A DNA stretch of 64,000 nucleotides from Halothiobacillaceae bacterium (GTDB lineage: Bacteria > Pseudomonadota > Gammaproteobacteria > Halothiobacillales > Halothiobacillaceae): positions 30,993-94,992 of the forward strand of contig JBNGDJ010000001.1 in NCBI GenBank assembly GCA_049974825.1. Reading direction: 5' to 3'. Each line of letters begins with the position of its first letter. Within the stretch, counting starts at the first letter, position 1. Both the position numbers and the translations under genes were made by a program. The notes under the pieces are model-generated. The model had not been told where the DNA came from. It did not search any database and saw only the letters and a program-made list of their open reading frames with translations. Positions 1 through 64,000 of the stretch are shown piece by piece.

Positions 1-1307
1 CGGGTCTCGGAAACGTAGCGGTTGGTCTGCCCTACGCTGAGGATGGCCGGCGTGTGGTTTCGCACCCGCACACTGGGGTTCGAAAGGATCTGCACGCTGC
101 CGAAGGCCTCAAGCGCATCCACCGTCACCGAGATCGCCGGAGACGAGAAACCAATACCGAACGACGAGGTGTCCGCGCCGGCAATCCCCACATCCTGTCC
201 GCCAAAGGTGATGTCGCGCGCGGGCAACCACATACCCTTATCGCCGGTATAGCCGGTTGAGCCGCCGCTGATGGTGGCCGGCGCCGTGCCCAAGGTGCTG
301 GCTACCCGGTCACGCAGGAGGTTCCAGTCCAGCCCCCAGCGGAAATCGTCGTTGAGGCTCACATCCAGCAGCTGCGCTTCGATCAGCACCTGCCGCCCCA
401 TGACTTCCTTGAGGTTGCCCACCAGGTTGGCGACCCGCTTGACTTGAGAGGGTCGCGCACGGATCTCGAGCGTCCCGGAAGCACGGTTGATCGAGTAACC
501 GGCGCTGCCCGGGCGGATTGTCAACGTGTCCTCTTCTTCGTCTTCTTCCTTTGACTGTCCCAGGATACGCTGCAGTGCCAGGTCGAGCTGCTCGTAGGGG
601 TCCGCCGATCCCGCGGTACCTCCACGAAGCGAAAAATCGCCCTGGATCAGGTTGTCCGCACCACCCCCGTCGCCGCTGCTGCCGCCACCGAAGACATTGC
701 CCCCGGCCGCAAGATTCAGATCCATGACGGTATTCAGGAAGTCGACGTTGAACAGGCGATCCTCATAGACGCCGATGCGAATGACGTTGCCGCGCCGTTC
801 AACCGCCAGGTCGAAGGCGTCGGCCACGTGGTCCAGCAGTTCCCGCGCGGTGACATCCGGCAGGAACAGCGACGCCCGCTTGTCGATATCCAGAACCTCG
901 GGCTCCACAATAAGGCTGGTGTCGGTTTCCTCCGCAAGTACCCGGAGCACCGCGGTCAGGGGCGCATCGTGCAGCCGCACGGTAACCACCATGTCCTCAA
1001 GCGGGTCGTACTCCGGCTCTACCGCCTCTTCCAGTGGCTCAGGTCCCTTTTCCTCGACGCTGGCACGAATCTCGTCGTTCACGCTCCGAAACTTGGCTGA
1101 CTCTTCGGCAATGCGATCGGTCATCCGCTTGTACGCCTCGCGTTCCACCTCGCCCATGGTGGTCACGCTGCGCGGGGGATTCTGCGCACAACCGGCCAGC
1201 CCCATGGCCACGGCCAGAAGCGCGATCGACACCCTGCGCCCCCCCTTGCGAGAACCCCGGAGCGGATTGAGGCTGTGCTTGTTGAGCAAACGTGCTTGGC
1301 TCGTCAT
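1..1307 (-). CDS. Secretin (GspD/PilQ superfamily, MshL/type IVb-like lipoprotein secretin); C-terminal part lies outside the window
   Basis: Own minus-strand translation from ATG 1307-1305: MTSQARLLNKHSLNPLRGSRKGGRRVSIALLAVAMGLAGCAQNPP (lipobox LAGC). An N0-like segment follows (VTVRLHDAPLTAVLRVLAEETDTSLIVEPEV, RLFNVDFLNT), then a Gly-rich linker and secretin-core strings (QVLIEAQLLDVSLNDDFRWGLDWN, SVQILSNPSVRVRNHTPAILSVGQTNRYVSET). The frame stays open to nt 1. It is absent from the ORF track because there is no in-window stop. Confidence 0.8.
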   Translation of the reverse strand, partial: MTSQARLLNKHSLNPLRGSRKGGRRVSIALLAVAMGLAGCAQNPPRSVTTMGEVEREAYKRMTDRIAEESAKFRSVNDEIRASVEEKGPEPLEEAVEPEYDPLEDMVVTVRLHDAPLTAVLRVLAEETDTSLIVEPEVLDIDKRASLFLPDVTARELLDHVADAFDLAVERRGNVIRIGVYEDRLFNVDFLNTVMDLNLAAGGNVFGGGSSGDGGGADNLIQGDFSLRGGTAGSADPYEQLDLALQRILGQSKEEDEEEDTLTIRPGSAGYSINRASGTLEIRARPSQVKRVANLVGNLKEVMGRQVLIEAQLLDVSLNDDFRWGLDWNLLRDRVASTLGTAPATISGGSTGYTGDKGMWLPARDITFGGQDVGIAGADTSSFGIGFSSPAISVTVDALEAFGSVQILSNPSVRVRNHTPAILSVGQTNRYVSET

Positions 1308-1368
1308 CCTGAACAACTATCCCGTCGTTAACGTTTGTGAGTCGTTTCGGCCCCGGTCATGGACCCGG

Positions 1369-2160
1369 TTATCGGTATTTCAGCCGCGCAGCCAGTTGGT
1401 CTGCCGACAACATCCCGGACACCCCGTCGTACTGCGCCGAAAGCGGAGTGTTCGGCGGCGGCAGGCACACAGCGGCCGTCCGTGGTGGCGGAGAAAGATC
1501 TACGCCGCCCCCCGGTTCCATGCGCCCCTGCGGCCCGGGCAGAACCAGGGCCACTGCCGGGTAGCCGAGAATGTCCGTGCAATCCGGCGTATCACCCGCA
1601 AGCGCGGCCATGTGCGTCTGTGCCGGATCAAGCGACACTTCGCTGCCATCCGGTGCCTCAATCGGCGGTTCCTGATCTTCGGTTCCGGCGTCTTCGTCCG
1701 ACTCAGGCTGGGGCTGTACGATCGACAGCCAGCGCAGCCCCTCCAGAAGATGATCGACACCCTGCTCCGCCATACCCTGTGGCAGGCGTTGCGTCTGCCG
1801 AGTCAGATCAATCGGTTCTCCCCGGTACACGCTGAAAAACCCCCGCTTGACGGTTGCCGGACTGGACAACCCAAGCGTCTGGTACGGAATCCAGCCGAAC
1901 CCGGCATCGCTGGTGCAGCTGCCGGAGGGCGCGCGGCTCTCGTGCCCGTCGCCCTCCAGGTCCGGGCAAGGCAGCCGATGCTGCAACGCCGCGTACTCGA
2001 CCACGCGGGCAAGAATCCGGTCGACCTCGCTCTGCGCCTGGTCCCGGCCCTTGCCTTCAACGACCAGATTGGCTGCGAGGATGGCCGCCCCACCGACCAA
2101 CGCCGTGACCACCAGGGCCACGGCCACCTCGACGAGCGAAAATCCACAGTTCCGGTTCAT
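1369..2160 (-). CDS. Prepilin-type minor pilin / pseudopilin (263 aa)
   Basis: N-terminus MNRNCG|FSLVEVAVALVVTALVGG has the prepilin cleavage/methylation motif (G-1, F+1, E+5) followed by a hydrophobic helix. ATG 2160-2158 overlaps the upstream stop (ATGA). No other domain recognised. Confidence 0.7.
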   Translation of the reverse strand: MNRNCGFSLVEVAVALVVTALVGGAAILAANLVVEGKGRDQAQSEVDRILARVVEYAALQHRLPCPDLEGDGHESRAPSGSCTSDAGFGWIPYQTLGLSSPATVKRGFFSVYRGEPIDLTRQTQRLPQGMAEQGVDHLLEGLRWLSIVQPQPESDEDAGTEDQEPPIEAPDGSEVSLDPAQTHMAALAGDTPDCTDILGYPAVALVLPGPQGRMEPGGGVDLSPPPRTAAVCLPPPNTPLSAQYDGVSGMLSADQLAARLKYR

Positions 2161-2816
2161 GGCGCCGGCAACTCCATGGCGAAATCGTGGTCCAGCTGGC
2201 CCTGCAGGGTTTCCATTTGCTTGAGCAAATCCTGCAGCTTGTCGATGTCGACCTCCTCGCCGCGCTCCGCTTCCCGTTCGATCTCTTCGGCCAACGCCTG
2301 CAGATCCCGAGCGATCGCAACATTGTTGCGGAGCTGGCCAAGATCAATGCCACCGATCGCTTCGTTGCCCGTGATCTCGGCCATGCGCACAAGTGCCGAA
2401 TCCAGACGGTCCAGGTCCGGTTTGGGCTCGGCTGCAATAGCGGTCATTTCCCGCTGGATGGCGTTGAGTTCAGCCAGTTCCTCGTCGCTGAGCTGCGGCC
2501 CGACCGGCTCGGGCAGCTCAGGTACCGGTGCCCGGGGCGTTTGCTCTTCCGCCGGCTCATCGGGCGCTTGCTCCCAGGGACGCGGGGCCTCGTCAACCGA
2601 CGACAGATCCGCAGGCTGGTCTCCCGCATCGGGTCGAGGCGACGGTTCAGGCATCTTCGCCGGCTCGTCTGCGCTTTCGTTGACGGCCGGTGCCTGCCCG
2701 GTGCCCGGGGACGACGCCACGGGTTCTTCGCGCCCGTGATAGACAATCTCCATGACAAGCAGGGCGCCCAACATCAGGGCAATCAGAACCGTCAGAACCT
2801 TGCTGGTCGTGCTCAT
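2157..2816 (-). CDS. Hypothetical bitopic membrane protein of the filament operon (219 aa)
   Basis: N-terminal TM anchor (VLTVLIALMLGALLVMEIV), Pro/Glu-rich linker, and a C-terminal helical/coiled-coil-like acidic region. ATG 2816 is preceded by GGGGTGAG. No family recognised. Confidence 0.5.
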   Translation of the reverse strand: MSTTSKVLTVLIALMLGALLVMEIVYHGREEPVASSPGTGQAPAVNESADEPAKMPEPSPRPDAGDQPADLSSVDEAPRPWEQAPDEPAEEQTPRAPVPELPEPVGPQLSDEELAELNAIQREMTAIAAEPKPDLDRLDSALVRMAEITGNEAIGGIDLGQLRNNVAIARDLQALAEEIEREAERGEEVDIDKLQDLLKQMETLQGQLDHDFAMELPAP

Positions 2817-2849
2817 CGAAACTCACCCCGCGGGGAAGGCCCCGCACTA

Positions 2850-2880
2850 CTGAAAACAACTGCCCGCCGACAAGGCGGGC
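2850..2880 (-). terminator. Intrinsic-terminator-like hairpin inside the filament operon
   Basis: Read on the minus strand just after the stop at 2887: GCCCGCC-TTGT-CGGCGGGC stem-loop (plus-strand 2862-2880) followed by AGTTGTTTTCAG (T-rich, plus-strand 2850-2861). Stem of 7 bp. The T-run is interrupted. Confidence 0.3.
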
Positions 2881-2886
2881 CCCTGG

Positions 2887-3462
2887 TCAGGGGTGCACGC
2901 GCCCGATCTTCGAATCGCCATCCATTCGAAGCACCAGTCTTTCCGAGCCGCGCTCGACGGTCACCTCGTCTGGCTCAATGCTGGCCACGACCCCGCCGGC
3001 ATCCAGTTCATCGCCCTGACGGTAGAACCGGCCGTCAATCAGAGCCCGTGCCCGCTGTTCCGCCACGAAAATCATCTGAAGCACCGGGTCCGGCAGCGGT
3101 GGCGGCGCGGCTTCGGCAGCCGCCTGTGCCGCCGCCTCAGCCTGAGCTCTTGCCTCGGCTTCCTCGGCCAGCAGGACCTCCTCTTCCTGCTCAGGCTCAG
3201 GCGGCACCTGGGCCAGAAAGGTCCGCTCACCAAGACGGCGAGCGAGGCGCGCCTCCCGCGCAGCTTCATCAAGTAGATCAACCCGCGCCGAAGCAGTCAC
3301 GAGATCCTCCTCAAGACGAAGCAGGGCCGGATTGGCGGCCGGGCGCTCCACGGGCATGGCTGCCAGCCCCTTGGCACTGCCCCGGACATACTCGTAATAC
3401 AGGGCGCCCGCCACCACCAGGGAAAGCGCCAGAACCAGGCCGATCAGGCGAGCGGGATTCAC
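2887..3462 (-). CDS. PilP/MshK-like pilus assembly protein (191 aa)
   Basis: N-terminal TM (LIGLVLALSLVVAGALYY) and an Ala/Glu-rich coiled coil. The C-terminal segment ALIDGRFYRQGDELDAGGVVASIEPDEVTVERGSERLVLRM resembles the PilP/MshK/GspC-HR beta domain. The GTG start overlaps the upstream stop (GTGA). Confidence 0.5.
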   Translation of the reverse strand: MNPARLIGLVLALSLVVAGALYYEYVRGSAKGLAAMPVERPAANPALLRLEEDLVTASARVDLLDEAAREARLARRLGERTFLAQVPPEPEQEEEVLLAEEAEARAQAEAAAQAAAEAAPPPLPDPVLQMIFVAEQRARALIDGRFYRQGDELDAGGVVASIEPDEVTVERGSERLVLRMDGDSKIGRVHP

Positions 3463-4922
3463 GAGACACCCTCCTTGCGCAGCAGATAGGAGAAGAAACC
3501 GGTACCGCGACTGCGACTGCCGGGATCCAGGGCTTCCGTGTCATAACCGGCGGCAGCCAGCCGTGAGACAAAGCGTGTCAGGTCGGCATCCGCCCCGGCA
3601 TCAAACATGCCTTCGATCCGATAGGCCGAACCCCCGTCCGCCGCCGCAATCCGCATAATGCGAATCCGGGCGTCACCCAGCGCATCCTGCAGATCCAGAA
3701 GGACAGTACCGAGAGAAGGCCCCTGCCGGGCCGCCGCCAGGTCAGCCACCAATGTCAGGTCTTCCTCAATACCCTCGAGAAGGGCCGTTGGCGGGGGCAG
3801 GGCCGGCATGTCAGCGGCAATGCGGTCGGCCTCGGCCTGCAGCAAAGCGGCGCGCGCCTGAAGGCTGTCGGCCTTCTCAAGGTTCTGGAAGGTCAGCAGG
3901 CCGAGACCGCAACTGGCCACGATGGCCGCCGCCGCCAGCGGTGTTCGAAACCGGTCCGCCAGATTCACGGCCCGCACCCAGGGCTCCTCAAGCACCGGGG
4001 TGCGAGAGACCATGGACGCCAGCGATGGGTCATAACGCAGGAAGCGCGAAAAACGCAGGGGGGCAAGCGGCTCTTCAAGCATTTCGAGCTCGGGGCCGGC
4101 ACCCAGGTCGCCTCCGGATTCCGGTACCGTAGAACCGCCCGCATCAGACGCCCGTTCGTCCACGGAGTCGTCCAGCTCAGGCTCTTCACCCGGCATGGGA
4201 ATGGTTCGAACCTTGCCCTGGGCCGTAACCTCCTTGCCCAGACGGCCAGCCATTCGCCGCCGCAGGGCTTCTGCATGCGCCTCGGCATCCTCCGGGTCGG
4301 CGGCCAGGGTGGTGGCGAAGAGGTCAAACCAGTGAATGCGCTCGGCCTCGGCGATTGCGCGCCCAACCTGATCCCGTTCAACCCGCGAGAGCAGGGAGTC
4401 CAGGGCCGAATTGATGACTTCCGGCTCTTCCTGGTAGGCCACGACCGATTCATGCGCCATTTCGCCGCGATGCCAGGCCGCAAAATGCAACTGCCGTCCC
4501 CACCGGACCGTCACGCAGCCATGTCGGCGCGTCAGAGCAACCAGCAACTGGCCCAGGGCGTGGCTGTCCACCGGGTAGGGCTGGCGATGAGCCCAGTCGC
4601 CATAGGCCTGCCAGTCCCGAAGGCGCACGGCGGTAAGAAAGCAGGAAGTAGTGCCGGACACCGAGTGGGTCCAGTGCGGCAGCAGGCGGGATTCGCCCTC
4701 AATCAGGCCTTCATTGCGCAGGCGCTTTTCGATGGTCGGCAGGGCGAAGCGCTTTTCGACCTCCGCCCGGTATAGACCAATGGTGGCCTCGGGAAAGTCC
4801 ACCAGCACCTGGGCCGGTCGGGACAAGCCGCTGCGCTCGGGGATGGCCTGCACGCCGCGCTTGCCGTCGACGGCATACCAGAGATCATCAACAATGCAGA
4901 TCAGGGCGTCCTTCATGGCCAC
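3459..4922 (-). CDS. PilM-PilN fusion / GspL / MshI-like assembly protein (487 aa)
   Basis: Topology only: about 300-aa cytoplasmic N-domain, acidic linker, single TM (AAAAIVASCGLGLLTF) and about 130-aa C-domain. No nucleotide-binding motif recognised. Start is GTG 4922 or ATG 4916. It lies between PilO-like and PilP-like genes. Confidence 0.45.
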   Translation of the reverse strand: MAMKDALICIVDDLWYAVDGKRGVQAIPERSGLSRPAQVLVDFPEATIGLYRAEVEKRFALPTIEKRLRNEGLIEGESRLLPHWTHSVSGTTSCFLTAVRLRDWQAYGDWAHRQPYPVDSHALGQLLVALTRRHGCVTVRWGRQLHFAAWHRGEMAHESVVAYQEEPEVINSALDSLLSRVERDQVGRAIAEAERIHWFDLFATTLAADPEDAEAHAEALRRRMAGRLGKEVTAQGKVRTIPMPGEEPELDDSVDERASDAGGSTVPESGGDLGAGPELEMLEEPLAPLRFSRFLRYDPSLASMVSRTPVLEEPWVRAVNLADRFRTPLAAAAIVASCGLGLLTFQNLEKADSLQARAALLQAEADRIAADMPALPPPTALLEGIEEDLTLVADLAAARQGPSLGTVLLDLQDALGDARIRIMRIAAADGGSAYRIEGMFDAGADADLTRFVSRLAAAGYDTEALDPGSRSRGTGFFSYLLRKEGVS

Positions 4923-4923
4923 C

Positions 4924-5418
4924 TCACTCCATCAGGCGGAAATAGGCGGTGCCACGCAGGGTCAGCCGAAGCGGCTGATCCACGACCTCGTTGACATCAA
5001 ACAGCCCCGCGTCGACATGCGTGACCGCCAAGTCCAGCGACTCCACAGCAAAGTGCCGTGACTCGCCGAGCAGAACATCATTCAGTACCCGCTCCAGTTC
5101 GTCTCGATCAAGCTGGACCTGGCGCAAAGACACCTGCCGCGCCCCCCACTGAGAGTCACGGTAATTGGTCCACTCCAGACGCTCATCAAGATCCTGGGCG
5201 AGCACGGCCAGTTGCGCCTGCCGTTCCGCGTCGGCTACCCGCTGCTCGGCCATGGCCCGGGCCTGTTCGGCGCCGCGCAGGGCTTCAGCGGCACGTTTTT
5301 GCTGCTGGCCGCTCCAGTACGCCGCCGCCAGCATGCCCATCATCAGAGCAACAAGCAGCCCGGTGAAGACCATGCCGGCATGCCGACGTGTTGCGACATG
5401 ATGGTTCTTCCAACCCAC
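4924..5418 (-). CDS. PilO/GspM-like bitopic assembly protein (164 aa)
   Basis: Basic N-terminus, TM (MVFTGLLVALMMGMLAAAYW), coiled coil (AEALRGAEQARAMAEQRVADAERQAQL) and a small C-domain. GTG 5418 has GGAGCAG 7 nt upstream. Confidence 0.4.
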   Translation of the reverse strand: MGWKNHHVATRRHAGMVFTGLLVALMMGMLAAAYWSGQQQKRAAEALRGAEQARAMAEQRVADAERQAQLAVLAQDLDERLEWTNYRDSQWGARQVSLRQVQLDRDELERVLNDVLLGESRHFAVESLDLAVTHVDAGLFDVNEVVDQPLRLTLRGTAYFRLME

Positions 5419-5422
5419 GAGG

Positions 5423-6289
5423 TCACTGCTCCATGATCCAGTGTGCGGTCAGCAGGACGACCCGGTCCTCATCGAAGGTCCGGCCTTCCTGAGTTCCGTC
5501 TTCGGCCACGGTACCAATGCCTTCCTGCTGCGCGACAGTGTTGTTCGCCAACCACTGGTGGCCAGGTCGGTTGGCCGTTTCCGAATCCTCGTTGGTGTTC
5601 GCGGTCTGGATGCGGAAGCGCCCTTCCAGTGCATCCGGCTTGCCGTCAATCACCTGGTCCAGATACCGGGCCAGGTCCGGTGTCAGGCCACGAAGCACCA
5701 TGACATTGCCCGCACCACTTTCAGTGCCGGCCGGGTTCCACTGAAAGCAGACCTGCAATTCAACCGCATTGCCATTGGTATCCTGATAGACGTAGCGATC
5801 CTCGCGGCCTTCACCGCGCCCCGGCGGCATCCGGATGCCGATACGCTGCATCAGCGCGCGGAGGTTCTGATCGGCCAGCTCGCGGTCGCCCTCACCGACC
5901 TCGCCCTCGTTGTAGCCCTGGCCATTGCAGATCTTCAGACCGGTATTGGCGAAGTTTTCGGGAATGCCGGCCAGCGCGCCGTCCAGATTGCCCCCCTCAC
6001 CGGTGCTTGATCCGCCAATGGTCGCCTCCTCGCCATTGACCATGTAGGTTGGCGAGGTCTGCACATCACCGAGAACAACACCGGTGCGGTTGTAGTACTC
6101 GTCGTAGGCCTTTTTCCAGCCGCTGACGAACTTGTTGGAGATCTTCGCGTACTCGGCGTTTCGCTGAACATCCTTTCCGATCATGACCGCACCGACGATC
6201 AGGCCGATGATCACCAGCACGATCGCCATTTCGATCAGGGTGAAGCCGCCGACCCGTCGGCGCATCCCGACTTGCTCGATCACTCGCAT
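5423..6289 (-). CDS. Large type IV pilin-like protein, paralog B (288-aa precursor)
   Basis: MRVIEQVGMRRRVGG|FTLIEMAIVLVIIGLIVGAV is a prepilin motif. ATG 6289 was chosen because AGGAG lies 7 nt upstream. The ORF track begins at TTG 6295, and an alternative ATG is at 6265. The mature part is about 270 aa with 2 Cys. Confidence 0.8.
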   Translation of the reverse strand: MRVIEQVGMRRRVGGFTLIEMAIVLVIIGLIVGAVMIGKDVQRNAEYAKISNKFVSGWKKAYDEYYNRTGVVLGDVQTSPTYMVNGEEATIGGSSTGEGGNLDGALAGIPENFANTGLKICNGQGYNEGEVGEGDRELADQNLRALMQRIGIRMPPGRGEGREDRYVYQDTNGNAVELQVCFQWNPAGTESGAGNVMVLRGLTPDLARYLDQVIDGKPDALEGRFRIQTANTNEDSETANRPGHQWLANNTVAQQEGIGTVAEDGTQEGRTFDEDRVVLLTAHWIMEQ

Positions 6290-6304
6290 GCCCAAACTCC
6301 TGCC

Positions 6305-7099
6305 TTACTGGTTCATCTTGTAGTGCGCTACGACAACTTGGACCTGATTCTCGTCCAGCCCGGCGTCTTCCCCGATACCTTCTTGACCGTAGGCCTGAGT
6401 GTTGCTGGCCTGCCACTGCTGCCCGGGTTGATTCGCGGTCTCGCACGTCGCACCTTCGCGACGGAACATGCCCTCGCACTCATCCGGCTTGCCGTCGATC
6501 ATCTGATCCAGGGCGCGGGCCAAGTCGGGCGTCAGCCCAGTGAGCACCATGACATTGCCCGCGCCAGAAGCGGTGTCCGGCTCATTCCACTGGAAGCAGA
6601 CCTGAACCTCCTGCGGGTTGCCATTGCTGTCCAGGTACACATAGCGGTCCTCGGAACCCTCGGCGCGGCCCGGCGGCATGCGCACACCCGCCCGCAGCAT
6701 CAGCTGACGCAGGGCAAAATCGCCGTTCACCGTCGTATCCTCCGCGCCACGATCCATGTCCTGCCCTTGAGCCCCCTGGCAGATCGCGGAGGGCTCGTCG
6801 ACACCCGACATATCACGGCCGGAGAGGCTGTCGCCGTTGCCATCGAAATTGGCCCCGTTGACCATCAAGCGCGGCGCGGTCTGATCGTCGCCGAGCGGGA
6901 CGCCGGTTCGCTGGTAGTAGGTGTTGTAGGCCACCACCCACTGATCCACGAACTTCTGCTTGATTTTCGAATATTCCGCGTTGCGCTGGACATCCTTGCC
7001 GATCATTACGGCACCCAGGATCAACCCGATGATCACCAGCACCACGGCCATTTCCACCAGCGTGAAACCGCCGGCACCCCGAATGCGTCTTTGCATCAT
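6305..7099 (-). CDS. Large type IV pilin-like protein, paralog A (264-aa precursor)
   Basis: MMQRRIRGAGG|FTLVEMAVVLVIIGLILGAV is a prepilin motif. ATG 7099 was chosen because GAGGGAGGCAAGAGA lies upstream. The ORF-track ATG 7138 has no RBS. It shares long blocks with paralog B (GKDVQRNAEY, RMPPGR.EG.EDRYVY, QVCFQWN, SGAGNVMVL.GLTPDLAR, IDGKPD). Confidence 0.8.
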   Translation of the reverse strand: MMQRRIRGAGGFTLVEMAVVLVIIGLILGAVMIGKDVQRNAEYSKIKQKFVDQWVVAYNTYYQRTGVPLGDDQTAPRLMVNGANFDGNGDSLSGRDMSGVDEPSAICQGAQGQDMDRGAEDTTVNGDFALRQLMLRAGVRMPPGRAEGSEDRYVYLDSNGNPQEVQVCFQWNEPDTASGAGNVMVLTGLTPDLARALDQMIDGKPDECEGMFRREGATCETANQPGQQWQASNTQAYGQEGIGEDAGLDENQVQVVVAHYKMNQ

Positions 7100-7329
7100 G
7101 TCAGTCTCTTGCCTCCCTCGCAGGGCTGGATTTCGCATTAAACGAACCGAAGTTCATGGACCGGGGACTTGAACGCGCATCCTGCGCGATACTTGTGTTG
7201 CACACCCCTTGAAAAACGCCGCACAAAGCCACAGTTGGCGCTGCTCGGCCACCAAACCCAGTGGTTTGGGCCACGGTACGCCGGGGCATCCATCCCCAAC
7301 CGGGAACCTGAAAAATTCCAAAAGAGATT

Positions 7330-7369
7330 CCCTTGCGAAGGGTTCCTTCCCTGGAACCCTTCGCAAGGG
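7330..7369. repeat. Perfect 17-bp-stem hairpin (CCCTTGCGAAGGGTTCC / GGAACCCTTCGCAAGGG)
   Basis: Read directly: stem 7330-7346, loop TTCCCT, stem 7353-7369. It is preceded by AGAGATTCCC (7323-7332), the terminal motif of the mosaic repeat family. Confidence 0.85.
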
Positions 7370-7427
7370 GTACTCACGACACTCACGAAAGCGATCGCTG
7401 CGTTTTGGCAGATAGTCCATGACTCAA

Positions 7428-7444
7428 CGTTAACGCAGCGTTAA
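7428..7444. promoter_or_regulatory. Candidate operator: two CGTTAA hexamers phased 11 bp apart (site 1)
   Basis: CGTTAACGCAGCGTTAA. A near-identical site is at 7692-7709. It lies between the SARP-like regulator gene and the pilin operon. No binding function has been shown. Confidence 0.3.
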
Positions 7445-7483
7445 AAAGCCAAAGACGCCGTCGCCGCCGGCCAGCCGGGATGA

Positions 7484-7529
7484 CAGCCTTGCCGAAGAAC
7501 TCCTTCCCTGAAATTCTTCGGCAAGGCTG
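7484..7529. repeat. 16-bp-stem hairpin related to 7330-7369
   Basis: CAGCCTTGCCGAAGAA ... TTCTTCGGCAAGGCTG with a loop containing TCCTTCCCTG, the same loop core as the 7330 hairpin. Confidence 0.85.
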
Positions 7530-7546
7530 TCGGGGCTTGCAAGGCC

Positions 7547-7600
7547 CTGTGGTCATTCCGGGCAAGGCCCGTCCCTGCGCCAGGCCCGGAATGACCACAG
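7547..7600. repeat. 17-bp-stem hairpin
   Basis: CTGTGGTCATTCCGGGC ... GCCCGGAATGACCACAG with a 20-nt loop, read directly. Confidence 0.85.
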
Positions 7601-7691
7601 GCTCGTCAATCGAGATTCGCCGCCGGATTCCTTCCCGAAACCGACAGATCCGGTGCCGAACGGCGAATAGGTGGGGATTCTGTGGGGGAAT

Positions 7692-7709
7692 CGTTAACCG
7701 AGCGTTAAC
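7692..7709. promoter_or_regulatory. Candidate operator: two CGTTAA hexamers phased 11 bp apart (site 2)
   Basis: CGTTAACCGAGCGTTAAC. Hexamer starts are at 7692 and 7703. It is the partner of site 7428-7444. Confidence 0.3.
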
Positions 7710-7886
7710 GGGCAGCAGGAAGCAGCCACATCAGGGGTGGGAAGGGCTCAGGCAGTGAACGATAAGAAACGCGACAAAACGAAAAAATGAGCAAAATCAG
7801 CGCACTATACTGGACAAAAGAGGAGGCCCACGATTACCCCCGGCGCAAGCCCGAGCAACAGCCGCCTGCGGCTGGACAGCGCCATC

Positions 7887-10800
7887 TCAATCCCGGTGAA
7901 TCACCGCAGCGGGCCGCTCTTCCATAAACAGTTCAAGACCCGCATTTCCCTGGTCGCGCGCCATCGCCTCGGCCTCAGCAAGAGCCTCGCCGGCCCGGGC
8001 CTGATCGCCCCGGGCGCGATGGTACTCCGCGTCCATCGCGTGCAGCATGGGCCAGAAGGCGCGATCGCCACTGTAGCGACCGGCATCGAAGGCCTGGTCG
8101 ATGTGGTGCTTCATAACCTCACGCTTTCCAGTCAGGCGTGCAGCGTCGGCCACAATCCAGTGGAAGATGCCGGCCACTGCGGGCAAGGCCTGCATGCACA
8201 TGGCTACCGATCGCTGCAGTGGCTCAAGTGCCAACTGCCCGTGACTTGCCGCGTCGGACCAGCCTTCCAGCAACAGGGCGGATGCCTGCCACAGGAAAAG
8301 ATCGTTTTGCTCGGCCAGCTGGCGGACTTGGCGCGCTTGAGCGCGAACTCGATCAGGCTGGCGGGACATAAAGGCCAGAACGCCCGAGAAGGTCAGGGTG
8401 TAGCAGAGCATGTGCGGATGCCCCAGCCGCTGGGCCCGCTCGGCATTCAACCGGGCATGACGGTCCGCCTCTTCGGGCCGGCCGGTAAACCAGCAGACCC
8501 AGGAGAGAAAGGCGCGTGCCGTAATGCCGGAGTCCTCGCCGTAACGACTGATCAGCGTGGCCGGGGCATGATCGCGCACCAGTTGCAGACAACGGTTCAG
8601 GTAGGTTTCGGCCTGCGCAAACCGGCCGAACCAGACCAGGTTGTTGCCCATGGCCGAGCAGGCCAGCAGCAAATGCTCGTCACTGCCCGTGCGCTGGGCC
8701 TCCTCCAGAAGACGCTGGGCCGGAAGGGCGGGGTCCTGTTCGTCTTCGGGCGCCCGCCCGCCGCCCCAGATTCCCCACAGCACGGGGAAGACATCCGGCG
8801 CCGAATCGAGCCGCCCATGCAGACGAAGCGCATGGCTGAAGGCAGCGCGGGCCTCGGGGCTGCCGTATCCCCGATAGGCCAGGAGAATAAAGCCCCGGCA
8901 CGCCTCGATCTCGAAGGACAGCGCATCCCGACGCGCCTCGGGGCACAGCGGCAAGAGCCGGCGCGCCCTGTCCACCAGCGTCACAGCCTGCGCGTACTCG
9001 CCACGACCGCGGGCCCGGTTGGCCGCCATTACCCAGGTCCGGACCGCGCGCGGCCACTGATGAGCCTTCTCGGCATGGTGGGCGATTTCCCCAAGGCGCT
9101 CGCTGGCCGATTCCTGCCACGGGCCGTCGAAGGCGTCGAGTACCCGGGCATGCCAGAATACGCGTTCGTCCGGCTCCAGCGAAGCGTAGGCCGCCTCCCG
9201 GATCAGGGCATGCCGAAACTGCAGAACATCGGCGCCCTCCTCCTCATCCCGGACAAACAAGTCCGAGCCGGCCAGCACGAGCCAGTGGGATTCACAGTCC
9301 ACCGATTCTCCGGCCAGGCATTCGACCTCATCTCGGCAGAAGCGCCGACCGAGGACGCTGGCAACCCGTGCGAGCACGGCGGCATGGCCCAGCCCGTCAA
9401 GCCTTTCAAGAAGCAGGCCGTGAAGCGACGCGGGCGCTGCCCCGCCGTCCCCGAAACCTTGCCAGTGCGCCGCGATTTCTTCAAGATAAAGAGCATTGCC
9501 GTCACCAAGCTCCAACAGCCGGCTGTCGGCATCCTCCGGCGCCCCGCGACGCAGCAGGTGCTTGCGCAGAAGGGTCCGGGCCTGCGGCCGGGGCAGCGGC
9601 GCGAGACTCAGGATCAGGTCAACCGGCAGATGCTCCGGCGTCTTGCGACTGGTCACGAGCAGGCCAACCCGAGGAGGCAGGCTGTCGGCCAGACCGGCCA
9701 GCAGCTCCTGGCTGATCGCATCCAGCCAGTGGGCATCCTCAAGAATCAACAGCAGGGGCATGCGCCCGGCAAGCCCCCGGAACATCCGCCCCAGCAACCG
9801 CTGAAGCCGCTGGGGTGACAGCGGCACATCACGCGCCAGCTGGTCTTCTTCGGCGGAAAGATCCAGCAGGCGCTCGAAATCGCCGGCCAACTCGGACAGG
9901 CCCAGTCGCTGCATCCGCTCGGCAAGTCGCGCCCGGGCCTCGCCCCGGCTGTGCGTCGCGCGAATCCCCGCGTAACGGGCGATGGCATCAATCAGGGCGC
10001 CATAGGCGTGGTTGGCCCGCTCCGGTCGGCAGATGACCTGTCGGACCGCAACGCCCTCCGGCAAGACGCGCTGCACCAGCTCCATGCCCAGGCGGGTCTT
10101 GCCGATGCCGGCTTCGCCCTCGACCCAAGCCAGGCCCGCACCACCGTCCCGGATCGGCGTCCACCACTGTTCGAGCTCCCGCAACTCCCTGTCCCGCCCC
10201 ACCAGAGGCACCAGTGGCTGGCCCAGCCCGGTCGCCGGTTCCCAGAACGCAATCGGCGCATGCAGTTCGTAGACCTGTTCAGTTATCCGACTGTATCGAA
10301 GACCTCGAGCCAGGCGTACCGGCAGGGCCGTGACCAACGTGTCGTCGACAAGCAAACGATTGGAGCCTGCCTGCCGCGCCAGATCCAGCGCCCTGCGCAA
10401 GAGTTGCCCGCGCACGTCGGCGCGACGGCCCTGATCGCTGACCGACCAGCCCATGCTGACGCCCAGCCCGGTGGCGTCCGGCATCTCCGCCAGGATCGAC
10501 TGGCAGGCAGACAGTGCACGGCGGGTCTGCGTTTCCGAGGCCATGGGATAGCCGAAATAGCCCACGACCTCCCCTGTCGGCGCCCAGTCAGCCGTGGCCC
10601 CGAAACCGCGAAAAAGTGCGGTCAGCTTGTGCCGAAGCATGTCCAGCTCGGCCGGGCGGGCCGCCCCTTCCACGGGGTCGAGCGTGGCGGCGACCACCGT
10701 CAGCCAGCGCTTGACGTATTGCGGCCCACCCTGGGCTACCGGCTCAACCGGACTGGCCGGCACGATCGAATCGTCGGTCTGTGACAGGCGCTGCACCAAA

Positions 10801-11525
10801 GCAACGATATCCGGGGCCGGCTCGAGATCCAGCTCGGCCTTCAGGGCCTGCTCATGCTGGCGAAACAGCGTGCGTCCCAGGCTGGTCTGCCCGGTCTGTA
10901 GTGCCAGGTTGAGGGCAACTTGACAGGCTTCGTGATCATCAGGCGCCAGCGAGAGCCACCGCTGCACCGCCTCCAGCGCCTTGCTGTCGCGTCCCTGTGC
11001 GACCGCCGTCCTGGTGACCTGCCCGGCTGCCGCCGAAGCGGCCTGGCGCAAACGCATCCGCTCGCCGTCTAGCCAGAGCATGAAGTCGAGTGCGTCCTCG
11101 AGCATGAAATCCGGCAACAGCTCGCCGCCGTAGGCATCCAACACCTGTTGCCAGTGCTCGGGGCCGGCGTGTTCGTCCACTTGCCGACTGGCCTGTTCGA
11201 ATTCCCAGACATCGACCCGGCCCATGCCGGCCGGCTGAAGACGAATGCTGCTTCGGTCGCTGACCAGAACCCGTCCATCCGCGTCACGCAACAGTTTGCG
11301 CAGTTCGAACAGGCTGCGCCTGAGATTGACGCGCGGGTCACTGCAGGACTCCGGCCAGAGCAACTCGGCCAGGTATTCGCGGCGCAGGGCGCGCCCGGGA
11401 TGGAACAAAAGAAAGACCAGCAGGGCGAGACACTTGTCGTAAGGCGGGTCGACACGCTGGCCATCAACCTCAAGACGCCAGCGCTTCATCAGCGAGATTT
11501 CGATCCGGGAGACGCTTTCTGTCAT
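7887..11525 (-). CDS. Multidomain regulator: SARP-type winged helix + BTAD + degenerate cyclase-homology domain + P-loop STAND ATPase + TPR (1212 aa)
   Basis: aa 1-100 are OmpR/SARP-like (RLEVDGQRV, LALLVFLLFHPGRALRREYLAELLWPE, NLRRSLFELRKLL). aa 105-250 form a BTAD-like helical region. aa 272-425 are class III cyclase-like but lack both metal Asp (VVAATL, VVGYFGYP). Walker A is GEAGIGKT (nt 10098-10121) and a Walker B-like motif is LLLILEDAHWLD. About 550 aa of TPR-like helical repeats follow. Confidence 0.7.
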   Translation of the reverse strand: MTESVSRIEISLMKRWRLEVDGQRVDPPYDKCLALLVFLLFHPGRALRREYLAELLWPESCSDPRVNLRRSLFELRKLLRDADGRVLVSDRSSIRLQPAGMGRVDVWEFEQASRQVDEHAGPEHWQQVLDAYGGELLPDFMLEDALDFMLWLDGERMRLRQAASAAAGQVTRTAVAQGRDSKALEAVQRWLSLAPDDHEACQVALNLALQTGQTSLGRTLFRQHEQALKAELDLEPAPDIVALVQRLSQTDDSIVPASPVEPVAQGGPQYVKRWLTVVAATLDPVEGAARPAELDMLRHKLTALFRGFGATADWAPTGEVVGYFGYPMASETQTRRALSACQSILAEMPDATGLGVSMGWSVSDQGRRADVRGQLLRRALDLARQAGSNRLLVDDTLVTALPVRLARGLRYSRITEQVYELHAPIAFWEPATGLGQPLVPLVGRDRELRELEQWWTPIRDGGAGLAWVEGEAGIGKTRLGMELVQRVLPEGVAVRQVICRPERANHAYGALIDAIARYAGIRATHSRGEARARLAERMQRLGLSELAGDFERLLDLSAEEDQLARDVPLSPQRLQRLLGRMFRGLAGRMPLLLILEDAHWLDAISQELLAGLADSLPPRVGLLVTSRKTPEHLPVDLILSLAPLPRPQARTLLRKHLLRRGAPEDADSRLLELGDGNALYLEEIAAHWQGFGDGGAAPASLHGLLLERLDGLGHAAVLARVASVLGRRFCRDEVECLAGESVDCESHWLVLAGSDLFVRDEEEGADVLQFRHALIREAAYASLEPDERVFWHARVLDAFDGPWQESASERLGEIAHHAEKAHQWPRAVRTWVMAANRARGRGEYAQAVTLVDRARRLLPLCPEARRDALSFEIEACRGFILLAYRGYGSPEARAAFSHALRLHGRLDSAPDVFPVLWGIWGGGRAPEDEQDPALPAQRLLEEAQRTGSDEHLLLACSAMGNNLVWFGRFAQAETYLNRCLQLVRDHAPATLISRYGEDSGITARAFLSWVCWFTGRPEEADRHARLNAERAQRLGHPHMLCYTLTFSGVLAFMSRQPDRVRAQARQVRQLAEQNDLFLWQASALLLEGWSDAASHGQLALEPLQRSVAMCMQALPAVAGIFHWIVADAARLTGKREVMKHHIDQAFDAGRYSGDRAFWPMLHAMDAEYHRARGDQARAGEALAEAEAMARDQGNAGLELFMEERPAAVIHRD

Positions 11526-11574
11526 CGCTTCAGGTCAGGCGCACAAACACGGTGGGAGCGGCGTGTAACATTCA

Positions 11575-12993
<1,419 letters not shown>

Positions 12994-13177
12994 GGGCAAT
13001 CCGGCGTGATAAGGGGCATGGCGACAACGATGGCAGGCACGGCCCAAGCCAGCGATTCTGGCCGGAGCCATGGACGCGCGGGCCGAGCGCCGACCAGAAT
13101 CGCGAAAGCCCGGACGCAACCATTCGATCATATCAGACTGCCCGCCGGAAGGCCGACAACAGGAAGTAACGTGCGAA

Positions 13178-16100
13178 TCAGGCGCCGGGCAGGTCCGCGC
13201 CATCCGGCGCCTGCCAGTGCACGCGGTTTCTACCCGAGCTCTTGGCTCGGTAAAGCGCCTCGTCCGCGCGGGCCAGCGCCGCCTCGACATTGGATTCTTC
13301 GGGGAGGACGCTCGTGCCGCCCACGCTGACCGTGATGGCCATATCCCGGTGAAGATCGGACCAAAGCGCCGAGGCCACGGCCGCCCGGAACCGCTCGGCA
13401 ATCTGCCGGGCACCTCGGCTGTCGGTATCCGGCAGCAGCACCGCGAATTCCTCGCCGCCCAGCCGCCCGGGCAGGTCACTGCGGCGGAAGGTGCTCCGGC
13501 ACAAGGCGGCAAAGCGGCGCAGCACCTCGTCCCCTGTGGCATGACCGAAACGGTCGTTGACTTCCTTGAAGTGATCCAGGTCCAGCATGAGCACCGCAAG
13601 CGGGCTCGACTGCCGGCGCATCCGGTGGATTTCCGTTTCGGCCCGGGCCATGAATTCGCGCCGGTTGGCCAACCCGGTCAGCTCGTCGGTACTGGCCAGA
13701 TCGCGAAGCCGCGCCTCGGCCTGCTTGAGCTCGGTAATATCCGAAAAGACGCAGACCGCGCCCTCGATTCGCTCCACCCCGATGGGCGTCACGGACAGGC
13801 GCACCGGAAAGCGTGTACCGTCGGCCCTCAGGAATTCGTCCTGGACAGCCTGACGCGGCCGCCCGTCAACCAGCACCCGGGGCCAGCCCTCGTCCGGCAT
13901 GGCCGGCGCTTCCCCACGGAACAGCCCTAGCACATGCCGACCGACCACCGCATCCGCGCCCAGCCGCAGCATGGTCAGTGCCGCCGGGTTCGCGAAACGC
14001 ACCCGGCCTTCATCGTCCATCCCGACAATACCCTCGCCGGCCGTTTCCAGGATCAGGGCGTTCTCCCGGCTGACTTCAAGCACGGCGCGCTCGGCGCGCT
14101 TGCGCTCGGTAATGTCCTGCACAGTACCCACGACACCCGTGGGCGCACCCTCTGCATCGCGGCGCACCTCGGCCTCGACAATCACCTCCTTGACCCGGCC
14201 AAGTGGCGACAGCAGCCGGAACTCGAACCGGTATTCCCGGGTGCCCGCCAGAGCCTCCTGGATGATTCGCTCGACGCGCGGACGATCCTCGGGATGGACA
14301 TGTTCAAGGAACAGTTCGCCGCTGGGCACAACGGATCGCGGCGGCAAATCGAAGATCCGGAAGGTCTCGTCAGTCCAACGCACTGCGCCGGATGGCACGT
14401 CCCATTCCCAGCTGCCAACATGGGCCAGGCGCTGGGCATGCTCCAGCCTGCGGCCATTCTCGCGAAGCTGATCCAGCAGGCGGCGCTCGTCGGTCATGTC
14501 GATCGACAGCCCCACCAGCAAATCGACCGCTCCGACTTCATTGCGCACCGGCGTCAGCAGCGTGCTCCAGACGCGCCGGCCACCGGGCAGCACCAGCTCC
14601 TCGACATAGCGCAGTACCTCGCCGCTCTCCCAGCACTGGCTGTACTGCCCGCAGACGTAGGCCGCCGTCTCCGGGTCAAGCAGCTCCTGCGGGCGACTGT
14701 CCCGCAAACGCTCGGAGGGCATGCCGGTTGCGCGGGCATGTTCGGGGTTGCTGCCGCGATAGCGAAAGGCGCCCTGCTCATCCCGTCCGACCAGGAAGAT
14801 CGCCTCCTGGACGTGTTCGAAAATGCTTCGGTACAGCCGCTCGTTGCGTTCCAGCTCCTGTTCGATGCGCACCCGGTCGCTGACATCCCGGGAAGCGGTC
14901 TGGATCCCCTCCGGCTCGCCGCCTGAGCCCAGCACCGGCGCGGCACGGGTTTCCAGCCAGCACCAGCTGCCATCCCGCCGGCGGATCCGATAGGTGATTT
15001 CGCTGGCCTGCCCGGCCAGTACCTGTGCCTGGCTCTCGTCGCGAATCCGGTCAGCGTCATCCGGGTGGAACAGCGTGTAGGGGTCCTGCCCGATCAAATC
15101 CCCAGGCGCGTAGCCCAGAAGCGCAGTCACCGAGGGGGACACATAGGTGTAACGTCCGCTCAGATCGTGCAGGCAGATCAGGTCAGTCATGTTTTCCGCC
15201 ATCAGGCGGAACAGCCGTTCACGCTCGGCCAGGGCCTCCTGGGCAGCCACCTGCTTGCTGACATCGTGCTGGAAGACCACCACCCGCTCGAGATTTCCGT
15301 CCTCGTCGAGCACCGGCGCGACCGATTCCAGCGACCAGTAGAGACTGCCGTCCTCACGTCGTGAGAGCAGTTCACCCCGCCAGATTCGCCCCTCGGCCAG
15401 GTGGTGCTTGAGCTCGGGAATTGCCGCCTGGTCACTGTGCGGCCCGACAAACAGCTCGTCCGGGTGCCGCCCCAGCACATCGGCTTCGCTGTAACCGGTC
15501 TGGCGCTGAAACTGAGGGTTGACCGCGATAATCTGCAGATTTCCGTCGAGCACCATCACGGAATCCGGGGCCGAATCAAACAGCGAACTGCTGAAACGCT
15601 CGGAACTGTCCAGCGCCTCCCGACTGGCCGCCACCTCGCTTTCGAGGCCGCGCACCGCCCGGCGCAGCAGCAGGCCCATCACGAACAGGGCCAGCAGGAA
15701 GCTGACCGCCGCCAGCGCCGCCCCGCCGGCCATGCGATCGAGGTGAGTGCGCATCATGTTCGTGCGATCCGAGAACAGCAGGATGCTGCCCACCGGCCCC
15801 ACTTCGGCCCCCTCGGGCGCGAAGGTCGCAAGCGGGACGCGCACCACTGACAGCCAGCGCCCGTCGATGTCCAGCAGGCGGAAGTCACCCGGCGCGATCT
15901 CGCCCGGGTTGTCCAGCGTACGCAGCCAGTCGCGCGTGGTTTCGTCTGTCACGGCCTCAATGTAGCAGCGACAGTTTTCCATGGACTCCAGGCCATGACG
16001 CCGGATATGGCTTTCCCAGGTCACGCCCTCGACATGTTCGGCGCGCAGCAGGACGGCCATGCGCGCATCGAAGCGGCGCGACAGCTGAAGCAGCAGTTCG

Positions 16101-16747
16101 GAAAAGCTCAGGCCGGTCTCCAGCGTGCCGACATGAACCGGCCCGTCGGGGCCCTGCGCCTGAACTGGCACCAGGCCGCGAATCCCGGAGTAAACCCGCC
16201 CGATCTCGAAGCCGGTCACCGCCCGGCGACCGCGGTTGGCCTCGACCACCATCGCTCGGATATCCCCCAGCGGATCGCCGAAACGGTCGGGTTCGTGAAC
16301 GCGCAGAAAGCTGCGATAGTCATCCGGAAGGTGAAAATGCAGCTGGCGCGCGTCGTAGCTGTCCTGAAGCGCCAGCCAGCGCGGCGCCACGTAGTCGTAG
16401 AGCGCCTCGCGCAGCCGGGCGGCACGAGGACCGCCGGCCCCACCCCCCTCGGCCTGAACCGCCGCACGCCCGGCCTGCATGAGAGAGCGCACTTCGGGAT
16501 CGGAGGCAATAAAGGTCGCGAAATGGAGCATCTCGCGCTCCATGATTGCCAGCGAGGCATCGACGCCTGCCGTCAGCGCGGCAGACTCGTTGGCCAGCTG
16601 GTCACGGATCGTCGCCCGCTCGATCAGCAAAAAGCCGCCCAGCGAGAGGATCCAGCCCAAGGCCATGACGAACGCGACGAGCAGGAAACGGCGGGGAAAG
16701 GAAGCGGTCGGTGAGCGATCGCCGCCCGAAACGGTCGACAAACTCAA
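13178..16747 (-). CDS. Membrane Cache-type sensor + 5 PAS + GGDEF diguanylate cyclase (1189 aa)
   Basis: N-terminal TM, then a Cache_3-like periplasmic region (HFHLPDDYRSFLRVHEPDRFGDPLGDIR, GFEIGRVYSGIRGLVPV) and a second TM. Five PAS-like segments follow (for example FDSAPDSVMVLDGNLQIIAVNPQF, MAENMTDLICLHDLSGRYTYVSPS), then GGDEF (RRSD-LPGRL-GGEEF). The TTG start at 16747 has GGAGGAT upstream and overlaps the chpC stop (TTGA). The alternative ATG at M28 would truncate the TM. Confidence 0.8.
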   Translation of the reverse strand: MSLSTVSGGDRSPTASFPRRFLLVAFVMALGWILSLGGFLLIERATIRDQLANESAALTAGVDASLAIMEREMLHFATFIASDPEVRSLMQAGRAAVQAEGGGAGGPRAARLREALYDYVAPRWLALQDSYDARQLHFHLPDDYRSFLRVHEPDRFGDPLGDIRAMVVEANRGRRAVTGFEIGRVYSGIRGLVPVQAQGPDGPVHVGTLETGLSFSELLLQLSRRFDARMAVLLRAEHVEGVTWESHIRRHGLESMENCRCYIEAVTDETTRDWLRTLDNPGEIAPGDFRLLDIDGRWLSVVRVPLATFAPEGAEVGPVGSILLFSDRTNMMRTHLDRMAGGAALAAVSFLLALFVMGLLLRRAVRGLESEVAASREALDSSERFSSSLFDSAPDSVMVLDGNLQIIAVNPQFQRQTGYSEADVLGRHPDELFVGPHSDQAAIPELKHHLAEGRIWRGELLSRREDGSLYWSLESVAPVLDEDGNLERVVVFQHDVSKQVAAQEALAERERLFRLMAENMTDLICLHDLSGRYTYVSPSVTALLGYAPGDLIGQDPYTLFHPDDADRIRDESQAQVLAGQASEITYRIRRRDGSWCWLETRAAPVLGSGGEPEGIQTASRDVSDRVRIEQELERNERLYRSIFEHVQEAIFLVGRDEQGAFRYRGSNPEHARATGMPSERLRDSRPQELLDPETAAYVCGQYSQCWESGEVLRYVEELVLPGGRRVWSTLLTPVRNEVGAVDLLVGLSIDMTDERRLLDQLRENGRRLEHAQRLAHVGSWEWDVPSGAVRWTDETFRIFDLPPRSVVPSGELFLEHVHPEDRPRVERIIQEALAGTREYRFEFRLLSPLGRVKEVIVEAEVRRDAEGAPTGVVGTVQDITERKRAERAVLEVSRENALILETAGEGIVGMDDEGRVRFANPAALTMLRLGADAVVGRHVLGLFRGEAPAMPDEGWPRVLVDGRPRQAVQDEFLRADGTRFPVRLSVTPIGVERIEGAVCVFSDITELKQAEARLRDLASTDELTGLANRREFMARAETEIHRMRRQSSPLAVLMLDLDHFKEVNDRFGHATGDEVLRRFAALCRSTFRRSDLPGRLGGEEFAVLLPDTDSRGARQIAERFRAAVASALWSDLHRDMAITVSVGGTSVLPEESNVEAALARADEALYRAKSSGRNRVHWQAPDGADLPGA

Positions 16748-17256
16748 CGGGGCCGATCCTCCGAACCGACAGGCAGCATCTGGCGCACCCGGGCCTCAAG
16801 CGCATCGAGATCGGGCACCACGACCGGATCGGTGGCCAGCTTTCCGGAAAAGGCAAGCAGGGGCTCCTCGACCTTCTGCTCATCTTCCAGCATCCGGTGC
16901 GGCAGGCGCATGGAGCGGGGAACGCCCTTCAGGGCCAGGGCATAGTAGGCCAGCCGCTCATCGGGATTGAGTGCGTAGACCACCGCCACCGGCAGGCGCC
17001 GGCGCCATTCGACCGGCGGATCTGCCATCAGACGATCCAGACCAATCACCGGCAGGAGCACGCCACGCCAGGTAAAATGCCCCAGGATCGGCTGGTCACC
17101 GCTGACCAGCGTGGCAAGCTGCGCCTCGGCCACTTCCGCAATGGTCTCGTAGGGCAGCAGCAGGTCGCCGCGCGTCAGACCGACGCGCAGTTGCAAGGCC
17201 CGCAGTGGAGTGTCGTCCCCGTGAGCATCGTTTGGCAGCGGATCGGTGCTTGTCAT
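16744..17256 (-). CDS. CheW-like coupling protein (ChpC-like, 170 aa)
   Basis: CheW-domain style sequence (LLLPYETIAEVAE ... GHFTWRGVLLPVIGLDRL). ATG 17256 overlaps the chpA stop (ATGA). Its position after chpA matches Pil-Chp clusters. Confidence 0.65.
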   Translation of the reverse strand: MTSTDPLPNDAHGDDTPLRALQLRVGLTRGDLLLPYETIAEVAEAQLATLVSGDQPILGHFTWRGVLLPVIGLDRLMADPPVEWRRRLPVAVVYALNPDERLAYYALALKGVPRSMRLPHRMLEDEQKVEEPLLAFSGKLATDPVVVPDLDALEARVRQMLPVGSEDRPR

Positions 17257-20200
17257 GGGCTTTCATCCTCCGCACAAAGCCCCGGCAACCACTGCGCCAT
17301 GGCCGCCAGCAGCTCCGTTTCGGTGTAGGGCTTGCCGAGATAGCCGCTGACGCCGAGAGACTCGGCCCGCTCGCGGTGCTTCGCGGCAGTCCGGGACGTG
17401 ATGAAGATGACCGGCAAGTCCCGGATCTGCGCATCGTTGCGGATGGCCCCGAGCAGCTCGAAGCCGTCCATGCGGGGCATCTCGATATCGCTGAGCACCA
17501 GATCCGGCCGTCGGGCGCGCAGCATGCCCAGCGCCTCCACGCCGTCCCGCGCCACGGCGGTTTCGATATTGCGGCGCTCCAGGATGCGCGCCGTGACCTT
17601 GCGGATGGTGACCGAGTCGTCAACGACAAGTACCAGGGGCCGATCCTCGCGCCCGCGCGGTCCGGCCTCTGCCTGTCCACCGGCCCGGCGGTGCCTGTAC
17701 AGGCCCACCAGGTCCAGCACGGGGGTGACCTCGCCATCTTCGTCGATGGTGGCCCCCATCAGCCCCGGCACCTGGTCCAGTCTCGGCCCGAGCGCCTTGA
17801 CGAACAACTGGATCACCCCATACTGGCGATCGACTTGCACCGCCAGGCGCCGCTCGCCCAGGCGCATCAACAGAACCGGGCGCATGTCCACGCCCAGCGC
17901 ACGGGGCGGGCCGTCACCCCAGAGCAGGTCACCCAGGTAATAAAGCGGGTAGGACTGGCCATCCTGAGACAGGGCCGGCTGCTCGCTGGCGTAGGCGTCC
18001 GCAAGCGCCCGACCGGAGACCCGAACCACCGAGAGAATCCCCTTGTCCGGAATCGCGTAGCGTTGCTCACCCACTCCGAGCAGCACGCCGCGGGTCAGGG
18101 CCTGTGTCAATGGCAGGGTAACCTCAATCCGCGTCCCCGCTCCCGGCGAGCTGTCGACCTCAATATACCCGCCGAGCTGGCGGACTGCCGTGGCAACCAC
18201 ATCCATCCCCACGCCCCGGCCCGCCACCTGCGAGACGGTCTCCGCGGTGGAGAAGCCCGGGTCAAAGATCAGGGTGCGCGCCTCTTCGTCGGAGATTTCC
18301 CGATCGCCCTCGATCAGCCCACGCGCCCGCGCCTTGCGGCGGATGGCCTCCAGGTCCAGTCCGCGACCGTCGTCGGAGACCGTCATCAGGATATTGCCCC
18401 CCTGGCTTTCCAGGTGGATGCGCAGCTGACCCTCAGCCGGCTTGCCGGCCTGCTGGCGAGCCGCGGGCGGTTCGATGCCGTGCGCAATGGCATTGCGGAT
18501 CATGTGTTCCAGCGGTGCCTGCAGGGCCATCAACGTGACCCGGTCGAGCCGGACATCTCCACCCTCGACACTCAGCATCGCCCGGCGGCCAAGTTCCGCG
18601 GCCACCTGCCGGACCAGGCGTTGCAGACGGCCGGCCAGATCACCGAAGCGAACCAGGCGCAATGCAATCAACTGATCCTGCTGGGTTCGCCCCAACCGCC
18701 CCTGCTGAACCAGCAGAGTACGCGCCTGATCGGCCTGCTCCCGCAGTACGTCCTCGATCTCGTCGATGTCGCCCAGCGCCTCCATGAGGCTTCGGCTCAA
18801 CTCCTGCACGCGTGTGAAGCGGTCGAATTCCAGCGGATCGAAATGCGCCCCCGCTTCGACCCCCTCACGATGCAGCTGGTGGCGCATGCTGGACTCGGTC
18901 TCGATTTCCAGGCGACGCAACTGACCTCGCAGTCGAGAGACTGTCTGGTTCAGTTCGCCAAGCTGTCGCTCGAAGCCGTGCATCTGGCGGTCGATGCGCG
19001 CCTGGAGCAGCAGGGACTCGCCGGCCTCGGCCACCAGTTCGTCGATGCGTTCGGAAGGCACCCGGAGCTGTTCCCGCGGTGCCGCCCGCTCGACGGCAGG
19101 CGTCGCCTCGGGCTGATCGACCAGTTGGGCCGGAGCGGGCTCCGCCGCTTTCTCGTCCGTTTCAGCTGTCCCGAAGGACATGGCCTCCTCGGGCGCTGTC
19201 TCCGCCGGTGCCGCACCCTCCAGGCCGGCAGGCTGCGCGGTCTCTTGCGGAGTCGGCGCGGCTGCTGGCGCTGCATCGGTCACTTCTGGCGTGGCTGCTG
19301 CGCCCGTCAGCGCCTCGGAGTCCGGCAGCTCGTCGCGCGACAGCAGGGCAAGAAGCTCGTGCTGGGCCGGTACCGGCTGCATGTTGCGCACCCGGTCGAT
19401 CAGCGTGCCGAGCGTGTCATAGGTCCGCTGAACCAGGGCCACCAGGGCACGCGGGTTGTCGACCCCGCGGTCTCGCGCCCGGTCCAGTCGATCTTCCAGC
19501 AGGTGCGTGATTTCAGCGATATTCATCAGCCCGGCCATGCGGGCCCCGCCCTTGAGCGTGTGCAGGTTGCGGTGTAGCAGCCGGATCGGGTCCGCGGCAT
19601 CCGGCTGGGCATGCCAGGCCTGCAGCTGCTCGTCAGCGGCCTCCACCAGCTCGTCGGCCTCCTCGAGAAAAATCTCCAGGATTTCGGGGTCCTGCTCGGC
19701 CGGCAGGTCGTCCGGGCGCTCGGACTCGTCGGCAGGTTCAGCAGCGGGCTGGGCGCCGGGAGACAGTTCGGGCTTCACCGTCTCGCTGGACGCGGAGGGC
19801 ACCACCGCCGGTTCCGCCGGTTCAACTTTCAGCGGTTCAACGCCGGGGGCTTCGGTCTGCGCTGCCTTCGGAGCCTGCATCCCGGGCACGCCGGCCCCGG
19901 CAAAGGAAGCGCGCAGCGCCAGAAGACGCTCGATCAGATCATGCGTGGGGACCGGCTCGGGCAGCTCGCCGATCGCCCAGCGTCGAAGCTGCTCAATGCG
20001 GTCCACCGCCTCGGAGAACACCGTGAGGGGTTCCTGGTGAAGGCGCGATCCGGCTTCCCGGCAGGCGAGCATGACGTCTTCGACCGCGCGCGCCAGCTGC
20101 GAGATTTCGGAAACGCCGGCGGTGCGGGCCGAGCCGAGCAGGGTGTGCGTCAGTCGCGCCAGCGCCTCGTCCGGCACCAGGCTGACCCCCACCGAGCGGG

Positions 20201-23039
20201 CATGATTGATGCGCTCGCGCAGTGCCTGGATGTACCCGCCGATTTCCTTGTCGAAAATCTCGCGCAGCACGGGGTCTGCAATCACGGGGGGCGCCGCCTC
20301 GGCAGTTTCCTCGGCTTCGGGCAACACGTCAGCCGCCCCCTCGGCAGGCTCGGCCGTCTCGGTCTCTTCCGGCAGCTCCAGCCGCGGGATAACCAGTGCC
20401 TCGACCTGCGCGGCCGGATCCGGCGCGGGCTTGTCGTCGGGCAGTACCTCTTCGCCGCCTGCCAGACGGTCGGCCCGGTGCCGACTGCTGCGCCAGTAGC
20501 CGGGACCCGGCTCGAAGCCCTGCTCAAGCACCCGGAGTGCCCGTCGCAGGCGGTCAACGGCATCGACGACATGCTCGCGCAGGGTGACGCAGGGCTCCAC
20601 CACGCCGTCGAGCACCCCGTTGAGCAGGTTTTCCTGCGCCCAGGCCCAGGCCCCGATCGCTTCGAGTCCGACAATCCGGCCACTGCCCTTGACCGTATGA
20701 AATCCGCGCCGCAGCTCCGAGAGCTTGTGCCGGTCAGTGCGATCGGCATGCCAGCCGCGGGCATTGGACTCCAGTGCGTCGATGAGCTCGCCAATCTCTT
20801 CGGCAAAGACCAGGCGCATCTCGCGCTCGGACTCATCCGGCGGGTGATGGGTATCGACATCGAATTCCGTCTCGAAACCCATGAAGTCGGTCAGCGGCCG
20901 GTCGGGCTCGGCCAGGGCCGGCGCGCTCAAAAGCGGGGGCAGTTCCACACGTCCGGCACCGGTGGCCACCGGCGCGAAGGTCGGGGGCGGCTCCTCCGGC
21001 TCGGCTTGCACATTCGGTTCCCGTGACGGCTGCGGTGCGGGCTCGGGTGCTTCAATGGCCAGATCCGAGAGATCGGGCATCTCCGGGGCCGGGATTGACT
21101 CGACTGACTCGCCCCCTGGTTCGGGTTCCTGTTCGGGTTCGGGCGCAGGTTCGGGCTCGGCTGCTCGCGGGGGCTCCGACGCGGCGGCAGGCGCCTCATC
21201 CATCGGCACAGTGACAGGCGACGGCGGTTCGACAGGCCGCTCGGAAGGCGCAACCGCTGTCTGCGCCTCTTCAGGCTCGGCGGACTCTGGGGCTTCCTCC
21301 TGCGGGCCTGGCTCGACGCTGGCTGCCGGCAATGCAGCCGAGGGCTCAATTGCTTGTTCCGCAGGTTCTGCGACGGATTTGCGTTCTGCCGGCTGCGCTT
21401 CACCGAGCGCGGCATCCAGGGCCTGCTGGGCATCAAGACCTACCTGCAAAAAGCGCGTCAACTCGCGGCGGTAGGTGCGCAGGTTGCGAAAATAGTATTC
21501 GACGGCTGCAAAAAGCGTGGCCAGCGCCGTCAGCGTTTCGGGGTCCCGGCTTTCAGGCCGCTCGGCCAGTTCGGCCTGAATCCAGCGACGCAGACCGGCG
21601 AGCAGGGGTTGAACCGCGTTCATGCCCGAGACAGACAGTGCCCCCTCCACGGATTCCAGAGCCGCCTCCGCCTTGTCCAGCGCAGCGCGGCTGCCCACCA
21701 GCAGGTTGTCGACCTCGGACTTGGCCGAAAGAAAGGCATCGGTGGCCGCTTCCATCAACGCCTCGATGGCGCCGAACAGTGCCAGATCGACCATCAGCGG
21801 TGCCGAGCGGGTGCCATGCAGTGCGCTGGCTGTCAGACGGTTCAAGGCAACCTGCCCCTGCATGACGGCGCCGGCCAGCTGCATCAGGTAGGCATCGTCC
21901 AGAGTCGCTTCGCCGGCGATGGCCGACTCCAGGCGGCTGGCCAGGGCGGGCAAGTCGTCCGACTGTTCACCGGCGCCGAGAAAGTTCAGCGTGCGATGGG
22001 CTACAAGCAGCCGCGGCATCAGGGTGGTCAGCGGGTCCAGGTCGGAACGGTTGCCCCGCACAAACATGTCCAGCGCATCCTCGATGGCGGCATATTCGGA
22101 CTCAAGCTCGCTTGCCGCCTGCTCCACCGCGGCGCGCTCAAGCCCGACAAACTGTGCCTGGTCGCGGCCGCCAGCCTGGGCAGCGCGCAACTCGGCGACC
22201 GGCAACCCGAACAAATGCTCTGATTCGGGCAGTTGTTCGACCAGGTGAAAGAGCACCCCGCGGGCCAGGGCATCAAGCTGGTCAACATAACCCGCGCCTC
22301 GCCCCTGATCAACGGCAGCGCGCAGTACCCGGTTGACTCGTCCGAGCAGCATCTTTTCCCGGGCAGTCGGCTCGGGAAAGGCCCGGATCAGCTCAAAAAG
22401 CAGCCGCCAGCTCAGGGATTCCATCCGCGTCTGCGCGCTGCCGACCAGTTCGGAGAAGATCCCGGCCAACACCTCGGTGCCGTCCGGCTGGCCGCGCAGC
22501 AGGCCAAGCAGGGCCTGCTCGTAGCGACCGCGCAGTGCCGACAGGTCGGGCTGCTGATCGCCCCGGGGCGAAGCAAGCGGCACCATGCCGGCCAGACGCA
22601 GCAGGGCATGCTGCGCCCGAAGTGCCTCCGCGTCCATGGCCTCAACGCCACGAGCCGCGCGAATGGCATTGACCACGGAGGCCAGATCGATCGCCTGCAC
22701 CGCGTCACCGGCCTGAAGATGATCCATCAGCGGGCCGAGTTGCCAGGCACCGCGAACCAGGGCCGAGACGACCTCGGCCGAGAAAACGTCCCGGTCGACC
22801 ATGTGCTGGCAACCGAGCATCATCTCCCGGGTCAATACGCGGGCGACGTGCAGGTCGGTCATGGCAAACACGCCGCCAAGCTGCTCGAGGACGCGGGCCG
22901 CGTCCTCGGCATGCTCCGGCGCCGCCGACTCGCCGGTCAACGGCTCGAGCGCCAGCCGGAGCCGTTCGATCTGCTCGTCCACGCCCTCGCGAATCCAGTC
23001 GAGTGCGATGGCATCCATGAGCTCTTCACGCGGCGTCAT
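17253..23039 (-). CDS. chpA: ChpA/PilL-type hybrid CheA histidine kinase with multiple Hpt domains and a C-terminal receiver
   Basis: Hpt motifs FHTVKGSGRIVGL, LTHTLLGSARTAG and LHTLKGGARMAGL, plus degenerate N-terminal copies. The kinase core reads HMIRNAIAHGIE, DDGRGLD, GRGVGMDVV. A CheW-like domain and a receiver (LVVDDSVTIRKV ... LSDIEMPRMDG) follow. The ORF track starts at GTG 23108. ATG 23039 (MTPREELMDAIALDW) has GGGGGAAG upstream. Confidence 0.85.
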   Translation of the reverse strand: MTPREELMDAIALDWIREGVDEQIERLRLALEPLTGESAAPEHAEDAARVLEQLGGVFAMTDLHVARVLTREMMLGCQHMVDRDVFSAEVVSALVRGAWQLGPLMDHLQAGDAVQAIDLASVVNAIRAARGVEAMDAEALRAQHALLRLAGMVPLASPRGDQQPDLSALRGRYEQALLGLLRGQPDGTEVLAGIFSELVGSAQTRMESLSWRLLFELIRAFPEPTAREKMLLGRVNRVLRAAVDQGRGAGYVDQLDALARGVLFHLVEQLPESEHLFGLPVAELRAAQAGGRDQAQFVGLERAAVEQAASELESEYAAIEDALDMFVRGNRSDLDPLTTLMPRLLVAHRTLNFLGAGEQSDDLPALASRLESAIAGEATLDDAYLMQLAGAVMQGQVALNRLTASALHGTRSAPLMVDLALFGAIEALMEAATDAFLSAKSEVDNLLVGSRAALDKAEAALESVEGALSVSGMNAVQPLLAGLRRWIQAELAERPESRDPETLTALATLFAAVEYYFRNLRTYRRELTRFLQVGLDAQQALDAALGEAQPAERKSVAEPAEQAIEPSAALPAASVEPGPQEEAPESAEPEEAQTAVAPSERPVEPPSPVTVPMDEAPAAASEPPRAAEPEPAPEPEQEPEPGGESVESIPAPEMPDLSDLAIEAPEPAPQPSREPNVQAEPEEPPPTFAPVATGAGRVELPPLLSAPALAEPDRPLTDFMGFETEFDVDTHHPPDESEREMRLVFAEEIGELIDALESNARGWHADRTDRHKLSELRRGFHTVKGSGRIVGLEAIGAWAWAQENLLNGVLDGVVEPCVTLREHVVDAVDRLRRALRVLEQGFEPGPGYWRSSRHRADRLAGGEEVLPDDKPAPDPAAQVEALVIPRLELPEETETAEPAEGAADVLPEAEETAEAAPPVIADPVLREIFDKEIGGYIQALRERINHARSVGVSLVPDEALARLTHTLLGSARTAGVSEISQLARAVEDVMLACREAGSRLHQEPLTVFSEAVDRIEQLRRWAIGELPEPVPTHDLIERLLALRASFAGAGVPGMQAPKAAQTEAPGVEPLKVEPAEPAVVPSASSETVKPELSPGAQPAAEPADESERPDDLPAEQDPEILEIFLEEADELVEAADEQLQAWHAQPDAADPIRLLHRNLHTLKGGARMAGLMNIAEITHLLEDRLDRARDRGVDNPRALVALVQRTYDTLGTLIDRVRNMQPVPAQHELLALLSRDELPDSEALTGAAATPEVTDAAPAAAPTPQETAQPAGLEGAAPAETAPEEAMSFGTAETDEKAAEPAPAQLVDQPEATPAVERAAPREQLRVPSERIDELVAEAGESLLLQARIDRQMHGFERQLGELNQTVSRLRGQLRRLEIETESSMRHQLHREGVEAGAHFDPLEFDRFTRVQELSRSLMEALGDIDEIEDVLREQADQARTLLVQQGRLGRTQQDQLIALRLVRFGDLAGRLQRLVRQVAAELGRRAMLSVEGGDVRLDRVTLMALQAPLEHMIRNAIAHGIEPPAARQQAGKPAEGQLRIHLESQGGNILMTVSDDGRGLDLEAIRRKARARGLIEGDREISDEEARTLIFDPGFSTAETVSQVAGRGVGMDVVATAVRQLGGYIEVDSSPGAGTRIEVTLPLTQALTRGVLLGVGEQRYAIPDKGILSVVRVSGRALADAYASEQPALSQDGQSYPLYYLGDLLWGDGPPRALGVDMRPVLLMRLGERRLAVQVDRQYGVIQLFVKALGPRLDQVPGLMGATIDEDGEVTPVLDLVGLYRHRRAGGQAEAGPRGREDRPLVLVVDDSVTIRKVTARILERRNIETAVARDGVEALGMLRARRPDLVLSDIEMPRMDGFELLGAIRNDAQIRDLPVIFITSRTAAKHRERAESLGVSGYLGKPYTETELLAAMAQWLPGLCAEDESP

Positions 23040-23126
23040 TGACGCTTCCCCCTTGCAGTCGTTCTGGCAGGGTGTCGCCCCGTGACCTCTCGCCACCGGT
23101 CGACTCACCCCGGCTTGGCGTGACGA

Positions 23127-25124
23127 TCAATCCGCACGCTCCGGCATGCGGAAGCCGGCCACGGAAGTATTCAGCTCGCTGGACAGGGCACCGAGCTGGC
23201 CAATTTCCTCAGCGGCTCGGTTGGCCTCGTCCGCCGTCTCGCGGGTCTGCTCACGGATTGTGACCACCCGCTCGCGAAGCTGGTTGGCCACGCCGGCCTC
23301 CGACTGGGCAACCTGGGAAATCTCGTTGATTCGCTCCGAAAGGCTGAGGGAGACGGTCTCGATCTCCTCCAGTGCCTTGCCGGCGTTCTCCGCCAGCCCG
23401 GCGCCGCTGACCACGTTGGAAGTCGTGCGCTCCATGGCGAGCATGGCCTCGGATGTGTCGGTCTGAATGGTATTGACCAGCAGTTCGATCTGGCGGGTCG
23501 CGCTGCCCACGCGTTCTGCCAGACGCTGTACTTCGTCCGCGACCACCGCGAAGCCCCGCCCGGCCTCGCCGGCCATGGCCGCCTGGATTGCGGCATTCAG
23601 CGCCAGGATGTTCGTCTGGTCCGCAATGTCGGTGATCAGGCCAACAATGTCGCCGATCTCCTGGGAGCTCTCACCCAGACGCTTGATTCGCTTGGAGGTC
23701 TCCTGAATCTGCTCCCGGATCGAGCTCATGCCGCGGATGGTTTCCCGCACCGCGTCCCCGCCCCGGTGCGCCACATCGACCGAGGACTTGGCCACGTCGG
23801 CCGATTCCTGGGCGTTGCGCGACACGTTCTCGATTTCGTCTGCCATCCGGGCAATCGCCTCGCTGACCTCGTCGATCCGCTGGGCCTGGGCGCGAGACTT
23901 CTCGGCCAGCTGTCGCGAACTCGACTGCGAATCCGACACCGCCCCAGCCACGCGAACCGAGGTGTCGTTGATCGTTCCGACCAGGTCACGCAACGCGTCG
24001 ATCGTGTAGTTGACCGAGTCGGCGATGGCGCCGGTAATGTCCTCGGTCACCGTGGTGTGGGCACTGAGGTCACCGTCGGCCAGGGTCATCATCTCGTCGA
24101 GCAGACGCAGAATGGCCTGCTGGTTGCGCTGGTTCTGGGCCTCGGTTGCGGCAAGCTGCGCGCGCGCGGCACGGGTGAGCACCCAGCCAAGCAGAACCAG
24201 CAGGATGGCCGCCAGACCCCCGATGCCGAAACCGACGTAAAGCAGGCGGGCTGCGGCCGCCTGGTCGTCGGACATGAGGTCGGAGAATGCAAGGGCCTGC
24301 TCGGTAAAGGCTTCACCCTCGTCCAGGGCGCGATCAACCGCCTGGTCGACCGCCGCCAGATCCTCGGCCCGGGAAGCCACGGCCTCCACCTCGGCCAGGA
24401 CGAAGGCGAACTGCTCGCGCAGGGCGGCCACCTGCCCCCGGTCGGCAAGCCCGGCTGCCGGCAGATCGTCCAGGATGCGCGAGAAGATCCCGAGGTCCAC
24501 GCCCAGGCGCGCCAGCGTCTCGGATCGGCTGCGATCGGCATCAAGCAGCGCAGCCAGTCCGGATTCGAGCCGCTGGGCCAGCATCAGCTGCCGGGTCGCG
24601 TCGTAGACCCGCGCCGGGGCGGCATCCGCGCGGACCAGCTGCATGGCCACCGCGTCAGCCCCGGCGACCAGATCGGGCAGCGCCGCAGACACCTCGGCGG
24701 CCTTCTCGGTCACCGTGATGACGGCATCCCGCCCGGCCAGCAGCGCGTCCAGGTTTTCCGCATAGGCCGCCCAGTGGGTAGCCAGCGCGTCGAGATCCGC
24801 CGAACGGCTGCCCGGCAGCGGCGCCACGCCGGTTTCCGGGTCCCCGTCACGCAGCCGCTCCAGGTCGCGCGCCACCAGGCGGCGGAAGTCGGCCACGCGC
24901 CCGAATGCGCCCGCGTCACCCTCCGCCGCACGGGGCAGCTCGACGACCAGGTCCTGCGCAGCGCGCTCTATCTGAGCCGCGATCAGGCGTCGTTCAAGGT
25001 AATGGCGATCCTGCTGGGCAGAGACCAGGAAGATTCCGGCCGTAGCGAGGAACGCCAGCGCGATGGCTGCCACAAGAGCGATGACCTGGTTGCTGACCCC
25101 GCCAAACTTCTTCATCAAACGCAT
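23127..25124 (-). CDS. pilJ: PilJ-type methyl-accepting chemotaxis protein (665 aa)
   Basis: N-terminal TM and a long helical periplasmic region, then a second TM and a HAMP-like region. The MCP signalling domain carries the conserved hairpin [40 protein letters not shown]. It sits between pilI and chpA. Confidence 0.85.
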
Positions 25125-25203
25125 ACGCTTACAACTTCCGGTTCATGGCCCGGCCGGCTGCCGGACCGCTGGAAAAGTCATCGGGTGCCGACGCGGCAAA
25201 AAT

Positions 25204-25740
25204 TCAGGCGCCGCGCGCGGCCACCACGGCATTGAAGGCCGGGCTGTCCACGAGGGCGGTCAGGGAAATCACCTGCACCGGCTCGGCCTCGAAGGTAACG
25301 GCATGATCGACGTGCGGCAGGTCCGCCGGCGACTGCGCACGGTCATCCGCCGGGAAGCGGCGGATGCCGATCGAGCGGTCGACCAGCAGGGCGGCGGCAT
25401 CCTCGGCCCGCCGAACGACCAGCATGACACTGCGCCGATCCACGGACGTCGGCCGACCGAACAACACAAGCCCCAGGTCATGCACCCCGACAAGCTCGCC
25501 ACGCAGATTGCACAGTCCAAGCAGAGAGGGAACGACCCCGGGCAGCGGGACGATCCGGGGTACCGGCACGATGGCGGAAACCTCGTCCAGCGGGGAGACC
25601 AGCAACTGCTCTCCCACCCGGTACACGACCCCTTGCCAAGTTTCCACCACCCCCTGCTCGCGCGGCAGGCCGGCCGAGGAGGCGACGGCGCGCCCGGCCA
25701 GGCTGCGCAGGCAATCGAAGGCGGTCGCTGCCTCAGCCAC
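25204..25740 (-). CDS. pilI: PilI-type CheW-like protein (178 aa)
   Basis: CheW-like sequence (VPRIVPLPGVVPSLLGLCNLRGELVGVHDL). The GTG start overlaps the pilH stop by 8 nt. Gene order matches pilG-H-I-J. Confidence 0.7.
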   Translation of the reverse strand: MAEAATAFDCLRSLAGRAVASSAGLPREQGVVETWQGVVYRVGEQLLVSPLDEVSAIVPVPRIVPLPGVVPSLLGLCNLRGELVGVHDLGLVLFGRPTSVDRRSVMLVVRRAEDAAALLVDRSIGIRRFPADDRAQSPADLPHVDHAVTFEAEPVQVISLTALVDSPAFNAVVAARGA

Positions 25741-26098
25741 CGAGCACCTGCCTGAGCGCGGCCATCAGCTCTGCTTCCTCGACCGGCTTGGTCAGGTAGG
25801 CCTTGGCTCCCTGACGCATTCCCCAGATCCGGTCTGTTTCCTGGTCCTTGGTGGTCACCATGATGACGGGAATCTTCGCGGTTTCCGGGTCCCGGCTCAG
25901 CTGGCGCGTGGCCTGGAAACCGTTCATGCCCGGCATGACCACGTCCATCAACACCAGATCAGGCTTGCCGGACCTGATCAGGGCCAGCCCCTCCTCCGCG
26001 CTGGAGGCGGACTCGACCTGGAACCCCTTCCCCGTGAGCATCTTCTGCAGCACGTAGATCTCGGTGGGCGAATCGTCGACGATCACCACTTTCGCCAT
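25733..26098 (-). CDS. pilH: PilH-type single-domain response regulator (121 aa)
   Basis: MAKVVIVDDSPTEIYVLQKML ... DLVLMDVVMPGMNGFQATRQL ... YLTKPV is a CheY-like receiver. GGGAGCAAGGC lies upstream of the ATG. Confidence 0.85.
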   Translation of the reverse strand: MAKVVIVDDSPTEIYVLQKMLTGKGFQVESASSAEEGLALIRSGKPDLVLMDVVMPGMNGFQATRQLSRDPETAKIPVIMVTTKDQETDRIWGMRQGAKAYLTKPVEEAELMAALRQVLGG

Positions 26099-26148
26099 GC
26101 CTTGCTCCCTTGAAGTCTCGAAGAAGTCTCGAAATGGTTGCGCGGCGG

Positions 26149-26583
26149 TCAGGCCAGTTGCGCCTCGGCCACAGGCCGACCCTCGGGGAAGATTCGGCCA
26201 AGCGCCCCGAGCAGCTCGTCACTGGTAAACGGCTTGGTCAGGTAGTACTCCGAACCCACGATCCGGCCGCGCGCCTTGTCAAAGATGCTGTCCTTGCTGG
26301 AGAGCAACACCACCGGCACATCGGCGAACCGGGGGTTGTGCTTGATCAGCGCCGTGGTCTGGTAGCCGTCGAGGCGGGGCATGAGGATGTCGATGATCAC
26401 CACATCCGGCTGGAATTCGTCGATGCGGTGCAGGGAATCGAAACCGTCCACCGCGGTACGCACCTCGCAGCCGGCCCGACCCAGGAGGCTTTCGGCCGTC
26501 CGGCGGATGGTCTTGCTGTCATCGACCACCATGACCTTGAGGCCCTCGAGTCCTTTTGCGTCGCTGCTGCCCTGTTCTGCCAT
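26149..26583 (-). CDS. pilG: PilG-type single-domain response regulator
   Basis: From ATG 26583: MAEQGSSDAKGLEGLKVMVVDDSKTIRRTAESLL ... DILMPRLDGYQT ... SSKDSIFDKARGRIVGSEYYLTKPF. This matches my recollection of P. aeruginosa PilG closely. An alternative ATG is at 26649. The ORF-track start at 26790 looks like non-coding read-through. Confidence 0.85.
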   Translation of the reverse strand: MAEQGSSDAKGLEGLKVMVVDDSKTIRRTAESLLGRAGCEVRTAVDGFDSLHRIDEFQPDVVIIDILMPRLDGYQTTALIKHNPRFADVPVVLLSSKDSIFDKARGRIVGSEYYLTKPFTSDELLGALGRIFPEGRPVAEAQLA

Positions 26584-26873
26584 GTCGTCACCCTGATCCT
26601 GGGCGGTCGGAACGAATCGTCCGCCGGATTGCCCATTGCGATTGCTCATTGCCTTTGCGCCGGACGCGCATCCTGCTGCAATACTCGGACAGATGGCGCT
26701 CCCGCGCAAGTTGCGCACCCTTGCGACAGCAGTGATCACAGCCTGAGCGCACAGGCTGCTAGAATGAAGCCCCTGCCAATGATGGCCCAAGGTTCAACCG
26801 GGGGCGTCGCCGGCAGCGGCCGGGCGACGGGCCCGAGCACCACTTGCCCATTACACACAATTCGAGTAAGCGA

Positions 26874-28175
26874 ATGCCAGAAAACAGGCCAGAACTTCCC
26901 CGTCTTGAGGACAGCTACTGCGGTCCGCTGCTGGAAATCGAATCACACATCGTCGAACACCAGAAGGAAATTGAAACCTGGTTCCGGCAGGCATGGCGCC
27001 GGACACCAGCGCCCTTTTATGCCTCGGTGGACCTGCGCAATGCCGGATTCAAGCTGGCTCCGGTGGACACCAACCTGTTCCCGGCCGGCTTCAACAATCT
27101 GAATCACGATTTCGATCCGCTTGCCATCCAGGCCATTCAGGCGGCGGTGGAGCACGCCTGTCCGGACGCAGAGGCGATGCTCATCATCCCCGAACGGCAC
27201 ACCCGAAACCTCTACTACCTGGAGAGCCTGGCCTCGCTGGTGCACCTGGTCGAACTGGCCGGCTTCGAGGTCCGCGTCGGCACGCTGGAGGCAATCGACA
27301 GTCCGGCCACCTTCGAGCTGCCCTCGGGCCGGACCCTGGTGCAGCACCCGGTACGCCGGGAGGGAGCGCGGCTGATGGCCGGCGATTTCTCCCCCTGCAC
27401 CGTGCTTCTGAACAACGACCTCTCCGGTGGTCGTCAGGAGGTGCTTGAAGGACTGGAACAGGCGGTTATCCCGCCTCCGGCGCTGGGCTGGTGGAATCGC
27501 TCCAAGCACCGGCACTTCAGCCACTACAGCGAACTGGCCCGCGATTTCTGTGACGTGATCGACATCGACCCCTGGCGGATCACCCCGATGATGGCCGACT
27601 GCGGCGAAATTGACTTTCTCAAGCGCGAAGGCGAGGACTGTCTGGCCGAGCGCGTCGGTGTGCTGCTGGAATCCATTTCCGAGAAATACCGGGAGCACGG
27701 AATCGACCGGGAACCGTTCGTGGTGATCAAGGCCGATGCGGGCACCTACGGGATGGGCGTAATGGTCGCCCGTTCCGCCGACGAGGTGGTCGGGCTCAAC
27801 CGCAAGCAGCGCACCCGGATGTCCGCCAGCAAGGAAGGCCTCGGCATTCGTCGCGTCCTGATCCAGGAAGGCGTGCACAGCTTCGAAACCGTGGGCCAGG
27901 ATGCCAAGGTGGCCGAGCCTGTGCTGTACATGGTCGACCATTACGTGATCGGCGGCTTCTACCGAGTGCACACGGAAAAGGGGATCAACGAAAACCTCAA
28001 CGCCCCCGGCGCGCAGTTCGTGCCCCTGCCTTTCACGGAGTCCTGCATTACGCCGGACGTGAACATCTCCCCGGATGCCGACCCCAACCGCCTCTATACC
28101 TACGGCGTGGTGGCCCGCCTGGCCCTTCTGGCAGCGGCCCGGGAGCAGGCCCAGATGCAGGAAATGCCGACATGA
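26874..28175 (+). CDS. gshA: Glutamate-cysteine ligase (non-E. coli, Thiobacillus ferrooxidans-type family)
   Basis: Contains FYASVDLRNAGFKLAPVDTNLFPAGFNNL, recalled as typical of that GshA family. Its stop overlaps the gshB ATG (ATGA). ATG 26874 is preferred over TTG 26844. Confidence 0.75.
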   Translation: MPENRPELPRLEDSYCGPLLEIESHIVEHQKEIETWFRQAWRRTPAPFYASVDLRNAGFKLAPVDTNLFPAGFNNLNHDFDPLAIQAIQAAVEHACPDAEAMLIIPERHTRNLYYLESLASLVHLVELAGFEVRVGTLEAIDSPATFELPSGRTLVQHPVRREGARLMAGDFSPCTVLLNNDLSGGRQEVLEGLEQAVIPPPALGWWNRSKHRHFSHYSELARDFCDVIDIDPWRITPMMADCGEIDFLKREGEDCLAERVGVLLESISEKYREHGIDREPFVVIKADAGTYGMGVMVARSADEVVGLNRKQRTRMSASKEGLGIRRVLIQEGVHSFETVGQDAKVAEPVLYMVDHYVIGGFYRVHTEKGINENLNAPGAQFVPLPFTESCITPDVNISPDADPNRLYTYGVVARLALLAAAREQAQMQEMPT

Positions 28176-29125
28176 CGACCCGGCGCCTCGGCGTGGTGAT
28201 GGACCCCATCGCGGCCATCAAGCCCTGGAAGGATACCACCCTGGCCATGCTGCTGGCCGCCCAGGCACGCGGCTGGACAATCGAGTACATGGAACCGGCC
28301 TGGCTGCATGCCCGCGACGGGCGAGCCTTCTCGCGCATGCAGTCCCTGGCCGTGGCCGACGACCGAAAGGACTGGTACCGTCTGGAAGCCCCCCGGGTTC
28401 TCCCGCTGGGTGAGCTGGATCTGATCCTGATGCGTCAGGACCCGCCGGTCGACATGGAATTTCTCTATGTCACCCAGATTCTGGAGCTGGCCGAACGCGA
28501 GGGCGTACAGGTTGCCAACCGGCCGGCGGCCATCCGGGCCGCCAACGAAAAGCTGCTGGCACAGCATTACCCGCAGTTTTGCCCGCCGACGCTGGTCAGT
28601 CGGGACCCGGCGCTTTTGCAGTCCTTCCTTGAGGCACAGGGAGAAATCGTGGTCAAGCCGCTGGATGCCATGGGCGGGGCCTCGGTGTTCCGGCTCGATA
28701 CGGATGATCCGAACGCCCAGGTCATCTTCGAAACCATGACCGCCCACGGCCGCCGAACGACCCTGGCGCAGCGTTTCGAACCGGCCGTGCGCGTGGGGGA
28801 TCGACGAGTTCTGCTGATTGATGGCGAACCGGTATCCCACGCCCTGCTGCGAGTCCCGCCGGAGGGCAGCTTCCGCGCCAATCTCGCGGTTGGCGGCCGG
28901 GGCGAGGTCGTGCCCCTGCGCCCCCGGGACCGTGAGATCGCCGCGGCCGTCGGCCCCGACCTGGCAGCCGACGGACTGCGGTTCGTGGGGCTGGACATCA
29001 TCGGCGACAGCCTGACCGAGATCAATATCACCAGCCCGACCTGCGCAAGGGAAATCAGCGCGGCCACCGGCATCGACATTGGCGGACTGTTTCTGGACGC
29101 CCTTCAGGCCGGTCGCGCAAGCTAA
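28172..29125 (+). CDS. gshB: Glutathione synthetase
   Basis: LGVVMDPIAAIKPWKDTTLAMLLAAQARGW ... LILMRQDPPVDMEFLY ... VVKPLDAMGGASVFR ... GLDIIGDSLTEINITSPT shows the GshB ATP-grasp pattern. Confidence 0.9.
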   Translation: MTTRRLGVVMDPIAAIKPWKDTTLAMLLAAQARGWTIEYMEPAWLHARDGRAFSRMQSLAVADDRKDWYRLEAPRVLPLGELDLILMRQDPPVDMEFLYVTQILELAEREGVQVANRPAAIRAANEKLLAQHYPQFCPPTLVSRDPALLQSFLEAQGEIVVKPLDAMGGASVFRLDTDDPNAQVIFETMTAHGRRTTLAQRFEPAVRVGDRRVLLIDGEPVSHALLRVPPEGSFRANLAVGGRGEVVPLRPRDREIAAAVGPDLAADGLRFVGLDIIGDSLTEINITSPTCAREISAATGIDIGGLFLDALQAGRAS

Positions 29126-29185
29126 GGGAATCTCTGCACGAATGCTGAGATTTCCGATTGGGGCAGGGCATCGACGCCCTGCCCG
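29126..29185. repeat. Partial copy of the mosaic hairpin repeat (terminal and D modules)
   Basis: GGGAATCTCTGCACGAATGCTGAGATTTCC GATTGGGGCAGGGCATCGACGCCCTGCCC. Compare 60314-60365. Confidence 0.7.
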
Positions 29186-29247
29186 AAAGCGAATCTTGCT
29201 CGAAACGTCCACCTGCCTGATTTGGAAAAAGGGAGACTGACCGAATC

Positions 29248-30321
29248 ATGAAGCCATCAGCCATCGACCCGAACCGCCGCCGCTGCCTGCGCCTGCTGGC
29301 CGCGGCGCCGCTGCTGACCCTGGCCGGATGCGCCCGGGAACCCACTACATTCATCGAGGAAGGGTTCACGGTCTTCCACGCACCGGTCCTGCTGAAATTC
29401 GCCAATGTCGAACCCGGCGCGGCGCAAGCCGTGCTGAGCGAGGCCGAGGCCTACATGCAGCCGTTCTACCAACGCATCCATCCCTGGAAAGACAGCGACC
29501 TGACCCGGCTCAACGCCCGGCTGAAGGCGGGCGAGACGGTCCAGGTCGACGAGGAGATGCTCGGGCTGCTGCGCGAAGGCAAGCGCCTGAGCCAGATGAC
29601 GGACGGCGTGTTCGACCCGGCTGCCGGGGAGCTTTTCGCGAAGTGGGGCTTTCACTCCAATCACCCGGAACGCGATCGCAAGCCGCCACCGGAAAGTTGG
29701 CTGGCAGCCTGGCGCGCCGACGTGCCGCGGATGGATGACCTGGTCATCGAGGGCGACCGCGTGCGCAGCACCAACCCGCGCCTGCAGCTTGATCTCAACG
29801 CCATGGCCGAAGGCATGGCCGCACGTCACGTACTCGCCCGTGCCACGGCCGTGGGCGTGAACAACATGATCTTCGATCCAGGCGGAGACCTCGGCGTACT
29901 TGGCCGCGCCGGCGATCGTCCCTGGTCGCTGGGCATCCGCGATCCTTTTGGCAGCCACGGCCAGACCCTGGCGGGAATCATGCTTGAGGGACGCTGGGGG
30001 CTGTTCAGTTCCGGCACCTACGAAAAGCGCTTTCGCATTGATGGCAAGGACTACAGCCACCTGCTGAATCCGACCACTGGCTGGCCGGCCAGGGAGATCG
30101 TCGGCAGCACGGTGCTGCATGCCGACCCGGTAGTGGCAGACGCTGCGGCGACCGCCCTGACCATTATCGGGCCACAGCAAGCCGTACCCACGGCCCAGCG
30201 GCTCGGGCTGAGCGGCTTCGCCATGGTGGATGTGGACCGGCACCTGTATCTGAGCGCGAGCTGGGCCGACCGGCTGAAGCTCGTTGACAAAAATCTGCCG
30301 GTCACCGTGCTGACCTCATGA
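29248..30321 (+). CDS. apbE: ApbE-family FAD:protein FMN transferase, lipoprotein
   Basis: Signal/lipobox LLTLAGC, plus ApbE-like strings [34 protein letters not shown] and [12 protein letters not shown]. Confidence 0.8.
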
Positions 30322-31109
30322 ATCCGGGCACCGGGGTGCGCCGATGGCTCGGCGCCCATCGCCGCCTGCTGCCGGCCCTCGGCATTGCCCTGGGCCTGCA
30401 CCTCGCCTTTCTGGCGCTGAAGCCGGACCCCCCCCCTCGGCCCGAGCAGGGCCCGACCATCCAGATGGTGTTTTCCGGCCCCGAAAGCCAGGGCGATCTG
30501 CTGATGGCCGGCCCCGACGCCGACCCAACCGAACTGCCGACGCCGGAACCCGCACCGGAACCCGCACCGGAACCCGTACCGGAACCCGAGCCGGAACCCC
30601 AGCCGGAACCGGAACCCGCGCCGGAACCCGAGCCAGATCGCCCCCTGGCCCTGCGCGGCCAGGGGGCGGAAATATCCCGGGAAGCGCGTCTGCGACAGGA
30701 AATCGAAGCCGGCAAGGCCCAGATCGAAGCAGCCGAACGCACGCTGTACATGCAGAGGCGCCCCAAGGACGGAGTCATTGACGTGCAGCGCGCCTTCTAC
30801 CTGGAGGCCTGGCGACGCCAGGTCGAGACGGAAGGGACGCGGAACTTCCCCCCGGCAGTGGCCGAGCAGGGCCTTTCAGGCGGGCCTTTGCTCGAAATCA
30901 CCCTGCTCCCGGACGGCCAAATCGCCCCGGGCGGCATTGTGATTCTGCAGTCCACGGGTCAAGCCGCGCTCGACGAGGCGGCACGCGAAACCGTCCGCCG
31001 GGCCGCACCCTTCCCGCCGTTTCCGGACGCGATACGGGATCGCTACGACCGCATGGTCATTGTCCGCCGGATTGCCTTCGAGAGCGGGAGCACCCGACTG
31101 ACGGACTGA
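30318..31109 (+). CDS. tonB: TonB-family energy transducer
   Basis: N-terminal TM, a (P-E/A-P)n spacer ([34 protein letters not shown]) and a TonB C-terminal domain ([15 protein letters not shown] ... [27 protein letters not shown]). The ATG overlaps the apbE stop. Confidence 0.8.
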
Positions 31110-31370
31110 CAGGGCGAGCCAGGATCAATGACCGCCAGCTGGCCGCTGGAGGACTTCACCGAAACCCGTCATAAATCCATCCCTGGCTTTATGCAGGAAC
31201 GCCCGGTCAGATCCATGCGCGCACTCCGTCCCTTGCGGCCCGGCGGGCGCGCTCATATACTGCCGGGCCACGGTCGGCAGCCGGGCCTCAATCCGCGCGC
31301 CGGCCCGACGGGTGCGGTGACGGACCCCGTCCCCCCTTCTTCCCGAGCATCTCGAAGGTTACCGAAAACT

Positions 31371-31787
31371 ATGGCCGTGACACTTCCCGAAGGATACAAG
31401 CCCTCTGAAGACGAGGAATACATGAATCCCACGCAGCTGGAGTACTTCCGGCAAAAGCTGCTGGCCTGGAAGAAGGAGCTGGCGGAAGAAGCCGACGCCA
31501 CCATCACGCATCTGCGCGAGGAAAACTGGCAGGAGCCGGACATCAACGACCGGGCCACCCTGGAGTCCGACGCTTCGCTGGAACTGCGCACGCGGGACCG
31601 CTACCGCAAGCTCATCAACAAGATCGACAAGGCCCTTCGCCGGATCGACGACGGCAGCTACGGCTACTGCGAGGAAACCGGCGACGAGATCGGCATCCGC
31701 CGGCTTGAGGCTCGTCCGATCGCCACGCTCAGCATTGAAGCGCAGGAACGCCACGAGCGGCTTGAACGGGTCCAGCGGGATGACTGA
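31371..31787 (+). CDS. dksA: RNA polymerase-binding protein DksA, variant without the Cys4 zinc finger
   Basis: From ATG 31371: [37 protein letters not shown] ... [11 protein letters not shown] ... [29 protein letters not shown]. The ORF-track start at 31128 is an upstream extension. Confidence 0.85.
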
Positions 31788-32409
31788 CGCAGCGACACGC
31801 GCTCGCGGTCCTGTCCAAAGTGGCGCCGGCCTTGGCTGGCTTTTCGGCCTGATGCTGCTCGTGCTGGGTGGGCCGGTCCTTGGCGACGAGGCACCGCGTG
31901 TTGCCTTGGAGACTTCCGAAGGGCGGATCGTGCTGGCGCTCGACCCCGAGCGTGCGCCGGCGACGGTGGAAAACTTCCTGCGCTACGTGGACGACGGCCA
32001 CTATGACGGCACCATCTTCCACCGGGTAATTGCCGGATTCATGATCCAGGGCGGCGGATTTGACGAGTCCTTCGAGCAAAAACCCACCCGGGAGCCGGTT
32101 CGCAACGAGGCCGACAACGGCTTGGGCAACGACCGCGGCACCATCGCCATGGCGCGCACCATGGACCCGCAGTCTGCCACGGCCCAGTTCTTCATCAACG
32201 TAGTGGACAACGACTTTCTGAACTTCACTGCCCCCACCCCGCGTGGCTACGGCTACGCCGTGTTTGGCCGGGTCGTCGAGGGCATGGACGTCGTCGACCG
32301 GATTGCCGCCACTGCCACCGGCGCAGGCGGCCCCTTCCCTTCCGACGTTCCGCGAGAAACGGTTCTAATCGAACACGCAGAACGCCTGGCCGTGCCCGCC
32401 GATGAATGA
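31780..32409 (+). CDS. ppiA: Cyclophilin-type peptidyl-prolyl isomerase with signal peptide
   Basis: [34 protein letters not shown] ... [22 protein letters not shown]. The N-terminal hydrophobic segment is [18 protein letters not shown] 31780 overlaps the end of dksA. Confidence 0.85.
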
Positions 32410-33601
32410 GACGCCGACGCTGATCGCCGATGGCCGAGCGCTGGACTCGGCCATCGCCGCGATGGCCGATGCGCCCTTTCTCGCGATGGACACGGAGTTT
32501 CTTCGCGAGTCGACCTACTACCCCCAGCTTTGCCTGATCCAACTCGCCAGCCCGGAGTCAATCTGGCTGATCGACCCTCTGGTCATGGGTGATCTTGCCC
32601 CGCTCTGGGACCTTCTGGCCGACTGGTCCCGTCCGCTGGTGCTGCACAGCGGCGAGCAGGACCTGGAGCTGATGCACCTGGCCTGCCGGCGCCTGCCTCC
32701 GCAGATTTTCGACACCCAGATGGCCGCGGCGCTGCTTGGCATGGGCGAGCAGATCGGCTACGCCACGCTGGTCTCAGAACTCTGCGATGTCCAGCTCGAC
32801 AAGTCCCACAGCCGCACCGACTGGTCCCGACGACCGCTGGACCCCGAACAGCTCGTCTACGCCGCCGATGATGTCCGCTACCTGGTCGACATTTACCCGC
32901 GCCTGCGCGCGCGGCTGGAGACACTGGGCAGGGCGGACTGGCTGGACGAGGACTTCGCGGCGCTTTCCGATCCGACCCGTTTTTGCATGGACGACGATGC
33001 CCAGTGGCGACGCGTCAAGGGACACCAGAGACTCAAGGGACGGCAGCTGGCCGTGCTGCAAGCCTTGGCTGCCTGGCGCGAACGCAATGCCCGCGATGCC
33101 GACTGCCCGCGTCGCTGGGTCCTGCCCGACGAGCTCCTGGTAGACCTGTCGCGGAGCATGCCCCACAACATCGGCCAGATGGCCCGCTTTCGCGGCTGGC
33201 CCCGCGACAGCCTGAACCGCTACGGCGAATCCCTGCTTGAAGCAATCCGCAACGCGGTCGGGCGACCTCCTGACCAGTGGCCCCGGCTTGAGCGCAGCGA
33301 CCGGCCCACCGCCGAAGAAGAGGCCCTGCTGGCCCTGCTGCAGGCGACGGTTCGCCAGTGCGCCGCGGCCCGGAACATCTCCGTCAACAGCCTGTCGAGC
33401 AGCGCCGACCTGCTGGCGCTGCTGCGCGGCGAGCGAAACCTCCCCCTGTTGAAGGGTTGGCGGGCCCACGTGGTCGGCCACATACTGCAGGACATGCTGG
33501 CGGGCCGCTGCGCCCTCACCGTGCAGGATGGGCGTGTCGAACTTATCCAGCGCGACCCGGCAGGCCCCGACGTGAACGAGACCGGAGGAAACCGAACATG
33601 A
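32402..33601 (+). CDS. rnd: Ribonuclease D
   Basis: DEDD 3-5 exonuclease motifs ([32 protein letters not shown]) and an HRDC-like C-terminal part. Length is typical at 399 aa. Confidence 0.85.
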
Positions 33602-33816
33602 ATGACCAGGAAATCATCGACCTGATTCGCGACGGCCTGCCCGGCGCCGAGGTACACCCGGAGGGCGAGGGCTGCAGCTTCAAGATCACCGTGATCAGCG
33701 AGGCATTTGCCGGCAAGAGCCTGATCGAGCAGCACCGCATGGTCAACGCCCTGCTCGCCGAGCCCCTGCGCAGCGGCGCCCTGCATGCCGTAACCCTGGA
33801 TACCCGAACGCCCTGA
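33598..33816 (+). CDS. BolA-family protein (72 aa)
   Basis: [53 protein letters not shown] is BolA/IbaG-like. ATG 33598 overlaps the rnd stop. The ORF-track start at 33358 is an extension in another gene's frame. Confidence 0.75.
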   Translation: MNDQEIIDLIRDGLPGAEVHPEGEGCSFKITVISEAFAGKSLIEQHRMVNALLAEPLRSGALHAVTLDTRTP

Positions 33817-33910
33817 GAGGCTGCTCGGGGCATCCCGGCAAGCAGGCAGGATTTCCCGACAATCGCCTGTCGGCGCCCATCCACCGACTGCATTTTTGAG
33901 CGAGAGACCA

Positions 33911-34213
33911 ATGAACGATCAGCAGAAACTCGAACTGGAAGCCGCCGCCTTTCGCCGTCTTCTCCAGCACCTGGACGAGCGCAAGGACGTCCAGAACATC
34001 GACCTGATGAACCTGGCTGGCTTCTGTCGCAACTGCCTGTCCAAGTGGTATCGGGCCGCCGCCGAAGAGCGCGGTATCGAGATGAGCTACGACCAGGCAC
34101 GCGAAGTCGTCTACGGCATGCCCTACGACGAGTGGAAGGCCCGGTATCAAAAGGAAGCGAGTGCCGAGCAGAAGGCCCGTTTCGAAGAGGTTACCGGAGA
34201 GTCCGCCGGCTGA
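33911..34213 (+). CDS. DUF1244-family protein
   Basis: AAAFRRLLQHLDERKDVQNIDLMNLAGFCRNCLSKWY is a pattern I recall as DUF1244. ATG 33911 is preferred over TTG 33896. Confidence 0.65.
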   Translation: MNDQQKLELEAAAFRRLLQHLDERKDVQNIDLMNLAGFCRNCLSKWYRAAAEERGIEMSYDQAREVVYGMPYDEWKARYQKEASAEQKARFEEVTGESAG

Positions 34214-34237
34214 CTCCCGCATAACCCTTGCGCGAGG

Positions 34238-35077
34238 TCATGCCCGGCTTTTTGCAGGGAGTCCTTCAGTCTCCTCAAGACGCCGCTTGGACTCGGCCCA
34301 CAGCTCGAGCCACTGCGCCAGCGAAAGCCCGGCCATGTCCAGCTTGCGGGCGCGGATGAGCGCCTCCATACCGGCGAAACGGCGCTCGAAGCGGCGGTTC
34401 GCCTCGCGCATGGCATGTTCCGGGTCAATCTCAAGCTTGCGGGCCAGGTTCACCGTAGCCGTCAGCACATCGCCCAGCTCATGAAGGATGGCCTGCCGGT
34501 CCGGCGCCGGACCGTTGACCGCCTCGCGCAATTCTTCGATTTCTTCGGCCAGCTTGGCCCAGACCGGATCGATTCCATCCCATTCAAAGCCGACCCGGGC
34601 GGCACGCTTCTGCAGCTTCAGAGAGCGGGTCAGACCGGGCAGGCTGCGCGCCACCCCGTCCAGCGCCCCGCCCGCACCCTGCTCGGCCCGCTCGCGCGCC
34701 TTGCGGGCCTCCCAGGCCTGTTTGACCGCCGCCTCACCGGACAGCCGCTCCGCCTCATCTCCGAACACGTGCGGATGGCGTCGAATCAACTTGTCCGCCA
34801 GCGCATCCATCACGTCATCCAGGTCGAAGGCACCTTGCTCCTCAGCCATTCGGGCGTGGAAGAGCACCTGCAGCAGCAGATCCCCCAACTCGTCCCGCAA
34901 ACCGGGCAGGTCGCCGTCCTCGATGGCCTCCAGAACCTCGTAGGCCTCTTCCACCGTGTAGGGCGCGATGCTCGCGAAAGTCTGGCGGATATCCCAGGGG
35001 CATCCGCTCTCGGGGTCGCGCAGGGCTGCCATCAATGCCCGCAGTCGATCAATGCGGTTCACGGTCTGATCCGACAT
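34238..35077 (-). CDS. mazG: Nucleoside triphosphate pyrophosphohydrolase MazG
   Basis: LRALMAALRDPESGCPWDIRQTFASIAPYTVEEAYEVLEAIEDGD plus a second MazG repeat (WAKLAEEIEELREA). ATG 35077 (MSDQTVNRIDRL). Confidence 0.85.
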   Translation of the reverse strand: MSDQTVNRIDRLRALMAALRDPESGCPWDIRQTFASIAPYTVEEAYEVLEAIEDGDLPGLRDELGDLLLQVLFHARMAEEQGAFDLDDVMDALADKLIRRHPHVFGDEAERLSGEAAVKQAWEARKARERAEQGAGGALDGVARSLPGLTRSLKLQKRAARVGFEWDGIDPVWAKLAEEIEELREAVNGPAPDRQAILHELGDVLTATVNLARKLEIDPEHAMREANRRFERRFAGMEALIRARKLDMAGLSLAQWLELWAESKRRLEETEGLPAKSRA

Positions 35078-35221
35078 TTTTGTACCACCATGGCAGAGTC
35101 GTCGTTGCATGTCAGGATATCCGGCAGCAAGGATGAACCAGGCGCACCCAAGTCTTCTTTGTTGGCATCAGAATGCCCGTTTCACCCACCCAGGTCGAGA
35201 GCAGGGCACCTCGAAAGCGTT

Positions 35222-35390
35222 CGTGCAGAGATTCCCTTAGGAATCTCTGCACGAAGCCATCCATGGCTTCACGCAGACACGCCCGGGCCGATACACGCTC
35301 GGCCCAGGCTCCGCAATTCAATGGCTTGCGCCATTGCGCGGCAGGGCATCCGTGCCCTGCACAGGAAGGTCTGCATTCGTGCAGACCTTC
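35222..35390 (+). repeat. Mosaic hairpin repeat, forward orientation
   Basis: GTGCAGAGATTCC-CTTA-GGAATCTCTGCAC, CGAAGCCATCCATGGCTTC, GCCCGGGCCGATACACGCTCGGCCCAGGC, CCGCAATTCAATGGCTTGCGCCATTGCGCGG, CAGGGCATCCGTGCCCTG and GAAGGTCTGCATTCGTGCAGACCTTC. It aligns with the copies at 40.7, 51.3, 56.0 and 60.1-60.5 kb. Confidence 0.9.
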
Positions 35391-35468
35391 TCTTAAGAAC
35401 TCGTCGCAGGAAGCAAACCCCTCATGATATAATTTTATACAGGACTTGAGCAAAAATATGACAACCCC

Positions 35469-36572
35469 ATGTATATTGCCCCCCTGTCCACCGAGGAACT
35501 GCTTTCTCGCCTGAAGGATGCCTCTGAACCCGCCCAGCATGGCTGGATGCTGTGGGTAGCCGAGGGCAGCGTCGAGTGCCTGCCGAAGTTTCTCGACGGC
35601 TGTCGCAACGCCGGGCTCAAAGTGTGCGGCGGGGTCTTTCCGGGCGTGATCGACAAGCACCGGGTGCGCCGGGAAGGGCTCGTGGCGCATCCCCTGCCGG
35701 CAGGCAGCACCGTAACGGTGGCCGATGTCCGCTTCGGCCAAGTCTTCTGGAGCAAGCCCCTGCCCCCGGCAGACCATAGGCCCGCAACAGCCATGATTTT
35801 GGTGGACTGCCAAGCCTCGGGCATTACGGCGCTGCTTGAACAGACTTTTGACCACTTCGGCAACCGGGTCGGGTATATCGGCGCCGGAAGCGGGTACACC
35901 GACCTGGCCCGCAGGCCGTCAATCTTTACCGATCAGGGCCTGCTTGAGGGCGCCGGCCTTCTGATTCACATCCCCCGCCAGCTCAGCACCGGCGTGCGCC
36001 ACGGCTGGCAACGCCTGGATGGCCCTTTCGTGGCTTCCGACACCCGCGGCAACCTGATTCGGGAGCTTGACTGGCGTCCCGCCGCCGAGGTCTACCGCGA
36101 GGCGGTCCTGCGGCACGCCCCGGAACTGGCTGGCAAGCCCCTGTTTCCCCACCAGGTCGCTGCCTTTCCGCTGGTGATCGCTAAGGAGGGCGAGGAAGAC
36201 ATCGTGCGGGATCCGGTCATCCAGACCCGGGCCGGGGAACTGCAAGTCCTGTCAGACGTGCCCCAGCACTCCCTGATGTTTCTGGCACAGGCTGACCGGG
36301 CCCGTCTGATCGCCGCCTCTCTGGAATCGGCGGAGGCCGTGGCAACAACCCGGAATGGTGCGCTCGGCTGGGTGATCGAATGCTATTCGCGGACCATCAA
36401 CCTCGGCCCGGACATCGAGCATGAGCTGGGCGCCGTGCACGCGGTGCTGACTCGCAAGGCCGGGGTGCCGGTCACCGGCGTGCTGGCCCTGGGCGAGATT
36501 TCCTCCGACGGACGCCATCCGCCGGAGTTTTACAACAAAACTTTCGTCAGTGCCGTGCTCCATGAGCAGTGA
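35469..36572 (+). CDS. FIST-domain sensory protein (367 aa)
   Basis: Size and pattern match FIST_N/FIST_C proteins (VCGGVFPGVI, GYIGAGSG, GPFVASDTRGNLIRELDWRPAAEVY, FPLVIAKEG, ECYSRTINLG, GVLALGEISS). The stop overlaps the downstream ATG. Confidence 0.65.
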   Translation: MYIAPLSTEELLSRLKDASEPAQHGWMLWVAEGSVECLPKFLDGCRNAGLKVCGGVFPGVIDKHRVRREGLVAHPLPAGSTVTVADVRFGQVFWSKPLPPADHRPATAMILVDCQASGITALLEQTFDHFGNRVGYIGAGSGYTDLARRPSIFTDQGLLEGAGLLIHIPRQLSTGVRHGWQRLDGPFVASDTRGNLIRELDWRPAAEVYREAVLRHAPELAGKPLFPHQVAAFPLVIAKEGEEDIVRDPVIQTRAGELQVLSDVPQHSLMFLAQADRARLIAASLESAEAVATTRNGALGWVIECYSRTINLGPDIEHELGAVHAVLTRKAGVPVTGVLALGEISSDGRHPPEFYNKTFVSAVLHEQ

Positions 36573-39500
36573 ACACGACACCACCCGCCAGCTGCTGGAG
36601 CTCTATGAGCATGCGCTTGCCATCGGATCCAGCCTGGATGCACGGCAAACCGCCCGCAACTTCCTGACATCCTTTGTCAAACGGCAGCAGCTGCCGGGCG
36701 GCGCCATCTGGTGGCGGGAGCCGAAGACCGCCGACGGCCAACCCGAACGCCTGATCCTGCTGGACGCCTTTCCCCGGAACATGGCCCCGGCTGAACACCT
36801 GGATCTGCCACACGCGCTCTGGACGCGGGCGCAGGCAGGGCGGGACAGTCTGGCTGTCCTGCCTGCCGACGAGGCCTGGCCGGATCGGCGCCCGACCAGC
36901 GAATATCCCTGGCTGGCGATCCTGACGCTTGGGCGACACGGCCTGCTGACGCTTGCCATGAACCAGGAAAACCAGGTGACCGAGACGCAGGTCCGGCGTT
37001 GGCAAGCCCTGCGCGACAAGCTGGCAGTGGCGCTGGAAGGGGCCCGGGCGCACGAGGCGCTCGCCGCCAGCGAGCGGACCATGACAGAATCCAACCAGCA
37101 GCTACAGAAGGCCCGGGACACGCTGGAGCTCTATGCCGGCGAGCTGGCGCATACCGAAAGGCGCCTGCGCCGGATCATGGACAACCTGCCTTCGATGTTG
37201 TGGGTCAAGCACCGGGACGGGCGCTACATCCTGGCCAACAATGTCTTTCAGAGCCTGCTGGGTATCACGGAGGCGGCGCTGTTCAATCGCCGGGACAGCG
37301 AGCTTTTCCCGATCGAACTGGCCCGAGTGCTGGGGCACGGCGAACGCGAGGCACTGAAAACGGGCGAGGCGACGCACGAAACGCTGTCCGTCTCCCTGCC
37401 CGGGCAGGAAACCGCCCGCATGCTCGAGATGACCTGGGTTCCGCTGGTCGGCTCGAACGGGGAAATCGGCAGTCTGCTCGGTGTAGCCAATGACGTCACA
37501 GAGCATCTTCAACTCGCACGCAGCCTGCGCGAGAGCGAACGCAGACTGAGCCAGCTTGCCCGGACCGTGGATGTCGCCTTCTGGCTGCGAACGCCTGATC
37601 GCATCCTGTATGTGAACCCCGCTTACGCGACCATCTGGGGCGAGACGACCCGCAGCCTGATTCGCCAGCCCGACCAGTTTCTGGCCGCCGTGCTGCCCGA
37701 CGACCGGGAGCGGGTAGCTGATGCCGTAACCCGCCTTCGACGCAACCGGGAAAACTTCGACGAGACCTTCCGAATCCGGCGTCCTGATGGCCAGATCCGT
37801 TGGGTTCACGCTCGCGCCCAGCCAGTGGGGGAAACCCAGGGTGAACTGCTGACCGCCGGCACGGCCTCGGATATCACCCGCGAGAAACAAACCGAACAGC
37901 GGCTGAGAGCGCAGACCGAACAGCTTCAGACGCTGTTTGACGTGATCCCAGTGGGTATCACCCTGGTCAACGAGCGATCCGAGATCATCGACTGCAACGC
38001 GGCGGCAGAGAAAATCCTGGGCCTGAGCAAGGCCGAACACACCCAGCGACGAATCATCGAGGCAGACTGGACGCTGATGCGCCCGGATGGCAGCCCGATG
38101 CCTGCCGAGGAAATCCCGGCCATTCGCGCGATGCAAACGGGCCGGCCGGTTCAGGATGTCGAGATGCTGCTGGACACGCCGCGGGGTCGGGTTTTTCTGT
38201 CGGTCAATGCCACTCCGGTGGAAAACCAGCACTTCCGGGTTTTGGTTTCCTACGTGGACATCACGAGTCGGCGCCGCGACGAACAGCGCCTGCGCATGGC
38301 GGCCAGCGTGTTCTCACACGCCCGGGAGGGAATCCTGATTACCCTGCCGGACAGCACCATTGTGGATGCAAACCAGGCCTTCGAACAGATCACAGGCTAC
38401 AGCCGAGACGAAGTGATCGGCCGCACGCCGGCCCTTCTGCAGTCCGGCTACCAGGGCGATGAATTCTATGCCGGCATGTGGCGCCAGCTTGTCGAGGACG
38501 GCTACTGGCACGGCGAAATCCGCAACCGCAAGAAAGACGGCGAGGTATACCTCGAATCGCTGACCATCAGCGCGGTCAACGATGAGCGGGGCGAGGTGCA
38601 GCACTATGTCGCGCTGTTCTCCGATATCACGCTGCAGCGCCATCTGCAGGAAGAGCGGATTCACAATGCGGCCCACTACGATCCGCTGACGGGCCTGGCC
38701 AACCGAAGCCTGCTGGATGACCGGCTGCACCAGGCGATCGTTCAGGCCCGGCGCAACGGGCAGGAACTGATGGTCGCCCACCTGGACATCGACAAGTTCA
38801 GCCGCCTGAACGAAATCCACGGCCACGACGCCGGTGACGCGATCCTGCTCGAAGTCGCCCGGCGGGTGCAATCGGTGATGCGCGAGACCGACACGCTGGC
38901 CCGCCTGGGCGGCGATGACCTGATTCTGGTACTGGGCGGACTGGGCAGCCTGCTGGATGGCCAGCAGGTGGTCGACCGTGCCCTGAACGAAATCGAGAAG
39001 CCCGTCGAGATCGGGGAACTGAGTCTGCAGGTCACGGCCAGCGTCGGCATTGCCACCTATCCGCAGGACCAGGATGCCAGCGACGCCGACCAGCTGCTGC
39101 GACAGGCGGACCAGGCCATGTACGAGGCCAAGCTGGACCCGACCAAGCGGTATCACGTGTTCGATGTGGCGCACGACCAGGTAGTCCGCAGCCACCAGGA
39201 GCTGCTGGCACGGCTGGGCCAGGCCCTGGAGAACAATGAACTGCGCCTGCACTACCAGCCCAAGGTCAACATGCGCAGCGGCGAGATCATCGGTGTCGAG
39301 TCGCTGATCCGCTGGCAACATCCGGACCGAGGCCTGCTCGGGCCGGCCGCTTTCATTCCCTCGATCGAGAATCACCCGCTGGACGAGGCCATCGGGGACT
39401 GGGTGATCCGCCGCGGGCTGGAGCAGTTGCTGATCTGGCACGAAACCGGGCTGGACCTGTCGCTCAGCGTCAATGTCTCCACGCGGCAGCTCCAGTCGCC

Positions 39501-40305
39501 GGACTTTGCGCTACGACTGGGCAGGATTCTTGAGGAATACCCGCAATGGTGCCGAAGCCGGCTGGAAATCGAGGTACTCGAATCCGGGGTCATGCTCGAC
39601 ATTCAGAACGCGGCCGAGGTCATGAAGCGCTGCGATGCCCTGGGTGTGCGATTCGCCCTGGACGACTTCGGCACCGGGTACTCGTCTTTGACCTACCTCA
39701 AGCGACTGCCGGCGAAGATCGTCAAGATCGACCAGAGCTTCGTTCGTCACGTGGAAGACGACCCCTCCGACGTGGCGATTCTCGAAACCATCGTGCATCT
39801 GAGCGAGGCATTTTCACGCACCCTGATCGCCGAAGGGGTCGAAGAAGCGCTGCACGGGCAAATCCTGCTGATGCTCGGCTGCGAGTGCGCCCAGGGTTAC
39901 GGCATTGCGCGTCCGATGGATGCGGCCCGGTTCCCCGAATGGGCGCGCAGCTGGTCCGTACCTGCCGTCTGGCGTGACGTCCCCTGCCTGAGCCGGGATC
40001 GAGCCCCGTTGTTGCGCGGCTGGATCGCCCTGCGGCGCTGGCAACGCCAAACCGCGCACGCCCTGGCCGAGGGAGGCAAGCGGCCCACGGTTGCCGGGCT
40101 GGCCCGCGCCCTGACGGACTTGCAGGCGCATCTGGTGTTTCTGGAAGATCGTGCACCCCTGGATGCAATCATCAGTCGGATCGGTGCGTTGCTCGACCAG
40201 CCACAGGATGGTGGTGCGGGAACTCTGGCTCTGCAACAGTCCATCAGCGAGCAGGTTGGCGCACTGTGCGACGCCCTGTTCCAGCGGTTGTTGCGGGCAG
40301 GATAG
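36562..40305 (+). CDS. GAF + 4 PAS + GGDEF (GGDDL) + EAL signalling protein with C-terminal extension
   Basis: ATG 36562 (or GTG 36550). GAF-like N-domain. PAS segments include MDNLPSMLWVKHRDGRYILANNVF, VDVAFWLRTPDRILYVNPAY, FDVIPVGITLVNERSEIIDCN and FSHAREGILITLPDSTIVDANQAF. The GGDEF region reads RETD-TLARL-GGDDL. The EAL region reads EVLES and DDFGTGYSSLTYLKRLPAKIVKIDQSFV. About 120 aa follow the EAL domain. Confidence 0.8.
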   Translation: MSSEHDTTRQLLELYEHALAIGSSLDARQTARNFLTSFVKRQQLPGGAIWWREPKTADGQPERLILLDAFPRNMAPAEHLDLPHALWTRAQAGRDSLAVLPADEAWPDRRPTSEYPWLAILTLGRHGLLTLAMNQENQVTETQVRRWQALRDKLAVALEGARAHEALAASERTMTESNQQLQKARDTLELYAGELAHTERRLRRIMDNLPSMLWVKHRDGRYILANNVFQSLLGITEAALFNRRDSELFPIELARVLGHGEREALKTGEATHETLSVSLPGQETARMLEMTWVPLVGSNGEIGSLLGVANDVTEHLQLARSLRESERRLSQLARTVDVAFWLRTPDRILYVNPAYATIWGETTRSLIRQPDQFLAAVLPDDRERVADAVTRLRRNRENFDETFRIRRPDGQIRWVHARAQPVGETQGELLTAGTASDITREKQTEQRLRAQTEQLQTLFDVIPVGITLVNERSEIIDCNAAAEKILGLSKAEHTQRRIIEADWTLMRPDGSPMPAEEIPAIRAMQTGRPVQDVEMLLDTPRGRVFLSVNATPVENQHFRVLVSYVDITSRRRDEQRLRMAASVFSHAREGILITLPDSTIVDANQAFEQITGYSRDEVIGRTPALLQSGYQGDEFYAGMWRQLVEDGYWHGEIRNRKKDGEVYLESLTISAVNDERGEVQHYVALFSDITLQRHLQEERIHNAAHYDPLTGLANRSLLDDRLHQAIVQARRNGQELMVAHLDIDKFSRLNEIHGHDAGDAILLEVARRVQSVMRETDTLARLGGDDLILVLGGLGSLLDGQQVVDRALNEIEKPVEIGELSLQVTASVGIATYPQDQDASDADQLLRQADQAMYEAKLDPTKRYHVFDVAHDQVVRSHQELLARLGQALENNELRLHYQPKVNMRSGEIIGVESLIRWQHPDRGLLGPAAFIPSIENHPLDEAIGDWVIRRGLEQLLIWHETGLDLSLSVNVSTRQLQSPDFALRLGRILEEYPQWCRSRLEIEVLESGVMLDIQNAAEVMKRCDALGVRFALDDFGTGYSSLTYLKRLPAKIVKIDQSFVRHVEDDPSDVAILETIVHLSEAFSRTLIAEGVEEALHGQILLMLGCECAQGYGIARPMDAARFPEWARSWSVPAVWRDVPCLSRDRAPLLRGWIALRRWQRQTAHALAEGGKRPTVAGLARALTDLQAHLVFLEDRAPLDAIISRIGALLDQPQDGGAGTLALQQSISEQVGALCDALFQRLLRAG

Positions 40306-40637
40306 CCACGGCTGCCTCGCCCGTTGCCGCGCCGCCCCGGACCTGTGCTAGAATCGCGACCTTGATGCAACGGGCAGCCATTGGCGCCCCATTCCACCCC
40401 AGGCACGATGCACGCAGCGATCAGTCCACCTTAGCGCCCCTACCTGCCGGTCACGGGCAGCACCGCCCGACCCATCTTGGCCGTCGCCCGGAGCACTGCG
40501 CGCGCCCGGCGAGCGGCGCCGCAATCCGCGGCAGTCATCAGGCGGAAAATCTTCCGCTTCATCATAAGCCCCTCGCCATTGGCCCCGGACCGCACAGCCG
40601 GCATCAACGCCGACCCCGAGCCCGGCTCACGTCCGTT

Positions 40638-40962
40638 GGGGAAACGCTGCACAAATCCATCCATGGATTTGTCGGCTGACGACAGCTGTAAGGAAACTCT
40701 GCACGAAGCCATCCATGGCTTCATGCAGACACACCCGGGCCGATACATGCTCGGCCCGGGCTCCGCAATTCAATGGCTTACGCCATTGAGCGTTGGGGCA
40801 TCCATGCCCCAATCGGGAATCTCTGCATTCGTGCAGAGATTCCCTAACGCGTCAGATGGCGTTCACACCCAGGCCATGCTCCGCAATTCAATGGCTTGCG
40901 CCATTATGCGGCAGGGCGTCCGAGACCGGCACGGGAAGGTCTGCATTCGTGCAGACCTTCCT
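40638..40962 (+). repeat. Composite of about 1.7 mosaic repeat units, forward orientation
   Basis: It contains module A twice (CTGCACAAATCCATCCATGGATTTGT; CTGCACGAAGCCATCCATGGCTTCATGCAG). It also carries GCCCGGGCCGATACATGCTCGGCCCGGGC and CCGCAATTCAATGGCTT[AG]CGCCATT twice. GGGGCATCCATGCCCC, GGGAATCTCTGCATTCGTGCAGAGATTCCC and GAAGGTCTGCATTCGTGCAGACCTTC are present as well. Confidence 0.9.
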
Positions 40963-41010
40963 TGGGGAAAGAACACGATCAACGACCGAACATTCCGACA
41001 GAGAGTAGAA

Positions 41011-42507
41011 ATGAACTGGTATCGATACCGACAGGAGTGGTTTTCCAATATCCGGGGCGACACGCTGTCCGGCCTGGTGGTGGCCCTGGCACTGATCCCG
41101 GAGGCCATCGCTTTCTCGATCATCGCCGGGTTGGACCCCAAGGTGGGCCTCTACGCCTCGGTCGCCATTGCCATCATGATTGCCTTCACCGGGGCTCGTC
41201 CCGGGATGATCTCCGCGGCCACGGCGGCCACGGCCCTGCTCATGGTCACCCTGGTGGCCGATCACGGACTGGAATACCTGCTGGCAGCCACGATTTTGGC
41301 CGGGGTGCTCCAGATCGTGGCCGGCTACATTCGGCTGGACCGGCTGATGCGATTCATTTCCAACTCGGTCATGACCGGCTTCGTGAATGCGCTCGCTATC
41401 CTGATCTTCATGGCGCAGCTTCCCGAGCTGACCGGCGTCACCTGGCATGTCTACGCGCTGGTCGCGCTGGGGCTGGCGATCATCTACCTGTTCCCCTACC
41501 TGACCAAGTCCGTGCCCTCCCCTCTGGTGACCATCGTGGTGCTGACGCTGATCGCCTGGCTGATCGACCTGGACGTGCGCACCGTCAGTGACATGGGCGA
41601 GCTGCCGGATACCCTGCCGGTCTTCCTGCTGCCGGACATTCCGCTGAATCTCGAAACACTGATGATCATCCTGCCCTACTCGGCCGCCATTGCCGCCGTG
41701 GGCCTGATCGAATCCCTGATGACCCAGAACCTGCTGGACGACATGACCGACACGCGCACCAGCAAGGCACAGGAGTGCAAGGGGCAGGGCATTTCCAACA
41801 TCACTGCCGGCTGCTTTGGCGGGATGGCGGGCTGCGCGATGGTCGGCCAGTCGGTAATCAACATCAAGTCCGGCGGGCGGGGCCGGCTCTCGGCCTTTCT
41901 CGCCGGTGTTTTTTTGCTGATCCTGGTGGTGTTCCTTGAGCCGCTGATTGCCGTCGTGCCCATGGCCGCCTTGGTCGCCGTGATGATCATGGTGTCCATC
42001 GGGACCTTCAGCTGGAGCTCGATCCGGGACCTGAAGAAACACCCGCTCAGCACCAATGTGGTGATGGTCATGACGGTGATCGTCACGGTTGCCACCCACA
42101 ACCTGGCCTACGGCGTGCTGACCGGCGTGCTCCTGGCAGCCATGTTCTTCGCCAACAAGATCGGGCAGTACATGGTCGTGCGTTCCGATCGTGACGAGCA
42201 TCCCGCCCAGGAAGGCCATCAGCGCCGCTACGAAGTCATCGGCCAGGTATTCTTTGCCTCCACCGAGAAATTCATGGCGTCCTTTGACTACAAGGAAGAC
42301 TTGGATAAGGTCATTATCGACCTGTCCAAGGCGCATTTCTGGGACATCACTGCGGTGACAGCGCTCGACAAGGTCGTGATCAACTTCCGGCGGGAGGGGA
42401 TCGAGGTGATTGTCGAGGGCATGAACGAAGCCACGGCCACCATCGTCGACAAGCACGCGGTGCACGACAAGCCCGACGCCGCAGAAAAACTCATGGGCGG
42501 CCACTGA
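41011..42507 (+). CDS. SulP-family anion transporter with C-terminal STAS domain
   Basis: From ATG 41011: [50 protein letters not shown] is the SulP signature region. Multiple TMs follow. The STAS-like end reads [15 protein letters not shown] ... [16 protein letters not shown]. The ORF-track start at 40477 reads through the repeat. Confidence 0.85.
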
Positions 42508-42523
42508 GGGAGGAGTACGGACC

Positions 42524-43387
42524 ATGACAGAACAGACACCGCAGGTCTATGCCTGCATCGACGGCTCCCGGTCGACACCGGCCGTGAGCGAATACGCAAT
42601 CTGGGCATCGACCTCCCTGGGCGCGCCGCTCACGTTCCTGCACGTGATCAACAATCCGCACGCCCCGACCGAGACGGACCTGTCCGGCAACATGGGCCTG
42701 GGCACGCGCGAGAAACTGCTGGAACAGATGGTCGAGCTTGAAGAGCAGCGCGGCAAGCTCGAACGCGAGCGCGGACGCGGCCTTCTGGCGGAGGTCAGCC
42801 AGCTGGCGCGCGATCGCGGCGTGGCAAAACCTGGTGAACTGCTGCGCAATGGCAACGTCACCGAGGTGATCCTGGAACTGGAGGAAAACACCCGGCTGCT
42901 GGTTCTGGGCAAGCAGGGGAAGGACGGCGAGATGGTATCGCTGCACGTGGGCAGCCATCTGGAAAGCATCCTCAGGATGATCCACAAGCCCGTGCTGATT
43001 ACGCCGCTGGAGTTTACCCGGCCCGAGTCGTTCCTGATTGCCTATGACGGCAGCCCGACAGCCTACAAGCTGGTTGAACGGGTCGCCCAGAGTCCCTTTG
43101 TGAAGGGCCTCCCGGTGCATGTGCTGATGATCGGCGACGACGAGCAGCGCAACTGGGAGAAGCTGCACTCGGCCCGGACAGAACTGGCCAAGAACGGCTT
43201 TGAGGTGACGGTGGCCATCCGCCCGGGCAAGGTCGACGAGGCCATCTCGCTGTATATCGAGGAAAAGGGCATCGACCTTTTGGCGATGGGGGCCTACGGA
43301 CACAGCCGCATCCGCCAGCTGGTCCTGGGGAGCACTACCACCAAGATGATCATGAAGGCGCAGGTGCCACTGCTCGTGCTGCGCTGA
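42524..43387 (+). CDS. Tandem universal stress protein (UspA family)
   Basis: Two Usp domains, ending in LLVLGKQGKDG and LLAMGAYGHSRIRQLVLGSTTTKMIMKAQVPLLVLR. GAGGGAGGAG is the RBS. Confidence 0.8.
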   Translation: MTEQTPQVYACIDGSRSTPAVSEYAIWASTSLGAPLTFLHVINNPHAPTETDLSGNMGLGTREKLLEQMVELEEQRGKLERERGRGLLAEVSQLARDRGVAKPGELLRNGNVTEVILELEENTRLLVLGKQGKDGEMVSLHVGSHLESILRMIHKPVLITPLEFTRPESFLIAYDGSPTAYKLVERVAQSPFVKGLPVHVLMIGDDEQRNWEKLHSARTELAKNGFEVTVAIRPGKVDEAISLYIEEKGIDLLAMGAYGHSRIRQLVLGSTTTKMIMKAQVPLLVLR

Positions 43388-43434
43388 TCGACCGCCCTTC
43401 CCCCGGCGCGTTTTCCCAAGAGGCAATCGAGAAG

Positions 43435-44682
43435 ATGGACCCGGCAACTACAGCCTGGCTGGCGCTGCTCTCCGGCGCGGGGCTGATCGGGCTGGTTTTC
43501 GGCCTGTTCGCCGCGGCTACGCGCTATTGCAACATGGGCGCGATCGCTGACTGGGTGAACATGGGAGATACCGGCCGCTTCCGTGCCTGGCTGCTCTCCA
43601 TCGCCGTCGCGGCAGCCGGGGTCGCCATCCTGGAGTTTTCCGGCTGGCTGAGCCTGGACGAAACCCGCGCCGGCTACCGGATGGCGGAGTTTCCCATCCT
43701 GCGCTACCTGCTGGGCGGGCTGACCTTCGGGGTCGGGATGGTCCTTGCCGGCGGCTGCACCACCCGGACCCTGGTGCGCATTGGCAGCGGCAACCTTCAG
43801 GCGGTTTTGGTGTACTTGCTGGTCGGCCTGACGGCGGCCGGTCTGCTTTACCTGCCCGGGGTGCGGATCTGGACCGAGCAGGCACTGCACTGGCCGGGCT
43901 GGAGCTTTCAGGGGCTTGGACTGCCCGGCCAGGATCTGGGGACACTGGCCAGCGCCCTGCCGACTACGCTGCCGCTGGCCGCCCTGAGGCTGGGCGCCAC
44001 GGCCCTGATGGTCGCGCTACTGGCCTGGCTGATCTGGCGCCTGAGCCGAGGTCAAGCCATGCGTCCGCGTGATCAGGTCGGTGGACTCACCATCGGGCTG
44101 GCCGTGATCGCCGGCTGGGCCTTGACCGCCAGTCCCGCCGGCACCGCACTGATGACCGAGGCCACCGCCGCCTTCACGCCACCAGCCGGTACCGGGGCGC
44201 AGTCACTGACCTTTGTGGCCCCGGCAGCCGAGCTGCTGCGCTTTGGCACCTCGCCGAGCCTGGCACTGCTGACGTTCGGCCTGGCGGCCATGCTCGGCGT
44301 CATCCTGGGCTCCGGGCTCTGGTTTGTCTACCGGGGCCAATGGCGTTGGCAAGGATTTGGAAACCGGAGCGAATGGATTCGCCAAGGGGTCGGGGCCGTC
44401 CTGATGGGCGCCGGTGGGGTCGTGGCCATGGGCTGCAGCGTGGGTCAGGGCATTACCGGCGTGTCGACACTCGCCCTGGGCAGCCTGACCGCCCTGGCCG
44501 GCATGATGCTGGGCAGCTTTCTGGCCCTGAAGGTGCTTTTCTACCGGGTGGTCTACCCGGATGCCGGGTTGCCGACCGTATTTCTGGCGCTGGCGACCGA
44601 CGTGAAACTTCGCCCGGCAAGCCAACATCCGCTGGCCGGGGATATCACCCCGGAACGACGTCCGCGCAGCTGCCGAGACTGA
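43435..44682 (+). CDS. YeeE/YedE-family sulfur-compound (thiosulfate-type) transporter
   Basis: Polytopic membrane protein with the family's conserved Cys loops (RYCNMGAI, AGGCTTRTLVRIG, AMGCSVGQGITG). Confidence 0.7.
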   Translation: MDPATTAWLALLSGAGLIGLVFGLFAAATRYCNMGAIADWVNMGDTGRFRAWLLSIAVAAAGVAILEFSGWLSLDETRAGYRMAEFPILRYLLGGLTFGVGMVLAGGCTTRTLVRIGSGNLQAVLVYLLVGLTAAGLLYLPGVRIWTEQALHWPGWSFQGLGLPGQDLGTLASALPTTLPLAALRLGATALMVALLAWLIWRLSRGQAMRPRDQVGGLTIGLAVIAGWALTASPAGTALMTEATAAFTPPAGTGAQSLTFVAPAAELLRFGTSPSLALLTFGLAAMLGVILGSGLWFVYRGQWRWQGFGNRSEWIRQGVGAVLMGAGGVVAMGCSVGQGITGVSTLALGSLTALAGMMLGSFLALKVLFYRVVYPDAGLPTVFLALATDVKLRPASQHPLAGDITPERRPRSCRD

Positions 44683-44697
44683 TCCGCTCCGCGCAGG

Positions 44698-45621
44698 TCA
44701 CATGCTCTCGTATTCGAGGAAGGCACGGTTCATGTTGGGGCCGTGCCAGCTCTCATAGTGCTCCAGGTGCATGAATTCCGGGCGCTCTCGGTGGGCATCC
44801 ATGACATCCGACAGAGCCTCGAAGTTGCGGGCCGACTCGCCCACCACCTCGACCAAAAAGTCATAATAGGCGAGGGTGTCGCGCTCGACCCGCGCCATGT
44901 CACTGACCTGCCCATGCCCGGGCACCACGTACTCGGGATCAAGCGCACGCAATCGCTGGCCCGCAGCATGGGCATTGGCAACGCTGGACCAGGGATGAAC
45001 CCCGAGCATCCGGTCGACGTACACAAGATCCCCGGTAAAGACGACGTCCTGACGCGGCAGGTAGAGCATGGCATCCCCGGGAAAGTGGGCGTCGGTCAGG
45101 CTCAGCACGAGGGCCTCGCCACCCAGCGTGATCTCGGTCTCGGCGCCCGCAAGGGCCCGGTCGGCGTAGGCTGGCACCGTCCCCTCCAGCCGCTCGCCCA
45201 GGGCCTCGGCGAGGCGGCCTTCCATGAGCTGGTCGGCAAAACGCTTCTGGGCGGCCACCGTCTGTTCAAAGGCGATCACTTCGGCGCCCTGCTCAAGAAA
45301 GTAGTCATTGCCCAGCCAGCGGTGATCCTGCACCCCGAGGTTGATCACCCATCGGATCGGCTGGTCGGTCACCTGTGCCACGGCGTCACGGATCAGTGGC
45401 CCGCTGAAACGGCTCGGCCCCGAGTCGACCAGGATGACGCCGGACTCGGTGACCACAAACCCGTAGTTGGCATTCATGCCGTGGTTTTCGAAGGTCCGTG
45501 CGTCGGTCGGCCCGATAATCGCGTAGACATTGTCCACGACCTGCTCCGGCTGCGGGATGTAGGTTTGCCCGGCCAGTACCGGCATGGAACACAGCGACAG
45601 GATCAGCATCAGAAAACGCAT
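44698..45621 (-). CDS. Secreted metallo-beta-lactamase-fold protein with degenerate HxHxDH motif
   Basis: ATG 45621 with GAGG RBS. Signal peptide MRFLMLILSLCSMPVLAG. MBL-fold pattern VYAIIGP, GFVVTESGVILVDSG, WVINLGVQDHRWLGN (in place of THxHxDH), TDAHFPGD, FTGDLVY and VPGHG. Confidence 0.65.
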   Translation of the reverse strand: MRFLMLILSLCSMPVLAGQTYIPQPEQVVDNVYAIIGPTDARTFENHGMNANYGFVVTESGVILVDSGPSRFSGPLIRDAVAQVTDQPIRWVINLGVQDHRWLGNDYFLEQGAEVIAFEQTVAAQKRFADQLMEGRLAEALGERLEGTVPAYADRALAGAETEITLGGEALVLSLTDAHFPGDAMLYLPRQDVVFTGDLVYVDRMLGVHPWSSVANAHAAGQRLRALDPEYVVPGHGQVSDMARVERDTLAYYDFLVEVVGESARNFEALSDVMDAHRERPEFMHLEHYESWHGPNMNRAFLEYESM

Positions 45622-46017
45622 TCGAAAACCTCGTGTCAAATATGCGTGGAACGCTTTCCGCGCCAGTGCGCGGCTGGCCGGCGCGGGCGAATCACAATGC
45701 AATGGCTCCTGCCACGCGTCTAATGGCAGGACATCCACCTTCGCGCTTCGCGCATCGAACCAGGCATCAAGTCCGGGTCCGTGACAGCCTCATGCTACCG
45801 AAAATCCGGATACCCGGATAAATGATATCGGCAAAAGCCCCGGAAAGGGTCATGAAAGGTGCCCTGCCGCGAGCGCCCCCCATGCCGGTCGGCAGTTTCC
45901 CGTTATCGGAGCGGCCTGCTCGACCAGTCACTGCCACCCCGCCCGCGCTGGCCCGAGCGCAGCCGCGAGGCGAAGCCGAAAAAATGTTCTGGCAGGACCC
46001 GGGCCTGCGCGCAGGGC

Positions 46018-46545
46018 TCAGAAGGGAATGTCGTCGTCGCCCAACGCGTCGCCTGCCGGCTCCTGCCGAGGCTGCGGGTTGCGCGCAGGGGCCGGCCGGG
46101 ACTGACCGCCAGCCGGGCCGCCTGAGGAGCGCGGCGTCTGGTCGTACTCGTTGTAACCCCCGCCGTAGACCGCATCCTGGCTGCCCATGCCGCCACCGCC
46201 ACCACCGCCGCGGCCGCCGAGCATCTGCATTTCATTGGCCACGATCTCGGTGGTGTAGCGGTCCTGGCCGTCCTGCCCCTGCCACTTGCGCGTTCTCAGC
46301 GAGCCCTCGATATAGACCTGACTGCCCTTGCGCAGATACTCGCCGGCGATTTCGGCCAGCCGATTGAAAAACACCACGCGGTGCCATTCGGTCCGCTCCT
46401 GCTGCTCGCCGGTGTTCTTGTCTTTCCACTGCTCGCTGGTGGCCACCCGGATATTGGTGACTTGCCCACCGCTGGGCATGTAGCGCACCTCCGGGTCGAC
46501 CCCGAGGTTGCCCACCAGAATGACCTTGTTGATGCCTCGTGCCAT
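46018..46545 (-). CDS. ssb: Single-stranded DNA-binding protein
   Basis: [47 protein letters not shown] ... TEWHRVVFF, a Gly-rich tail and C-terminal DDDIPF. Confidence 0.95.
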
Positions 46546-46605
46546 GTTTTATCACTCCTGAAATAACCCGCCGGACCGACCAACCCGGTCGCTGCCTGAG
46601 CGTGG

Positions 46606-46810
46606 AAGGGAACCCCTGCACGATTGCCTCAGATTCCCCATTGGGGCAGGGATGCCCCGACGCACAATGGCAAAAGCCATTGAATTTCGCAGCCCGGGTC
46701 GCACCTGTTCCGCCCCGGGCGTGACTGAGCGCGGGTTTCGCCAACTGACGCGTTTAACCGGCGCCAGCCCGCAAAGCCTTGGATGGCCTTGTGCAGCGTG
46801 TCCAGAGGGA
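46606..46810 (-). repeat. Mosaic hairpin repeat, reverse orientation, diverged
   Basis: GGGAACCCCTGCACGATTGCCTCAGATTCCCC, GGGGCAGGGATGCCCC, CACAATGGCAAAAGCCATTGAATTTCG, GCCCGGGTCGCACCTGTTCCGCCCCGGGC, GCCAACTGACGCGTTTAACCGGCG and GCAAAGCCTTGGATGGCCTTGTGCAG. The module order mirrors the forward copies. Confidence 0.8.
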
Positions 46811-47106
46811 ACCACCCCGGCCGAATGCCGTCCACGGATTGCCACTGGATTCCGGAAAGCATGCCAGGGCCGGTCAATGTGACCGCTAGTGTACTATAAG
46901 GAAGGCTCGCGGAAAGGCGGCCCTTCCCGCACAGGGCTTCGGACGCGTTGCCCCAAGACACCGCAACTCATTGATTCTCATCGCACGAGCAGGGTATGCA
47001 CCGAGCCATGCCTTGCCACGCCGAGCCCGGGGTGGCGTTCCGCAGCACCGATACCTTGCCGCCCCCTGAGACATGCAACACCAATCACGCAGGACACCGC
47101 GCTCGC

Positions 47107-49950
47107 ATGGCTGATCCTTTCATCCGAATCCGGGGTGCCCGGACTCACAATCTCAAGAACATCGACCTGGACCTGCCGCGTGACGCGCTGATCGTCATTA
47201 CCGGCCTGTCCGGTTCTGGCAAGTCGTCGCTGGCCTTCGACACCCTGTTCGCCGAGGGGCAGCGGCGCTACGTGGAATCACTCTCGTCCTACGCGCGACA
47301 GTTCCTGTCCATGATGGACAAGCCGGACGTGGACCACATCGAGGGCCTGTCACCGGCCATTTCCATCGAGCAGAAAACCACTTCGCACAATCCCCGCTCG
47401 ACCGTCGGTACGGTGACCGAGATCTACGACTACCTGCGACTGCTCTATGCCCGCGCCGGCATCCCGCGCTGCCCCGAACACGGTGAGGCGCTGATTGCAC
47501 AGACGGTCTCGCAGATGGTGGACCAGGTGCTGTCGCTGGAGGAAGGCAGCCGCTGGCTGCTGCTGGCGCCGGTGATCGAAAATCGCAAGGGTGAACATCT
47601 CAAGCGTCTGGACGAGTGGCGGGCGCAGGGTTTTCTGCGAGTCCGGATCAACGGCACGGTATACGAGCTGGACGAAGCACCGTCCCTGGATGCCAAGAAG
47701 AAAAATACCGTCGAGGTGGTGGTGGACCGCTTCAAGGTCCGGGACGATCTGCGCCTGAGGCTGGCCGAATCTTTCGAGACCGCGCTGAAGCTGGCGGACG
47801 GCCGTGCCCGCGTGGTCCGCATGGACGATGGCGAGGCGCTGGAATTCTCGGCCCGGCATGCCTGCCCTGTCTGCGGCTACTCGCTGGGCGAACTGGAACC
47901 GCGGCTGTTTTCCTTCAACAACCCCAGCGGCGCCTGTCCGTCCTGTGACGGCCTGGGCGTTCGGCAGTTCTTTGACCCGAACAAGGTGGTCCTCCACCCG
48001 CAGATGTCACTGGCCGGCGGGGCAATCCGCGGCTGGGACCGCCGCAATGCGTACTACTTCAACCTGATCACGTCGCTGGCAAACCATTACGGTTTCGACC
48101 CGGAAACACCCTGGCAGGAGCTTCCCGGCCGGGTCCGGCAGATCGTGCTCTACGGCAGCGGCAAGGAGCGCATCCACTTCACCTATGTGGGCGACCGCGG
48201 CCGCAAGCAGCTACGTGAACACGCCTGGGAGGGCGTCATCCCCAACATGGAGCGTCGCTACCGCGAAACCGAATCGCTGGCAGTGCGCGAGGAGCTGTCC
48301 AAGTATGTCTCCGAACAGCACTGCCCGAGTTGCGACGGCACCCGCCTGAACGAGGGGGCGCGCAACGTGTTTATCGACGACCGTTCCCTGCCGGATCTGG
48401 TGCGCCTGCCCATCGACCAGGCTGCCGGATTCTTCGACCAGCTTGCCCTGACGGGGGCGCGGGGCGAGATCGCTGAGCGCATCGTGCGTGAAATCGCCGC
48501 CCGGCTGGGCTTTCTCGTCAACGTCGGCCTCGACTACCTCTCGCTGGACCGGTCCGCGGAGACCCTGTCCGGCGGCGAGGCCCAGCGCATCCGGCTGGCC
48601 TCGCAGATCGGCTCCGGGCTGGTGGGCGTCAATTACATCCTGGATGAGCCTTCCATTGGCCTGCACCAGCGCGACAACGACCGGCTGCTCGGTACCCTGA
48701 CCTACCTGCGCGACCTGGGGAACACGGTGATCGTGGTCGAACACGACGAGGATGCAATCCGAACGGCCGATCACGTGGTGGACATTGGCCCCGGCGCCGG
48801 CGTGCATGGCGGACAGGTTGTGGCCACGGGCACGCCGGACCAGATCGCCGCCCACCCGGACTCGCTGACCGGCGCCTACCTCTGCGGCCGCGAGAAAATC
48901 GAGGTACCTCAAACCCGCACGGCGCCGGACCCGGACCGGATGTTCCGGCTGTACGGGGCTGGCGGAAACAACCTGCAGGGCGACACCCTGGAGTTGCCGG
49001 TCGGCCTGCTGGTCTGCGTGACCGGCGTTTCCGGCTCCGGCAAGTCGACCCTGATCAACGACACCCTCTACCGGCTGACCGCCCGGGAACTGAACGGCGC
49101 GACCACGGCGCCGGCGCCCTGCGACCGCTACTCGGGCATGGAGCTGTTCGACAAGGTCATCGACATCGACCAGTCCCCGATCGGGCGGACGCCACGCTCC
49201 AACCCGGCCACCTATACCGGCCTGTTCACGCCGATCCGGGAACTGTTTGCCGGCACGCCGGAGGCCCGCTCGCGCGGCTACCAGCCGGGGCGGTTCTCCT
49301 TCAACGTCAAGGGCGGGCGCTGCGAAGCCTGCCAGGGGGACGGGGTGATCAAGGTCGAGATGCACTTCCTTCCCGACGTCTACGTGCCCTGCGATGTCTG
49401 TCACGGAGCGCGCTACAACCGCGAAACCCTGGACATACGCTACAAGGGCAAGACCATCAGCGACGTGCTGAACATGACCGTCGAGGATGCCGTAACCTTT
49501 TTCGATGCCGTTCCCACCGTCCATCGAAAGCTTGAAACCCTGATGGAGGTGGGGCTGAGCTATCTGCGGCTGGGCCAGAACGCCACCACGCTTTCCGGCG
49601 GCGAGGCCCAGCGGGTGAAGCTTGCCCGGGAGCTGTCCAAGCGAGACACCGGCAAGACCCTGTACATCCTGGACGAGCCGACCACCGGCCTGCACTTCGC
49701 GGACGTGAAGCAACTGCTCGCCGTGTTGCACGCCCTGCGTGACCATGGCAACACCGTGGTGGTGATCGAGCACAACCTGGACGTCATCAAGACGGCCGAC
49801 TGGATCATTGACCTGGGCCCGGAGGGTGGCAACGGCGGCGGCCGGATCATTGCCACCGGCACGCCGGAGCAGGTAGCCGACAATCCCGTGTCCCACACGG
49901 GGCGCTATCTCAAGCGCCTGCTGCCGGAGCCCGTCGACGCCACAGACTGA
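47107..49950 (+). CDS. uvrA: Excinuclease ABC subunit A
   Basis: From ATG 47107: [55 protein letters not shown]. It has zinc-finger Cys pairs, two ABC signatures (LSGGEAQR twice) and a second Walker [10 protein letters not shown]. It is divergent from ssb, as in many bacteria. Confidence 0.95.
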
Positions 49951-49985
49951 TTACGGCCAGTGCAGATGCCTGCGAGAGCAGGCCA

Positions 49986-50113
49986 AGGAAGCTCTGCACA
50001 AAGCCATCCCTGGCTTTGTGAGCTTGCGCCAGCTAAATGCGTAAGCTGGCGGAGCCAGCGTTCGCGCCCGGGACATGCTCGGCAATTCAATGGCTTGCGC
50101 CATTGTGCGGCAG
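49986..50113 (+). repeat. Mosaic hairpin repeat, forward, truncated after module C
   Basis: GGAAGCTCTGCACAAAGCCATCCCTGGCTTTGTG, GCGCCAGCTAAATGCGTAAGCTGGCG and GGCAATTCAATGGCTTGCGCCATTGTGCGG. It fills the convergent uvrA/bioF gap and ends 2 nt before the bioF stop codon. Confidence 0.85.
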
Positions 50114-50115
50114 GA

Positions 50116-51300
50116 TCAGTCCACGCCATTCTGAAGCTGCGCCAGCGCCGCAAGCAGATCGTCCACGTCCTGCGGGGCTTGTCCCGCACTGAGCGTTACC
50201 CGCAACCGCGCCGTACCCTCCGGGACAGTCGGCGGACGAATGGCCGGGACCAGAAACCCGCGCGCCCGAAGCGCCCCGGACCAGGCCAGCGCCCTTTCCG
50301 GGCTGCCAAGCAACACTGGCTGGATGGGCGTTTCACTGGGCATCAGCGAGAGCCCGATCCCGGCAGCGCCAGCCCGAAAGCGTGCTACCAGTGTAGCCAG
50401 GTGGTCCCGTCGCCTGTCCCCCTCCTCTCCACGCAGGAGATTCAGAGCCGCCAGCGTGGCATGAGCCAGCGCCGGCGGCTGGGCGGTGGTGTAAACGTAG
50501 GGTCGGCCGAACTGGATCAAGGCCTCGATCAGGCGCGAGGAGCCGGCTACAAAGGCCCCGGCTGTCCCGAAAGCCTTGCCGAGTGTGCCGATCACGACCG
50601 GCACGCGATTCGGCGCGAGGCCAAAATGATCCACCGTGCCGCGCCCGGACCGCCCCAGCACGCCAAAGCCGTGCGCGTCATCCACCACAAGCCAGGCATC
50701 ATGACGCACGGCAAGATCAGCCAGGTCGCGCAGCGGGGCCAGGTCGCCGTCCATGCTGAACACGCCATCAGTCACGATCAATCGTGCGCCGGATTGCCCC
50801 TCGGCCTGCGCGAGACGCTCGGCCAGGTGATCGGTGTCTGCATGACGGTAGCGGAACACCCGGGCACCACACGCCTGACCGGCATCGATCAGCGAGGCGT
50901 GGTTCCAGCGGTCCTGAAAGACCCGGTCATGGCGGCCGGCGAGGACCGCCAATACCGCCAGGTTGGCCATGTATCCGGTCGAAAACAGCAGCGCGCGCTC
51001 GCGCCCGGTGAATTCGGCCAGCGCCCGCTCAAGCACCTCGTGCGCAGTGAAGTGGCCATTGACCAGGTGGGCCGCACCGGCCCCGACCCCGTGACGATGC
51101 ACACCCTCGACCAGTGCCTCGCGCAGGAGCGGGTGACTGGCCAGCCCCAGATAGTCATTCGCGCAGAAGGCGCGCAGGGACTGCCCGTCAACCGTCTGCC
51201 GCGGGCCCTGCACGTCCGACACCACCTGAGGTTCACGCCAGAGCCCCTGCGCCCGGCGCCTGGCCAGACGCTCGCCGAGCACCTGTTCCAACGATGACAT
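50116..51300 (-). CDS. bioF: 8-amino-7-oxononanoate synthase
   Basis: [53 protein letters not shown] and [12 protein letters not shown] (PLP lysine context). GGAGGTG RBS. Confidence 0.8.
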
Positions 51301-51333
51301 GTCACCTCCCCTGTCGCGTCCTGTGGTAGCTTT

Positions 51334-51509
51334 GGGAATCTCTGTACAAGGCCATCCTTGGCTTTGTGGGCTGGCGCCAGCTTAACGCGTCAGCTGGCGG
51401 AACCCGCGTTCACGCCCGGACCATGCTCCGCAATTCAATGGCTTGCGCCATTGTGCGGCAGGGCATCCATGCCCTGCACGGGAAGGTCTGCATTCGTGCA
51501 GACCTTCCT
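51334..51509 (+). repeat. Mosaic hairpin repeat, forward, near full length
   Basis: GGGAATCTCTGTACAAGGCCATCCTTGGCTTTGTG, GCGCCAGCTTAACGCGTCAGCTGGCG, CCGCAATTCAATGGCTTGCGCCATTGTGCGG, CAGGGCATCCATGCCCTG and GGAAGGTCTGCATTCGTGCAGACCTTCC. Confidence 0.9.
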
Positions 51510-51538
51510 TTGAAAACTCTCCACTAAGTACGCCGATT

Positions 51539-53488
51539 ATGCGCCTGCCGGTCAATATCTTTCTCTGGACGCTCACGGCCACCCTGCTGCCGGTACTGGC
51601 GCTGGTCTGGGGGGTCACGGACTACAGTCAGCAGCGCTTCCAGGAAGAAGTCGACCGCGAAGCCCACGACAACGTCTCGGCCATTGTGGTCGAGCTGGAA
51701 AACCGGCTGCGGTATGAACAAGAAGTGCTCGGCGGCATTGCACGGGCACCGGCCACGCAGTCGATGCTCCAGGCACTTGAAGCCTCAGCCCAGGGCTTCC
51801 GCCATCCGGAAATGACTTCGCTGCGCATCCGGCTCAATGCCTTTCTGGCCGAGCTGCAGCGAAGCATCCCTGGCCTGGGTTCTCTGCGCGTGATGGACTC
51901 GGGCGGCAATACCGTTGCCAAGACCACCCTTGGCCGGGTCTCGCCGCCGATATTCGACAGCCTGGGGACCATCAGCTATGTCGAGGAGGAACTGGACGAC
52001 CAGGCGCTGGTGGACCTGCTGGATGCCCTGCCCTCCGGCGAGGTCAGCTACCTTCTGCTGCCGCCCTCGCGCTGGGAGCTCAGCACCGGCCAGGTGCCCA
52101 CCATGCACTATGCGGTGCTGCCCCTGGAGGATGGCGCCGAAAAGCGTGTCGGCTATGTTGTGCTGAACACCTTCGGGGAGTTTTTGGACCGCATCCTGAT
52201 GATGACCCCGAAAACCCGCGGCGGCACCATGCTGATTGCCGAGCATGGCAGCCTGATCGACGAGCGCGAGGGACTGGTTCTCTACGACGACCTCGGCGGG
52301 CAGCAGTTTGCCGCGCCGCTGGCGCCGGGCAGCCGCCAGTACGCCCAGCAGATTGACGACGGCCGCTTCTGGTCGGATGTGCGGCGCAACAGCAACGGGA
52401 TCTATCCGACCGAGGACGGCAAGTACCGCATTTACTACCAGCTTTACCACCCTTATCCAAACAGCCTCACGGGCTGGGTGGTCGCCTTGCGCCTGCCGGC
52501 ACAGACCGTCAGCGCCCCCTACACGGACATCCGCAACAGCCTGTACGTCTACGCACTGCTGGCGCTGCTGATCAGCCTGATGCTGGCGGGGCTGGGCGCG
52601 CGCTATTTTTCGCGTCCCATCGTGCGCCTGGGCGAGGCGCTGAAAGCCTATGCGGACGGGCGACGCGCCTTTCGCCTGCAGTCCCGGTCGCAAACCCATG
52701 AGCTGCGCGAGCTTGAACAGGCTTTCGATTACATGGCGCAGCGACTCGACGAGGAAGAGCGGCGCCGGCAGAGCGCGGAACGCCGGGCCCTGCAGCAGGC
52801 GAAACTGGCCAGCGTGGGGGAAATGGCCGCCGGGATCGGTCACGAGATCAACAATCCGCTGAACAACGTGCTGTCGCTCACGCGCCTGATCGACCGCCAG
52901 CTGCCGGAAGACGCCGAAACCCTGCGCCAGGACGTGCAGGCGCTGCGTGAAGAAGCGCTCCGGGTTTCCCAGATCGTCCGGGGCGTGATGAACTTTGCCC
53001 GGCAACTGCCACCGGCCCACGAATCCATTCGGCTTGGCGACTGGCTGACGGCAGTGCTCGAAAGGCTGCACCCCGAGGCCATGGAAGCAGATGTCTGGCT
53101 TGAGGCCGAGCCCTTCGACCCGAACTGCAGCCTGGAAGCCGACTCCGGCCAGATCGAGCAAGTGCTGACCAACCTGATTCGAAACGCGCTGCAGGCCACG
53201 CCGCCTGAAGGGCGGGTCACCGTCCGCGCGCACTGCAGCGAAACCACCTTCGATTGCGTGATCATCGACGAGGGTGACGGAATCCCGGAGGAGAACCTCA
53301 GACGGATCTACGACCCATTCTTCACCACCAAGGATGTCAATGGCGGGACGGGGCTGGGCCTTTCGATCAGCCTGGGAATCGTTCACTATCACGGCGGAAC
53401 GCTGGAGGTAATGAACCGGTCGGAAGGCGAAGGCACGGTGGCGAGGCTTTCCCTGCCGCGTCGCCGTTCGCCGCCGCGGTTCAACTGA
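51539..53488 (+). CDS. Sensor histidine kinase (large periplasmic sensor, HAMP, HisKA, HATPase)
   Basis: From ATG 51539: MRLPVNIFLWTLTATLLPVLALVW, then an extracytoplasmic region of about 330 aa and a second TM (LYVYALLALLISLMLAGLGA). The H-box is GEMAAGIGHEINNPLN. The N, G1 and G2 boxes are LTNLIRNALQA, DEGDGI and GTGLGLSI. The ORF-track start at 51443 reads through the repeat. Confidence 0.85.
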   Translation: MRLPVNIFLWTLTATLLPVLALVWGVTDYSQQRFQEEVDREAHDNVSAIVVELENRLRYEQEVLGGIARAPATQSMLQALEASAQGFRHPEMTSLRIRLNAFLAELQRSIPGLGSLRVMDSGGNTVAKTTLGRVSPPIFDSLGTISYVEEELDDQALVDLLDALPSGEVSYLLLPPSRWELSTGQVPTMHYAVLPLEDGAEKRVGYVVLNTFGEFLDRILMMTPKTRGGTMLIAEHGSLIDEREGLVLYDDLGGQQFAAPLAPGSRQYAQQIDDGRFWSDVRRNSNGIYPTEDGKYRIYYQLYHPYPNSLTGWVVALRLPAQTVSAPYTDIRNSLYVYALLALLISLMLAGLGARYFSRPIVRLGEALKAYADGRRAFRLQSRSQTHELRELEQAFDYMAQRLDEEERRRQSAERRALQQAKLASVGEMAAGIGHEINNPLNNVLSLTRLIDRQLPEDAETLRQDVQALREEALRVSQIVRGVMNFARQLPPAHESIRLGDWLTAVLERLHPEAMEADVWLEAEPFDPNCSLEADSGQIEQVLTNLIRNALQATPPEGRVTVRAHCSETTFDCVIIDEGDGIPEENLRRIYDPFFTTKDVNGGTGLGLSISLGIVHYHGGTLEVMNRSEGEGTVARLSLPRRRSPPRFN

Positions 53489-53489
53489 A

Positions 53490-53528
53490 GGAAACCCTGC
53501 ACAAGACCATCCGTGACATGATGCAGGG
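53490..53528. repeat. Solitary diverged module A of the mosaic repeat between kinase and regulator genes
   Basis: GGAAACCCTGCACAAGACCATCCGTGACATGATGCAGGG. Compare GGAAACTCTGCACGAAGCCATCCATGGCTTCATGCAG at 40692. The CCCTGCA/TGCAGGG stem is retained. Confidence 0.6.
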
Positions 53529-53566
53529 ACGCAAGCCTCCTTCTACTTCCCCCTCAGGATGCAGGC

Positions 53567-54943
53567 ATGACCGAACAACACTCAGCCAGTATCGTCTTTG
53601 TGGACGACGAACCCCGCGCCGGGGATCTGTTCGCCCGATTCGCCCGGTCCGAAGGCCTGACCGTCCACAGTTTTCGCAATCCGCTTCAGGCCTTGGAGCA
53701 CATCGATGCGCAGGGTGCCGACCTGGTTATCTCGGACCTGAAAATGCCCGACATGACTGGCCTGGAACTACTGCGCAACGTCAAGGCCCGGCAGCCCGAA
53801 CTGCCCTTCGTGATGATTACGGGCTATTCGACGCTGGACGATGCCATCGAGGCCCTGCGCCTGGGCGCTGCGGATTTCATCAAGAAGCCCTACGAGCCGG
53901 AGGACCTGATCCGGCTTGCCGGCGAGATTCTCGATCGTGCCGACGACGCCACGGCCAGCGATGCACCACCGCCAGACGGGCCGGGCCAGGCCATTCTCGG
54001 TGAGTCACCGGCGATCGGCATGGTCTACCGGATCATTGACAAGATCGCGGACGTGCGGATCAACGTCATGATCGAGGGCGAGTCCGGCAGCGGCAAGGAG
54101 CTGGCGGCAAAAGCCGTGCACGAGCGCTCGCAGTTCGCGGATACGCCATTCATTGTGATCGACTGCGGGGCCCTGACCGACACCCTGCTCGAATCGGAAC
54201 TGTTCGGACACGAAAAGGGCGCGTTCACCGGCGCGGCGACCACCAAGCCCGGCCTGCTTGAGGTGGCCAGTGGCGGCACGGTGTTTCTCGACGAGATCGG
54301 GAATATCTCGGACAACATGCAGGTCAAGCTGCTGCGCGTCATCCAGGAGCAGCAGGTCACGCGGGTCGGCGGGGTCAAGCCGATTGACATCGACGTGCGC
54401 TTTATCGTCGCCAGCAACCGGGCGCTTGCCAAGATGGTCGAGGCCGGCGAGTTCCGCCACGATCTTTACCACCGGCTGAATGTGGTCCGCATCCGGATGC
54501 CGCCGCTGCGCGAACGCCGGGAGGACATCCCCGCTCTGGCCCGGCATTTTCTGAACAGCTTTGCCCGGCGCTATCACCGGGATGTCCACGATTTCGACGA
54601 AGAGGCCATGCGACGGCTGGTGCACTACGCCTGGCCGGGCAATGTGCGTGAGCTCAAGAACCTGGTCGAGCGCCTGGTGGCCCTTGCAGACGGCCCCCTG
54701 CTCAACCTGGAAGCCTCGCCGGACGGCATGCAGGACGCCATGCCCGGTGCGGCCATGACCGCCGCCCCCGACAGCGACCTGCCGCTGGACCATGACCTGC
54801 CAACCCTTGAGGTACTCGAACGCCGCTACATCGAGAAGGTGCTGGCGCTTCAGGAAGGCAACCGCGAGCGCACCGCCCGCACGCTGGGCATCAACAAGTC
54901 CACGCTCTGGCGCAAGCTGCAAAGCTGGGAGCAGGAGCGGTAG
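53567..54943 (+). CDS. Sigma-54-dependent response regulator (NtrC family)
   Basis: Receiver ([11 protein letters not shown] ... [18 protein letters not shown]). The AAA+ core has Walker A GESGSGKE, the GAFTGA loop (HEKGAFTGA) and VRFIVASN. The C-terminal Fis-type HTH reads [17 protein letters not shown]. Confidence 0.9.
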
Positions 54944-54983
54944 ATCAATCCGCTCCAGCAAATCGCAACCCCCTCCGCATCAA

Positions 54984-54998
54984 GTTGCAAACTGCAAC
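54984..54998. promoter_or_regulatory. Candidate enhancer (UAS) palindrome GTTGCA-N3-TGCAAC
   Basis: GTTGCAAACTGCAAC is a perfect inverted repeat 56 bp upstream of the -24 element. It is followed by CTGCAATTG and flanked by direct CGCAACCCC repeats (54964-54972, 55020-55028). Confidence 0.4.
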
Positions 54999-55053
54999 CT
55001 GCAATTGACACCGCGATTCGCGCAACCCCTTGTTTTTCATAAGTAGTGCAGTT

Positions 55054-55069
55054 TGGCACGGGCCATGCA
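55054..55069 (+). promoter_or_regulatory. Sigma-54 (-24/-12) promoter upstream of soxY
   Basis: TGGCACGGGCCATGCA has GG and GC at the canonical spacing of TGGCACG-N4-TTGCW. It lies 46 nt upstream of the soxY ATG and directly downstream of an NtrC-family gene. Confidence 0.65.
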
Positions 55070-55114
55070 TCCATGTATGGCCGTGGTGTTCCACTGATAA
55101 CAGGAGTAAGACCC

Positions 55115-55582
55115 ATGCAAACCAACCGTCGTGTATTTCTGAAAGGCAGCCTGGCTGCCAGCGCAGTCGGCGTTGCCGTCGGTGCAGGCCTTCTGACCCC
55201 GCGCGCCGTACTGGCCGAGTGGCCGGAAGCGGCTTTCAAGGCCAAGTCCATGGACGCAGCCCTGTCTGAAGCGCTGGGCGCCAGCGATGCAGCCGACTCT
55301 GCCGACGTGACCCTGCGCGCGCCGGACATCGCCGAGAACGGCGCGGTCGTGCCGATCACTGTCGAAACCGGCATGGGCGACGTCGAAGAAATCGCCATTC
55401 TGGTCGAAAAGAACGAGCAGCCGCTGGTCACTACCTTCAACCTGGCCTCCGCTTCTCCGTTCCTGTCCACCCGTATCCGTATGGGTGAGACCTCCAACGT
55501 GTTCGGCGTTGTGAAGTCCGGTGGCAAGCTGTACAAGGCCCACAAAGAAGTCAAGGTCACCATCGGTGGTTGCGGCGGCTGA
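55115..55582 (+). CDS. soxY: Thiosulfate-oxidation carrier protein SoxY
   Basis: From ATG 55115 (CAGGAG RBS): Tat-type signal MQTNRRVFLKGSLAASAVGVAVGAG and the diagnostic C-terminus KVTIGGCGG. Confidence 0.9.
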   Translation: MQTNRRVFLKGSLAASAVGVAVGAGLLTPRAVLAEWPEAAFKAKSMDAALSEALGASDAADSADVTLRAPDIAENGAVVPITVETGMGDVEEIAILVEKNEQPLVTTFNLASASPFLSTRIRMGETSNVFGVVKSGGKLYKAHKEVKVTIGGCGG

Positions 55583-55642
55583 TCCGCTCCTCAACCGAAA
55601 ACTGACTTTGAAGACGAAATTCCTTAAGTGAGGTACTGAATA

Positions 55643-55948
55643 ATGTCTACCATCAGAATGCGTATTGGCGCCGCCGGCGATGTACTGGACGTGAAGGCTC
55701 TGCTCCGTCACGAAATGGAAACCGGTCAGCGCGTTGACAAGGCAACCGGCGAAAAGGTACCGGCCAAGTTCATTCAGGACATCAGCGTGTCCGTGAACGG
55801 CACCCCGGCTGCCGTCGGCAACTTCTCTGCCGCCATCTCCCGCAACCCGTACCTGAACGTCAAGGTTCCGGGCAAGAAGGGCGACACCGTTGCCATCACC
55901 TGGAAGGACAACACCGGCGAGACCGACACCGCCGAGCAGACTGCCTGA
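55643..55948 (+). CDS. soxZ: Thiosulfate-oxidation protein SoxZ
   Basis: A 101-aa protein immediately after soxY: RMRIGAAGDVLDVKALLRHEMETGQRVDKATGEKVPAKFIQDISVSVNG is SoxZ-like. Confidence 0.85.
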   Translation: MSTIRMRIGAAGDVLDVKALLRHEMETGQRVDKATGEKVPAKFIQDISVSVNGTPAAVGNFSAAISRNPYLNVKVPGKKGDTVAITWKDNTGETDTAEQTA

Positions 55949-55995
55949 TCAGGCGCTGCCGTGTCCTGCGGGCAGCGAGACTGCCCGCCCGAGAC

Positions 55996-56030
55996 GAAAA
56001 ACCCGCAGCCTTTGCTGCGGTTTTTTTTTC
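55996..56030 (+). terminator. Rho-independent terminator after soxZ
   Basis: GAAAAA-CCGCAGC-CTTT-GCTGCGG-TTTTTTTTT: 7-bp GC-rich stem, 4-nt loop, T9 tail. The upstream A-run would allow bidirectional function. Confidence 0.85.
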
Positions 56031-56035
56031 GTTAC

Positions 56036-56180
56036 GGAAGCGCTGCACAAATCCATCCATGGATTTATGCAGACACGCCCGGGCCAATACATGCTCGGCC
56101 CGGGCTCCGCAATTCAATGGTTTGCGCCATTGTGCGGCAAGACATCCGAGACCGGCACGAGAAGGTCTGCACCTCGAAAG
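56036..56180 (+). repeat. Mosaic hairpin repeat, forward
   Basis: GGAAGCGCTGCACAAATCCATCCATGGATTTATGCAG, GCCCGGGCCAATACATGCTCGGCCCGGGC, CCGCAATTCAATGGTTTGCGCCATTGTGCGG and GAAGGTCTGCAC. Confidence 0.9.
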
Positions 56181-56198
56181 GTTTTGCGCGGTGCCCTG

Positions 56199-56651
56199 TC
56201 AGCCCTCGGCGGGCGGTACCTGCAGCCAGAAGGTCACCGGCCCATCGTTCGTCAGGGACACCTGCATGTCGGCCCCGAAACGACCAGTCGCCACGGGATC
56301 GTGCTGCGCCCCGGCGCGCGCAACCAGCCACTCAAACAACCGTTCACCGTCCTTCGGATCAGCCGCAGGCGTAAAGCTCGGCCGGTTTCCGCGCCGTGTA
56401 TCCGCCGCCAGCGTGAACTGCGGGACCAGCAGCAGTCCGCCGGCCACCTGAACAAGATTTCGGTTCATCCGGCCTTCCTCGTCCGGGAATACCCGGTAGG
56501 CCAGCAGCCGCTCAAGCAGGCGCTCGGCCTGTGCAGGGCCATCGCCGCGCTGGACGCCCACCAGCACCAGCAAACCGGGACCGATCCGCCCCACGCAGGC
56601 CCCCGCCACCCTCACCTCGGCCGAAGAAACGCGCTGCAGCAGGCCGATCAC
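56199..56651 (-). CDS. dtd: D-aminoacyl-tRNA deacylase
   Basis: (V)[14 protein letters not shown] ... [10 protein letters not shown] ... RMNRNL ... [21 protein letters not shown] ... [19 protein letters not shown]. The GTG start overlaps the pip stop. Confidence 0.9.
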
Positions 56652-57610
56652 GGGGCCTGCTCCGCCAGTCGATCCGCCATCTGGTCAGTGGCATCGACCA
56701 GAGCATCGACAATGCCCGGCTCGAAGGCCGAGTGGCCGGCATCATCGATCACCCGCAGGGTCGCTTCCGGCCAGCGATCGGCAAGAAGGATCGCCTGCTC
56801 GACCGGGCAGACCACGTCGTAGCGACCGTGAACCAGGATGGCCGGCAGATGGCGAATCCGATCAACCTGCGCCAGCAGTTGGTCCGGCTCCAGAAACGCC
56901 CGGTTGGCAAAGTAGTGACATTCAATGCGCGCGATGGAAAGGGCGTGATGCGGATCGGCGAAGTAGTTGACGGTATCCGGGTCCGGCCGCAGCGTGGCGG
57001 TGCGTCCCTCCCAGGTCGACCAGGCCTTGGCCGCCGCCATCCGGGCCAGCTCGTCGGCTCCGGTCAGACGCCGATGGTAGGCTTTCAGCAGGTCATCGCG
57101 CTCGGATTCGGGAATCGGGGCGAGAAAATCCTGCCAGTACTCGGGAAACAGTCGACAGGCGCCATCCTGGTAGAACCAGCGGATATCCCGCGGCCGGCAA
57201 AGAAAGATGCCCCTGAGCACCAGGCCCAGGACCCGATCCGGATGCGCCTGCGCATAGGCCAGCGCCAGCGTTGAACCCCAGGAGCCTCCGAAAAGCAGCC
57301 AGCGCTCGATACCCAGCCGCTCCCGGATGGTTTCCAGGTCCGCAATCAGCGCCTGCGTATGATTTGACTCCAGACTGGCATGGGGCGTGGACCGCCCCGC
57401 ACCCCGCTGGTCAGGCAGAATGATCCGGTAGCGCGCCGGATCGAAAAATCGCCGGTGGGCCGGGGTCGTCCCCGCCCCCGGCCCGCCATGGAGAAACACC
57501 ACCGGCAGGCCGTGCATGTTGCCGCACTCCTCCACGTGCAACACATGGGGCACCTCGACCGCAAAGCTGTGCATGACATTCGGCTGGATCGGCGGGTACA
57601 GGACGTTCAT
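56648..57610 (-). CDS. pip: Prolyl aminopeptidase (proline iminopeptidase)
   Basis: From ATG 57610: [10 protein letters not shown] ... [11 protein letters not shown] ... [15 protein letters not shown] ... [19 protein letters not shown] ... [11 protein letters not shown]. Confidence 0.9.
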
Positions 57611-57850
57611 GAATCGCTCCGTCTGGCGTGGGTGGCCCAAGTTTCCGAAAACTATCAGGCTCGACGCGCGCGGGAAAGGCCGGGCAGCCTCCCATCATCG
57701 CTCGGAGCAGGGAACAGGCCGAGCGGCCCTGTCCCTCCCGGCCAGCCATCGCGTAAAATGCCCTGATTGCCAAAACGCGGCAATCGGTCATGCCGAGGCC
57801 TCGTCCCGCCTGCCGAAACCCGTCCCGCTGAAGGAGGATTCCCGCGCTCC

Positions 57851-58615
57851 ATGTCCCGATTCGTCACCCCGCCCCGCTCAATCCAGCGCACCGTGGGCCG
57901 CACCCTGGTGCAGTACCGGATGACCCAGCCGGGCGACCGGGTGCTGCTCGGGCTGTCCGGCGGCAAGGATTCGCTCTCCCTGCTGCACGTGTTGGCGCAT
58001 TTTCAGCGACGCGCACCCATCAAGTTCGAACTGGCCGCCTGCACGATCGACCCGCAGAGTGACGGCTATGACCCCGTCGCCCTTCGTGATTATGTCGAAG
58101 GGCTTGGCATTCCCTATTTCGTCGAGTCCGAGCCGATCGTCGACCTCGCCGGCGAACACATGCGGGGCGATTCCTACTGCGCCTTTTGCGCCCGCATGAA
58201 GCGCGGGTTGCTGTACAAGGTCGCCCGCCGCGAGGGCTACAACGTCCTGGCCCTGGCCCAGCACCTGGACGACCTGGCCGAGAGCTTCCTGATGAGCGCC
58301 TTCCACGGTGGCAAGCTCAACACCATGAAAGCGCACTACCTCAACGATGCCGGCGACATTCGCATTATTCGCCCGCTGGTTCGGGTGCGCGAGCGGCAGC
58401 TGCGTGACTTTGCCCGGGAAGCCGAACTGCCGGTCATCCCAGAAAACTGCCCGGCCTGCTTCGACATGCCCACGCAGCGCTTTCACTACAAGCAACTGCT
58501 CGCCGAGCAGGAAAAGCAGAACCCGCAGCTGTTCCGGTCCCTGCTGACGGCCATTACCCCCCTGATGGAAGACGGGCTCGACCGAGCCGTGGCTTCCGGC
58601 ACGAGCGTATCGTGA
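57851..58615 (+). CDS. ttcA: tRNA 2-thiocytidine biosynthesis protein TtcA
   Basis: PP-loop LGLSGGKDSLSLLHVL, CAFCARMKRGLLY, LAQHLDDLAESFLMSAFHGGKL, IRPLVRVRE and PENCPACF. ATG 57851 with AAGGAGG upstream. Confidence 0.85.
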   Translation: MSRFVTPPRSIQRTVGRTLVQYRMTQPGDRVLLGLSGGKDSLSLLHVLAHFQRRAPIKFELAACTIDPQSDGYDPVALRDYVEGLGIPYFVESEPIVDLAGEHMRGDSYCAFCARMKRGLLYKVARREGYNVLALAQHLDDLAESFLMSAFHGGKLNTMKAHYLNDAGDIRIIRPLVRVRERQLRDFAREAELPVIPENCPACFDMPTQRFHYKQLLAEQEKQNPQLFRSLLTAITPLMEDGLDRAVASGTSVS

Positions 58616-59544
58616 AAGGTCGCTGGCGCCGGGCTGCCCTGCTGGGCATGGTCCGCCTGTTCGCCGCGCTGCCCATGGCGGCCAGTCAGCGCCTTGGTGG
58701 CCTGATCGGGTGGATGGCCTGGCGTACCGGGCGACGCGTCACCCGAACCAGTCGGCAAAACATCGCCCGCTGTCTGCCGGAACTGACTCCGAAGGCGCGA
58801 GAAGCCCTGGTCCGCGAGAGCCTGATCCAGACCGGCAAGACCCTGACCGAGACCGGCCCACTGTGGCGCTGGCCCATGGACCGGCTACAACCGCTGATTC
58901 GGGAAGTGGTCGGACGGGAACATCTCGACCAGGCGATGGCCAGGGGCCGCGGCGCCATCCTGCTCGGCCCTCACATTGGCGCCTGGGAGTTGGGCGGGCT
59001 TTACAGCGCCCTGCTCTACCCGACCACCATTCTTTATCGGCCACCCAGGCAGCCGGAACTGGAAGAAGCGGTTCGCAAGGCCCGGGCCCGCTTTGGCGCC
59101 AATCTGGTTCCGGCCGGGCACCGCGGCGTCCGCGCCTTGCTTGCCGCCCTCAAGCGCGGGGAACTGGTCGCCATTCTGCCCGATCAGGAACCGCGCTTCG
59201 GTCAGGGCGTGTTTGCGCCCTTCTTCGGGCAGCCGGCCTATACGCTCTCACTGGTCGCCAGCCTGCTGCGCCGCACGGGCGCGGTGGCCGTGATGGGCTA
59301 TGTCGAAAGGCTTCCGGCCGGGGCAGGCTACCGGCTGCACTACCTGCCCGCCCCAGAAGCCCTGGATGACCCGGACCCGGTCACCGCCGCCACGGCCCTG
59401 AACCGGGGCGTGGAGCAGTGCGTCCGGGCCCTGCCCGAACAGTACCAGTGGAGCTACCGACGATTCCGGCGCGCCGAGCGGGAAGGGCTTTTGTGCGGAC
59501 CGGAAAACATGAACCAGGAAACAGCCGCCCCGGTCAGGCATTGA
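58612..59544 (+). CDS. Lipid A biosynthesis acyltransferase (LpxL/HtrB family)
   Basis: SRQNIARCLPEL, GRGAILLGPHIGAWELGG, ILYRPPRQPELEE and ILPDQEP ... FAPFFGQPAYT ... PEQYQWSYRRF. The GTG start overlaps the ttcA stop, so the start is uncertain. Confidence 0.7.
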   Translation: MKGRWRRAALLGMVRLFAALPMAASQRLGGLIGWMAWRTGRRVTRTSRQNIARCLPELTPKAREALVRESLIQTGKTLTETGPLWRWPMDRLQPLIREVVGREHLDQAMARGRGAILLGPHIGAWELGGLYSALLYPTTILYRPPRQPELEEAVRKARARFGANLVPAGHRGVRALLAALKRGELVAILPDQEPRFGQGVFAPFFGQPAYTLSLVASLLRRTGAVAVMGYVERLPAGAGYRLHYLPAPEALDDPDPVTAATALNRGVEQCVRALPEQYQWSYRRFRRAEREGLLCGPENMNQETAAPVRH

Positions 59545-59618
59545 TGGTCAGGACGGCAGCCGGATTATCCGGCCGATCCCGCTTCGAGATCCCGTCGCGG
59601 AGTACGCACCGTACCGAA

Positions 59619-59999
59619 TCAGGACGAGTCCACCCCGCTGACCTGGGGATTCGTAGCCTCCCAATGGACCGCCAGCCAGACGGTTTGCCTGTCGGGGGCG
59701 GTCCATTCCACCCGATGACGACAGTGCGCGGGCAGGTCCACCCAGTCACCGGGACCCAGCTCGACGGTGCGCGCCGGCCGCTCGAAGCGCAGTCGTGCCG
59801 ACCCTTGGACCAGCAGAACCCACTCGTGCTGCGGCTGGTCGTACCACTGCCCCTCGGGCGTGGCCTGGCCGCGAGAGACAATCCGCTCAATATTGAACCC
59901 CGGCGCGGAGCGGATTGTCTCGAACACCTCGTCCGGGGCTTCATCCGGCAGATGGCGTAACAAATTTCCCCATTTCGGGGATGTCTCAAGAGCGTTCAC
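59619..59999 (-). CDS. Small cupin-domain protein
   Basis: GNLLRHLPDEAPDEVFETIRSAPGFNIERIVSRGQATPEGQWYDQPQHEWVLLVQGSARL ... GDWVDLPAHCRHRVEW. GTG 59999 was chosen because GGAGGT lies 6 nt upstream. The ORF-track start is 60101. Confidence 0.7.
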   Translation of the reverse strand: MNALETSPKWGNLLRHLPDEAPDEVFETIRSAPGFNIERIVSRGQATPEGQWYDQPQHEWVLLVQGSARLRFERPARTVELGPGDWVDLPAHCRHRVEWTAPDRQTVWLAVHWEATNPQVSGVDSS

Positions 60000-60116
60000 G
60001 AAGCACCTCCAGCGAGCCTGCCATGACGTTTCCATTTTTTTGGGGAACCTCGAAAAACCCCGTCCATGAGTTTTTCGAGGCGCCCTTTCTCCGGGTCGCA
60101 TTGTTCATGATGCCTC

Positions 60117-60513
60117 AGGGATCTCTGCACGAATGCTTCAGATTCCCGCGCAGGGCATGGATGCCCTGCTGCACAATGGCGTAAGCCATTGAATTGCGGA
60201 GCCCGGGCCGAGCATGTATCGGCCCGGGCGTGTCTGAACGCGGGCTCCGCCAGCTGACGCGTTTAGCTGGCGTTAGCCCACGAAGCCATGGATGGCTTCG
60301 TGCAGAGTTTCCTCAGGGAATCTCTGCACGAATGCTTCAGATTCCCGATTGGGGCATGGATGCCCCAACGCTCAATGGCGCAAGCCATTGAATTGCGGAG
60401 CCCGGGCCGAGCATGTATCGGCCCGGGCGTCTCTGAACGCGGGCTCCGCCAGCTGGCGCGTTAAGCTGGCGCAAGCCCGCAAGTCCATGGATGGAGTTGT
60501 GCAGAGTTTCCCT
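60117..60513 (-). repeat. Tandem dimer of the full-length (about 200 bp) mosaic repeat, reverse orientation
   Basis: Unit 1 is 60117-60313 and unit 2 is 60314-60513. Each reads GGGA(A)TCTCTGCACGAATGCTTCAGATTCCC and then a GGGCATGGATGCCC module. CAATGGCG.AAGCCATTGAATTGCGG and GCCCGGGCCGAGCATGTATCGGCCCGGGC follow. The unit ends with GCCAGCTG.CGCGTT.AGCTGGCG and CCATGGATGG..T.GTGCAGAGTTTCC. Confidence 0.95.
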
Positions 60514-60616
60514 CACAGGGGGGCTGTCGCCGACCCATGACTTGAGCTCCTGCCCCGTCCGCCCTTCGATTGACCCCGCCCGCTGTCCCCGGCACCCTGC
60601 ATTCGAGAACCGCCGC

Positions 60617-61273
60617 ATGACGGGTTTTCGCACGCCTCGCGAACTGATGAATCACTGGCTGGAGCACCAACCTTTGTCGCACTATCCCGTTCCCGCCCGC
60701 TGCCTGGAACACGAGATCGAAGCGAAGAAAAGTCGCTTCATCGCTCGGGCCGGGCCAGCCACGAACCGGTCCGAGGCCATGGCCATGATCGACGGGGCGC
60801 GCCGGGATTATCCGGATGCCCGGCATCACTGCTGGGCCTTCTCGATCGGCCCGCCCCATTCGGCGGCGACGGCCGGCATGAGCGACGATGGCGAGCCATC
60901 GGGAACGGCCGGCAAGCCGATCATGAATGTCATCGAGCACCGGGGGATCGGAGACGTCGTGGTCGTGGTCAGCCGCTACTTCGGTGGCGTCAAGCTCGGG
61001 GCCGGCGGGCTGGTCCGGGCTTACTCGGCAGCCACAAGGGACGTGCTGGAGCGCTTGCCGCTAGTCGAGCGCCAACCGCTGTGTCACTACCGGGCATCAC
61101 TGGATTTCGCGCTGGAAGAATCGCTCCGGCGATGGGCCGATTCCCGGGATGTTCATATTCTGGACGTGGAGTACAGCGAACGGGTCTGCCTGGTCCTGGC
61201 GATCCCGCAATCTGCCGAGGCGGCGCTGAAATCCTTTGCCGCGGCCCGCAATATCGACCTGACCCGCGCATGA
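60617..61273 (+). CDS. yigZ: IMPACT/YigZ-family protein
   Basis: EIEAKKSRFIARAGPATNRSEAMAMIDGARRDYPDARHHCWAF ... MSDDGEPSGTAGKPIMNVIEH ... VVVSRYFGGVKLGAGGLVRAY. ATG 60617. The ORF-track start reads through the repeat. Confidence 0.85.
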   Translation: MTGFRTPRELMNHWLEHQPLSHYPVPARCLEHEIEAKKSRFIARAGPATNRSEAMAMIDGARRDYPDARHHCWAFSIGPPHSAATAGMSDDGEPSGTAGKPIMNVIEHRGIGDVVVVVSRYFGGVKLGAGGLVRAYSAATRDVLERLPLVERQPLCHYRASLDFALEESLRRWADSRDVHILDVEYSERVCLVLAIPQSAEAALKSFAAARNIDLTRA

Positions 61274-61327
61274 GCCACCGACTCGGCCTGCTATGATGAG
61301 GCCCCACCCAACGAAAGAACGGCCCAG

Positions 61328-61978
61328 ATGAACGAAATCGACCATCGCGCAACCCGCCGGGACTACGTCTACGGAAAACTGCAGCGGGAAGACCTGTCCG
61401 AGAACCCCACCGAGCAGCTGACCCGCTGGCTGCTGGATGCCGAGTCGGCAGGCAATTTCGACGCGACCGCGATGTGTCTGTCGACGGCCACGGCCGACGG
61501 ACGGCCCTCGGCCCGGTATGTTCTGCTCAAGCATTACGACGATGCCGGCCTGTGCTGGTACAGCGATGCCCGCAGCCGCAAGGGCCAGGAGCTGGCCGAA
61601 AACCCCTGGGCGGCACTCACGTTCTACTGGCCGGAGAACGACCGGCAGGTCCGGATCAACGGGTCGGTGGAAGAGCTGCCCGAGTCCATGGCCGAGCAGT
61701 ATTTCAAGCAGCGCCCCCTCGGTTCGCGGCTCGCCGCCGCGGCATCTGAGCAGTCGCACCCGATTGCGGACCGGGCCGCGCTGGAGCAGCGCTACCAGGA
61801 CGTGCAGGCCCGGTACCCCGATGGCGACGTGCCGCGCAATCCGGCCTGGCGGGGCTACCGGCTGACCCCGGAGTCCTGGGAGTTTTGGCAGGGCCGGGAA
61901 AGTCGGCTGCACGACCGGTTCCTGTACCTGCGGGAAATGGAAACCGGGCAATGGCGCATTCAGCGCCTGATGCCCTGA
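61328..61978 (+). CDS. pdxH: Pyridoxamine 5-prime-phosphate oxidase
   Basis: TAMCLSTATADGRPSARYVLLKHYDDAGLCWYSDARSRKGQELAENPWAALTFYWPENDRQVRINGSVEEL ... WEFWQGRESRLHDRFLY. Confidence 0.95.
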   Translation: MNEIDHRATRRDYVYGKLQREDLSENPTEQLTRWLLDAESAGNFDATAMCLSTATADGRPSARYVLLKHYDDAGLCWYSDARSRKGQELAENPWAALTFYWPENDRQVRINGSVEELPESMAEQYFKQRPLGSRLAAAASEQSHPIADRAALEQRYQDVQARYPDGDVPRNPAWRGYRLTPESWEFWQGRESRLHDRFLYLREMETGQWRIQRLMP

Positions 61979-62023
61979 GAGCATGCCTGCACGAATGCAT
62001 GACGGCCGTTTTCAGAAAACATC

Positions 62024-62710
62024 ATGAACGACGACCGCATTCGACTTGAGCCGGGCTGGAAGGCGGTGCTGCGCGAGACACTGCTGTCCGAGCCGCTTCA
62101 GGCTCTGCGCGCCCGCCTGGCGGCAGAACGCGCGGCGGGCAAGCGGATCCACCCGGAACCGAACGAGTGGTTCAATGCTTTCCAGCACGCGCCGCTGGAC
62201 CAGGTGAAGGTGGTCATCCTCGGGCAGGATCCCTATCCCACCCCGGGCCATGCGCACGGGCTCTGCTTCTCGGTCCGGCCCGAAGTGCAGCCCCTGCCCA
62301 AGTCGCTGCAGAACATCTTCCGGGAGCTTGCCGACGACACCGGCATCGTCAATCACTGTGGCAGCCTGATGCACTGGGCCGACCAGGGGGTGCTCCTGCT
62401 CAACGCGGTGCTGACCGTCGAGTCGGGCAAGTCCGCCAGCCATCAGGGCTGGGGCTGGGAGCGGCTCACCGACCGGGCGGTGCAGGTGCTCGACGAGCAG
62501 CCGCGCCCGCTGGCCTTCGTCCTCTGGGGCGCACAGGCCCAGAAGAAAGGCGCCCACATCGACCGCAGCCGGCACCTGGTGCTGGCCGCGCCGCACCCTT
62601 CGCCCCTCTCGGCCCACCGGGGATTCTTCGGCAGCCGTCCCTTCTCGAAGATCAACCAGTTCCTCGAAGCCCAGGGCCAGTCACCGATCGACTGGCGCAC
62701 CGAGCCTTAG
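62024..62710 (+). CDS. ung: Uracil-DNA glycosylase
   Basis: KVVILGQDPYPTPGHAHGLCFSV, LLLNAVLTVE and LAAPHPSPLSAHRGFFGSRPFS are family 1 UDG motifs. Confidence 0.95.
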   Translation: MNDDRIRLEPGWKAVLRETLLSEPLQALRARLAAERAAGKRIHPEPNEWFNAFQHAPLDQVKVVILGQDPYPTPGHAHGLCFSVRPEVQPLPKSLQNIFRELADDTGIVNHCGSLMHWADQGVLLLNAVLTVESGKSASHQGWGWERLTDRAVQVLDEQPRPLAFVLWGAQAQKKGAHIDRSRHLVLAAPHPSPLSAHRGFFGSRPFSKINQFLEAQGQSPIDWRTEP

Positions 62711-62711
62711 A

Positions 62712-62800
62712 AAATCCCTCCACAAATGCTTCAGATTCCCGCGCAGGGCATGATGCCCTGCCGCACAATGGGAAGCCGTTGAATTGCCGACCCGGGGCGC
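62712..62800 (-). repeat. Partial mosaic repeat, reverse orientation
   Basis: AAATCCCTCCACAAATGCTTCAGATTCCC, CAGGGCATGATGCCCTG and CACAATGGGAAGCCGTTGAATTGCCG. Compare 60117-60200. Confidence 0.8.
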
Positions 62801-62953
62801 GCGGACAACATCTGCCCGTCCCGGATGCGCAATTACCCGGCTCGGGCCAAGCAGGGCGCGGCGACATGCCCCCGCGGCAAGCCGTAGCATTGGTCCAGGG
62901 ACGGCCTTGGGACAAAAGCATTTGCGCTGGATGTATAGTCAGGTATATTTCGC

Positions 62954-63766
62954 ATGTCGATATCACCCGAAGAACATATCGGTTCGTTCATTGCCCCGCT
63001 GACGCTGGTGACCGGAGAGGGCGAAATCTCGCCGCGCCGGCTCAGGCTGCTGGCGGCCATCGGCCAGACCGGCTCGATCAGCGCCGCGGCCCGGTCCATT
63101 GGCATGACCTACAAGGCGGCCTGGGACGCGGTCGAGGCCATGAACAACCTGGCCGGCACGCCGCTGGTGCATTCGCAGCACGGCGGCCGGGGTGGGGGCG
63201 GTGCGAGGCTCACGCCCGCGGGGAGCCGACTGGTCGAGGACATGGCCCGGCTGGAAACCCTGCAGGCAGAAATCATGGCCCTGGCCGAACGAAGGGAAGA
63301 TATCGGCGACTCCCTGGCCATCCTCAGGAGACTCGAAATGAAAACCAGTGCCCGCAATGCCCTGCACGGGACGGTGGAGCAGGTGACCGACGGCGCGGTC
63401 AACAGCGAAGTGACCCTGCGCCTGCCCGGTGGCGAAGCATTGCATGCCATCGTGACCCGGGAAAGCGTGGCGGACATGGCTCTGGAACCAGGCCGGGCGG
63501 CCTACGCGCTGATCAAGGCCTCCTGGGTAATCCTTGCCCCGGCCGACGACGCGCTGCGCACCTCGGCACGGAACCGGCTGTGTGGCACGATCCGGCGCGT
63601 CGAGCCGGGTGCGGTGAATGCCGAGGTGGTGATCGAACTGTCCGGGGGCAACACCCTGGCTGCGATCATCACCCGGGAGAGCCATGAGGAAATGGCACTG
63701 AAAGACGCGATGCCCATCTGCGCGCTGGTCAAGGCCAGTCACGTAATCCTGGGCGTGACTGATTGA
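62954..63766 (+). CDS. modE: Molybdate-responsive transcriptional regulator ModE
   Basis: N-terminal HTH (RLRLLAAIGQTGSISAAARSIGMTYKAAWDAVEAMNN) plus two Mop/TOBE repeats (SARNALHGTVEQVTDGAVNSEVTL; SARNRLCGTIRRVEPGAVNAEVVI). Confidence 0.9.
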   Translation: MSISPEEHIGSFIAPLTLVTGEGEISPRRLRLLAAIGQTGSISAAARSIGMTYKAAWDAVEAMNNLAGTPLVHSQHGGRGGGGARLTPAGSRLVEDMARLETLQAEIMALAERREDIGDSLAILRRLEMKTSARNALHGTVEQVTDGAVNSEVTLRLPGGEALHAIVTRESVADMALEPGRAAYALIKASWVILAPADDALRTSARNRLCGTIRRVEPGAVNAEVVIELSGGNTLAAIITRESHEEMALKDAMPICALVKASHVILGVTD

Positions 63767-63768
63767 TT

Positions 63769-63798
63769 TCCGATTGCTTTTGATCCGATTGCTTTTGA
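63769..63798. repeat. Perfect 2 x 15-bp tandem direct repeat between modE and modA
   Basis: TCCGATTGCTTTTGA TCCGATTGCTTTTGA, preceded by the related GATTGATTT. It ends 15 nt before the modA ATG. Confidence 0.9.
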
Positions 63799-63813
63799 CT
63801 GGAGAACATACTG

Positions 63814-64000
63814 ATGAAAAACTTCTTCCTCACCCTGCTGATTTTCCTCGGATTGCTGGGCTCCGGCATGGCTTCGGCCGTCCCCCTGACCGTGGCCGTG
63901 GCCGCCAACTTCACCAAGACCATCGAGGAGATCGGCGACGCATTCACGGAGGAAACCGGCCACGAGGTGCGCTTTTCCTTCGGCCCCACGGGCAAGCTCT
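63814..64000 (+). CDS. modA: Molybdate ABC transporter substrate-binding protein (N-terminal part only)
   Basis: Own translation: MKNFFLTLLIFLGLLGSGMASAVPLTVAVAANFTKTIEEIGDAFTEETGHEVRFSFGPTGKL. It has a signal peptide and a ModA-like start, with a GGAGAA RBS. It sits downstream of modE and runs off the window. Confidence 0.8.
   Translation, partial: MKNFFLTLLIFLGLLGSGMASAVPLTVAVAANFTKTIEEIGDAFTEETGHEVRFSFGPTGKL

What the first reader, a model, noticed from the sequence alone, without database searches (positions are those of the whole stretch)
1..26649. One-strand supercluster linking a Pil-Chp-like chemosensory operon, two diguanylate cyclases, a STAND-type regulator and an atypical type IV filament locus
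Seen: all 19 CDS from pilG (26.6 kb) down to the secretin (nt 1) are on the minus strand. Many junctions overlap by 1-8 nt, including chpA/chpC (ATGA, 17253-17256), chpC/cyclase (TTGA, 16744-16747), pilH/pilI and several junctions inside the filament block. Only three gaps exceed 80 bp. Established: in Pseudomonas aeruginosa, Pil-Chp (PilG/H/I/J/K, ChpA/B/C) controls twitching and cAMP, while Wsp is the chemosensory pathway with a diguanylate cyclase output. Inference: this locus looks like a Chp-type pathway joined to c-di-GMP synthesis (one Cache/PAS enzyme, one O2/NO-type globin enzyme). It also joins a large NTPase regulator sitting immediately upstream of non-canonical pilin genes. I do not recognise this combination as a described system, but I cannot verify that without searches.
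Basis: partly seen in the sequence, partly recalled or inferred. Interest (0 to 1): 0.72.

Follow-up and report, generated by a model that had tools for sequence, protein, structure and literature searches.

The report
Chemosensory–cyclase–regulator–pilus gene block
In an uncultured sulfur bacterium, a twitching-type chemosensory operon, two c-di-GMP synthases and a Streptomyces-style activator sit directly upstream of an MSH-type pilus operon; the layout suggests c-di-GMP and the activator jointly switch the pilus on, but it is seen in only two related species.

Summary
The block is real. I support 17 minus-strand CDS from pilG (26582) to a truncated secretin (nt 3), not 19. The cited overlaps are correct. 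It is not one unit.

Proposed transcription units:
- pilG-H-I-J-chpA-chpC, with no pilK or chpB, fused by a 4-nt overlap to a dCache-PAS-GGDEF cyclase.
- A globin-coupled cyclase plus a SARP / degenerate-cyclase / AAA_16 / TPR regulator, behind a conserved extended -10-like motif.
It holds two tandem GTTAACG heptamer boxes at 11-bp spacing, the classical SARP site form. It also holds three 17-18-bp hairpins with ANGGA hexaloops, the CsrA/RsmA site form.
- A divergent MSH-type type IV filament operon.

In orthologous loci the filament ATPase carries the MshE-type c-di-GMP-binding motif.

The full linkage recurs in the only sampled relative, with 42-93% protein identity. It is absent from 53 more distant chpA loci and from distant filament loci. 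Neither cyclase has a receiver domain, so a Wsp-like Chp-to-cyclase output is not supported.

Best reading: a lineage-specific new variant of c-di-GMP-controlled MSH pilus regulation. No step has been tested experimentally.

The parts
26149..26582 (-). pilG, a CheY-like single-domain response regulator. An alternative in-frame ATG lies at 26649.
   Evidence: Response_reg 85.5 bits. The start MAEQGSSDAKGLEGLKVMVVDDS was read.
25733..26098 (-). pilH, a CheY-like response regulator
   Evidence: Response_reg 104 bits. It overlaps pilI by 8 nt.
25204..25740 (-). pilI, a CheW-like adaptor
   Evidence: CheW 76.6 bits
23127..25124 (-). pilJ, an MCP with the PilJ-type N-terminal domain
   Evidence: MCPsignal 131 bits; PilJ 27.8 bits against a cut-off of 26.6
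17253..23108 (-). chpA, a 1951-aa hybrid CheA with multiple Hpt domains, HATPase, CheW and REC
   Evidence: The orthologue in L011 also shows weak FimL-like domain hits.
16744..17256 (-). chpC, a CheW-like protein with 4-nt overlaps on both sides
   Evidence: CheW 32.6 bits. The same overlaps occur in L011.
13178..16747 (-). Cyclase 1: periplasmic dCache_3, multiple PAS domains and GGDEF, with a GGEEF active site and an RxxD I-site
   Evidence: 78% identical orthologue in L011.
13123..13138 (-). Conserved extended -10-like motif (TGnTATGAT) in the 184-bp gap between the cyclases; a candidate promoter for cyclase 2 plus the regulator
   Evidence: An island conserved between the window and L014; unique in the window. 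Promoter function is inferred.
11575..12993 (-). Cyclase 2: a globin-coupled sensor diguanylate cyclase of DosC architecture, with GGEEF and RxxD
   Evidence: Protoglobin 36.3, DosC_2nd 74.8 and GGDEF 161.8 bits; motifs
7887..11525 (-). Large SARP-type regulator: wHTH (weak), BTAD, degenerate cyclase-homology region (residues ~272-395), AAA_16 NTPase and TPR
   Evidence: Orthologues at 74% and 43% identity only.
7692..7709 (-). SARP-type box 1: GTTAACG-N4-GTTAACG (11-bp period), followed 8-9 nt later by a -10-like CAGAAT
   Evidence: One of only two such sites in 64 kb, against 0.03 expected. The ~30-nt block is almost invariant in L011 and L014.
7553..7594 (-). Hairpin 1, with hexaloop AGGGAC closed by C-G (CAGGGACG)
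7486..7527 (-). Hairpin 2: 18 perfect pairs, hexaloop AGGGAA
7428..7445 (-). SARP-type box 2: TTTAACG-N4-GTTAACG
   Evidence: Counterparts are TTTAACGCTCAGTTCACG in L014 and TTGAACGCACGGTTCACG in L011.
7329..7370 (-). Hairpin 3: 17 pairs, hexaloop AGGGAA. It is followed by a T-run in the window only.
6305..7099 (-). Large pilin A, with prepilin leader MMQRRIRGAGG|FTLVEM. An AGGGAGG Shine-Dalgarno lies just upstream.
   Evidence: N_methyl; sequence. 88% identical in L014 and 52-70% in distant loci.
5423..6265 (-). Large pilin B, a paralogue of pilin A
   Evidence: N_methyl. 93% identical in L014; aligned.
4924..5418 (-). 164-aa bitopic protein of the assembly platform. A GspM/PilO-like role is inferred from position only.
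   Evidence: No family hit. Its position is conserved in all related loci.
3459..4922 (-). GspL/MshI-like platform protein: a PilM/GspL-type cytoplasmic domain, a transmembrane helix and a GspL-type periplasmic domain
   Evidence: AF2 pLDDT 87.5. Foldseek matches to PilM 5eou, GspL 4pht/1yf5 and PulL/EpsL/XcpY C-domains. 118 remote representative clusters with no Pfam match.
2887..3462 (-). 191-aa bitopic protein with a GspC/GspB-like C-terminus
   Evidence: Weak T2SSC, T2SSB and SctD hits. T2SSB (weak) in the L097 and L106 orthologues.
2157..2816 (-). 219-aa bitopic protein of unknown role. A terminator-like hairpin at 2880-2862 lies just upstream.
   Evidence: syntenic
1369..2160 (-). 263-aa pilin-like protein next to the secretin
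   Evidence: N_methyl 27.6 bits
3..1307 (-). N-terminal 435 residues of an MshL-type secretin, cut by the window edge
   Evidence: TIGR02519 129.8 bits on the fragment. The full orthologues score 258 and 289 bits against a cut-off of 250.

Best explanation
The block is a lineage-specific assembly of four probable transcription units that converge on one filament.

- Unit 1 is a Pil-Chp-type chemosensory operon (pilG-H-I-J-chpA-chpC) with no methyltransferase or methylesterase gene. It has captured a dCache-PAS-GGDEF cyclase by translational coupling to chpC.
- Unit 2 encodes a globin-coupled cyclase and a large SARP-type regulator (wHTH-BTAD, degenerate cyclase-homology region, AAA_16 NTPase, TPR).
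- Unit 3 is a 787-bp control region with two SARP-style boxes and three ANGGA hairpins.
- Unit 4 is a divergent MSH-type type IV filament operon. It runs: two large pilins, GspL/MshI-like and GspC/B-like platform proteins, a third pilin, and the MshL secretin. Beyond the window edge, by synteny, follow a TPR protein, an ExeA/MshM-like ATPase, an MshE-type ATPase and a GspF-type platform protein.

Proposed mechanism:
- The SARP regulator binds the two 11-bp-spaced GTTAACG heptamer pairs and activates transcription toward the pilins (inferred).
- c-di-GMP from the two sensor cyclases binds the MshE-type N-terminal motif of the filament ATPase and licenses polymerisation. The motif is shown in orthologues; binding is inferred. 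Cyclase inputs would be a periplasmic ligand plus PAS signals for one, and O2 or NO at the haem for the other.
- The ANGGA hexaloop hairpins and the AGGGAGG Shine-Dalgarno of the first pilin add CsrA/RsmA-type translational control or titration (speculative).
- The Chp system is linked to cyclase 1 by co-expression, not by phosphotransfer.
For: - Gene map and domains.
- Synteny from chpA to the regulator in L011, and from cyclase 1 through the whole filament operon in L014, L015 and L016, at 42-93% protein identity.
- Boxes: 2 sites in 64 kb against 0.03 expected, both in the regulator-pilin gap. They are conserved in L011 and L014 within otherwise ~72%-identical DNA. The form matches the classical 11-bp SARP heptamer repeats and resembles the AfsR site CGTT(T/C)ATCGNN (PMC10972967).
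- Filament class: MshL equivalog passed (258 and 289 bits against 250). The MshE-related c-di-GMP motif NF053729 passed (55.5 and 39 bits against 38). ExeA-like AAA plus PG_binding and a GspF-like platform are present. The 487-aa protein has a GspL/PilM fold.
- Both cyclases keep GGEEF and RxxD.
- Hairpins: folding z-score -9.0. 97% of cells are paired and 16 of 18 pairs change on both sides. The loops are conserved while the stems differ between species. A covariance model finds only these nine copies in 1.42 Mb. The loops fit the CANGGAYG/ANGGA hexaloop consensus of RsmA/N (bioRxiv 10.1101/2020.08.24.265819).
- MshEN is described as a high-affinity c-di-GMP receptor (PMC5013675).
Against: - Only two species carry the arrangement. 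At this divergence, synteny alone is weak evidence of functional coupling.
- The MshE-type ATPase lies outside the window and is inferred by synteny.
- The wHTH of the regulator scores below the Pfam cut-off (19.6 against 26.2 bits).
- GTTAAC is palindromic, so the boxes could serve a different dimeric factor.
- The -10-like hexamers are weak, and their spacing after box 2 differs between loci (my reading).
- No csrA gene is in the window, and no Rfam family matches.
- Perfect 17-18-bp stems are much longer than in known Rsm/Csr RNAs.
- The genome is rich in c-di-GMP genes: a third GGDEF-EAL protein lies at 36.4-40.3 kb. This lowers the weight of cyclase proximity.
- Distant filament loci have no SARP regulator next to them.
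Confidence: 0.55

Rival explanations
1. Neutral juxtaposition. The Chp operon (serving a type IVa pilus encoded elsewhere), the two cyclases, the regulator and the filament operon are functionally independent neighbours. They are kept together in two close species only by shared ancestry.
For: - Of 53 chpA-relative loci with at least 4.5 kb downstream, none has a GGDEF domain within 4.5 kb, a STAND regulator or any filament gene.
- The closest chpA relative, L017 at 58%, has other genes after chpC.
- Distant filament loci lack Chp and the regulator.
- Neither cyclase has a REC domain.
Against: - The 4-nt chpC/cyclase overlap is conserved across species.
- SARP-type boxes occur only between the SARP gene and the pilins.
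- A c-di-GMP receptor motif sits in the adjacent machine's ATPase.
- A distant filament locus, L102, also has two GGDEF genes within 7 kb.
Confidence: 0.25
2. This is one co-transcribed supercluster in which the Chp pathway has a diguanylate cyclase output, Wsp-like, that drives the filament.
For: - The run sits on one strand with many overlaps.
- No terminator-like site lies in the 184-bp or 49-bp gaps.
Against: - The cyclases have no receiver domain.
- The 787-bp gap has terminator-like hairpins at 7841-7822 and 7369-7330 and its own promoter-type boxes.
- A conserved extended -10-like motif lies in the 184-bp gap.
Confidence: 0.08
3. The filament machine is a type II secretion-like endopilus, or another non-adhesive device, rather than a surface MSH pilus. 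This rival concerns the nature of the machine only, not the regulatory model.
For: - GspL-fold, GspC/GspB-like and ExeA-like (AAA plus PG-binding) parts are present.
- The two large pilins are the most conserved components. They are 52-70% identical where the GspL-like protein is 25-28% identical. This is atypical for exposed pilins.
Against: - The secretin passes the MshL equivalog and not the GspD model (106-131 bits against a 351 cut-off).
- The ATPase carries the MshE-type motif.
- No GspH/I/J/K-type minor pseudopilin set is recognisable.
Confidence: 0.25
4. The three hairpins are insulators or terminators, or protein-independent stability elements. They are not CsrA/RsmA sites, and their GGA loops are incidental or bind another factor.
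For: - The perfect 17-18-bp stems are far longer than those of Rsm/Csr RNAs.
- Hairpin 3 has a T-run in the window.
- No Rfam match and no csrA in the window.
Against: - The loop sequence is conserved while stems diverge in all nine copies.
- The T-run after hairpin 3 is not conserved in L011 or L014.
- The same AGGGAGG motif forms the pilin Shine-Dalgarno.
Confidence: 0.4

Closest known systems
Pseudomonas aeruginosa Pil-Chp system (pilG-H-I-J-K, chpA-B-C-D-E)
   Same: Gene order pilG-pilH-pilI-pilJ-chpA-chpC. PilJ has its N-terminal domain. ChpA is a multi-Hpt CheA with a C-terminal receiver. Adaptors are CheW-like.
   Different: No pilK (CheR) or chpB (CheB) lies in the cluster. chpC is translationally coupled to a sensor diguanylate cyclase, where P. 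aeruginosa has chpD/chpE (from my own knowledge). The known P. aeruginosa output is cAMP through CyaB (also from my own knowledge).
Vibrio cholerae MSHA pilus locus, with MshE as c-di-GMP receptor
   Same: A single locus with an MshL-type secretin, an MshE-type ATPase bearing the c-di-GMP motif, an MshM-like AAA ATPase, an MshN-like TPR protein and a GspF/MshG platform protein. No prepilin peptidase is seen in the stretches recovered (MSH definition from PMC6668835). As I recall, the Vibrio locus also starts with a GGDEF-EAL gene, mshH.
   Different: The platform proteins are unrecognisable by Pfam or NCBIfam. The pilins are a conserved pair of 260-290 aa with no MshA similarity beyond the N-terminal helix. 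The MshM-like protein carries a peptidoglycan-binding domain, as ExeA does. The regulator is of SARP type.
Wsp chemosensory system (WspR response-regulator cyclase)
   Same: A chemosensory gene cluster with a diguanylate cyclase gene at its 3' end.
   Different: The cyclases here have no receiver domain, so the defining phosphotransfer to the cyclase cannot occur. The core is Chp-type, not Wsp-type.
Large SARP regulators of Streptomyces (AfsR; SARP-LAL PimR)
   Same: The architecture is wHTH-BTAD, cyclase-homology region, AAA_16-type NTPase and TPR. The candidate targets are heptamer direct repeats in 11-bp units next to a weak -10, like the classical SARP sites. They also resemble the AfsR repeat CGTT(T/C)ATCGNN (PMC10972967).
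   Different: The host is a gammaproteobacterium and the target is a pilus operon, not an antibiotic gene cluster. Identity to any other protein outside the clade is at most about 30%. No solved structure matches by sequence.
Csr/Rsm sponge RNAs and CsrA-bound 5' leaders (RsmY/Z, CsrB)
   Same: Several stem-loops present ANGGA in a hexaloop closed by C-G, matching the SELEX consensus CANGGAYG. The downstream Shine-Dalgarno carries the same motif.
   Different: The stems have 17-18 perfect pairs. No Rfam Rsm or Csr model matches. The upstream element is a SARP-type box, not a GacA box. The presence of csrA in the genome is unverified.
Globin-coupled sensor cyclases (E. coli DosC type)
   Same: Protoglobin, DosC middle domain and GGDEF, with GGEEF and an I-site.
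   Different: No partner phosphodiesterase gene (DosP-like) is adjacent. Here the gene is paired with a SARP regulator.

Membership tests
Pil-Chp chemosensory system | PilG and PilH single-domain CheY-like regulators, and a PilI CheW | tested here: met
   Response_reg 85.5 and 104 bits; CheW 76.6 bits
Pil-Chp chemosensory system | PilJ MCP with the PilJ N-terminal domain | tested here: met
   PF13675 27.8 bits against a cut-off of 26.6; MCPsignal 131 bits
Pil-Chp chemosensory system | ChpA: a multi-Hpt CheA with a C-terminal receiver | tested here: met
   3 Hpt stretches, HATPase_c, CheW and Response_reg in 1951 aa
Pil-Chp chemosensory system | Adaptation enzymes PilK (CheR) and ChpB (CheB) in the cluster | tested here: not met
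   Only 18 bp separate pilJ and chpA, and chpA/chpC overlap by 4 nt. Many chpA relatives have a ~1.1-kb gene before chpC. These genes could lie elsewhere in the genome.
Wsp-like chemosensory pathway with cyclase output | A receiver domain on the diguanylate cyclase that accepts phosphate from the CheA | tested here: not met
   No Response_reg hit on either cyclase
MSH-type type IV filament (Denise et al. 2019: mshA, E, G, L and M mandatory; single locus; no peptidase) | MshL secretin | tested here: met
   The window fragment scores 129.8 bits and is truncated. The orthologues score 258.2 and 288.6 bits against a cut-off of 250.2.
MSH-type type IV filament | MshE ATPase with the c-di-GMP-binding N-terminal domain | tested here: met
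   Seen in orthologous loci only. L014: MshEN 46.1 bits and NF053729 55.5 bits against 38. L102: 39 bits against 38. The gene lies beyond nt 1 of the window.
MSH-type type IV filament | MshG platform protein and MshM ATPase | tested here: met
   T2SSF/GspF-like 418 aa. AAA_22/AAA_16 565 aa with an additional PG_binding_1 domain. These are in the orthologous locus.
MSH-type type IV filament | MshA-type major pilin | tested here: inconclusive
   Three prepilin-type proteins are present. Only the N-terminal helix resembles MshA or other pilins. Which of them is the major subunit is unknown.
SARP family, large AfsR/PimR-like subclass | OmpR-type wHTH plus BTAD at the N-terminus | tested here: met
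   BTAD 32.3 bits against 22.1. Trans_reg_C is only 19.6 bits against 26.2, so it is weak. The same pattern holds in P0002 and P0003.
SARP family, large AfsR/PimR-like subclass | Central NTPase and C-terminal TPR | tested here: met
   AAA_16 72.4 bits against 32.6; the TPR hits are sub-threshold.
SARP family, large AfsR/PimR-like subclass | Target sites of heptamer direct repeats in 11-bp units near the -35 position | tested here: met
   Two such sites in the adjacent intergenic region, against 0.03 expected. They are conserved. Binding itself cannot be tested with these tools.
Csr/Rsm-type RNA or CsrA-bound leader | Multiple GGA motifs in stem-loop apices | tested here: met
   Three hexaloops of form A(G/A)GGA(N) per locus in three loci
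Csr/Rsm-type RNA or CsrA-bound leader | Match to a curated Rsm or Csr RNA family | tested here: not met
   No Rfam hit at gathering threshold. Only chance microRNA-type hits appear at E up to 1.
Csr/Rsm-type RNA or CsrA-bound leader | A CsrA/RsmA protein encoded in the genome | not testable with these tools
   None in the 64-kb window or in the fetched loci.
Globin-coupled sensor diguanylate cyclase | Sensor globin, middle domain and an active GGDEF | tested here: met
   Protoglobin 36.3, DosC_2nd 74.8 and GGDEF 161.8 bits. GGEEF is intact. Haem ligation was not tested.

The most novel reading that the evidence does not exclude
The SARP-type regulator may use its degenerate cyclase-homology domain and NTPase to read a nucleotide signal. 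That signal could be c-di-GMP from the neighbouring cyclases or cAMP from the Chp pathway. From two heptamer boxes it would then drive a Csr/Rsm-like decoy RNA (hairpins 1-2) and the pilin operon (hairpin 3 plus the AGGGAGG Shine-Dalgarno). This would give a three-layer switch (transcription, translation, assembly) for a previously undescribed branch of MSH-like filaments. That branch is defined by an unusually conserved pair of large pilins.
Probability: 0.12. Interest if true: 0.8.

Novelty: new variant of a known kind. Interest (0 to 1): 0.5.

Why it matters
If correct, three points follow.

- A Streptomyces-type SARP activator with classical heptamer boxes would control a cell-surface machine in a gammaproteobacterium. 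SARP biology has so far centred on antibiotic gene clusters.
- The locus offers a compact, testable case of c-di-GMP acting on an MSH-type ATPase with two dedicated sensor cyclases beside it.
- It flags a wider filament family. The family has at least 118 representative clusters at 50% identity and includes a Noviherbaspirillum genome. Its core platform protein has no Pfam model, and its two large pilins are far more conserved than the rest of the machine.

The three ANGGA hairpins are a clean candidate for a new CsrA-type target or sponge.

Tried and rejected
- Source genome: the genome-contig scan with the regulator returned only matches at 25-32% identity in unrelated phyla. Exact look-ups of the window's regulator and of P0001 found nothing on record. 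The DNA beyond nt 1 could therefore not be read directly.
- More distant regulator homologues: L012 (43%) ends in an opposite-strand gene that I judged IS-like by eye, untested. It has only a loose TTAAC...TTAAA pair at 10-bp spacing. L013 (28%) sits in an unrelated context.
- Riboswitch or known sRNA in the 787-bp gap: rejected.
- Sigma-54 promoter upstream of the pilins: checked by eye. No GG-N10-GC at correct spacing.
- Hairpins as a genome-wide REP element: rejected. The covariance model found no further copy in 1.42 Mb. The window's real REP-like family has a different sequence.
- Small ORFs in the gap: rejected on codon-position GC content.
- Wsp-like model: rejected because the cyclases lack a receiver domain.
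The two-sequence run gave pLDDT 40.9 and was discarded.
- PDB sequence searches gave nothing for the regulator. For the pilins they matched only the N-terminal helix.
- The direct Pfam scan of regulator residues 255-435 found no cyclase domain. The assignment rests on alignment to homologue P0004, whose equivalent region passes Guanylate_cyc.
- Upstream context of distant filament loci: most contigs break at the pilin pair. Only L102-L104 were informative.

Full report
**Observation.** The window is ~65% GC, and real genes show third-position GC of 0.70-0.87. From nt 3 to 26582, every ORF with this signature lies on the minus strand. The next gene is a divergent gshA at 26844-28175, so pilG heads the run.

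I support 17 CDS. They are pilG, pilH, pilI, pilJ, chpA, chpC, two cyclases, the regulator, seven filament genes and the secretin fragment. The two small ORFs in the 7.1-7.4 kb stretch have third-position GC of 0.56-0.61 and lie over hairpins, so they are not counted.

Further 4-nt overlaps occur at 3459-3462 and 2157-2160. Two gaps exceed 80 bp: 184 bp between the cyclases and 787 bp between the regulator and the first pilin.

**Chemosensory module and cyclases.** Pfam confirms the following:
- PilG and PilH (receiver domains) and PilI (CheW).
- PilJ (PilJ N-domain at 27.8 bits against a 26.6 cut-off, plus MCPsignal).
- A 1951-aa ChpA with Hpt domains, HATPase, CheW and a receiver.
- ChpC (CheW).

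There is no room for pilK or chpB. pilJ and chpA are 18 bp apart, and chpA overlaps chpC.

Cyclase 1 is dCache_3 plus several PAS domains plus GGDEF. Cyclase 2 is Protoglobin plus the DosC middle domain plus GGDEF. Both keep GGEEF and an RxxD I-site five residues upstream. Neither has a receiver domain, so a WspR-like output is excluded.

**The regulator.** The 1212-aa protein has a weak OmpR-type wHTH, a BTAD domain, AAA_16 and sub-threshold TPR hits. Residues ~272-395 align with the stretch of homologue P0004 that passes Pfam Guanylate_cyc. By eye, canonical cyclase sequence signatures look altered, so I read this stretch as a degenerate cyclase-homology region. That gives the architecture described for PimR-type SARP-LAL regulators (abstract of PMC3367932, listed; review PMC10972967).

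Close orthologues are very few: 100% (the source, a Halothiobacillaceae MAG with a 98.6-kb contig), 74% and 43%. All other hits are at or below about 30%.

**The 787-bp control region.**

- *Heptamer boxes.* GTTAACG-N4-GTTAACG lies at 7709-7692, and TTTAACG-N4-GTTAACG at 7445-7428. These are the only such sites in 64 kb, against 0.03 expected.
- *Conservation of the boxes.* Box 1 sits in a ~30-nt block that is almost invariant between the window, L011 and L014, although the region overall is ~72% identical. Box 2 is kept as TTTAACGCTCAGTTCACG in L014 and TTGAACGCACGGTTCACG in L011.
- *Promoter context.* A -10-like hexamer (CAGAAT or GAAAAT) follows box 1 by 8-9 nt. This is the classical SARP site form of heptamer direct repeats in 11-bp units. 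The unit also resembles the AfsR repeat CGTT(T/C)ATCGNN.
- *Hairpins.* The three longest inverted repeats of the whole window lie here, and the region folds with a z-score of -9.0. Each is a 17-18-bp stem capped by a hexaloop A(G/A)GGA(N) closed by C-G.
- *Covariation.* L011 and L014 have the same three hairpins with the same loops but different stem sequences. On the eight distinct copies, 97% of cells pair and 16 of 18 pairs change on both sides. No shuffle or slid register approaches these values. The copies were chosen because they fold, so this count is partly circular. The orthologous comparisons are the independent part.
- *Uniqueness.* A covariance model finds only these nine copies in 1.42 Mb, so they are not a REP family.
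- *Candidate ligand.* The loops fit the CANGGAYG/ANGGA hexaloop consensus of RsmA/N. The Shine-Dalgarno of the first pilin is AGGGAGG in both species.
- *Limits.* No Rfam family matches and no csrA is in the window.

**The filament operon.** In the window it encodes, in order:
- two paralogous large pilins;
- a 164-aa bitopic protein;
- a 487-aa protein;
- a 191-aa protein with weak GspC/GspB-like hits;
- a 219-aa bitopic protein;
- a third pilin-like protein;
- the first 435 residues of an MshL-like secretin.

The 487-aa protein has only one close homologue cluster. A profile search finds 118 remote representatives of about 430 aa, none with a Pfam domain. Its AlphaFold model (pLDDT 87.5) matches PilM and the GspL cytoplasmic domain at the N-terminus. 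It matches the PulL, EpsL and XcpY periplasmic domains at the C-terminus. It is therefore a GspL/MshI-type platform protein.

The orthologous locus L014 shows what lies beyond nt 1:
- the rest of the secretin, which passes the MshL equivalog at 258 bits against 250;
- a TPR protein;
- an AAA protein with a peptidoglycan-binding domain, like ExeA or MshM;
- an ATPase with Pfam MshEN and the NCBIfam MshE-related c-di-GMP motif (55.5 bits against 38);
- a GspF-type platform protein;
- a 684-aa protein.

This satisfies the MSH definition of Denise et al., which requires mshE, G, L and M in a single locus with no peptidase. The exception is an MshA-like pilin.

**Distribution.**
- Close relatives: L011 keeps chpA, chpC, cyclase 1, cyclase 2 and the regulator with the same overlaps. 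L014 keeps cyclase 1 through the whole filament operon. Protein identities range from 42% to 93%.
- Distant chpA loci: 80 metagenomic loci with ChpA relatives at 40-58% identity were fetched. Of the 53 with at least 4.5 kb downstream, 18 have a recognisable chpC. None has a GGDEF domain within 4.5 kb, a STAND regulator or any filament gene. The GGDEF genes 5-7 kb away in six loci look like separate units. This was checked in L033, where an opposite-strand gene intervenes.
- Distant filament loci: L097, L098, L101, L102-104, L105 and L106 (the last from Noviherbaspirillum) keep the same gene order. Where upstream DNA is visible, there is no regulator or Chp operon.
- One exception of interest: L102 has two GGDEF genes 3-7 kb upstream on the other strand, behind four unrelated genes. 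Its ATPase also passes the c-di-GMP motif.

The complete linkage is therefore specific to one small Halothiobacillaceae clade.

**Interpretation.** The most economical reading is four transcription units converging on one filament. What is shown:
- the gene content;
- the conserved overlaps;
- the box and hairpin architecture and its conservation;
- the c-di-GMP motif in the orthologous ATPase.

What is inferred:
- the regulator binds the boxes;
- the cyclases feed the ATPase;
- CsrA reads the hairpins;
- the 184-bp gap holds a promoter. This rests on the conserved TGnTATGAT at 13138-13123.

The Chp link is best described as co-expression of cyclase 1 with the chemosensory proteins.

The main rival is neutral juxtaposition preserved by recent common ancestry. 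It cannot be excluded with two species, and I give it 0.25.

**Verdict.** Every module is of a known kind, but the wiring is new. It combines a SARP-type regulator with classical boxes in front of an MSH-type operon, ANGGA hairpins between them, and a cyclase fused to chpC. The evidence base is narrow. I rate it a new variant of a known kind, with interest 0.5.

Noticed in passing
window 5423-7099; L014 7817-9490; L097, L098, L101, L102, L105: The two large paralogous pilins (260-290 aa) are the most conserved parts of this filament family. They are 52-70% identical in loci where the GspL-like protein is only 25-28% identical. Invariant blocks include RMPPGR.EG.EDRY, QVCFQWN and GLTPDLAR, plus a conserved Cys pair. 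There is no Pfam or PDB match beyond the N-terminal helix.
   Followed up: partly
window 29127-60511 (for example 35220-35255, 40828-40843, 60297-60332): There is a REP/MITE-like intergenic repeat family with core GGAATCTCTGCACGAA. It often occurs as an inverted pair with a 4-nt spacer and an adjacent CCATCCATGG module. It gives 17 core matches against 0.5 expected, all between 29 and 60.5 kb and none inside the 1-26.6 kb block.
   Followed up: partly
window 35433-40305: A FIST-domain protein is followed by a 1284-aa PAS-GGDEF-EAL protein. This is a third c-di-GMP gene in the window, and it lowers the statistical weight of cyclase proximity to the filament.
   Followed up: no
window 51386-54943: A dCache/HAMP histidine kinase is followed by an NtrC-type sigma-54 activator. 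Any relation to pilus regulation, for example a PilS/PilR-like role, was not examined.
   Followed up: no
L014 6960-7400, compared with L011 and the window: L014 carries about 400 extra bases between hairpin 2 and box 2, relative to L011 of the same regulator cluster. The two box-hairpin modules therefore behave as separable units.
   Followed up: no
L102 820-4676: In a distant filament locus, two GGDEF genes of about 595 aa lie 3-7 kb upstream of the pilins. They are on the opposite strand, behind four unrelated genes. This may hint at a recurrent cyclase-filament association, but it rests on two informative loci only.
   Followed up: partly
window 2862-2880: A GC-rich 7-bp stem with a T-run, terminator-like, lies in the 70-bp gap inside the filament operon between the 191-aa and 219-aa genes. 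It could set different expression levels for the two halves of the operon.
   Followed up: no
window 1326-1333: A single palindromic CGTTAACG lies just upstream of the secretin start, and it matches the core of the heptamer boxes. Its significance is unknown.
   Followed up: no
window 26844-28175: gshA (glutamate-cysteine ligase) is the divergent neighbour of pilG. From my own recollection, gshB lies next to pilG in P. aeruginosa.
   Followed up: no

What the first reader, a model, noticed from the sequence alone, without database searches (positions are those of the whole stretch)
7887..11525. 1212-aa regulator combining a SARP DNA-binding module, an apparently inactive cyclase-homology domain, a P-loop STAND ATPase and TPRs
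Seen: an N-terminal OmpR/SARP-like winged helix and BTAD-like region. Residues 272-425 look like a class III nucleotidyl cyclase fold, but the positions normally holding the two metal-binding Asp read VVAATL and VVGYFGYP. Walker A GEAGIGKT and LLLILEDAHW follow, then a long TPR-like tail. Established: SARP-NB-ARC-TPR (AfsR-like) regulators and cyclase-AAA-TPR-LuxR proteins each exist, mostly in actinobacteria. Inference: fusing SARP and BTAD to a degenerate cyclase domain and a STAND core looks unusual. Its location in a proteobacterium between c-di-GMP enzymes and pilin genes adds to that. The dead cyclase domain could be a nucleotide-sensing module.
Basis: partly seen in the sequence, partly recalled or inferred. 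Interest (0 to 1): 0.6.

Follow-up and report, generated by a model that had tools for sequence, protein, structure and literature searches.

The report
SARP regulator carrying a dead cyclase domain
This is a large transcription-activator gene of a widespread but unstudied family that carries a catalytically dead cyclase domain, and it probably switches on the neighbouring pilus operon through two unique repeat sites.

Summary
The 1212-aa ORF lies on the minus strand (11525→7887). It has a SARP module (wHTH+BTAD), a class III cyclase-homology domain (CHD, ~268-425), an AAA_16 STAND ATPase with intact Walker A/B, and TPRs. The CHD is real (hhalign 97.8%; AF2 model matches only cyclases) and non-catalytic. 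The metal Asp positions are T281 and G318, and β4 Arg, Asn and Arg are G353, R377 and D381.

The architecture is not rare. 99 of the 149 best 50%-identity representatives share colinear SARP+CHD+P-loop, and none keeps both metal Asp. About 1% of sampled Pseudomonadota genomes encode one. I found no paper describing a member.

The gene ends a Pil-Chp plus two-diguanylate-cyclase operon and precedes an MSHA-type pilus operon. TTAACG-N5-TTAACG occurs only twice in the 2.63-Mb genome, both in the 748-bp spacer. It is conserved in the sister species. AACGCT-type 11-bp repeats also sit beside distant homologues in four other lineages, each 8-10 bp before a -10-like hexamer.

Best reading: an ATP-switched SARP activator of the pilus operon, with the CHD as a non-catalytic module. 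This is a new variant of large SARP / SARP-LAL regulators. The scan had separately noted the repeat sites in this same window.

The parts
7887..11525 (-). Regulator CDS, 1212 aa (P0001). ATG at 11525, with an in-frame TGA four codons upstream. 49 bp separate it from the stop of the upstream diguanylate cyclase gene.
11226..11504 (-). OmpR-type winged-helix DNA-binding domain (about residues 8-100). The recognition helix reads RVNLRRSLFELRKLL.
   Evidence: Pfam Trans_reg_C E 1e-3, below cut-off. Foldseek matches AfsR SARP and EmbR at E 7e-11 to 1e-9. The family profile hits AfsR at 5e-60. The NLRR helix is conserved in the clade.
10773..11216 (-). BTAD helical domain (residues 104-251)
   Evidence: Pfam PF03704 32.3 bits against a cut-off of 22.1. 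The AF2 model is all-helical over 105-251.
10251..10724 (-). Non-catalytic class III cyclase-homology domain (residues 268-425). It follows a disordered linker at 254-267. Key positions: T281, W314, G318, G353, D370, R377, D381.
9654..10208 (-). AAA_16 STAND/NOD ATPase (residues 440-624). Walker A GEAGIGKT is at 10095-10118 and Walker B LLLILEDAHW at 9726-9755.
   Evidence: Pfam PF13191 E 8e-20. G473, G475, K476, E596, D597, H599 and W600 are invariant in A1.
7926..9128 (-). TPR-like helical sensor region (about residues 800-1200)
   Evidence: Weak Pfam TPR hits at 829-1025. TIGR03903 aligns colinearly over 287-1199.
7692..7708 (-). Site A: TTAACGCTCGGTTAACG, an 11-bp-period direct repeat 179 bp after the regulator's stop. 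A -10-like CAGAAT (7677-7682) lies 9 bp after it.
   Evidence: one of only two genome-wide matches. It lies in a roughly 100-nt conserved island (7615-7716) in the spacer alignment with G001.
7428..7444 (-). Site B: TTAACGCTGCGTTAACG, 264 bp downstream of site A. A GACTAT hexamer (7412-7417) lies 10 bp after it.
   Evidence: G001 has TTAACGCTCAGTTCACG in the same spacer.
5423..7138 (-). Two paralogous prepilin-like genes that head the MSHA-type pilus operon, the presumed target. The operon runs on past the window start to mshL, mshM-like, mshE and mshG genes.
   Evidence: N_methyl and GFxxxE motifs. MshL TIGR02519 scores above cut-off; T2SSE+MshEN and T2SSF are present. Synteny is conserved in G001.
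11575..26790 (-). Upstream co-directional genes: pilG-like, pilH-like, pilI, pilJ, chpA (1951 aa), cheW, a dCache-PAS-GGDEF gene and a globin/DosC-GGDEF gene. The regulator is the last gene of this series.
   Evidence: same order in G001

Best explanation
The gene encodes a SARP-type transcription activator joined to a STAND switch (AAA_16 ATPase plus TPR sensor). A non-catalytic cyclase-homology domain sits between the two.

Proposed mechanism, by analogy with AfsR:
1. The NOD/TPR part holds the SARP module inactive until ATP, and an unknown signal sensed by the TPR region or the CHD, releases it.
2. Two SARP modules then bind side by side to an 11-bp-spaced direct repeat (core TnAACGCT) that takes the place of a -35 element, 8-10 bp upstream of a -10 hexamer.
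3. They recruit RNA polymerase there.

In this genome the only two such sites lie in the spacer between the regulator and the MSHA-type pilus operon. The most likely job is therefore to activate that operon. The regulator itself appears to be co-transcribed with the Pil-Chp chemosensory genes and two diguanylate cyclases.

The CHD cannot make cyclic nucleotides. It most likely serves as a dimerising or coupling module between the oligomerising NOD and the two DNA-binding heads.

Shown here: domain identities, loss of the catalytic residues, the uniqueness, conservation and geometry of the repeats, and gene order. Inferred: DNA binding, activation, the target operon, ATP control and the CHD's role.
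For: Domains:
- Pfam and NCBIfam hits.
- AF2 plus Foldseek place residues 1-250 with AfsR/EmbR and 268-425 with cyclases.
- The family profile hits AfsR at 5e-60 and EmbR at 2e-51.

Dead CHD:
-.
- None of 99 representatives keeps both metal Asp.

Operator:
- TTAACG-N5-TTAACG occurs exactly twice in 2.63 Mb, both in the spacer and both on the coding strand (0.02 expected in the window).
- Site A sits in a conserved island in the otherwise diverged G001 spacer.
- A pattern-blind scan for exact 6-mers at 11-bp period in the flanks of 10 homologues gave 8 hits, and 7 of them carry the AACG core.
- ATTCAACGCTG occurs twice in tandem, 74 bp after the stop of a 32%-identical homologue.
- GTGAACG-N4-GTGAACG and GGAACGCT-N3-GGAACGCT lie 76-83 bp upstream of the G139 and G131 homologues, facing divergent genes.
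- Three GAACG-N7-GAACGCT-type sites lie around the G141 homologue.
- Genome-wide, each of those genomes has only 3-13 relaxed matches, of which 1-2 lie beside the regulator.
- -10-like hexamers (CAGAAT, GAAAAT, GAGCAT, TAGGAT, TACAAT) follow at 8-10 bp.
- G032 has the pilin pair but neither the regulator nor the repeats.

Published rules:
- SARP repeats are 11 or 22 bp apart, and the 3' repeat lies 8 bp from -10. NOD/TPR inhibition is relieved by ATP (PMC10936776).
- The SARP-LAL regulator PimR binds heptamer repeats in the intergenic region next to its own gene (PMC3367932).

Context.
Against:
- The association with the pilus operon holds only within one genus. More distant homologues sit beside unrelated genes.
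- No AACG repeats were found beside the G456, G030 or P0005 homologues.
- The consensus promoter scan calls no sigma-70 promoter in the spacer. That fits an activator-dependent promoter but is not positive evidence.
- Long hairpins, one of them terminator-like (7330-7369), lie between site B and the pilin genes.
- GTTAAC is palindromic, so a different dimeric protein could bind it.
- The AACGNT core was generalised after the first cases had been seen.
Confidence: 0.6

Rival explanations
1. The dead cyclase domain is a ligand sensor: a degenerate purine-nucleotide pocket at a CHD dimer interface that gates the regulator. Candidate ligands are ATP, cAMP, cGMP or another nucleotide. This matches the best explanation for DNA binding and differs only in the CHD's role.
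For: - The Asp at the adenine-specifying position (D370) is kept in 10 of 10 proteobacterial members and 79 of 99 representatives, although the catalytic residues are gone.
- The partner position is Gln in 28 of 99 representatives, as in the PF00211-positive CHD-AAA_16 relatives.
- The β4 Arg is kept in 65 of 99.
- From my own knowledge: the degenerate second site of mammalian cyclase heterodimers binds a regulator, forskolin.
- The genome has no other class III or class I cyclase.
Against: - Both metal Asp and the triphosphate-contacting residues are lost, and they vary between members (Asp1 is E/R/H/G/T, Asn is R/A/K/G). A conserved pocket would not vary like this.
- In this protein the β4 Arg is Gly and the Lys site is Trp.
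- No binding data exist.
Confidence: 0.25
2. The TTAACG repeats belong to another regulator or are structural, and this protein controls other genes, such as its own operon or distant loci.
For: - GTTAAC is a palindrome.
- The relaxed motif has four further matches in the genome.
- Distant homologues have different neighbours.
Against: - The strict motif is unique to the spacer.
- Similar repeats sit beside homologues in four other lineages.
- The repeats are absent where the regulator is absent.
- The other relaxed matches overlap a ribosome-binding site, lie inside an ORF, or abut a hairpin.
Confidence: 0.12
3. The cyclase domain is still an enzyme, with unusual chemistry, that makes a cyclic nucleotide when the STAND core oligomerises, as in mycobacterial Rv0386-type proteins.
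For: - The fold is intact.
- E319 lies next to the Asp2 position.
- Some SARP-CHD relatives (P0052: D,K,D,R,-,N,R) look catalytic.
Against: In this protein five of the six canonical residues are replaced: T281, W314, G318, R377 and D381. The β4 Arg is also Gly (G353). None of the 99 closest representatives keeps both metal Asp.
Confidence: 0.03
4. It is an Avs-like anti-phage STAND NTPase rather than a transcription factor.
For: P-loop STAND plus TPR is the layout of many defence sensors. There is a weak PADLOC mad8 match at E 0.0025.
Against: - The only PADLOC match is confined to the P-loop region.
- The N-terminus is a DNA-binding SARP module, not a nuclease or other effector.
- It sits inside a conserved chemosensory/pilus gene order.
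Confidence: 0.02

Closest known systems
AfsR (Streptomyces coelicolor), a large SARP: SARP + NOD + TPR
   Same: - Same order of SARP module, P-loop STAND ATPase and TPR sensor.
- The SARP fold matches (Foldseek 8k60/8hvr; family profile E 5e-60).
- The candidate operator has AfsR-like geometry: two 11-bp direct repeats just upstream of a -10 element (PMC10936776).
   Different: - A roughly 160-aa cyclase-homology domain lies between BTAD and the ATPase.
- The ATPase matches AAA_16 rather than NB-ARC.
- The host is a gammaproteobacterium.
- The likely target is a pilus operon, not antibiotic genes.
- No AfsK-type kinase partner was looked for.
SARP-LAL regulators (PimR, SanG, PolR, FilR/PteR)
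   Same: [quoted passage not shown] PimR binds heptamer direct repeats with 4-bp spacers in the intergenic region next to its own gene (PMC3367932, PMC10972967).
   Different: - Those proteins are described as lacking the cyclase signature, whereas this one keeps the whole, dead cyclase fold.
- In my set the CHD-less class has 44-92 aa (mostly 45-65) between SARP and Walker A, against 200-240 aa here.
- I could not test whether PimR itself hides a cryptic CHD, because I had no sequence for it.
STAND adenylyl cyclases of mycobacteria (Rv0386, Rv1358, Rv2488c: cyclase-ATPase-TPR-LuxR)
   Same: The CHD-AAA_16-TPR module is homologous and colinear. Relatives of that layout such as P0010 hit at E 8e-45. 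hhalign of the CHDs gives 97.8%.
   Different: - Catalytic residues are intact in relatives of that layout found here (D,Q,D,R,-,N,R in P0010 and similar) but lost in this protein.
- The DNA-binding domain is an N-terminal SARP instead of a C-terminal LuxR HTH.
TOMM system kinase/cyclase fusion protein (TIGR03903)
   Same: The best NCBIfam match, E 3e-69 over residues 287-1199, covers the cyclase, ATPase and TPR parts.
   Different: The score of 234 bits is far below the 706-bit cut-off. There is no kinase domain, and I saw no TOMM genes among the neighbours annotated.
MalT (E. coli), the STAND transcription activator
   Same: The same logic: an ATP- and inducer-dependent STAND switch drives cooperative binding to repeated promoter sites (my own knowledge; the AfsR paper PMC10936776 cites MalT as a STAND example).
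   Different: The DNA-binding domain is a C-terminal LuxR type in MalT and an N-terminal SARP here. MalT has no cyclase-like domain.

Membership tests
SARP family regulators | N-terminal OmpR-type winged-helix DNA-binding domain | tested here: met
   Pfam is weak (E 1e-3, below cut-off). The AF2 model 1-440 matches AfsR SARP and EmbR as its top six hits. The family profile hits AfsR at 5e-60.
SARP family regulators | BTAD helical domain directly after the winged helix | tested here: met
   PF03704 at 104-247, 32.3 bits against a cut-off of 22.1
SARP family regulators | Target promoters carry direct repeats 11 (or 22) bp apart, with the 3' repeat about 8 bp from the -10 element | tested here: met
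   Two unique sites of this form lie next to the gene, and like sites lie beside homologues. This was tested in silico only, and -10 hexamers were assigned by eye.
SARP family regulators | Binds those repeats and activates transcription | not testable with these tools
   Needs EMSA or footprinting and reporter assays
SARP-LAL subclass (PimR type) | SARP plus LAL-type AAA ATPase and TPR, with no LuxR HTH | tested here: met
   AAA_16 and TPR hits are present, and no PF00196 or other HTH hit lies at the C-terminus.
SARP-LAL subclass (PimR type) | Lacks the cyclase part of the cyclase/LAL relatives (as published) | tested here: not met
   A complete cyclase-homology fold is present at 268-425.
Class III nucleotidyl cyclases (PF00211) | Cyclase-homology fold | tested here: met
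   hhalign 97.8%. All top 50 Foldseek hits are cyclases, TM 0.52-0.66. Pfam itself gives no hit.
Class III nucleotidyl cyclases (PF00211) | Two metal-binding Asp plus transition-state Asn and Arg | tested here: not met
   T281, G318, R377, D381
STAND NTPases (AAA_16 / MalT-like) | Walker A GxxxxGK[ST], a Walker B acidic pair, and a C-terminal repeat sensor | tested here: met
   GEAGIGKT 470-477, LLLILEDAHW 591-600, TPRs
STAND NTPases (AAA_16 / MalT-like) | Nucleotide-dependent oligomerisation | not testable with these tools
   Needs SEC-MALS or cryo-EM with and without ATP
TOMM kinase/cyclase fusion (TIGR03903) | Full-length match above the curated cut-off, including an N-terminal Ser/Thr kinase | tested here: not met
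   233.9 bits against 705.75. The match starts at profile position 307.
Known anti-phage STAND systems (PADLOC) | Match to a defence-system protein model | tested here: not met
   Only mad8 at E 0.0025 over the P-loop region

The most novel reading that the evidence does not exclude
A large, uncharacterised family of SARP-pseudocyclase-STAND regulators shares one operator type: AACGCT repeats at 11-bp spacing. At least 99 clusters at 50% identity belong to it, and the members that could be placed taxonomically here are Pseudomonadota. In this organism the family member would replace the Pil-Chp → CyaB → cAMP → Vfr route known from Pseudomonas. The dead cyclase domain would keep the surface or pocket through which the chemosensory system or a nucleotide acts, and would pass that signal directly to the promoter of an MSHA-type pilus operon. 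The genome has a complete Pil-Chp cluster but no detectable class I or class III cyclase.
Probability: 0.15. Interest if true: 0.75.

Novelty: new variant of a known kind. Interest (0 to 1): 0.5.

Why it matters
- SARPs are treated in the literature as actinomycete antibiotic regulators. One paper states they are 'exclusively found in actinomycetes' (PMC7040171).
- Here a full SARP-STAND protein sits in a sulfur-oxidiser-family gammaproteobacterium, next to a pilus operon, with a predicted operator. SARP-module matches occur in 30 of 401 sampled Pseudomonadota genomes.
- The family gives a clean natural case of a cyclase turned pseudoenzyme inside a signalling ATPase. Catalytic-looking, half-degenerate and fully dead versions are all available for comparison.
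- It also suggests how the published SARP-LAL class arose: a SARP fused to a cyclase-ATPase-TPR protein, followed by decay or loss of the cyclase.
- The operator prediction is directly testable and would give the first regulon for this family.
- It is not a new kind of system, and no function is demonstrated.

Tried and rejected
- Pfam on the excised cyclase-like region gave no hit for this protein or P0003. P0005 reached E 2e-4.
- phmmer of the whole protein against PDB found only CadC and designed TPRs.
- PADLOC gave nothing meaningful.
- Rfam on the spacer returned only sub-threshold hairpin look-alikes.
- The sigma-70 consensus scan found no promoter in the spacer.
- A sigma-54-like GGCAC...TGT element after site A does not keep its spacing in G001, so I dropped it.
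- The four other genome matches to the relaxed TNAACG-N5-TNAACG pattern do not look like operators. One overlaps a ribosome-binding site, one lies in an ORF, one abuts a hairpin, and one was not inspected.
- Genes downstream of the P0004 homologue and around the G141 homologue show no pilus theme. They are secreted proteins, a HAMP-SpoIIE phosphatase and an OmpR-type response regulator.
- No AACG repeats were found for the G456, G030 or P0005 homologues.
- Literature searches for a described SARP-cyclase fusion found none.
- The A4 alignment shifted the Asp2 column by one residue. I corrected this by anchoring on invariant F324, G359 and G373.


Full report
**1. The observation**

ORF listing shows one uninterrupted 1212-aa frame at 7887-11525. 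It lies on the minus strand, which the finding did not say. The ATG at 11525 is the first start after an in-frame TGA. It lies 49 bp after the stop of the upstream gene.

Pfam gives:
- BTAD at 104-247, above its cut-off
- a weak Trans_reg_C match at 33-83
- AAA_16 at 440-624 (E 8e-20)
- several weak TPR matches at 829-1025
- no PF00211 match, even at E ≤ 1

NCBIfam's best match is the TOMM kinase/cyclase fusion model. It aligns residues 287-1199 to profile positions 307-1258 at E 3e-69, far below that model's cut-off. That was the first sign that the cyclase-ATPase-TPR part is one homologous module.

**2. Is residues 272-425 a cyclase fold?**

Yes. Four lines of evidence agree.
- In a full-length alignment with relatives that carry PF00211, the region aligns without large gaps. 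F324, G325, P327, E331, G359, G373 and A379 are invariant.
- A profile built only from the five closest relatives (P0001-P0005; none has PF00211 in the precomputed Pfam column) was searched against all PDB sequences. It returned nine hits at E ≤ 10, all of them class III nucleotide cyclases (best E 3e-3).
- hhalign of that profile against four PF00211-positive domains gives 97.8% probability and E 7e-13. A cyclase-domain HMM built without P0001-P0005 finds them at the right place, with E values of 1e-3, 2e-4, 2e-5, 7e-17 and 1e-18.
- The AF2 model of residues 255-440 (pLDDT 87.4, pTM 0.81) has class III cyclase catalytic domains as all of its top 50 Foldseek hits in PDB (E 4e-10 to 3e-7, TM 0.52-0.66).

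One caveat applies. The alignments used for folding contain real cyclase domains, so the models are not independent of the sequence evidence.

**3. Catalytic residues**

I anchored on invariant F324, G359 and G373, after noticing that one alignment had slipped by a residue. The canonical positions then read as follows.

| Canonical position | Residue in this protein |
|---|---|
| Metal Asp1 | T281 |
| Substrate Lys/Gln | W314 |
| Metal Asp2 | G318 (E319 is the following residue) |
| β4 Arg | G353 |
| Substrate Asp | D370 |
| Transition-state Asn | R377 |
| Transition-state Arg | D381 |

The domain cannot be a conventional cyclase.

**4. How common is the architecture?**

- Among the 120 best 90%-identity clusters, two discrete classes appear. 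One has 44-92 aa (mostly 45-65) between the SARP module and Walker A and no cyclase domain. The other has 200-240 aa there with a cyclase-homology domain, and holds about 29 clusters.
- JGI names some of these proteins 'SARP family transcriptional activator/class 3 adenylate cyclase/TPR'. Named members come from Rokubacteria and Solirubrobacteraceae.
- I searched residues 1-480 against 1.84 billion representatives. 99 of the 149 best hits are colinear SARP + CHD + Walker A proteins with a median length of 1235 aa.
- In those 99, none keeps both metal Asp and 84 keep neither. The Asp2 position is Gly in 68. The D370 position is Asp in 79.
- That list is biased towards relatives of this protein. 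A second group (P0044 and others) keeps D, Q, D, R and the last Arg but has Thr for Asn. P0052 keeps D, K, D, R, N, R and looks catalytic.
- In a sample of 400 Pseudomonadota species genomes, four encode the full architecture, and G030 in the window's own family does too. All have dead CHDs with the conserved Asp.
- Within the window's family the ortholog was found only in the same genus (G001, 74% identity). It was not found in the 34 other genomes searched.

The fusion is therefore not unusual in sequence space. I found no paper describing it.

**5. Context**

All genes from about 26790 down to the window start are on the minus strand.
- Upstream lie pilG- and pilH-like receivers, pilI, pilJ, a 1951-aa chpA, a second cheW, a dCache-PAS-GGDEF protein and a globin/DosC-GGDEF protein. 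The regulator follows.
- Next comes a 748-bp spacer.
- Then comes an MSHA-type pilus operon. It contains two paralogous prepilin-like genes, assembly proteins, an MshL secretin (above the TIGR02519 cut-off), an MshM/ExeA-like ATPase, MshE with its MshEN domain, and MshG.
- The whole order is kept in G001.

**6. A candidate operator**

Reading the spacer shows two copies of TTAACG-N5-TTAACG, at 7692-7708 and 7428-7444. Both are on the coding strand.
- The pattern occurs exactly twice in the 2.63-Mb genome. About 0.02 matches are expected by chance in the window.
- In G001 both are present, one exact and one with a single mismatch. Site A lies in a roughly 100-nt island of near identity in an otherwise poorly alignable spacer.
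- A pattern-blind scan for exact 6-mers repeated at 11 bp in the flanks of ten homologues gave eight hits, and seven of them carry an AACG core.
  - ATTCAACGCTG occurs twice in tandem, 74 bp after the stop of the 32%-identical P0004.
  - GTGAACGATTC-GTGAACGCTAA lies 83 bp upstream of the G139 homologue.
  - GGAACGCTCAA-GGAACGCTGCT lies 76 bp upstream of the G131 homologue.
  - The G139 and G131 repeats both face divergently transcribed genes.
- Searching AACG-N7-AACG then found three GAACG-N7-GAACGCT-type sites within 14 kb around the G141 homologue.
- Genome-wide, those genomes hold only 3-13 matches to AACGNT-N5-AACGNT, and 1-2 of them lie beside the regulator.
- Each site is followed after 8-10 bp by a hexamer of the form nAnnAT or better: CAGAAT, GAAAAT, GAGCAT, TAGGAT, TACAAT.
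- This is the published SARP geometry: repeats 11 or 22 bp apart, with the 3' repeat 8 bp from -10 (PMC10936776).
- The recognition helix (NLRR-x-L) is shared by the members carrying these sites and differs in the Actinomycetota-like group.
- G032 carries the pilin pair but has neither the regulator nor such repeats upstream.

The genome-wide, cross-species and cross-lineage tests are new here.

Three weaknesses remain. Three homologues show no such repeats. The -10 hexamers were assigned by eye. The generalised core was defined after the first cases had been seen.

**7. Mechanism**

By analogy with AfsR, two SARP modules bind side by side to the repeats and contact σ region 4 and the polymerase core. 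The NOD and TPR parts inhibit, and ATP relieves the inhibition (PMC10936776). I therefore propose an ATP- and signal-gated class-II-type activator of the pilus operon.

The AF2 model of residues 1-440 shows two confident domains joined by a disordered linker at 254-267 (pTM 0.58). The model thus suggests no fixed packing of the CHD on the SARP module.

The CHD's role is the least certain part.
- Class III domains are obligate dimers (established knowledge). A dimerising coupler between an oligomerising NOD and two DNA-binding heads is the simplest reading.
- The conserved D370 keeps a ligand-sensing role open.

The genome has no detectable class III or class I cyclase but has four cNMP-binding-domain proteins. 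This allows, but does not show, a link to the Pil-Chp → CyaB logic known from Pseudomonas (my own knowledge).

**8. Comparison and verdict**

- The protein meets the testable SARP criteria and the STAND motifs.
- It matches the SARP-LAL layout, except that it retains the cyclase fold which that class is said to lack (PMC3367932, PMC10972967).
- It fails the catalytic criteria for cyclases, the TIGR03903 cut-off and PADLOC.
- I rate it a new variant of a known kind: real, widespread and uncharacterised, with a concrete and testable operator prediction.

Noticed in passing
window 7330-7369, 7484-7529, 7547-7600 (minus strand): Three long perfect hairpins lie in the spacer between sites A and B and the pilin genes. 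Two share the loop CAGGGAAGG. The one at 7369-7330 is followed by a T-rich run and scores as terminator-like, which suggests attenuation in the pilin leader. G001 has similar hairpins.
   Followed up: partly
whole genome G000: No match to class III (PF00211) or class I (PF01295) cyclase models in a 99.6%-complete genome that has a full Pil-Chp cluster. Four cNMP-binding-domain proteins are present. The only cyclase-fold domain detected is the dead one in this regulator.
   Followed up: partly
Sample of 400 Pseudomonadota species genomes plus G000: 30 of 401 genomes have a match to the SARP module at E ≤ 1e-8, mostly in 500-800-aa or 1100-1400-aa frames. This is at odds with statements that SARPs occur only in actinomycetes.
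   Followed up: partly
P0052 (1302 aa, JGI metagenome): A SARP-CHD-AAA_16-TPR protein whose cyclase domain keeps both metal Asp, the Lys, the β4 Arg, and the Asn and Arg. It may be both an enzyme and a transcription factor.
   Followed up: no
L031 (G141:C29) 1322, 8910, 9843: Three GAACG-N7-GAACGCT-type direct-repeat sites lie around the G141 homologue, next to an OmpR-type response regulator and a sensor kinase. This may be a small local regulon.
   Followed up: partly
window 11575-13599 and 13178-16747: The 674-aa ORF call for the globin-GGDEF gene overlaps the upstream GGDEF gene by about 420 bp. The G001 ortholog is 473 aa, so the true start is probably near 12993.
   Followed up: partly
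window about 7080-7138: The first pilin ORF's ATG at 7138 is probably not the real start. Alignment with G001 places a GGGAGG ribosome-binding site and the start about 50 bp further downstream.
   Followed up: no
L040 (G032:C89): A third family genome carries the large pilin pair behind a 563-aa membrane protein. It has no SARP regulator and no AACG repeats upstream.
   Followed up: yes
L012 3960-4364: The contig of the 43%-identical homologue P0003 ends in a transposase-like ORF right after the regulator. A TTAAC-N5-TTAAA pair with a 10-bp period lies 110 bp after the stop.
   Followed up: no

Follow-up and report, generated by a model that had tools for sequence, protein, structure and literature searches.

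The repeats found between genes at 29–63 kb of the window (the whole 64,000-nt stretch analysed here) are very probably MITEs, that is, non-autonomous DNA transposons of 152–195 bp mobilised in trans by a resident IS5-type insertion sequence (IS). They are a known kind of bacterial mobile DNA, and what is new is this family with its unusually well-kept chain of hairpins. The original prediction, which had described an abundant, mobile, non-coding and MITE-like family with inverted termini and modular hairpins, was correct in this core reading, and a repeat search and a profile HMM placed the family far above chance.

The HMM, which was built from full copies, recovered together with the repeat search 13 full or partial copies at 29–63 kb of the window, and both orientations are represented among them. 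In the host genome (uncultured Halothiobacillaceae bacterium, 2.63 Mb, 99.6% complete) it gave 445 hits at 404 loci, so the enrichment extends beyond this region to about 400 loci. Across these 404 loci the element is a non-coding unit of about 150–195 bp with only hairpins inside and no transposase gene. Identity of the copies to the consensus was 83–97%, with no identical copies, and 36 copies had a length of exactly 152 bp. The family appears to be unnamed: Rfam 15 gave no match at gathering score on the window, a MITE dimer gave only chance-level Rfam matches (E 0.1–0.4), and no paper on it was found in the literature. For annotation, one MITE family accounts for 1.7% of this genome (45.3 kb), about a quarter of the contig breaks of the assembly (124 of 464 contig ends terminate within a copy) and several over-long ORF calls, and it needs to be masked before intergenic motifs in the window are read.

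Termini, target duplication and an IS5-type partner

As seen in 130 element-length pairs, the terminal inverted repeats are GGAA[A/T/G][C/G]TCTGCAC ... GTGCAGA[G/C][A/C]TTCC. The matching GGAA.../...TTCC termini agree with the earlier description of the two ends as inverted copies of each other, and a compensatory variant of the ends, GGAAGGTCTGCA/TGCAGACCTTCC, was confirmed. A perfect 4-bp target duplication flanked 42 of 87 complete oriented copies, compared with 6% in mismatched-pair controls, and in a further 13 of the 87 the 4-bp flanks differed at one base. The duplicated targets were CTAA (11 copies), TTAA (5 copies), CTAG, TTAG, CTCA, CTTG and others, with the consensus YTNR; 20 of the 42 perfect duplications were strict YTAR, and the remainder, about half, were YTNR/YTNN. 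The target of IS5 is 5'-YTAR-3', which is duplicated over 4 bp, and insertion of the IS5 family is biased to non-coding DNA (PMC5009759).

All copies are intergenic, as was first proposed, and the 10 apparent in-gene cases genome-wide result from 5' over-extension of longest-ORF calls. In the window, homology to the sister species begins only beyond each copy. The density of YTAR was 0.37/kb in coding and 2.29/kb in non-coding DNA. Ten of the 87 copies begin 0–1 nt past a stop codon, because the YTAR target includes TAA and TAG, and this is a simple reason for such elements sitting on stop codons. The prediction had placed several copies in convergent gaps directly after stop codons; the adjacency to stops was found, while the preference for convergent gaps was not (13/13/39 versus 275/283/1292 gaps).

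Contig C206 of the same genome contains an ORF of 317 amino acids which scored 329 bits against the NF033581 profile 'IS5 family transposase' (cut-off 140), with alignment over the full profile. The IS end at C206:799, ttaa followed by GGAATCTCTGCACGAAT, is identical to the right end of the MITE over 17/17 nt. The contig breaks off 50 nt upstream of the transposase start codon, at the place expected for the second repeated end, leaving one IS end assembled, and no overlap with other contigs was found that extends C206 to this second end. We infer that the unassembled end also matches the MITE end. The transposase gene was found once in the genome, and congener G001, a MITE-rich MAG of 94% completeness, did not yield it. 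Among plasmid-borne relatives the best matches to the transposase were only 51–54% identical, and the IS is therefore unnamed. In sister genera, IS5-type ISs are 1168–1211 bp long, with ends GGAAnnTCTGnnC and duplications of TTAG or TTAA. Of the two partners suggested earlier, a cognate transposase or a RAYT gene, the first thus exists as an IS5-family gene outside the window and the second is present neither in the genome nor in congener G001.

Judging from the shared end, the C206 transposase is probably what moves the MITEs. The MITEs would carry only the end sequences that an IS5-family DDE transposase recognises, the IS on C206 would supply this enzyme in trans, and staggered cutting of a YTAR-like target of 4 bp would lead to its duplication. 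Copies would pile up between genes, often on stop codons and next to or inside older copies, because the target has TAA or TAG, is six-fold denser outside genes, and genic insertions would be selected against. Like the IS5 group (E. coli IS5; NF033581 transpos_IS5_4 type), this system has GGAA.. ends, a 4-bp YTAR-like duplication, a bias of insertion towards non-coding DNA and an IS about 1.2 kb long that encodes one transposase of about 320 amino acids. It differs in that MITE and IS have unrelated interiors (a type II MITE) and the target is relaxed to YTNR.

Copies in the window

Copies were compared with congener G001, the nearest genome, whose genes are about 80% identical and whose intergenic DNA has diverged too far for alignment, so that copies were scored per gap only. 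The first copy (29127–29184, minus strand; HMM model 142–194, E 4e-05) is partial. It comprises the 3'-terminal hairpins M6 and M5 with the exact terminus GGAATCTCTGCAC, begins 1 nt past the stop codon (TAA) of the gene at 28172–29125 upstream of it, and is missing from the corresponding gap of G001. A 21-bp right-end fragment (..TTCGTGCAGAGATTCC; 35215–35235, plus strand), found by repeat search and terminus match, abuts via a shared CTTA a complete 152-bp copy that lacks module M2 (35240–35391, plus strand; HMM E 5e-38) and has the perfect target duplication CTTA/CTTA.

A nested insertion was observed at 40640–40961 (plus strand, HMM), where a copy of about 166 bp is split in its M2 hairpin loop by a complete 152-bp copy (40692–40843, plus strand, HMM) with the flanks GTAA/CTAA. 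Excising 40692–40843 and one xTAA restores a host copy of the 175-bp class that reads GGCTGACGnCAGCT-CTAA-CGCGTCAG. The MITE-bracketed FIST/GGDEF-EAL block at 35.2–41.0 kb was also considered as a composite transposon, which is unsupported, the flanking 4-mers being different (CTTA versus TTGG).

Between ssb and uvrA lies a complete but diverged 195-bp copy (46609–46803, minus strand; HMM E 1e-37) whose target duplication has decayed to GAAG/AGAG. The same gap in G001 is 140 bp long and has no copy, and seven metagenome contigs recruited through a conserved 26-mer of ssb, all 72–78% identical, contained no MITE. Upstream of uvrA is an old degenerate partial copy (46901–47013, minus strand; HMM model 82–193, E 2e-07), and the convergent gap after uvrA is occupied by the 5' 129 bp of a copy, from the left end to M4 and without the right end (49987–50115, plus strand; HMM E 3e-29); this gap has MITE-like sequence in G001. 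A complete 174-bp copy with a short M3 (51335–51508, plus strand; HMM E 4e-49) has the perfect duplication TTTG/TTTG. At 53490–53520 (plus strand) is a 31-nt remnant with the left end and first hairpin, which has one mismatch in the terminus and is below the HMM threshold. A copy of the 152 type at 56036–56172 (plus strand; HMM E 2e-28) is cut off in the terminal hairpin. A true bidirectional terminator was seen just upstream, at 56003–56020, and is separate from this copy.

Two complete 195-bp copies on the minus strand, 60118–60312 (HMM E 2e-59) and 60317–60511 (HMM E 4e-54), stand head to tail as a pair with the 4 bp CTGA in common. The former is the downstream member in element orientation, and the corresponding gap of G001 has no copy. 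The latter had served as the reference unit of the original prediction at 60314–60513, which was right to within 2–3 bases; the true ends are GGAA...TTCC and the extra G/C is flank. Folded as single-stranded DNA, it gave -65.6 kcal/mol (z = -8.7). The last copy is a degenerate 3' part (62714–62801, minus strand; HMM model 101–191, E 2e-11) that begins just past the stop of the gene at 62024–62710, and the gap in G001 likewise contains MITE-like sequence. Most sites first listed were thus recovered, with only the 31-nt fragment at 53.5 kb, while 46901–47013 had been missed and the supposed fragments at 7.3 kb showed 62% identity over 37 nt with no HMM hit and are not supported. Both insertion differences and conservation of structure are present between species.

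Hairpin chain and alternative explanations

Inside the element five or six hairpins follow one another, namely M1, an optional M2, M3, M4, M5 and a terminal hairpin (M6) made of the end, TTCG and the inverted end. Gain and loss of modules between copies, as proposed earlier, is seen as discrete size classes of 152, 173–175 and 194–195 bp that differ by whole hairpins, gained or lost as units. Solo palindromes of 28 bp also occur, with a perfect target duplication in 8 of 43 against 2% in the control. In at least 11 of them the left arm is of the left-end type, a type that is rare (6/127) in intact terminal hairpins, and the solo palindromes probably arise when the stretch separating the left end from the terminal hairpin's inner arm is deleted.

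Pairing in the stems of the five hairpins is conserved across genera through compensatory changes: 97% of cells were paired and double changes occurred in 19 of 41 pairs, compared with 30–41% and 2–8 in slid controls. Loops and linkers are conserved between genera as well. Stem mismatches of the G.T and A.C kinds were equal in number (22 each), so there is no one-strand RNA signature, and the constraint on pairing appears to act on DNA (as hairpin, cruciform or palindrome self-correction) and not on RNA of one strand. Such well-kept non-terminal hairpins exceed what a simple cut-and-paste model requires. The 43-nt M2 was found at two positions within the MITE, and other genera have it in unrelated palindrome mosaics; the genomes concerned have no RAYT. 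In only two respects does the family depart from the textbook: its pairing is well kept and strand-symmetric, and its M2 module wanders. A reading that we consider unlikely is that the IS5-type frame is only a vehicle and that the interior consists of independently exchangeable hairpin modules (conserved loops and co-varying stems in at least four genera), with M2 moving alone. If so, either hairpins would insert by an undescribed mechanism or their structure would be under selection for a role in transposition or chromosome biology, and function or a recent horizontal transfer would account for the MITE consensus being 97% identical between species with genes about 80% identical.

M4, the most strongly conserved of the modules, has the sequence ATTCAATGGCTTR, with one mismatch to the IHF consensus WATCAANNNNTTR. 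The copies of genus g3 match it perfectly and none of the 87 copies of the host genome does; an IHF site in M4 is a candidate and a weak lead. Together with the compensatory changes and the conserved loops and linkers described above, this would suit a host-selected cis-acting RNA or DNA element, such as a terminator, a stabiliser of mRNA 3' ends or a site for IHF or another nucleoid protein, on which the transposon-like ends are incidental. IHF sites are known in Correia elements and BIMEs (PMC3184786). However, T-runs are missing after all of the hairpins, the 19 terminator-like sites at 46.4–62.9 kb all lie outside the copies, gene orientation is unbiased (24:15), convergent gaps are not preferred, and neither the equal mismatch counts nor the Rfam search speak for such an element. 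We regard this explanation as very improbable, and the terminator role first suggested is not supported, the placement at stop codons following from the YTAR target.

The mosaic of GC-rich extragenic palindromes with variable modules, strictly intergenic and highly folded, is shared with the BIMEs and REP clusters of E. coli and the REPINs of Pseudomonas, which are spread by RAYT, a Y1 HUH transposase, acting on single-stranded hairpins. Other genera have M2 without the IS5-type frame, and 29 of the 54 genomes from the family encode Y1 transposases. BIMEs and REPINs nevertheless depend on RAYT and have neither terminal inverted repeats nor target duplications, whereas the element here has both; its termini match a DDE IS, with GGAA.. 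ends in place of a GTAG or CGTC tag, and PF01797 had no matches in the host genome, G001, G022, G016 or G019. The BIME/REP-like nature in the original prediction hence gives way to the IS5-type MITE, with the RAYT route rated lower still than a host-selected element. Least probable of all are PATEs of the IS200/IS605 type, which move as single-stranded DNA through subterminal hairpins: hairpins do embed both ends here (the left end with M1, and M6), but such elements lack terminal inverted repeats and target duplications, the ends and duplication seen are IS5-type, and the TnpA (Y1) gene is absent from the genome.

Related elements and distribution in the Halothiobacillaceae

The Correia elements (CREE/NEMIS) of Neisseria have 26-bp terminal inverted repeats and a TA duplication, and no transposase is known for them. 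In the present family the terminal repeat has a core of 13–17 nt, the duplication is a 4-bp YTNR and a cognate IS is present, and there is no sequence similarity. What the two share is that Correia elements too are intergenic MITEs, about 100–160 bp long, which number in the hundreds and vary in size through an internal deletion (PMC3184786). Correia elements are often co-transcribed, and their core contains a candidate IHF site (PMC3184786).

BrickBuilt, MITE293 and MITE700 of Porphyromonas gingivalis carry the ends of ISPg1/3/4/9, and the ATR of Neisseria those of ISNme1 (PMC4596501). Like these MITEs, the present family is non-coding and multi-copy, has terminal repeats identical or nearly identical to those of resident IS5-family ISs and retains no transposase remnant (PMC4596501). 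Sequences and terminal repeats are unrelated (theirs being GAGACCTTTGCA), and they have 10–20 copies compared with about 400 here; BrickBuilt contains a minisatellite and the Halothiobacillaceae element a hairpin chain.

Homologous MITEs were found in four of the five genera of the family, which offers a clean case for tracing a MITE and its IS5-type partner, with ends that evolve together, across one bacterial family. MITE ends track the resident IS5 ends genus by genus: those in g1 and g4 are GGAAnCTCTGCAC, and those in g3 are GGAAnCTCTGAA or GGAAAyGCTGA, where the ISs end in GGAACCTCTGAAC.

Copy number and anatomy of the repeat

Reading the unit directly and comparing the window with itself confirmed that the 29-63 kb part carries a repeat, some 150-200 bp long, that occurs in either orientation. 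A profile HMM made from full-length copies supported 11 loci in the window, including one nested pair and one tandem pair. The copy predicted at 53.49 kb is there, but just as a 31-nt remnant, and the fragments claimed at 7.3 kb found no support. Across the G000 genome to which the window belongs as C1:30993-94992 (2.63 Mb, 232 contigs, 63.7% G+C), BLAST with the unit gave 440 segments in 392 clusters, and the HMM gave 445 matches at 404 loci covering 45.3 kb (1.7% of the DNA). A MITE copy forms 124 of the 464 contig ends, which makes the family the chief reason why the assembly is fragmented.

The ends were defined by aligning 59 full copies with their flanks and by pairing termini genome-wide. 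They read GGAA[A/T/G][C/G]TCTGCAC ... GTGCAGA[G/C][A/C]TTCC and enclose elements of discrete sizes: 152 bp (exactly so in 36 copies), 173-175 bp and 194-195 bp. The interior of the 195-bp form is a chain of hairpins, M1 to M6. M1 is CACAAATCCAT-CC-ATGGATTTGTG; M2 (GGGCTnnCGCCAGCT..AGCTGGCGnAGCCC, 43 nt) is missing in the 152-bp class; M3 (GCCCGGGCCGA-TACATGC-TCGGCCCGGGC) is shortened in the 174-bp class; M4 is CAATGGC-TTGC-GCCATTG and M5 is GCAGGGCAT-CC-ATGCCCTGC. The terminal hairpin M6, GGAAGGTCTGCA-TTCG-TGCAGACCTTCC, joins the end sequence to its inverted copy through TTCG, so that the 12-nt end core is present three times in each element. As single-stranded DNA the unit folds at -65.6 kcal/mol (z = -8.7).

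Target duplications and gene context

With the element taken as GGAA...TTCC, the flanking 4 bases are identical in 42 of the 87 complete oriented copies and differ by one base in 13 more, compared with 6% and 22% for mismatched left/right flank pairs; no other offset or length scored as high. The consensus of the duplicated 4-mers is Y-T-N-R; they include CTAA (11), TTAA (5), CTCA, CTTG, CTAG, TTAG, CTTA and CTGA. Strict YTAR makes up 20 of the 42 perfect duplications, and the documented hallmark of IS5 is a duplicated 4-bp 5'-YTAR-3' (PMC5009759). A 152-bp copy at 40692-40843, flanked by GTAA/CTAA, is nested in the M2 hairpin loop of the copy at 40640-40961, and excising it with one 4-mer recovers the CAGCT-CTAA-CGCG of the 175-bp class. 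About 15% of complete copies adjoin another through a common 4-mer, as at 35235/35240 and 60312/60317.

Genes of the window are 78-86% identical to those of the congener G001. Because intergenic DNA does not align, the comparison gives presence or absence per gap and not base-exact empty sites: the counterparts of the 29.13, 46.6 and 60.1-60.5 kb gaps have no copy, while those of 50.0, 51.3, 53.5 and 62.7 kb contain MITE-like sequence, apparently in opposite orientation at 51.3 kb. The duplications, nested insertion, abutting copies and gap differences are, on sequence comparison, evidence of MITE movement.

The original prediction held the copies to be exclusively intergenic, and this extends to all 87 complete copies genome-wide. 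Ten of them lie inside longest-ORF calls, yet 17-485 nt from the putative start. For window genes beside copies, homology to G001 starts only downstream of each copy. Three ORFs run back into a copy, at 40477-42507, 51443-53488 and 60491-61273; G001 homology begins at about 40999, 51526 and 60683, respectively, which places the true starts downstream of the copies. YTAR is 6.2-fold denser in non-coding than in coding DNA (2.29 vs 0.37 per kb). Since coding DNA holds about 46% of all YTAR sites, selection against genic insertions is needed too.

Several copies were also said to sit directly after stop codons, and a terminator role was suggested. The placement is real (10 of 87 complete copies begin 0-1 nt past a stop codon), but YTAR always includes TAA or TAG, so the target sequence suffices and no terminator role is needed. 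Against a terminator function, no hairpin is followed by a T-run, the gaps with copies show no convergent preference (convergent 13 of 275, divergent 13 of 283, tandem 39 of 1292), and orientation relative to genes (24:15) has no significant bias. A canonical bidirectional intrinsic terminator (CCGCAGCCTTTGCTGCGG with T/A runs) does occur at 56003-56020, 15 nt upstream of a truncated MITE at 56036 and separate from it.

Two other regions were recorded. The divergent ssb-uvrA gap (46547-46995) is enlarged by two MITE copies in the window and shares with its G001 counterpart (C47:10394-10534) a short motif, CTAGTGTACTATA, which may be a regulatory box. At 35215-40961, a FIST gene and a GAF-PAS-GGDEF-EAL gene (35469-40305) lie between MITE copies on either side; G001 lacks this block at the syntenic site (C47:4433-5469; about 1 kb vs about 6 kb). 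Composite transposition was unsupported, the outer 4-mers being different (CTTA vs TTGG); MITE-mediated recombination or a plain indel is possible.

A candidate IS5-type partner and classification

Nine DDE_Tnp_1 matches were found in G000, all on short contigs, and among these contigs only C206 has the MITE terminus. The other eight genes, on C198-C213 and C175 (1.6-3.3 kb), include one on C212 that is of IS5/IS427 type and has DUF4096. The C206 element starts at position 799 (ttaa|GGAATCTCTGCACGAATCGCC), and its first 17 bases are the MITE right end (GGAATCTCTGCACGAAT). Its 317-aa ORF (936-1889, minus strand) covers the full profile of NCBIfam NF033581, 'IS5 family transposase', at 329 bits (cut-off 140). 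The best plasmid-borne relatives of the transposase, 51-54% identical, are annotated IS5 family. The contig ends 50 nt upstream of the transposase start codon. Sister genomes have complete relatives in which this stretch measures 79 nt, repeat included, so the break in the assembly most likely fell at the second IS end, itself a repeat, which would be expected to read GGAA(A/T)CTCTGCAC; no G000 contig was found to overlap the broken end. Related ISs in G009, G003 and G016 are 1168-1211 bp long; they end in GGAAnnTCTGnnC and are flanked by duplications of TTAG or TTAA.

All sequence-level features of MITEs as reviewed (PMC3184786) were found in the Halothiobacillaceae element. A Correia element was rejected, as TIR and TSD differ. 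The BIME-like reading, with REP and REPIN, was rejected as well: no Y1/RAYT gene was found in G000, and TSDs are present. No Rfam entry matched the MITE, and we found no paper on repeats in Halothiobacillaceae. The family is real and abundant, and we regard it as highly probable that it is explained mechanistically as an IS5-type MITE. Its place would be among the known MITEs derived from the IS5 family, for example BrickBuilt/MITE293/700 of P. gingivalis and ATR of Neisseria (PMC4596501).

Hairpin conservation, module M2 and solo palindromes

Hairpin conservation, in its strength and its symmetry, and the apparently independent placement of M2 go beyond the IS5-type MITE account. A pattern scan of public genomes placed the relatives of G000 in Halothiobacillaceae. 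There the family is patchy (four of five genera, 15 of 54 genomes; E <= 1e-8), and 16 other families of the class gave essentially no matches. Copies of genus g4 (G016, G022, G007) share their ends with the G000 copies and have duplications such as CTTG, CTTA and CTAA. Those of g3 (G006, G012) and MAG009 retain the interior and a terminal hairpin of the end-loop-end kind but have different ends (GGAAnCTCTGAA, GGAAAyGCTGA), which agree with the GGAACCTCTGAAC at the ends of IS5-type ISs in g3; the ends of MITE and IS have thus co-evolved. Consensus identity, 97% between G000 and G001 and about 86% between genera, is well above that of the surrounding genomes; constraint or horizontal spread may be the reason.

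An alignment of 47 copies of the 152-bp class, drawn from g1 and g4, was scored at 41 predicted pairs: 97% of the cells were paired and 19 pairs showed two-sided changes; partners slid by 1-3 columns gave 30-41% and 2-8 pairs. M3 stems are replaced almost completely (GCCCGGG/CCCGGGC, GCACAAG/CTTGTGC, ACCCGTG/CACGGGT) around a constant loop, TACAYGC. Stem mismatches are G.T in 22 cases and A.C in 22, so the constraint is strand-symmetric; a one-strand RNA fits this less well than DNA hairpins/cruciforms or the templated self-correction of quasi-palindromes do.

The 43-nt M2 stands after M1 or inside the M3 loop, depending on the MITE copy (G000 contigs C3, C5, C9, C26, C131 and C146). In other genera it lies outside any IS5-type frame, within other nested-palindrome mosaics (L051, L069-L080; G006, G022 and G019), and several genomes with such M2 have no Y1 transposase.

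About 40 solo 28-bp palindromes (end-TTCG-end) occur in unique G000 DNA, e.g. C5:7787-7814, C6:32235-32262 and C124:2702-2729. Perfect 4-bp duplications flank 8 of 43 (control 2%). The left arm is of the left-end type (GGAAAC) in at least 11, an arm type rare at the inner position of intact elements (6 of 127). A separate 28-bp transposon fits less well than deletion; judged by their arms, the palindromes probably arose when the DNA between the left end and the terminal hairpin's inner arm was deleted, and resemble a solo LTR in this proposed origin.
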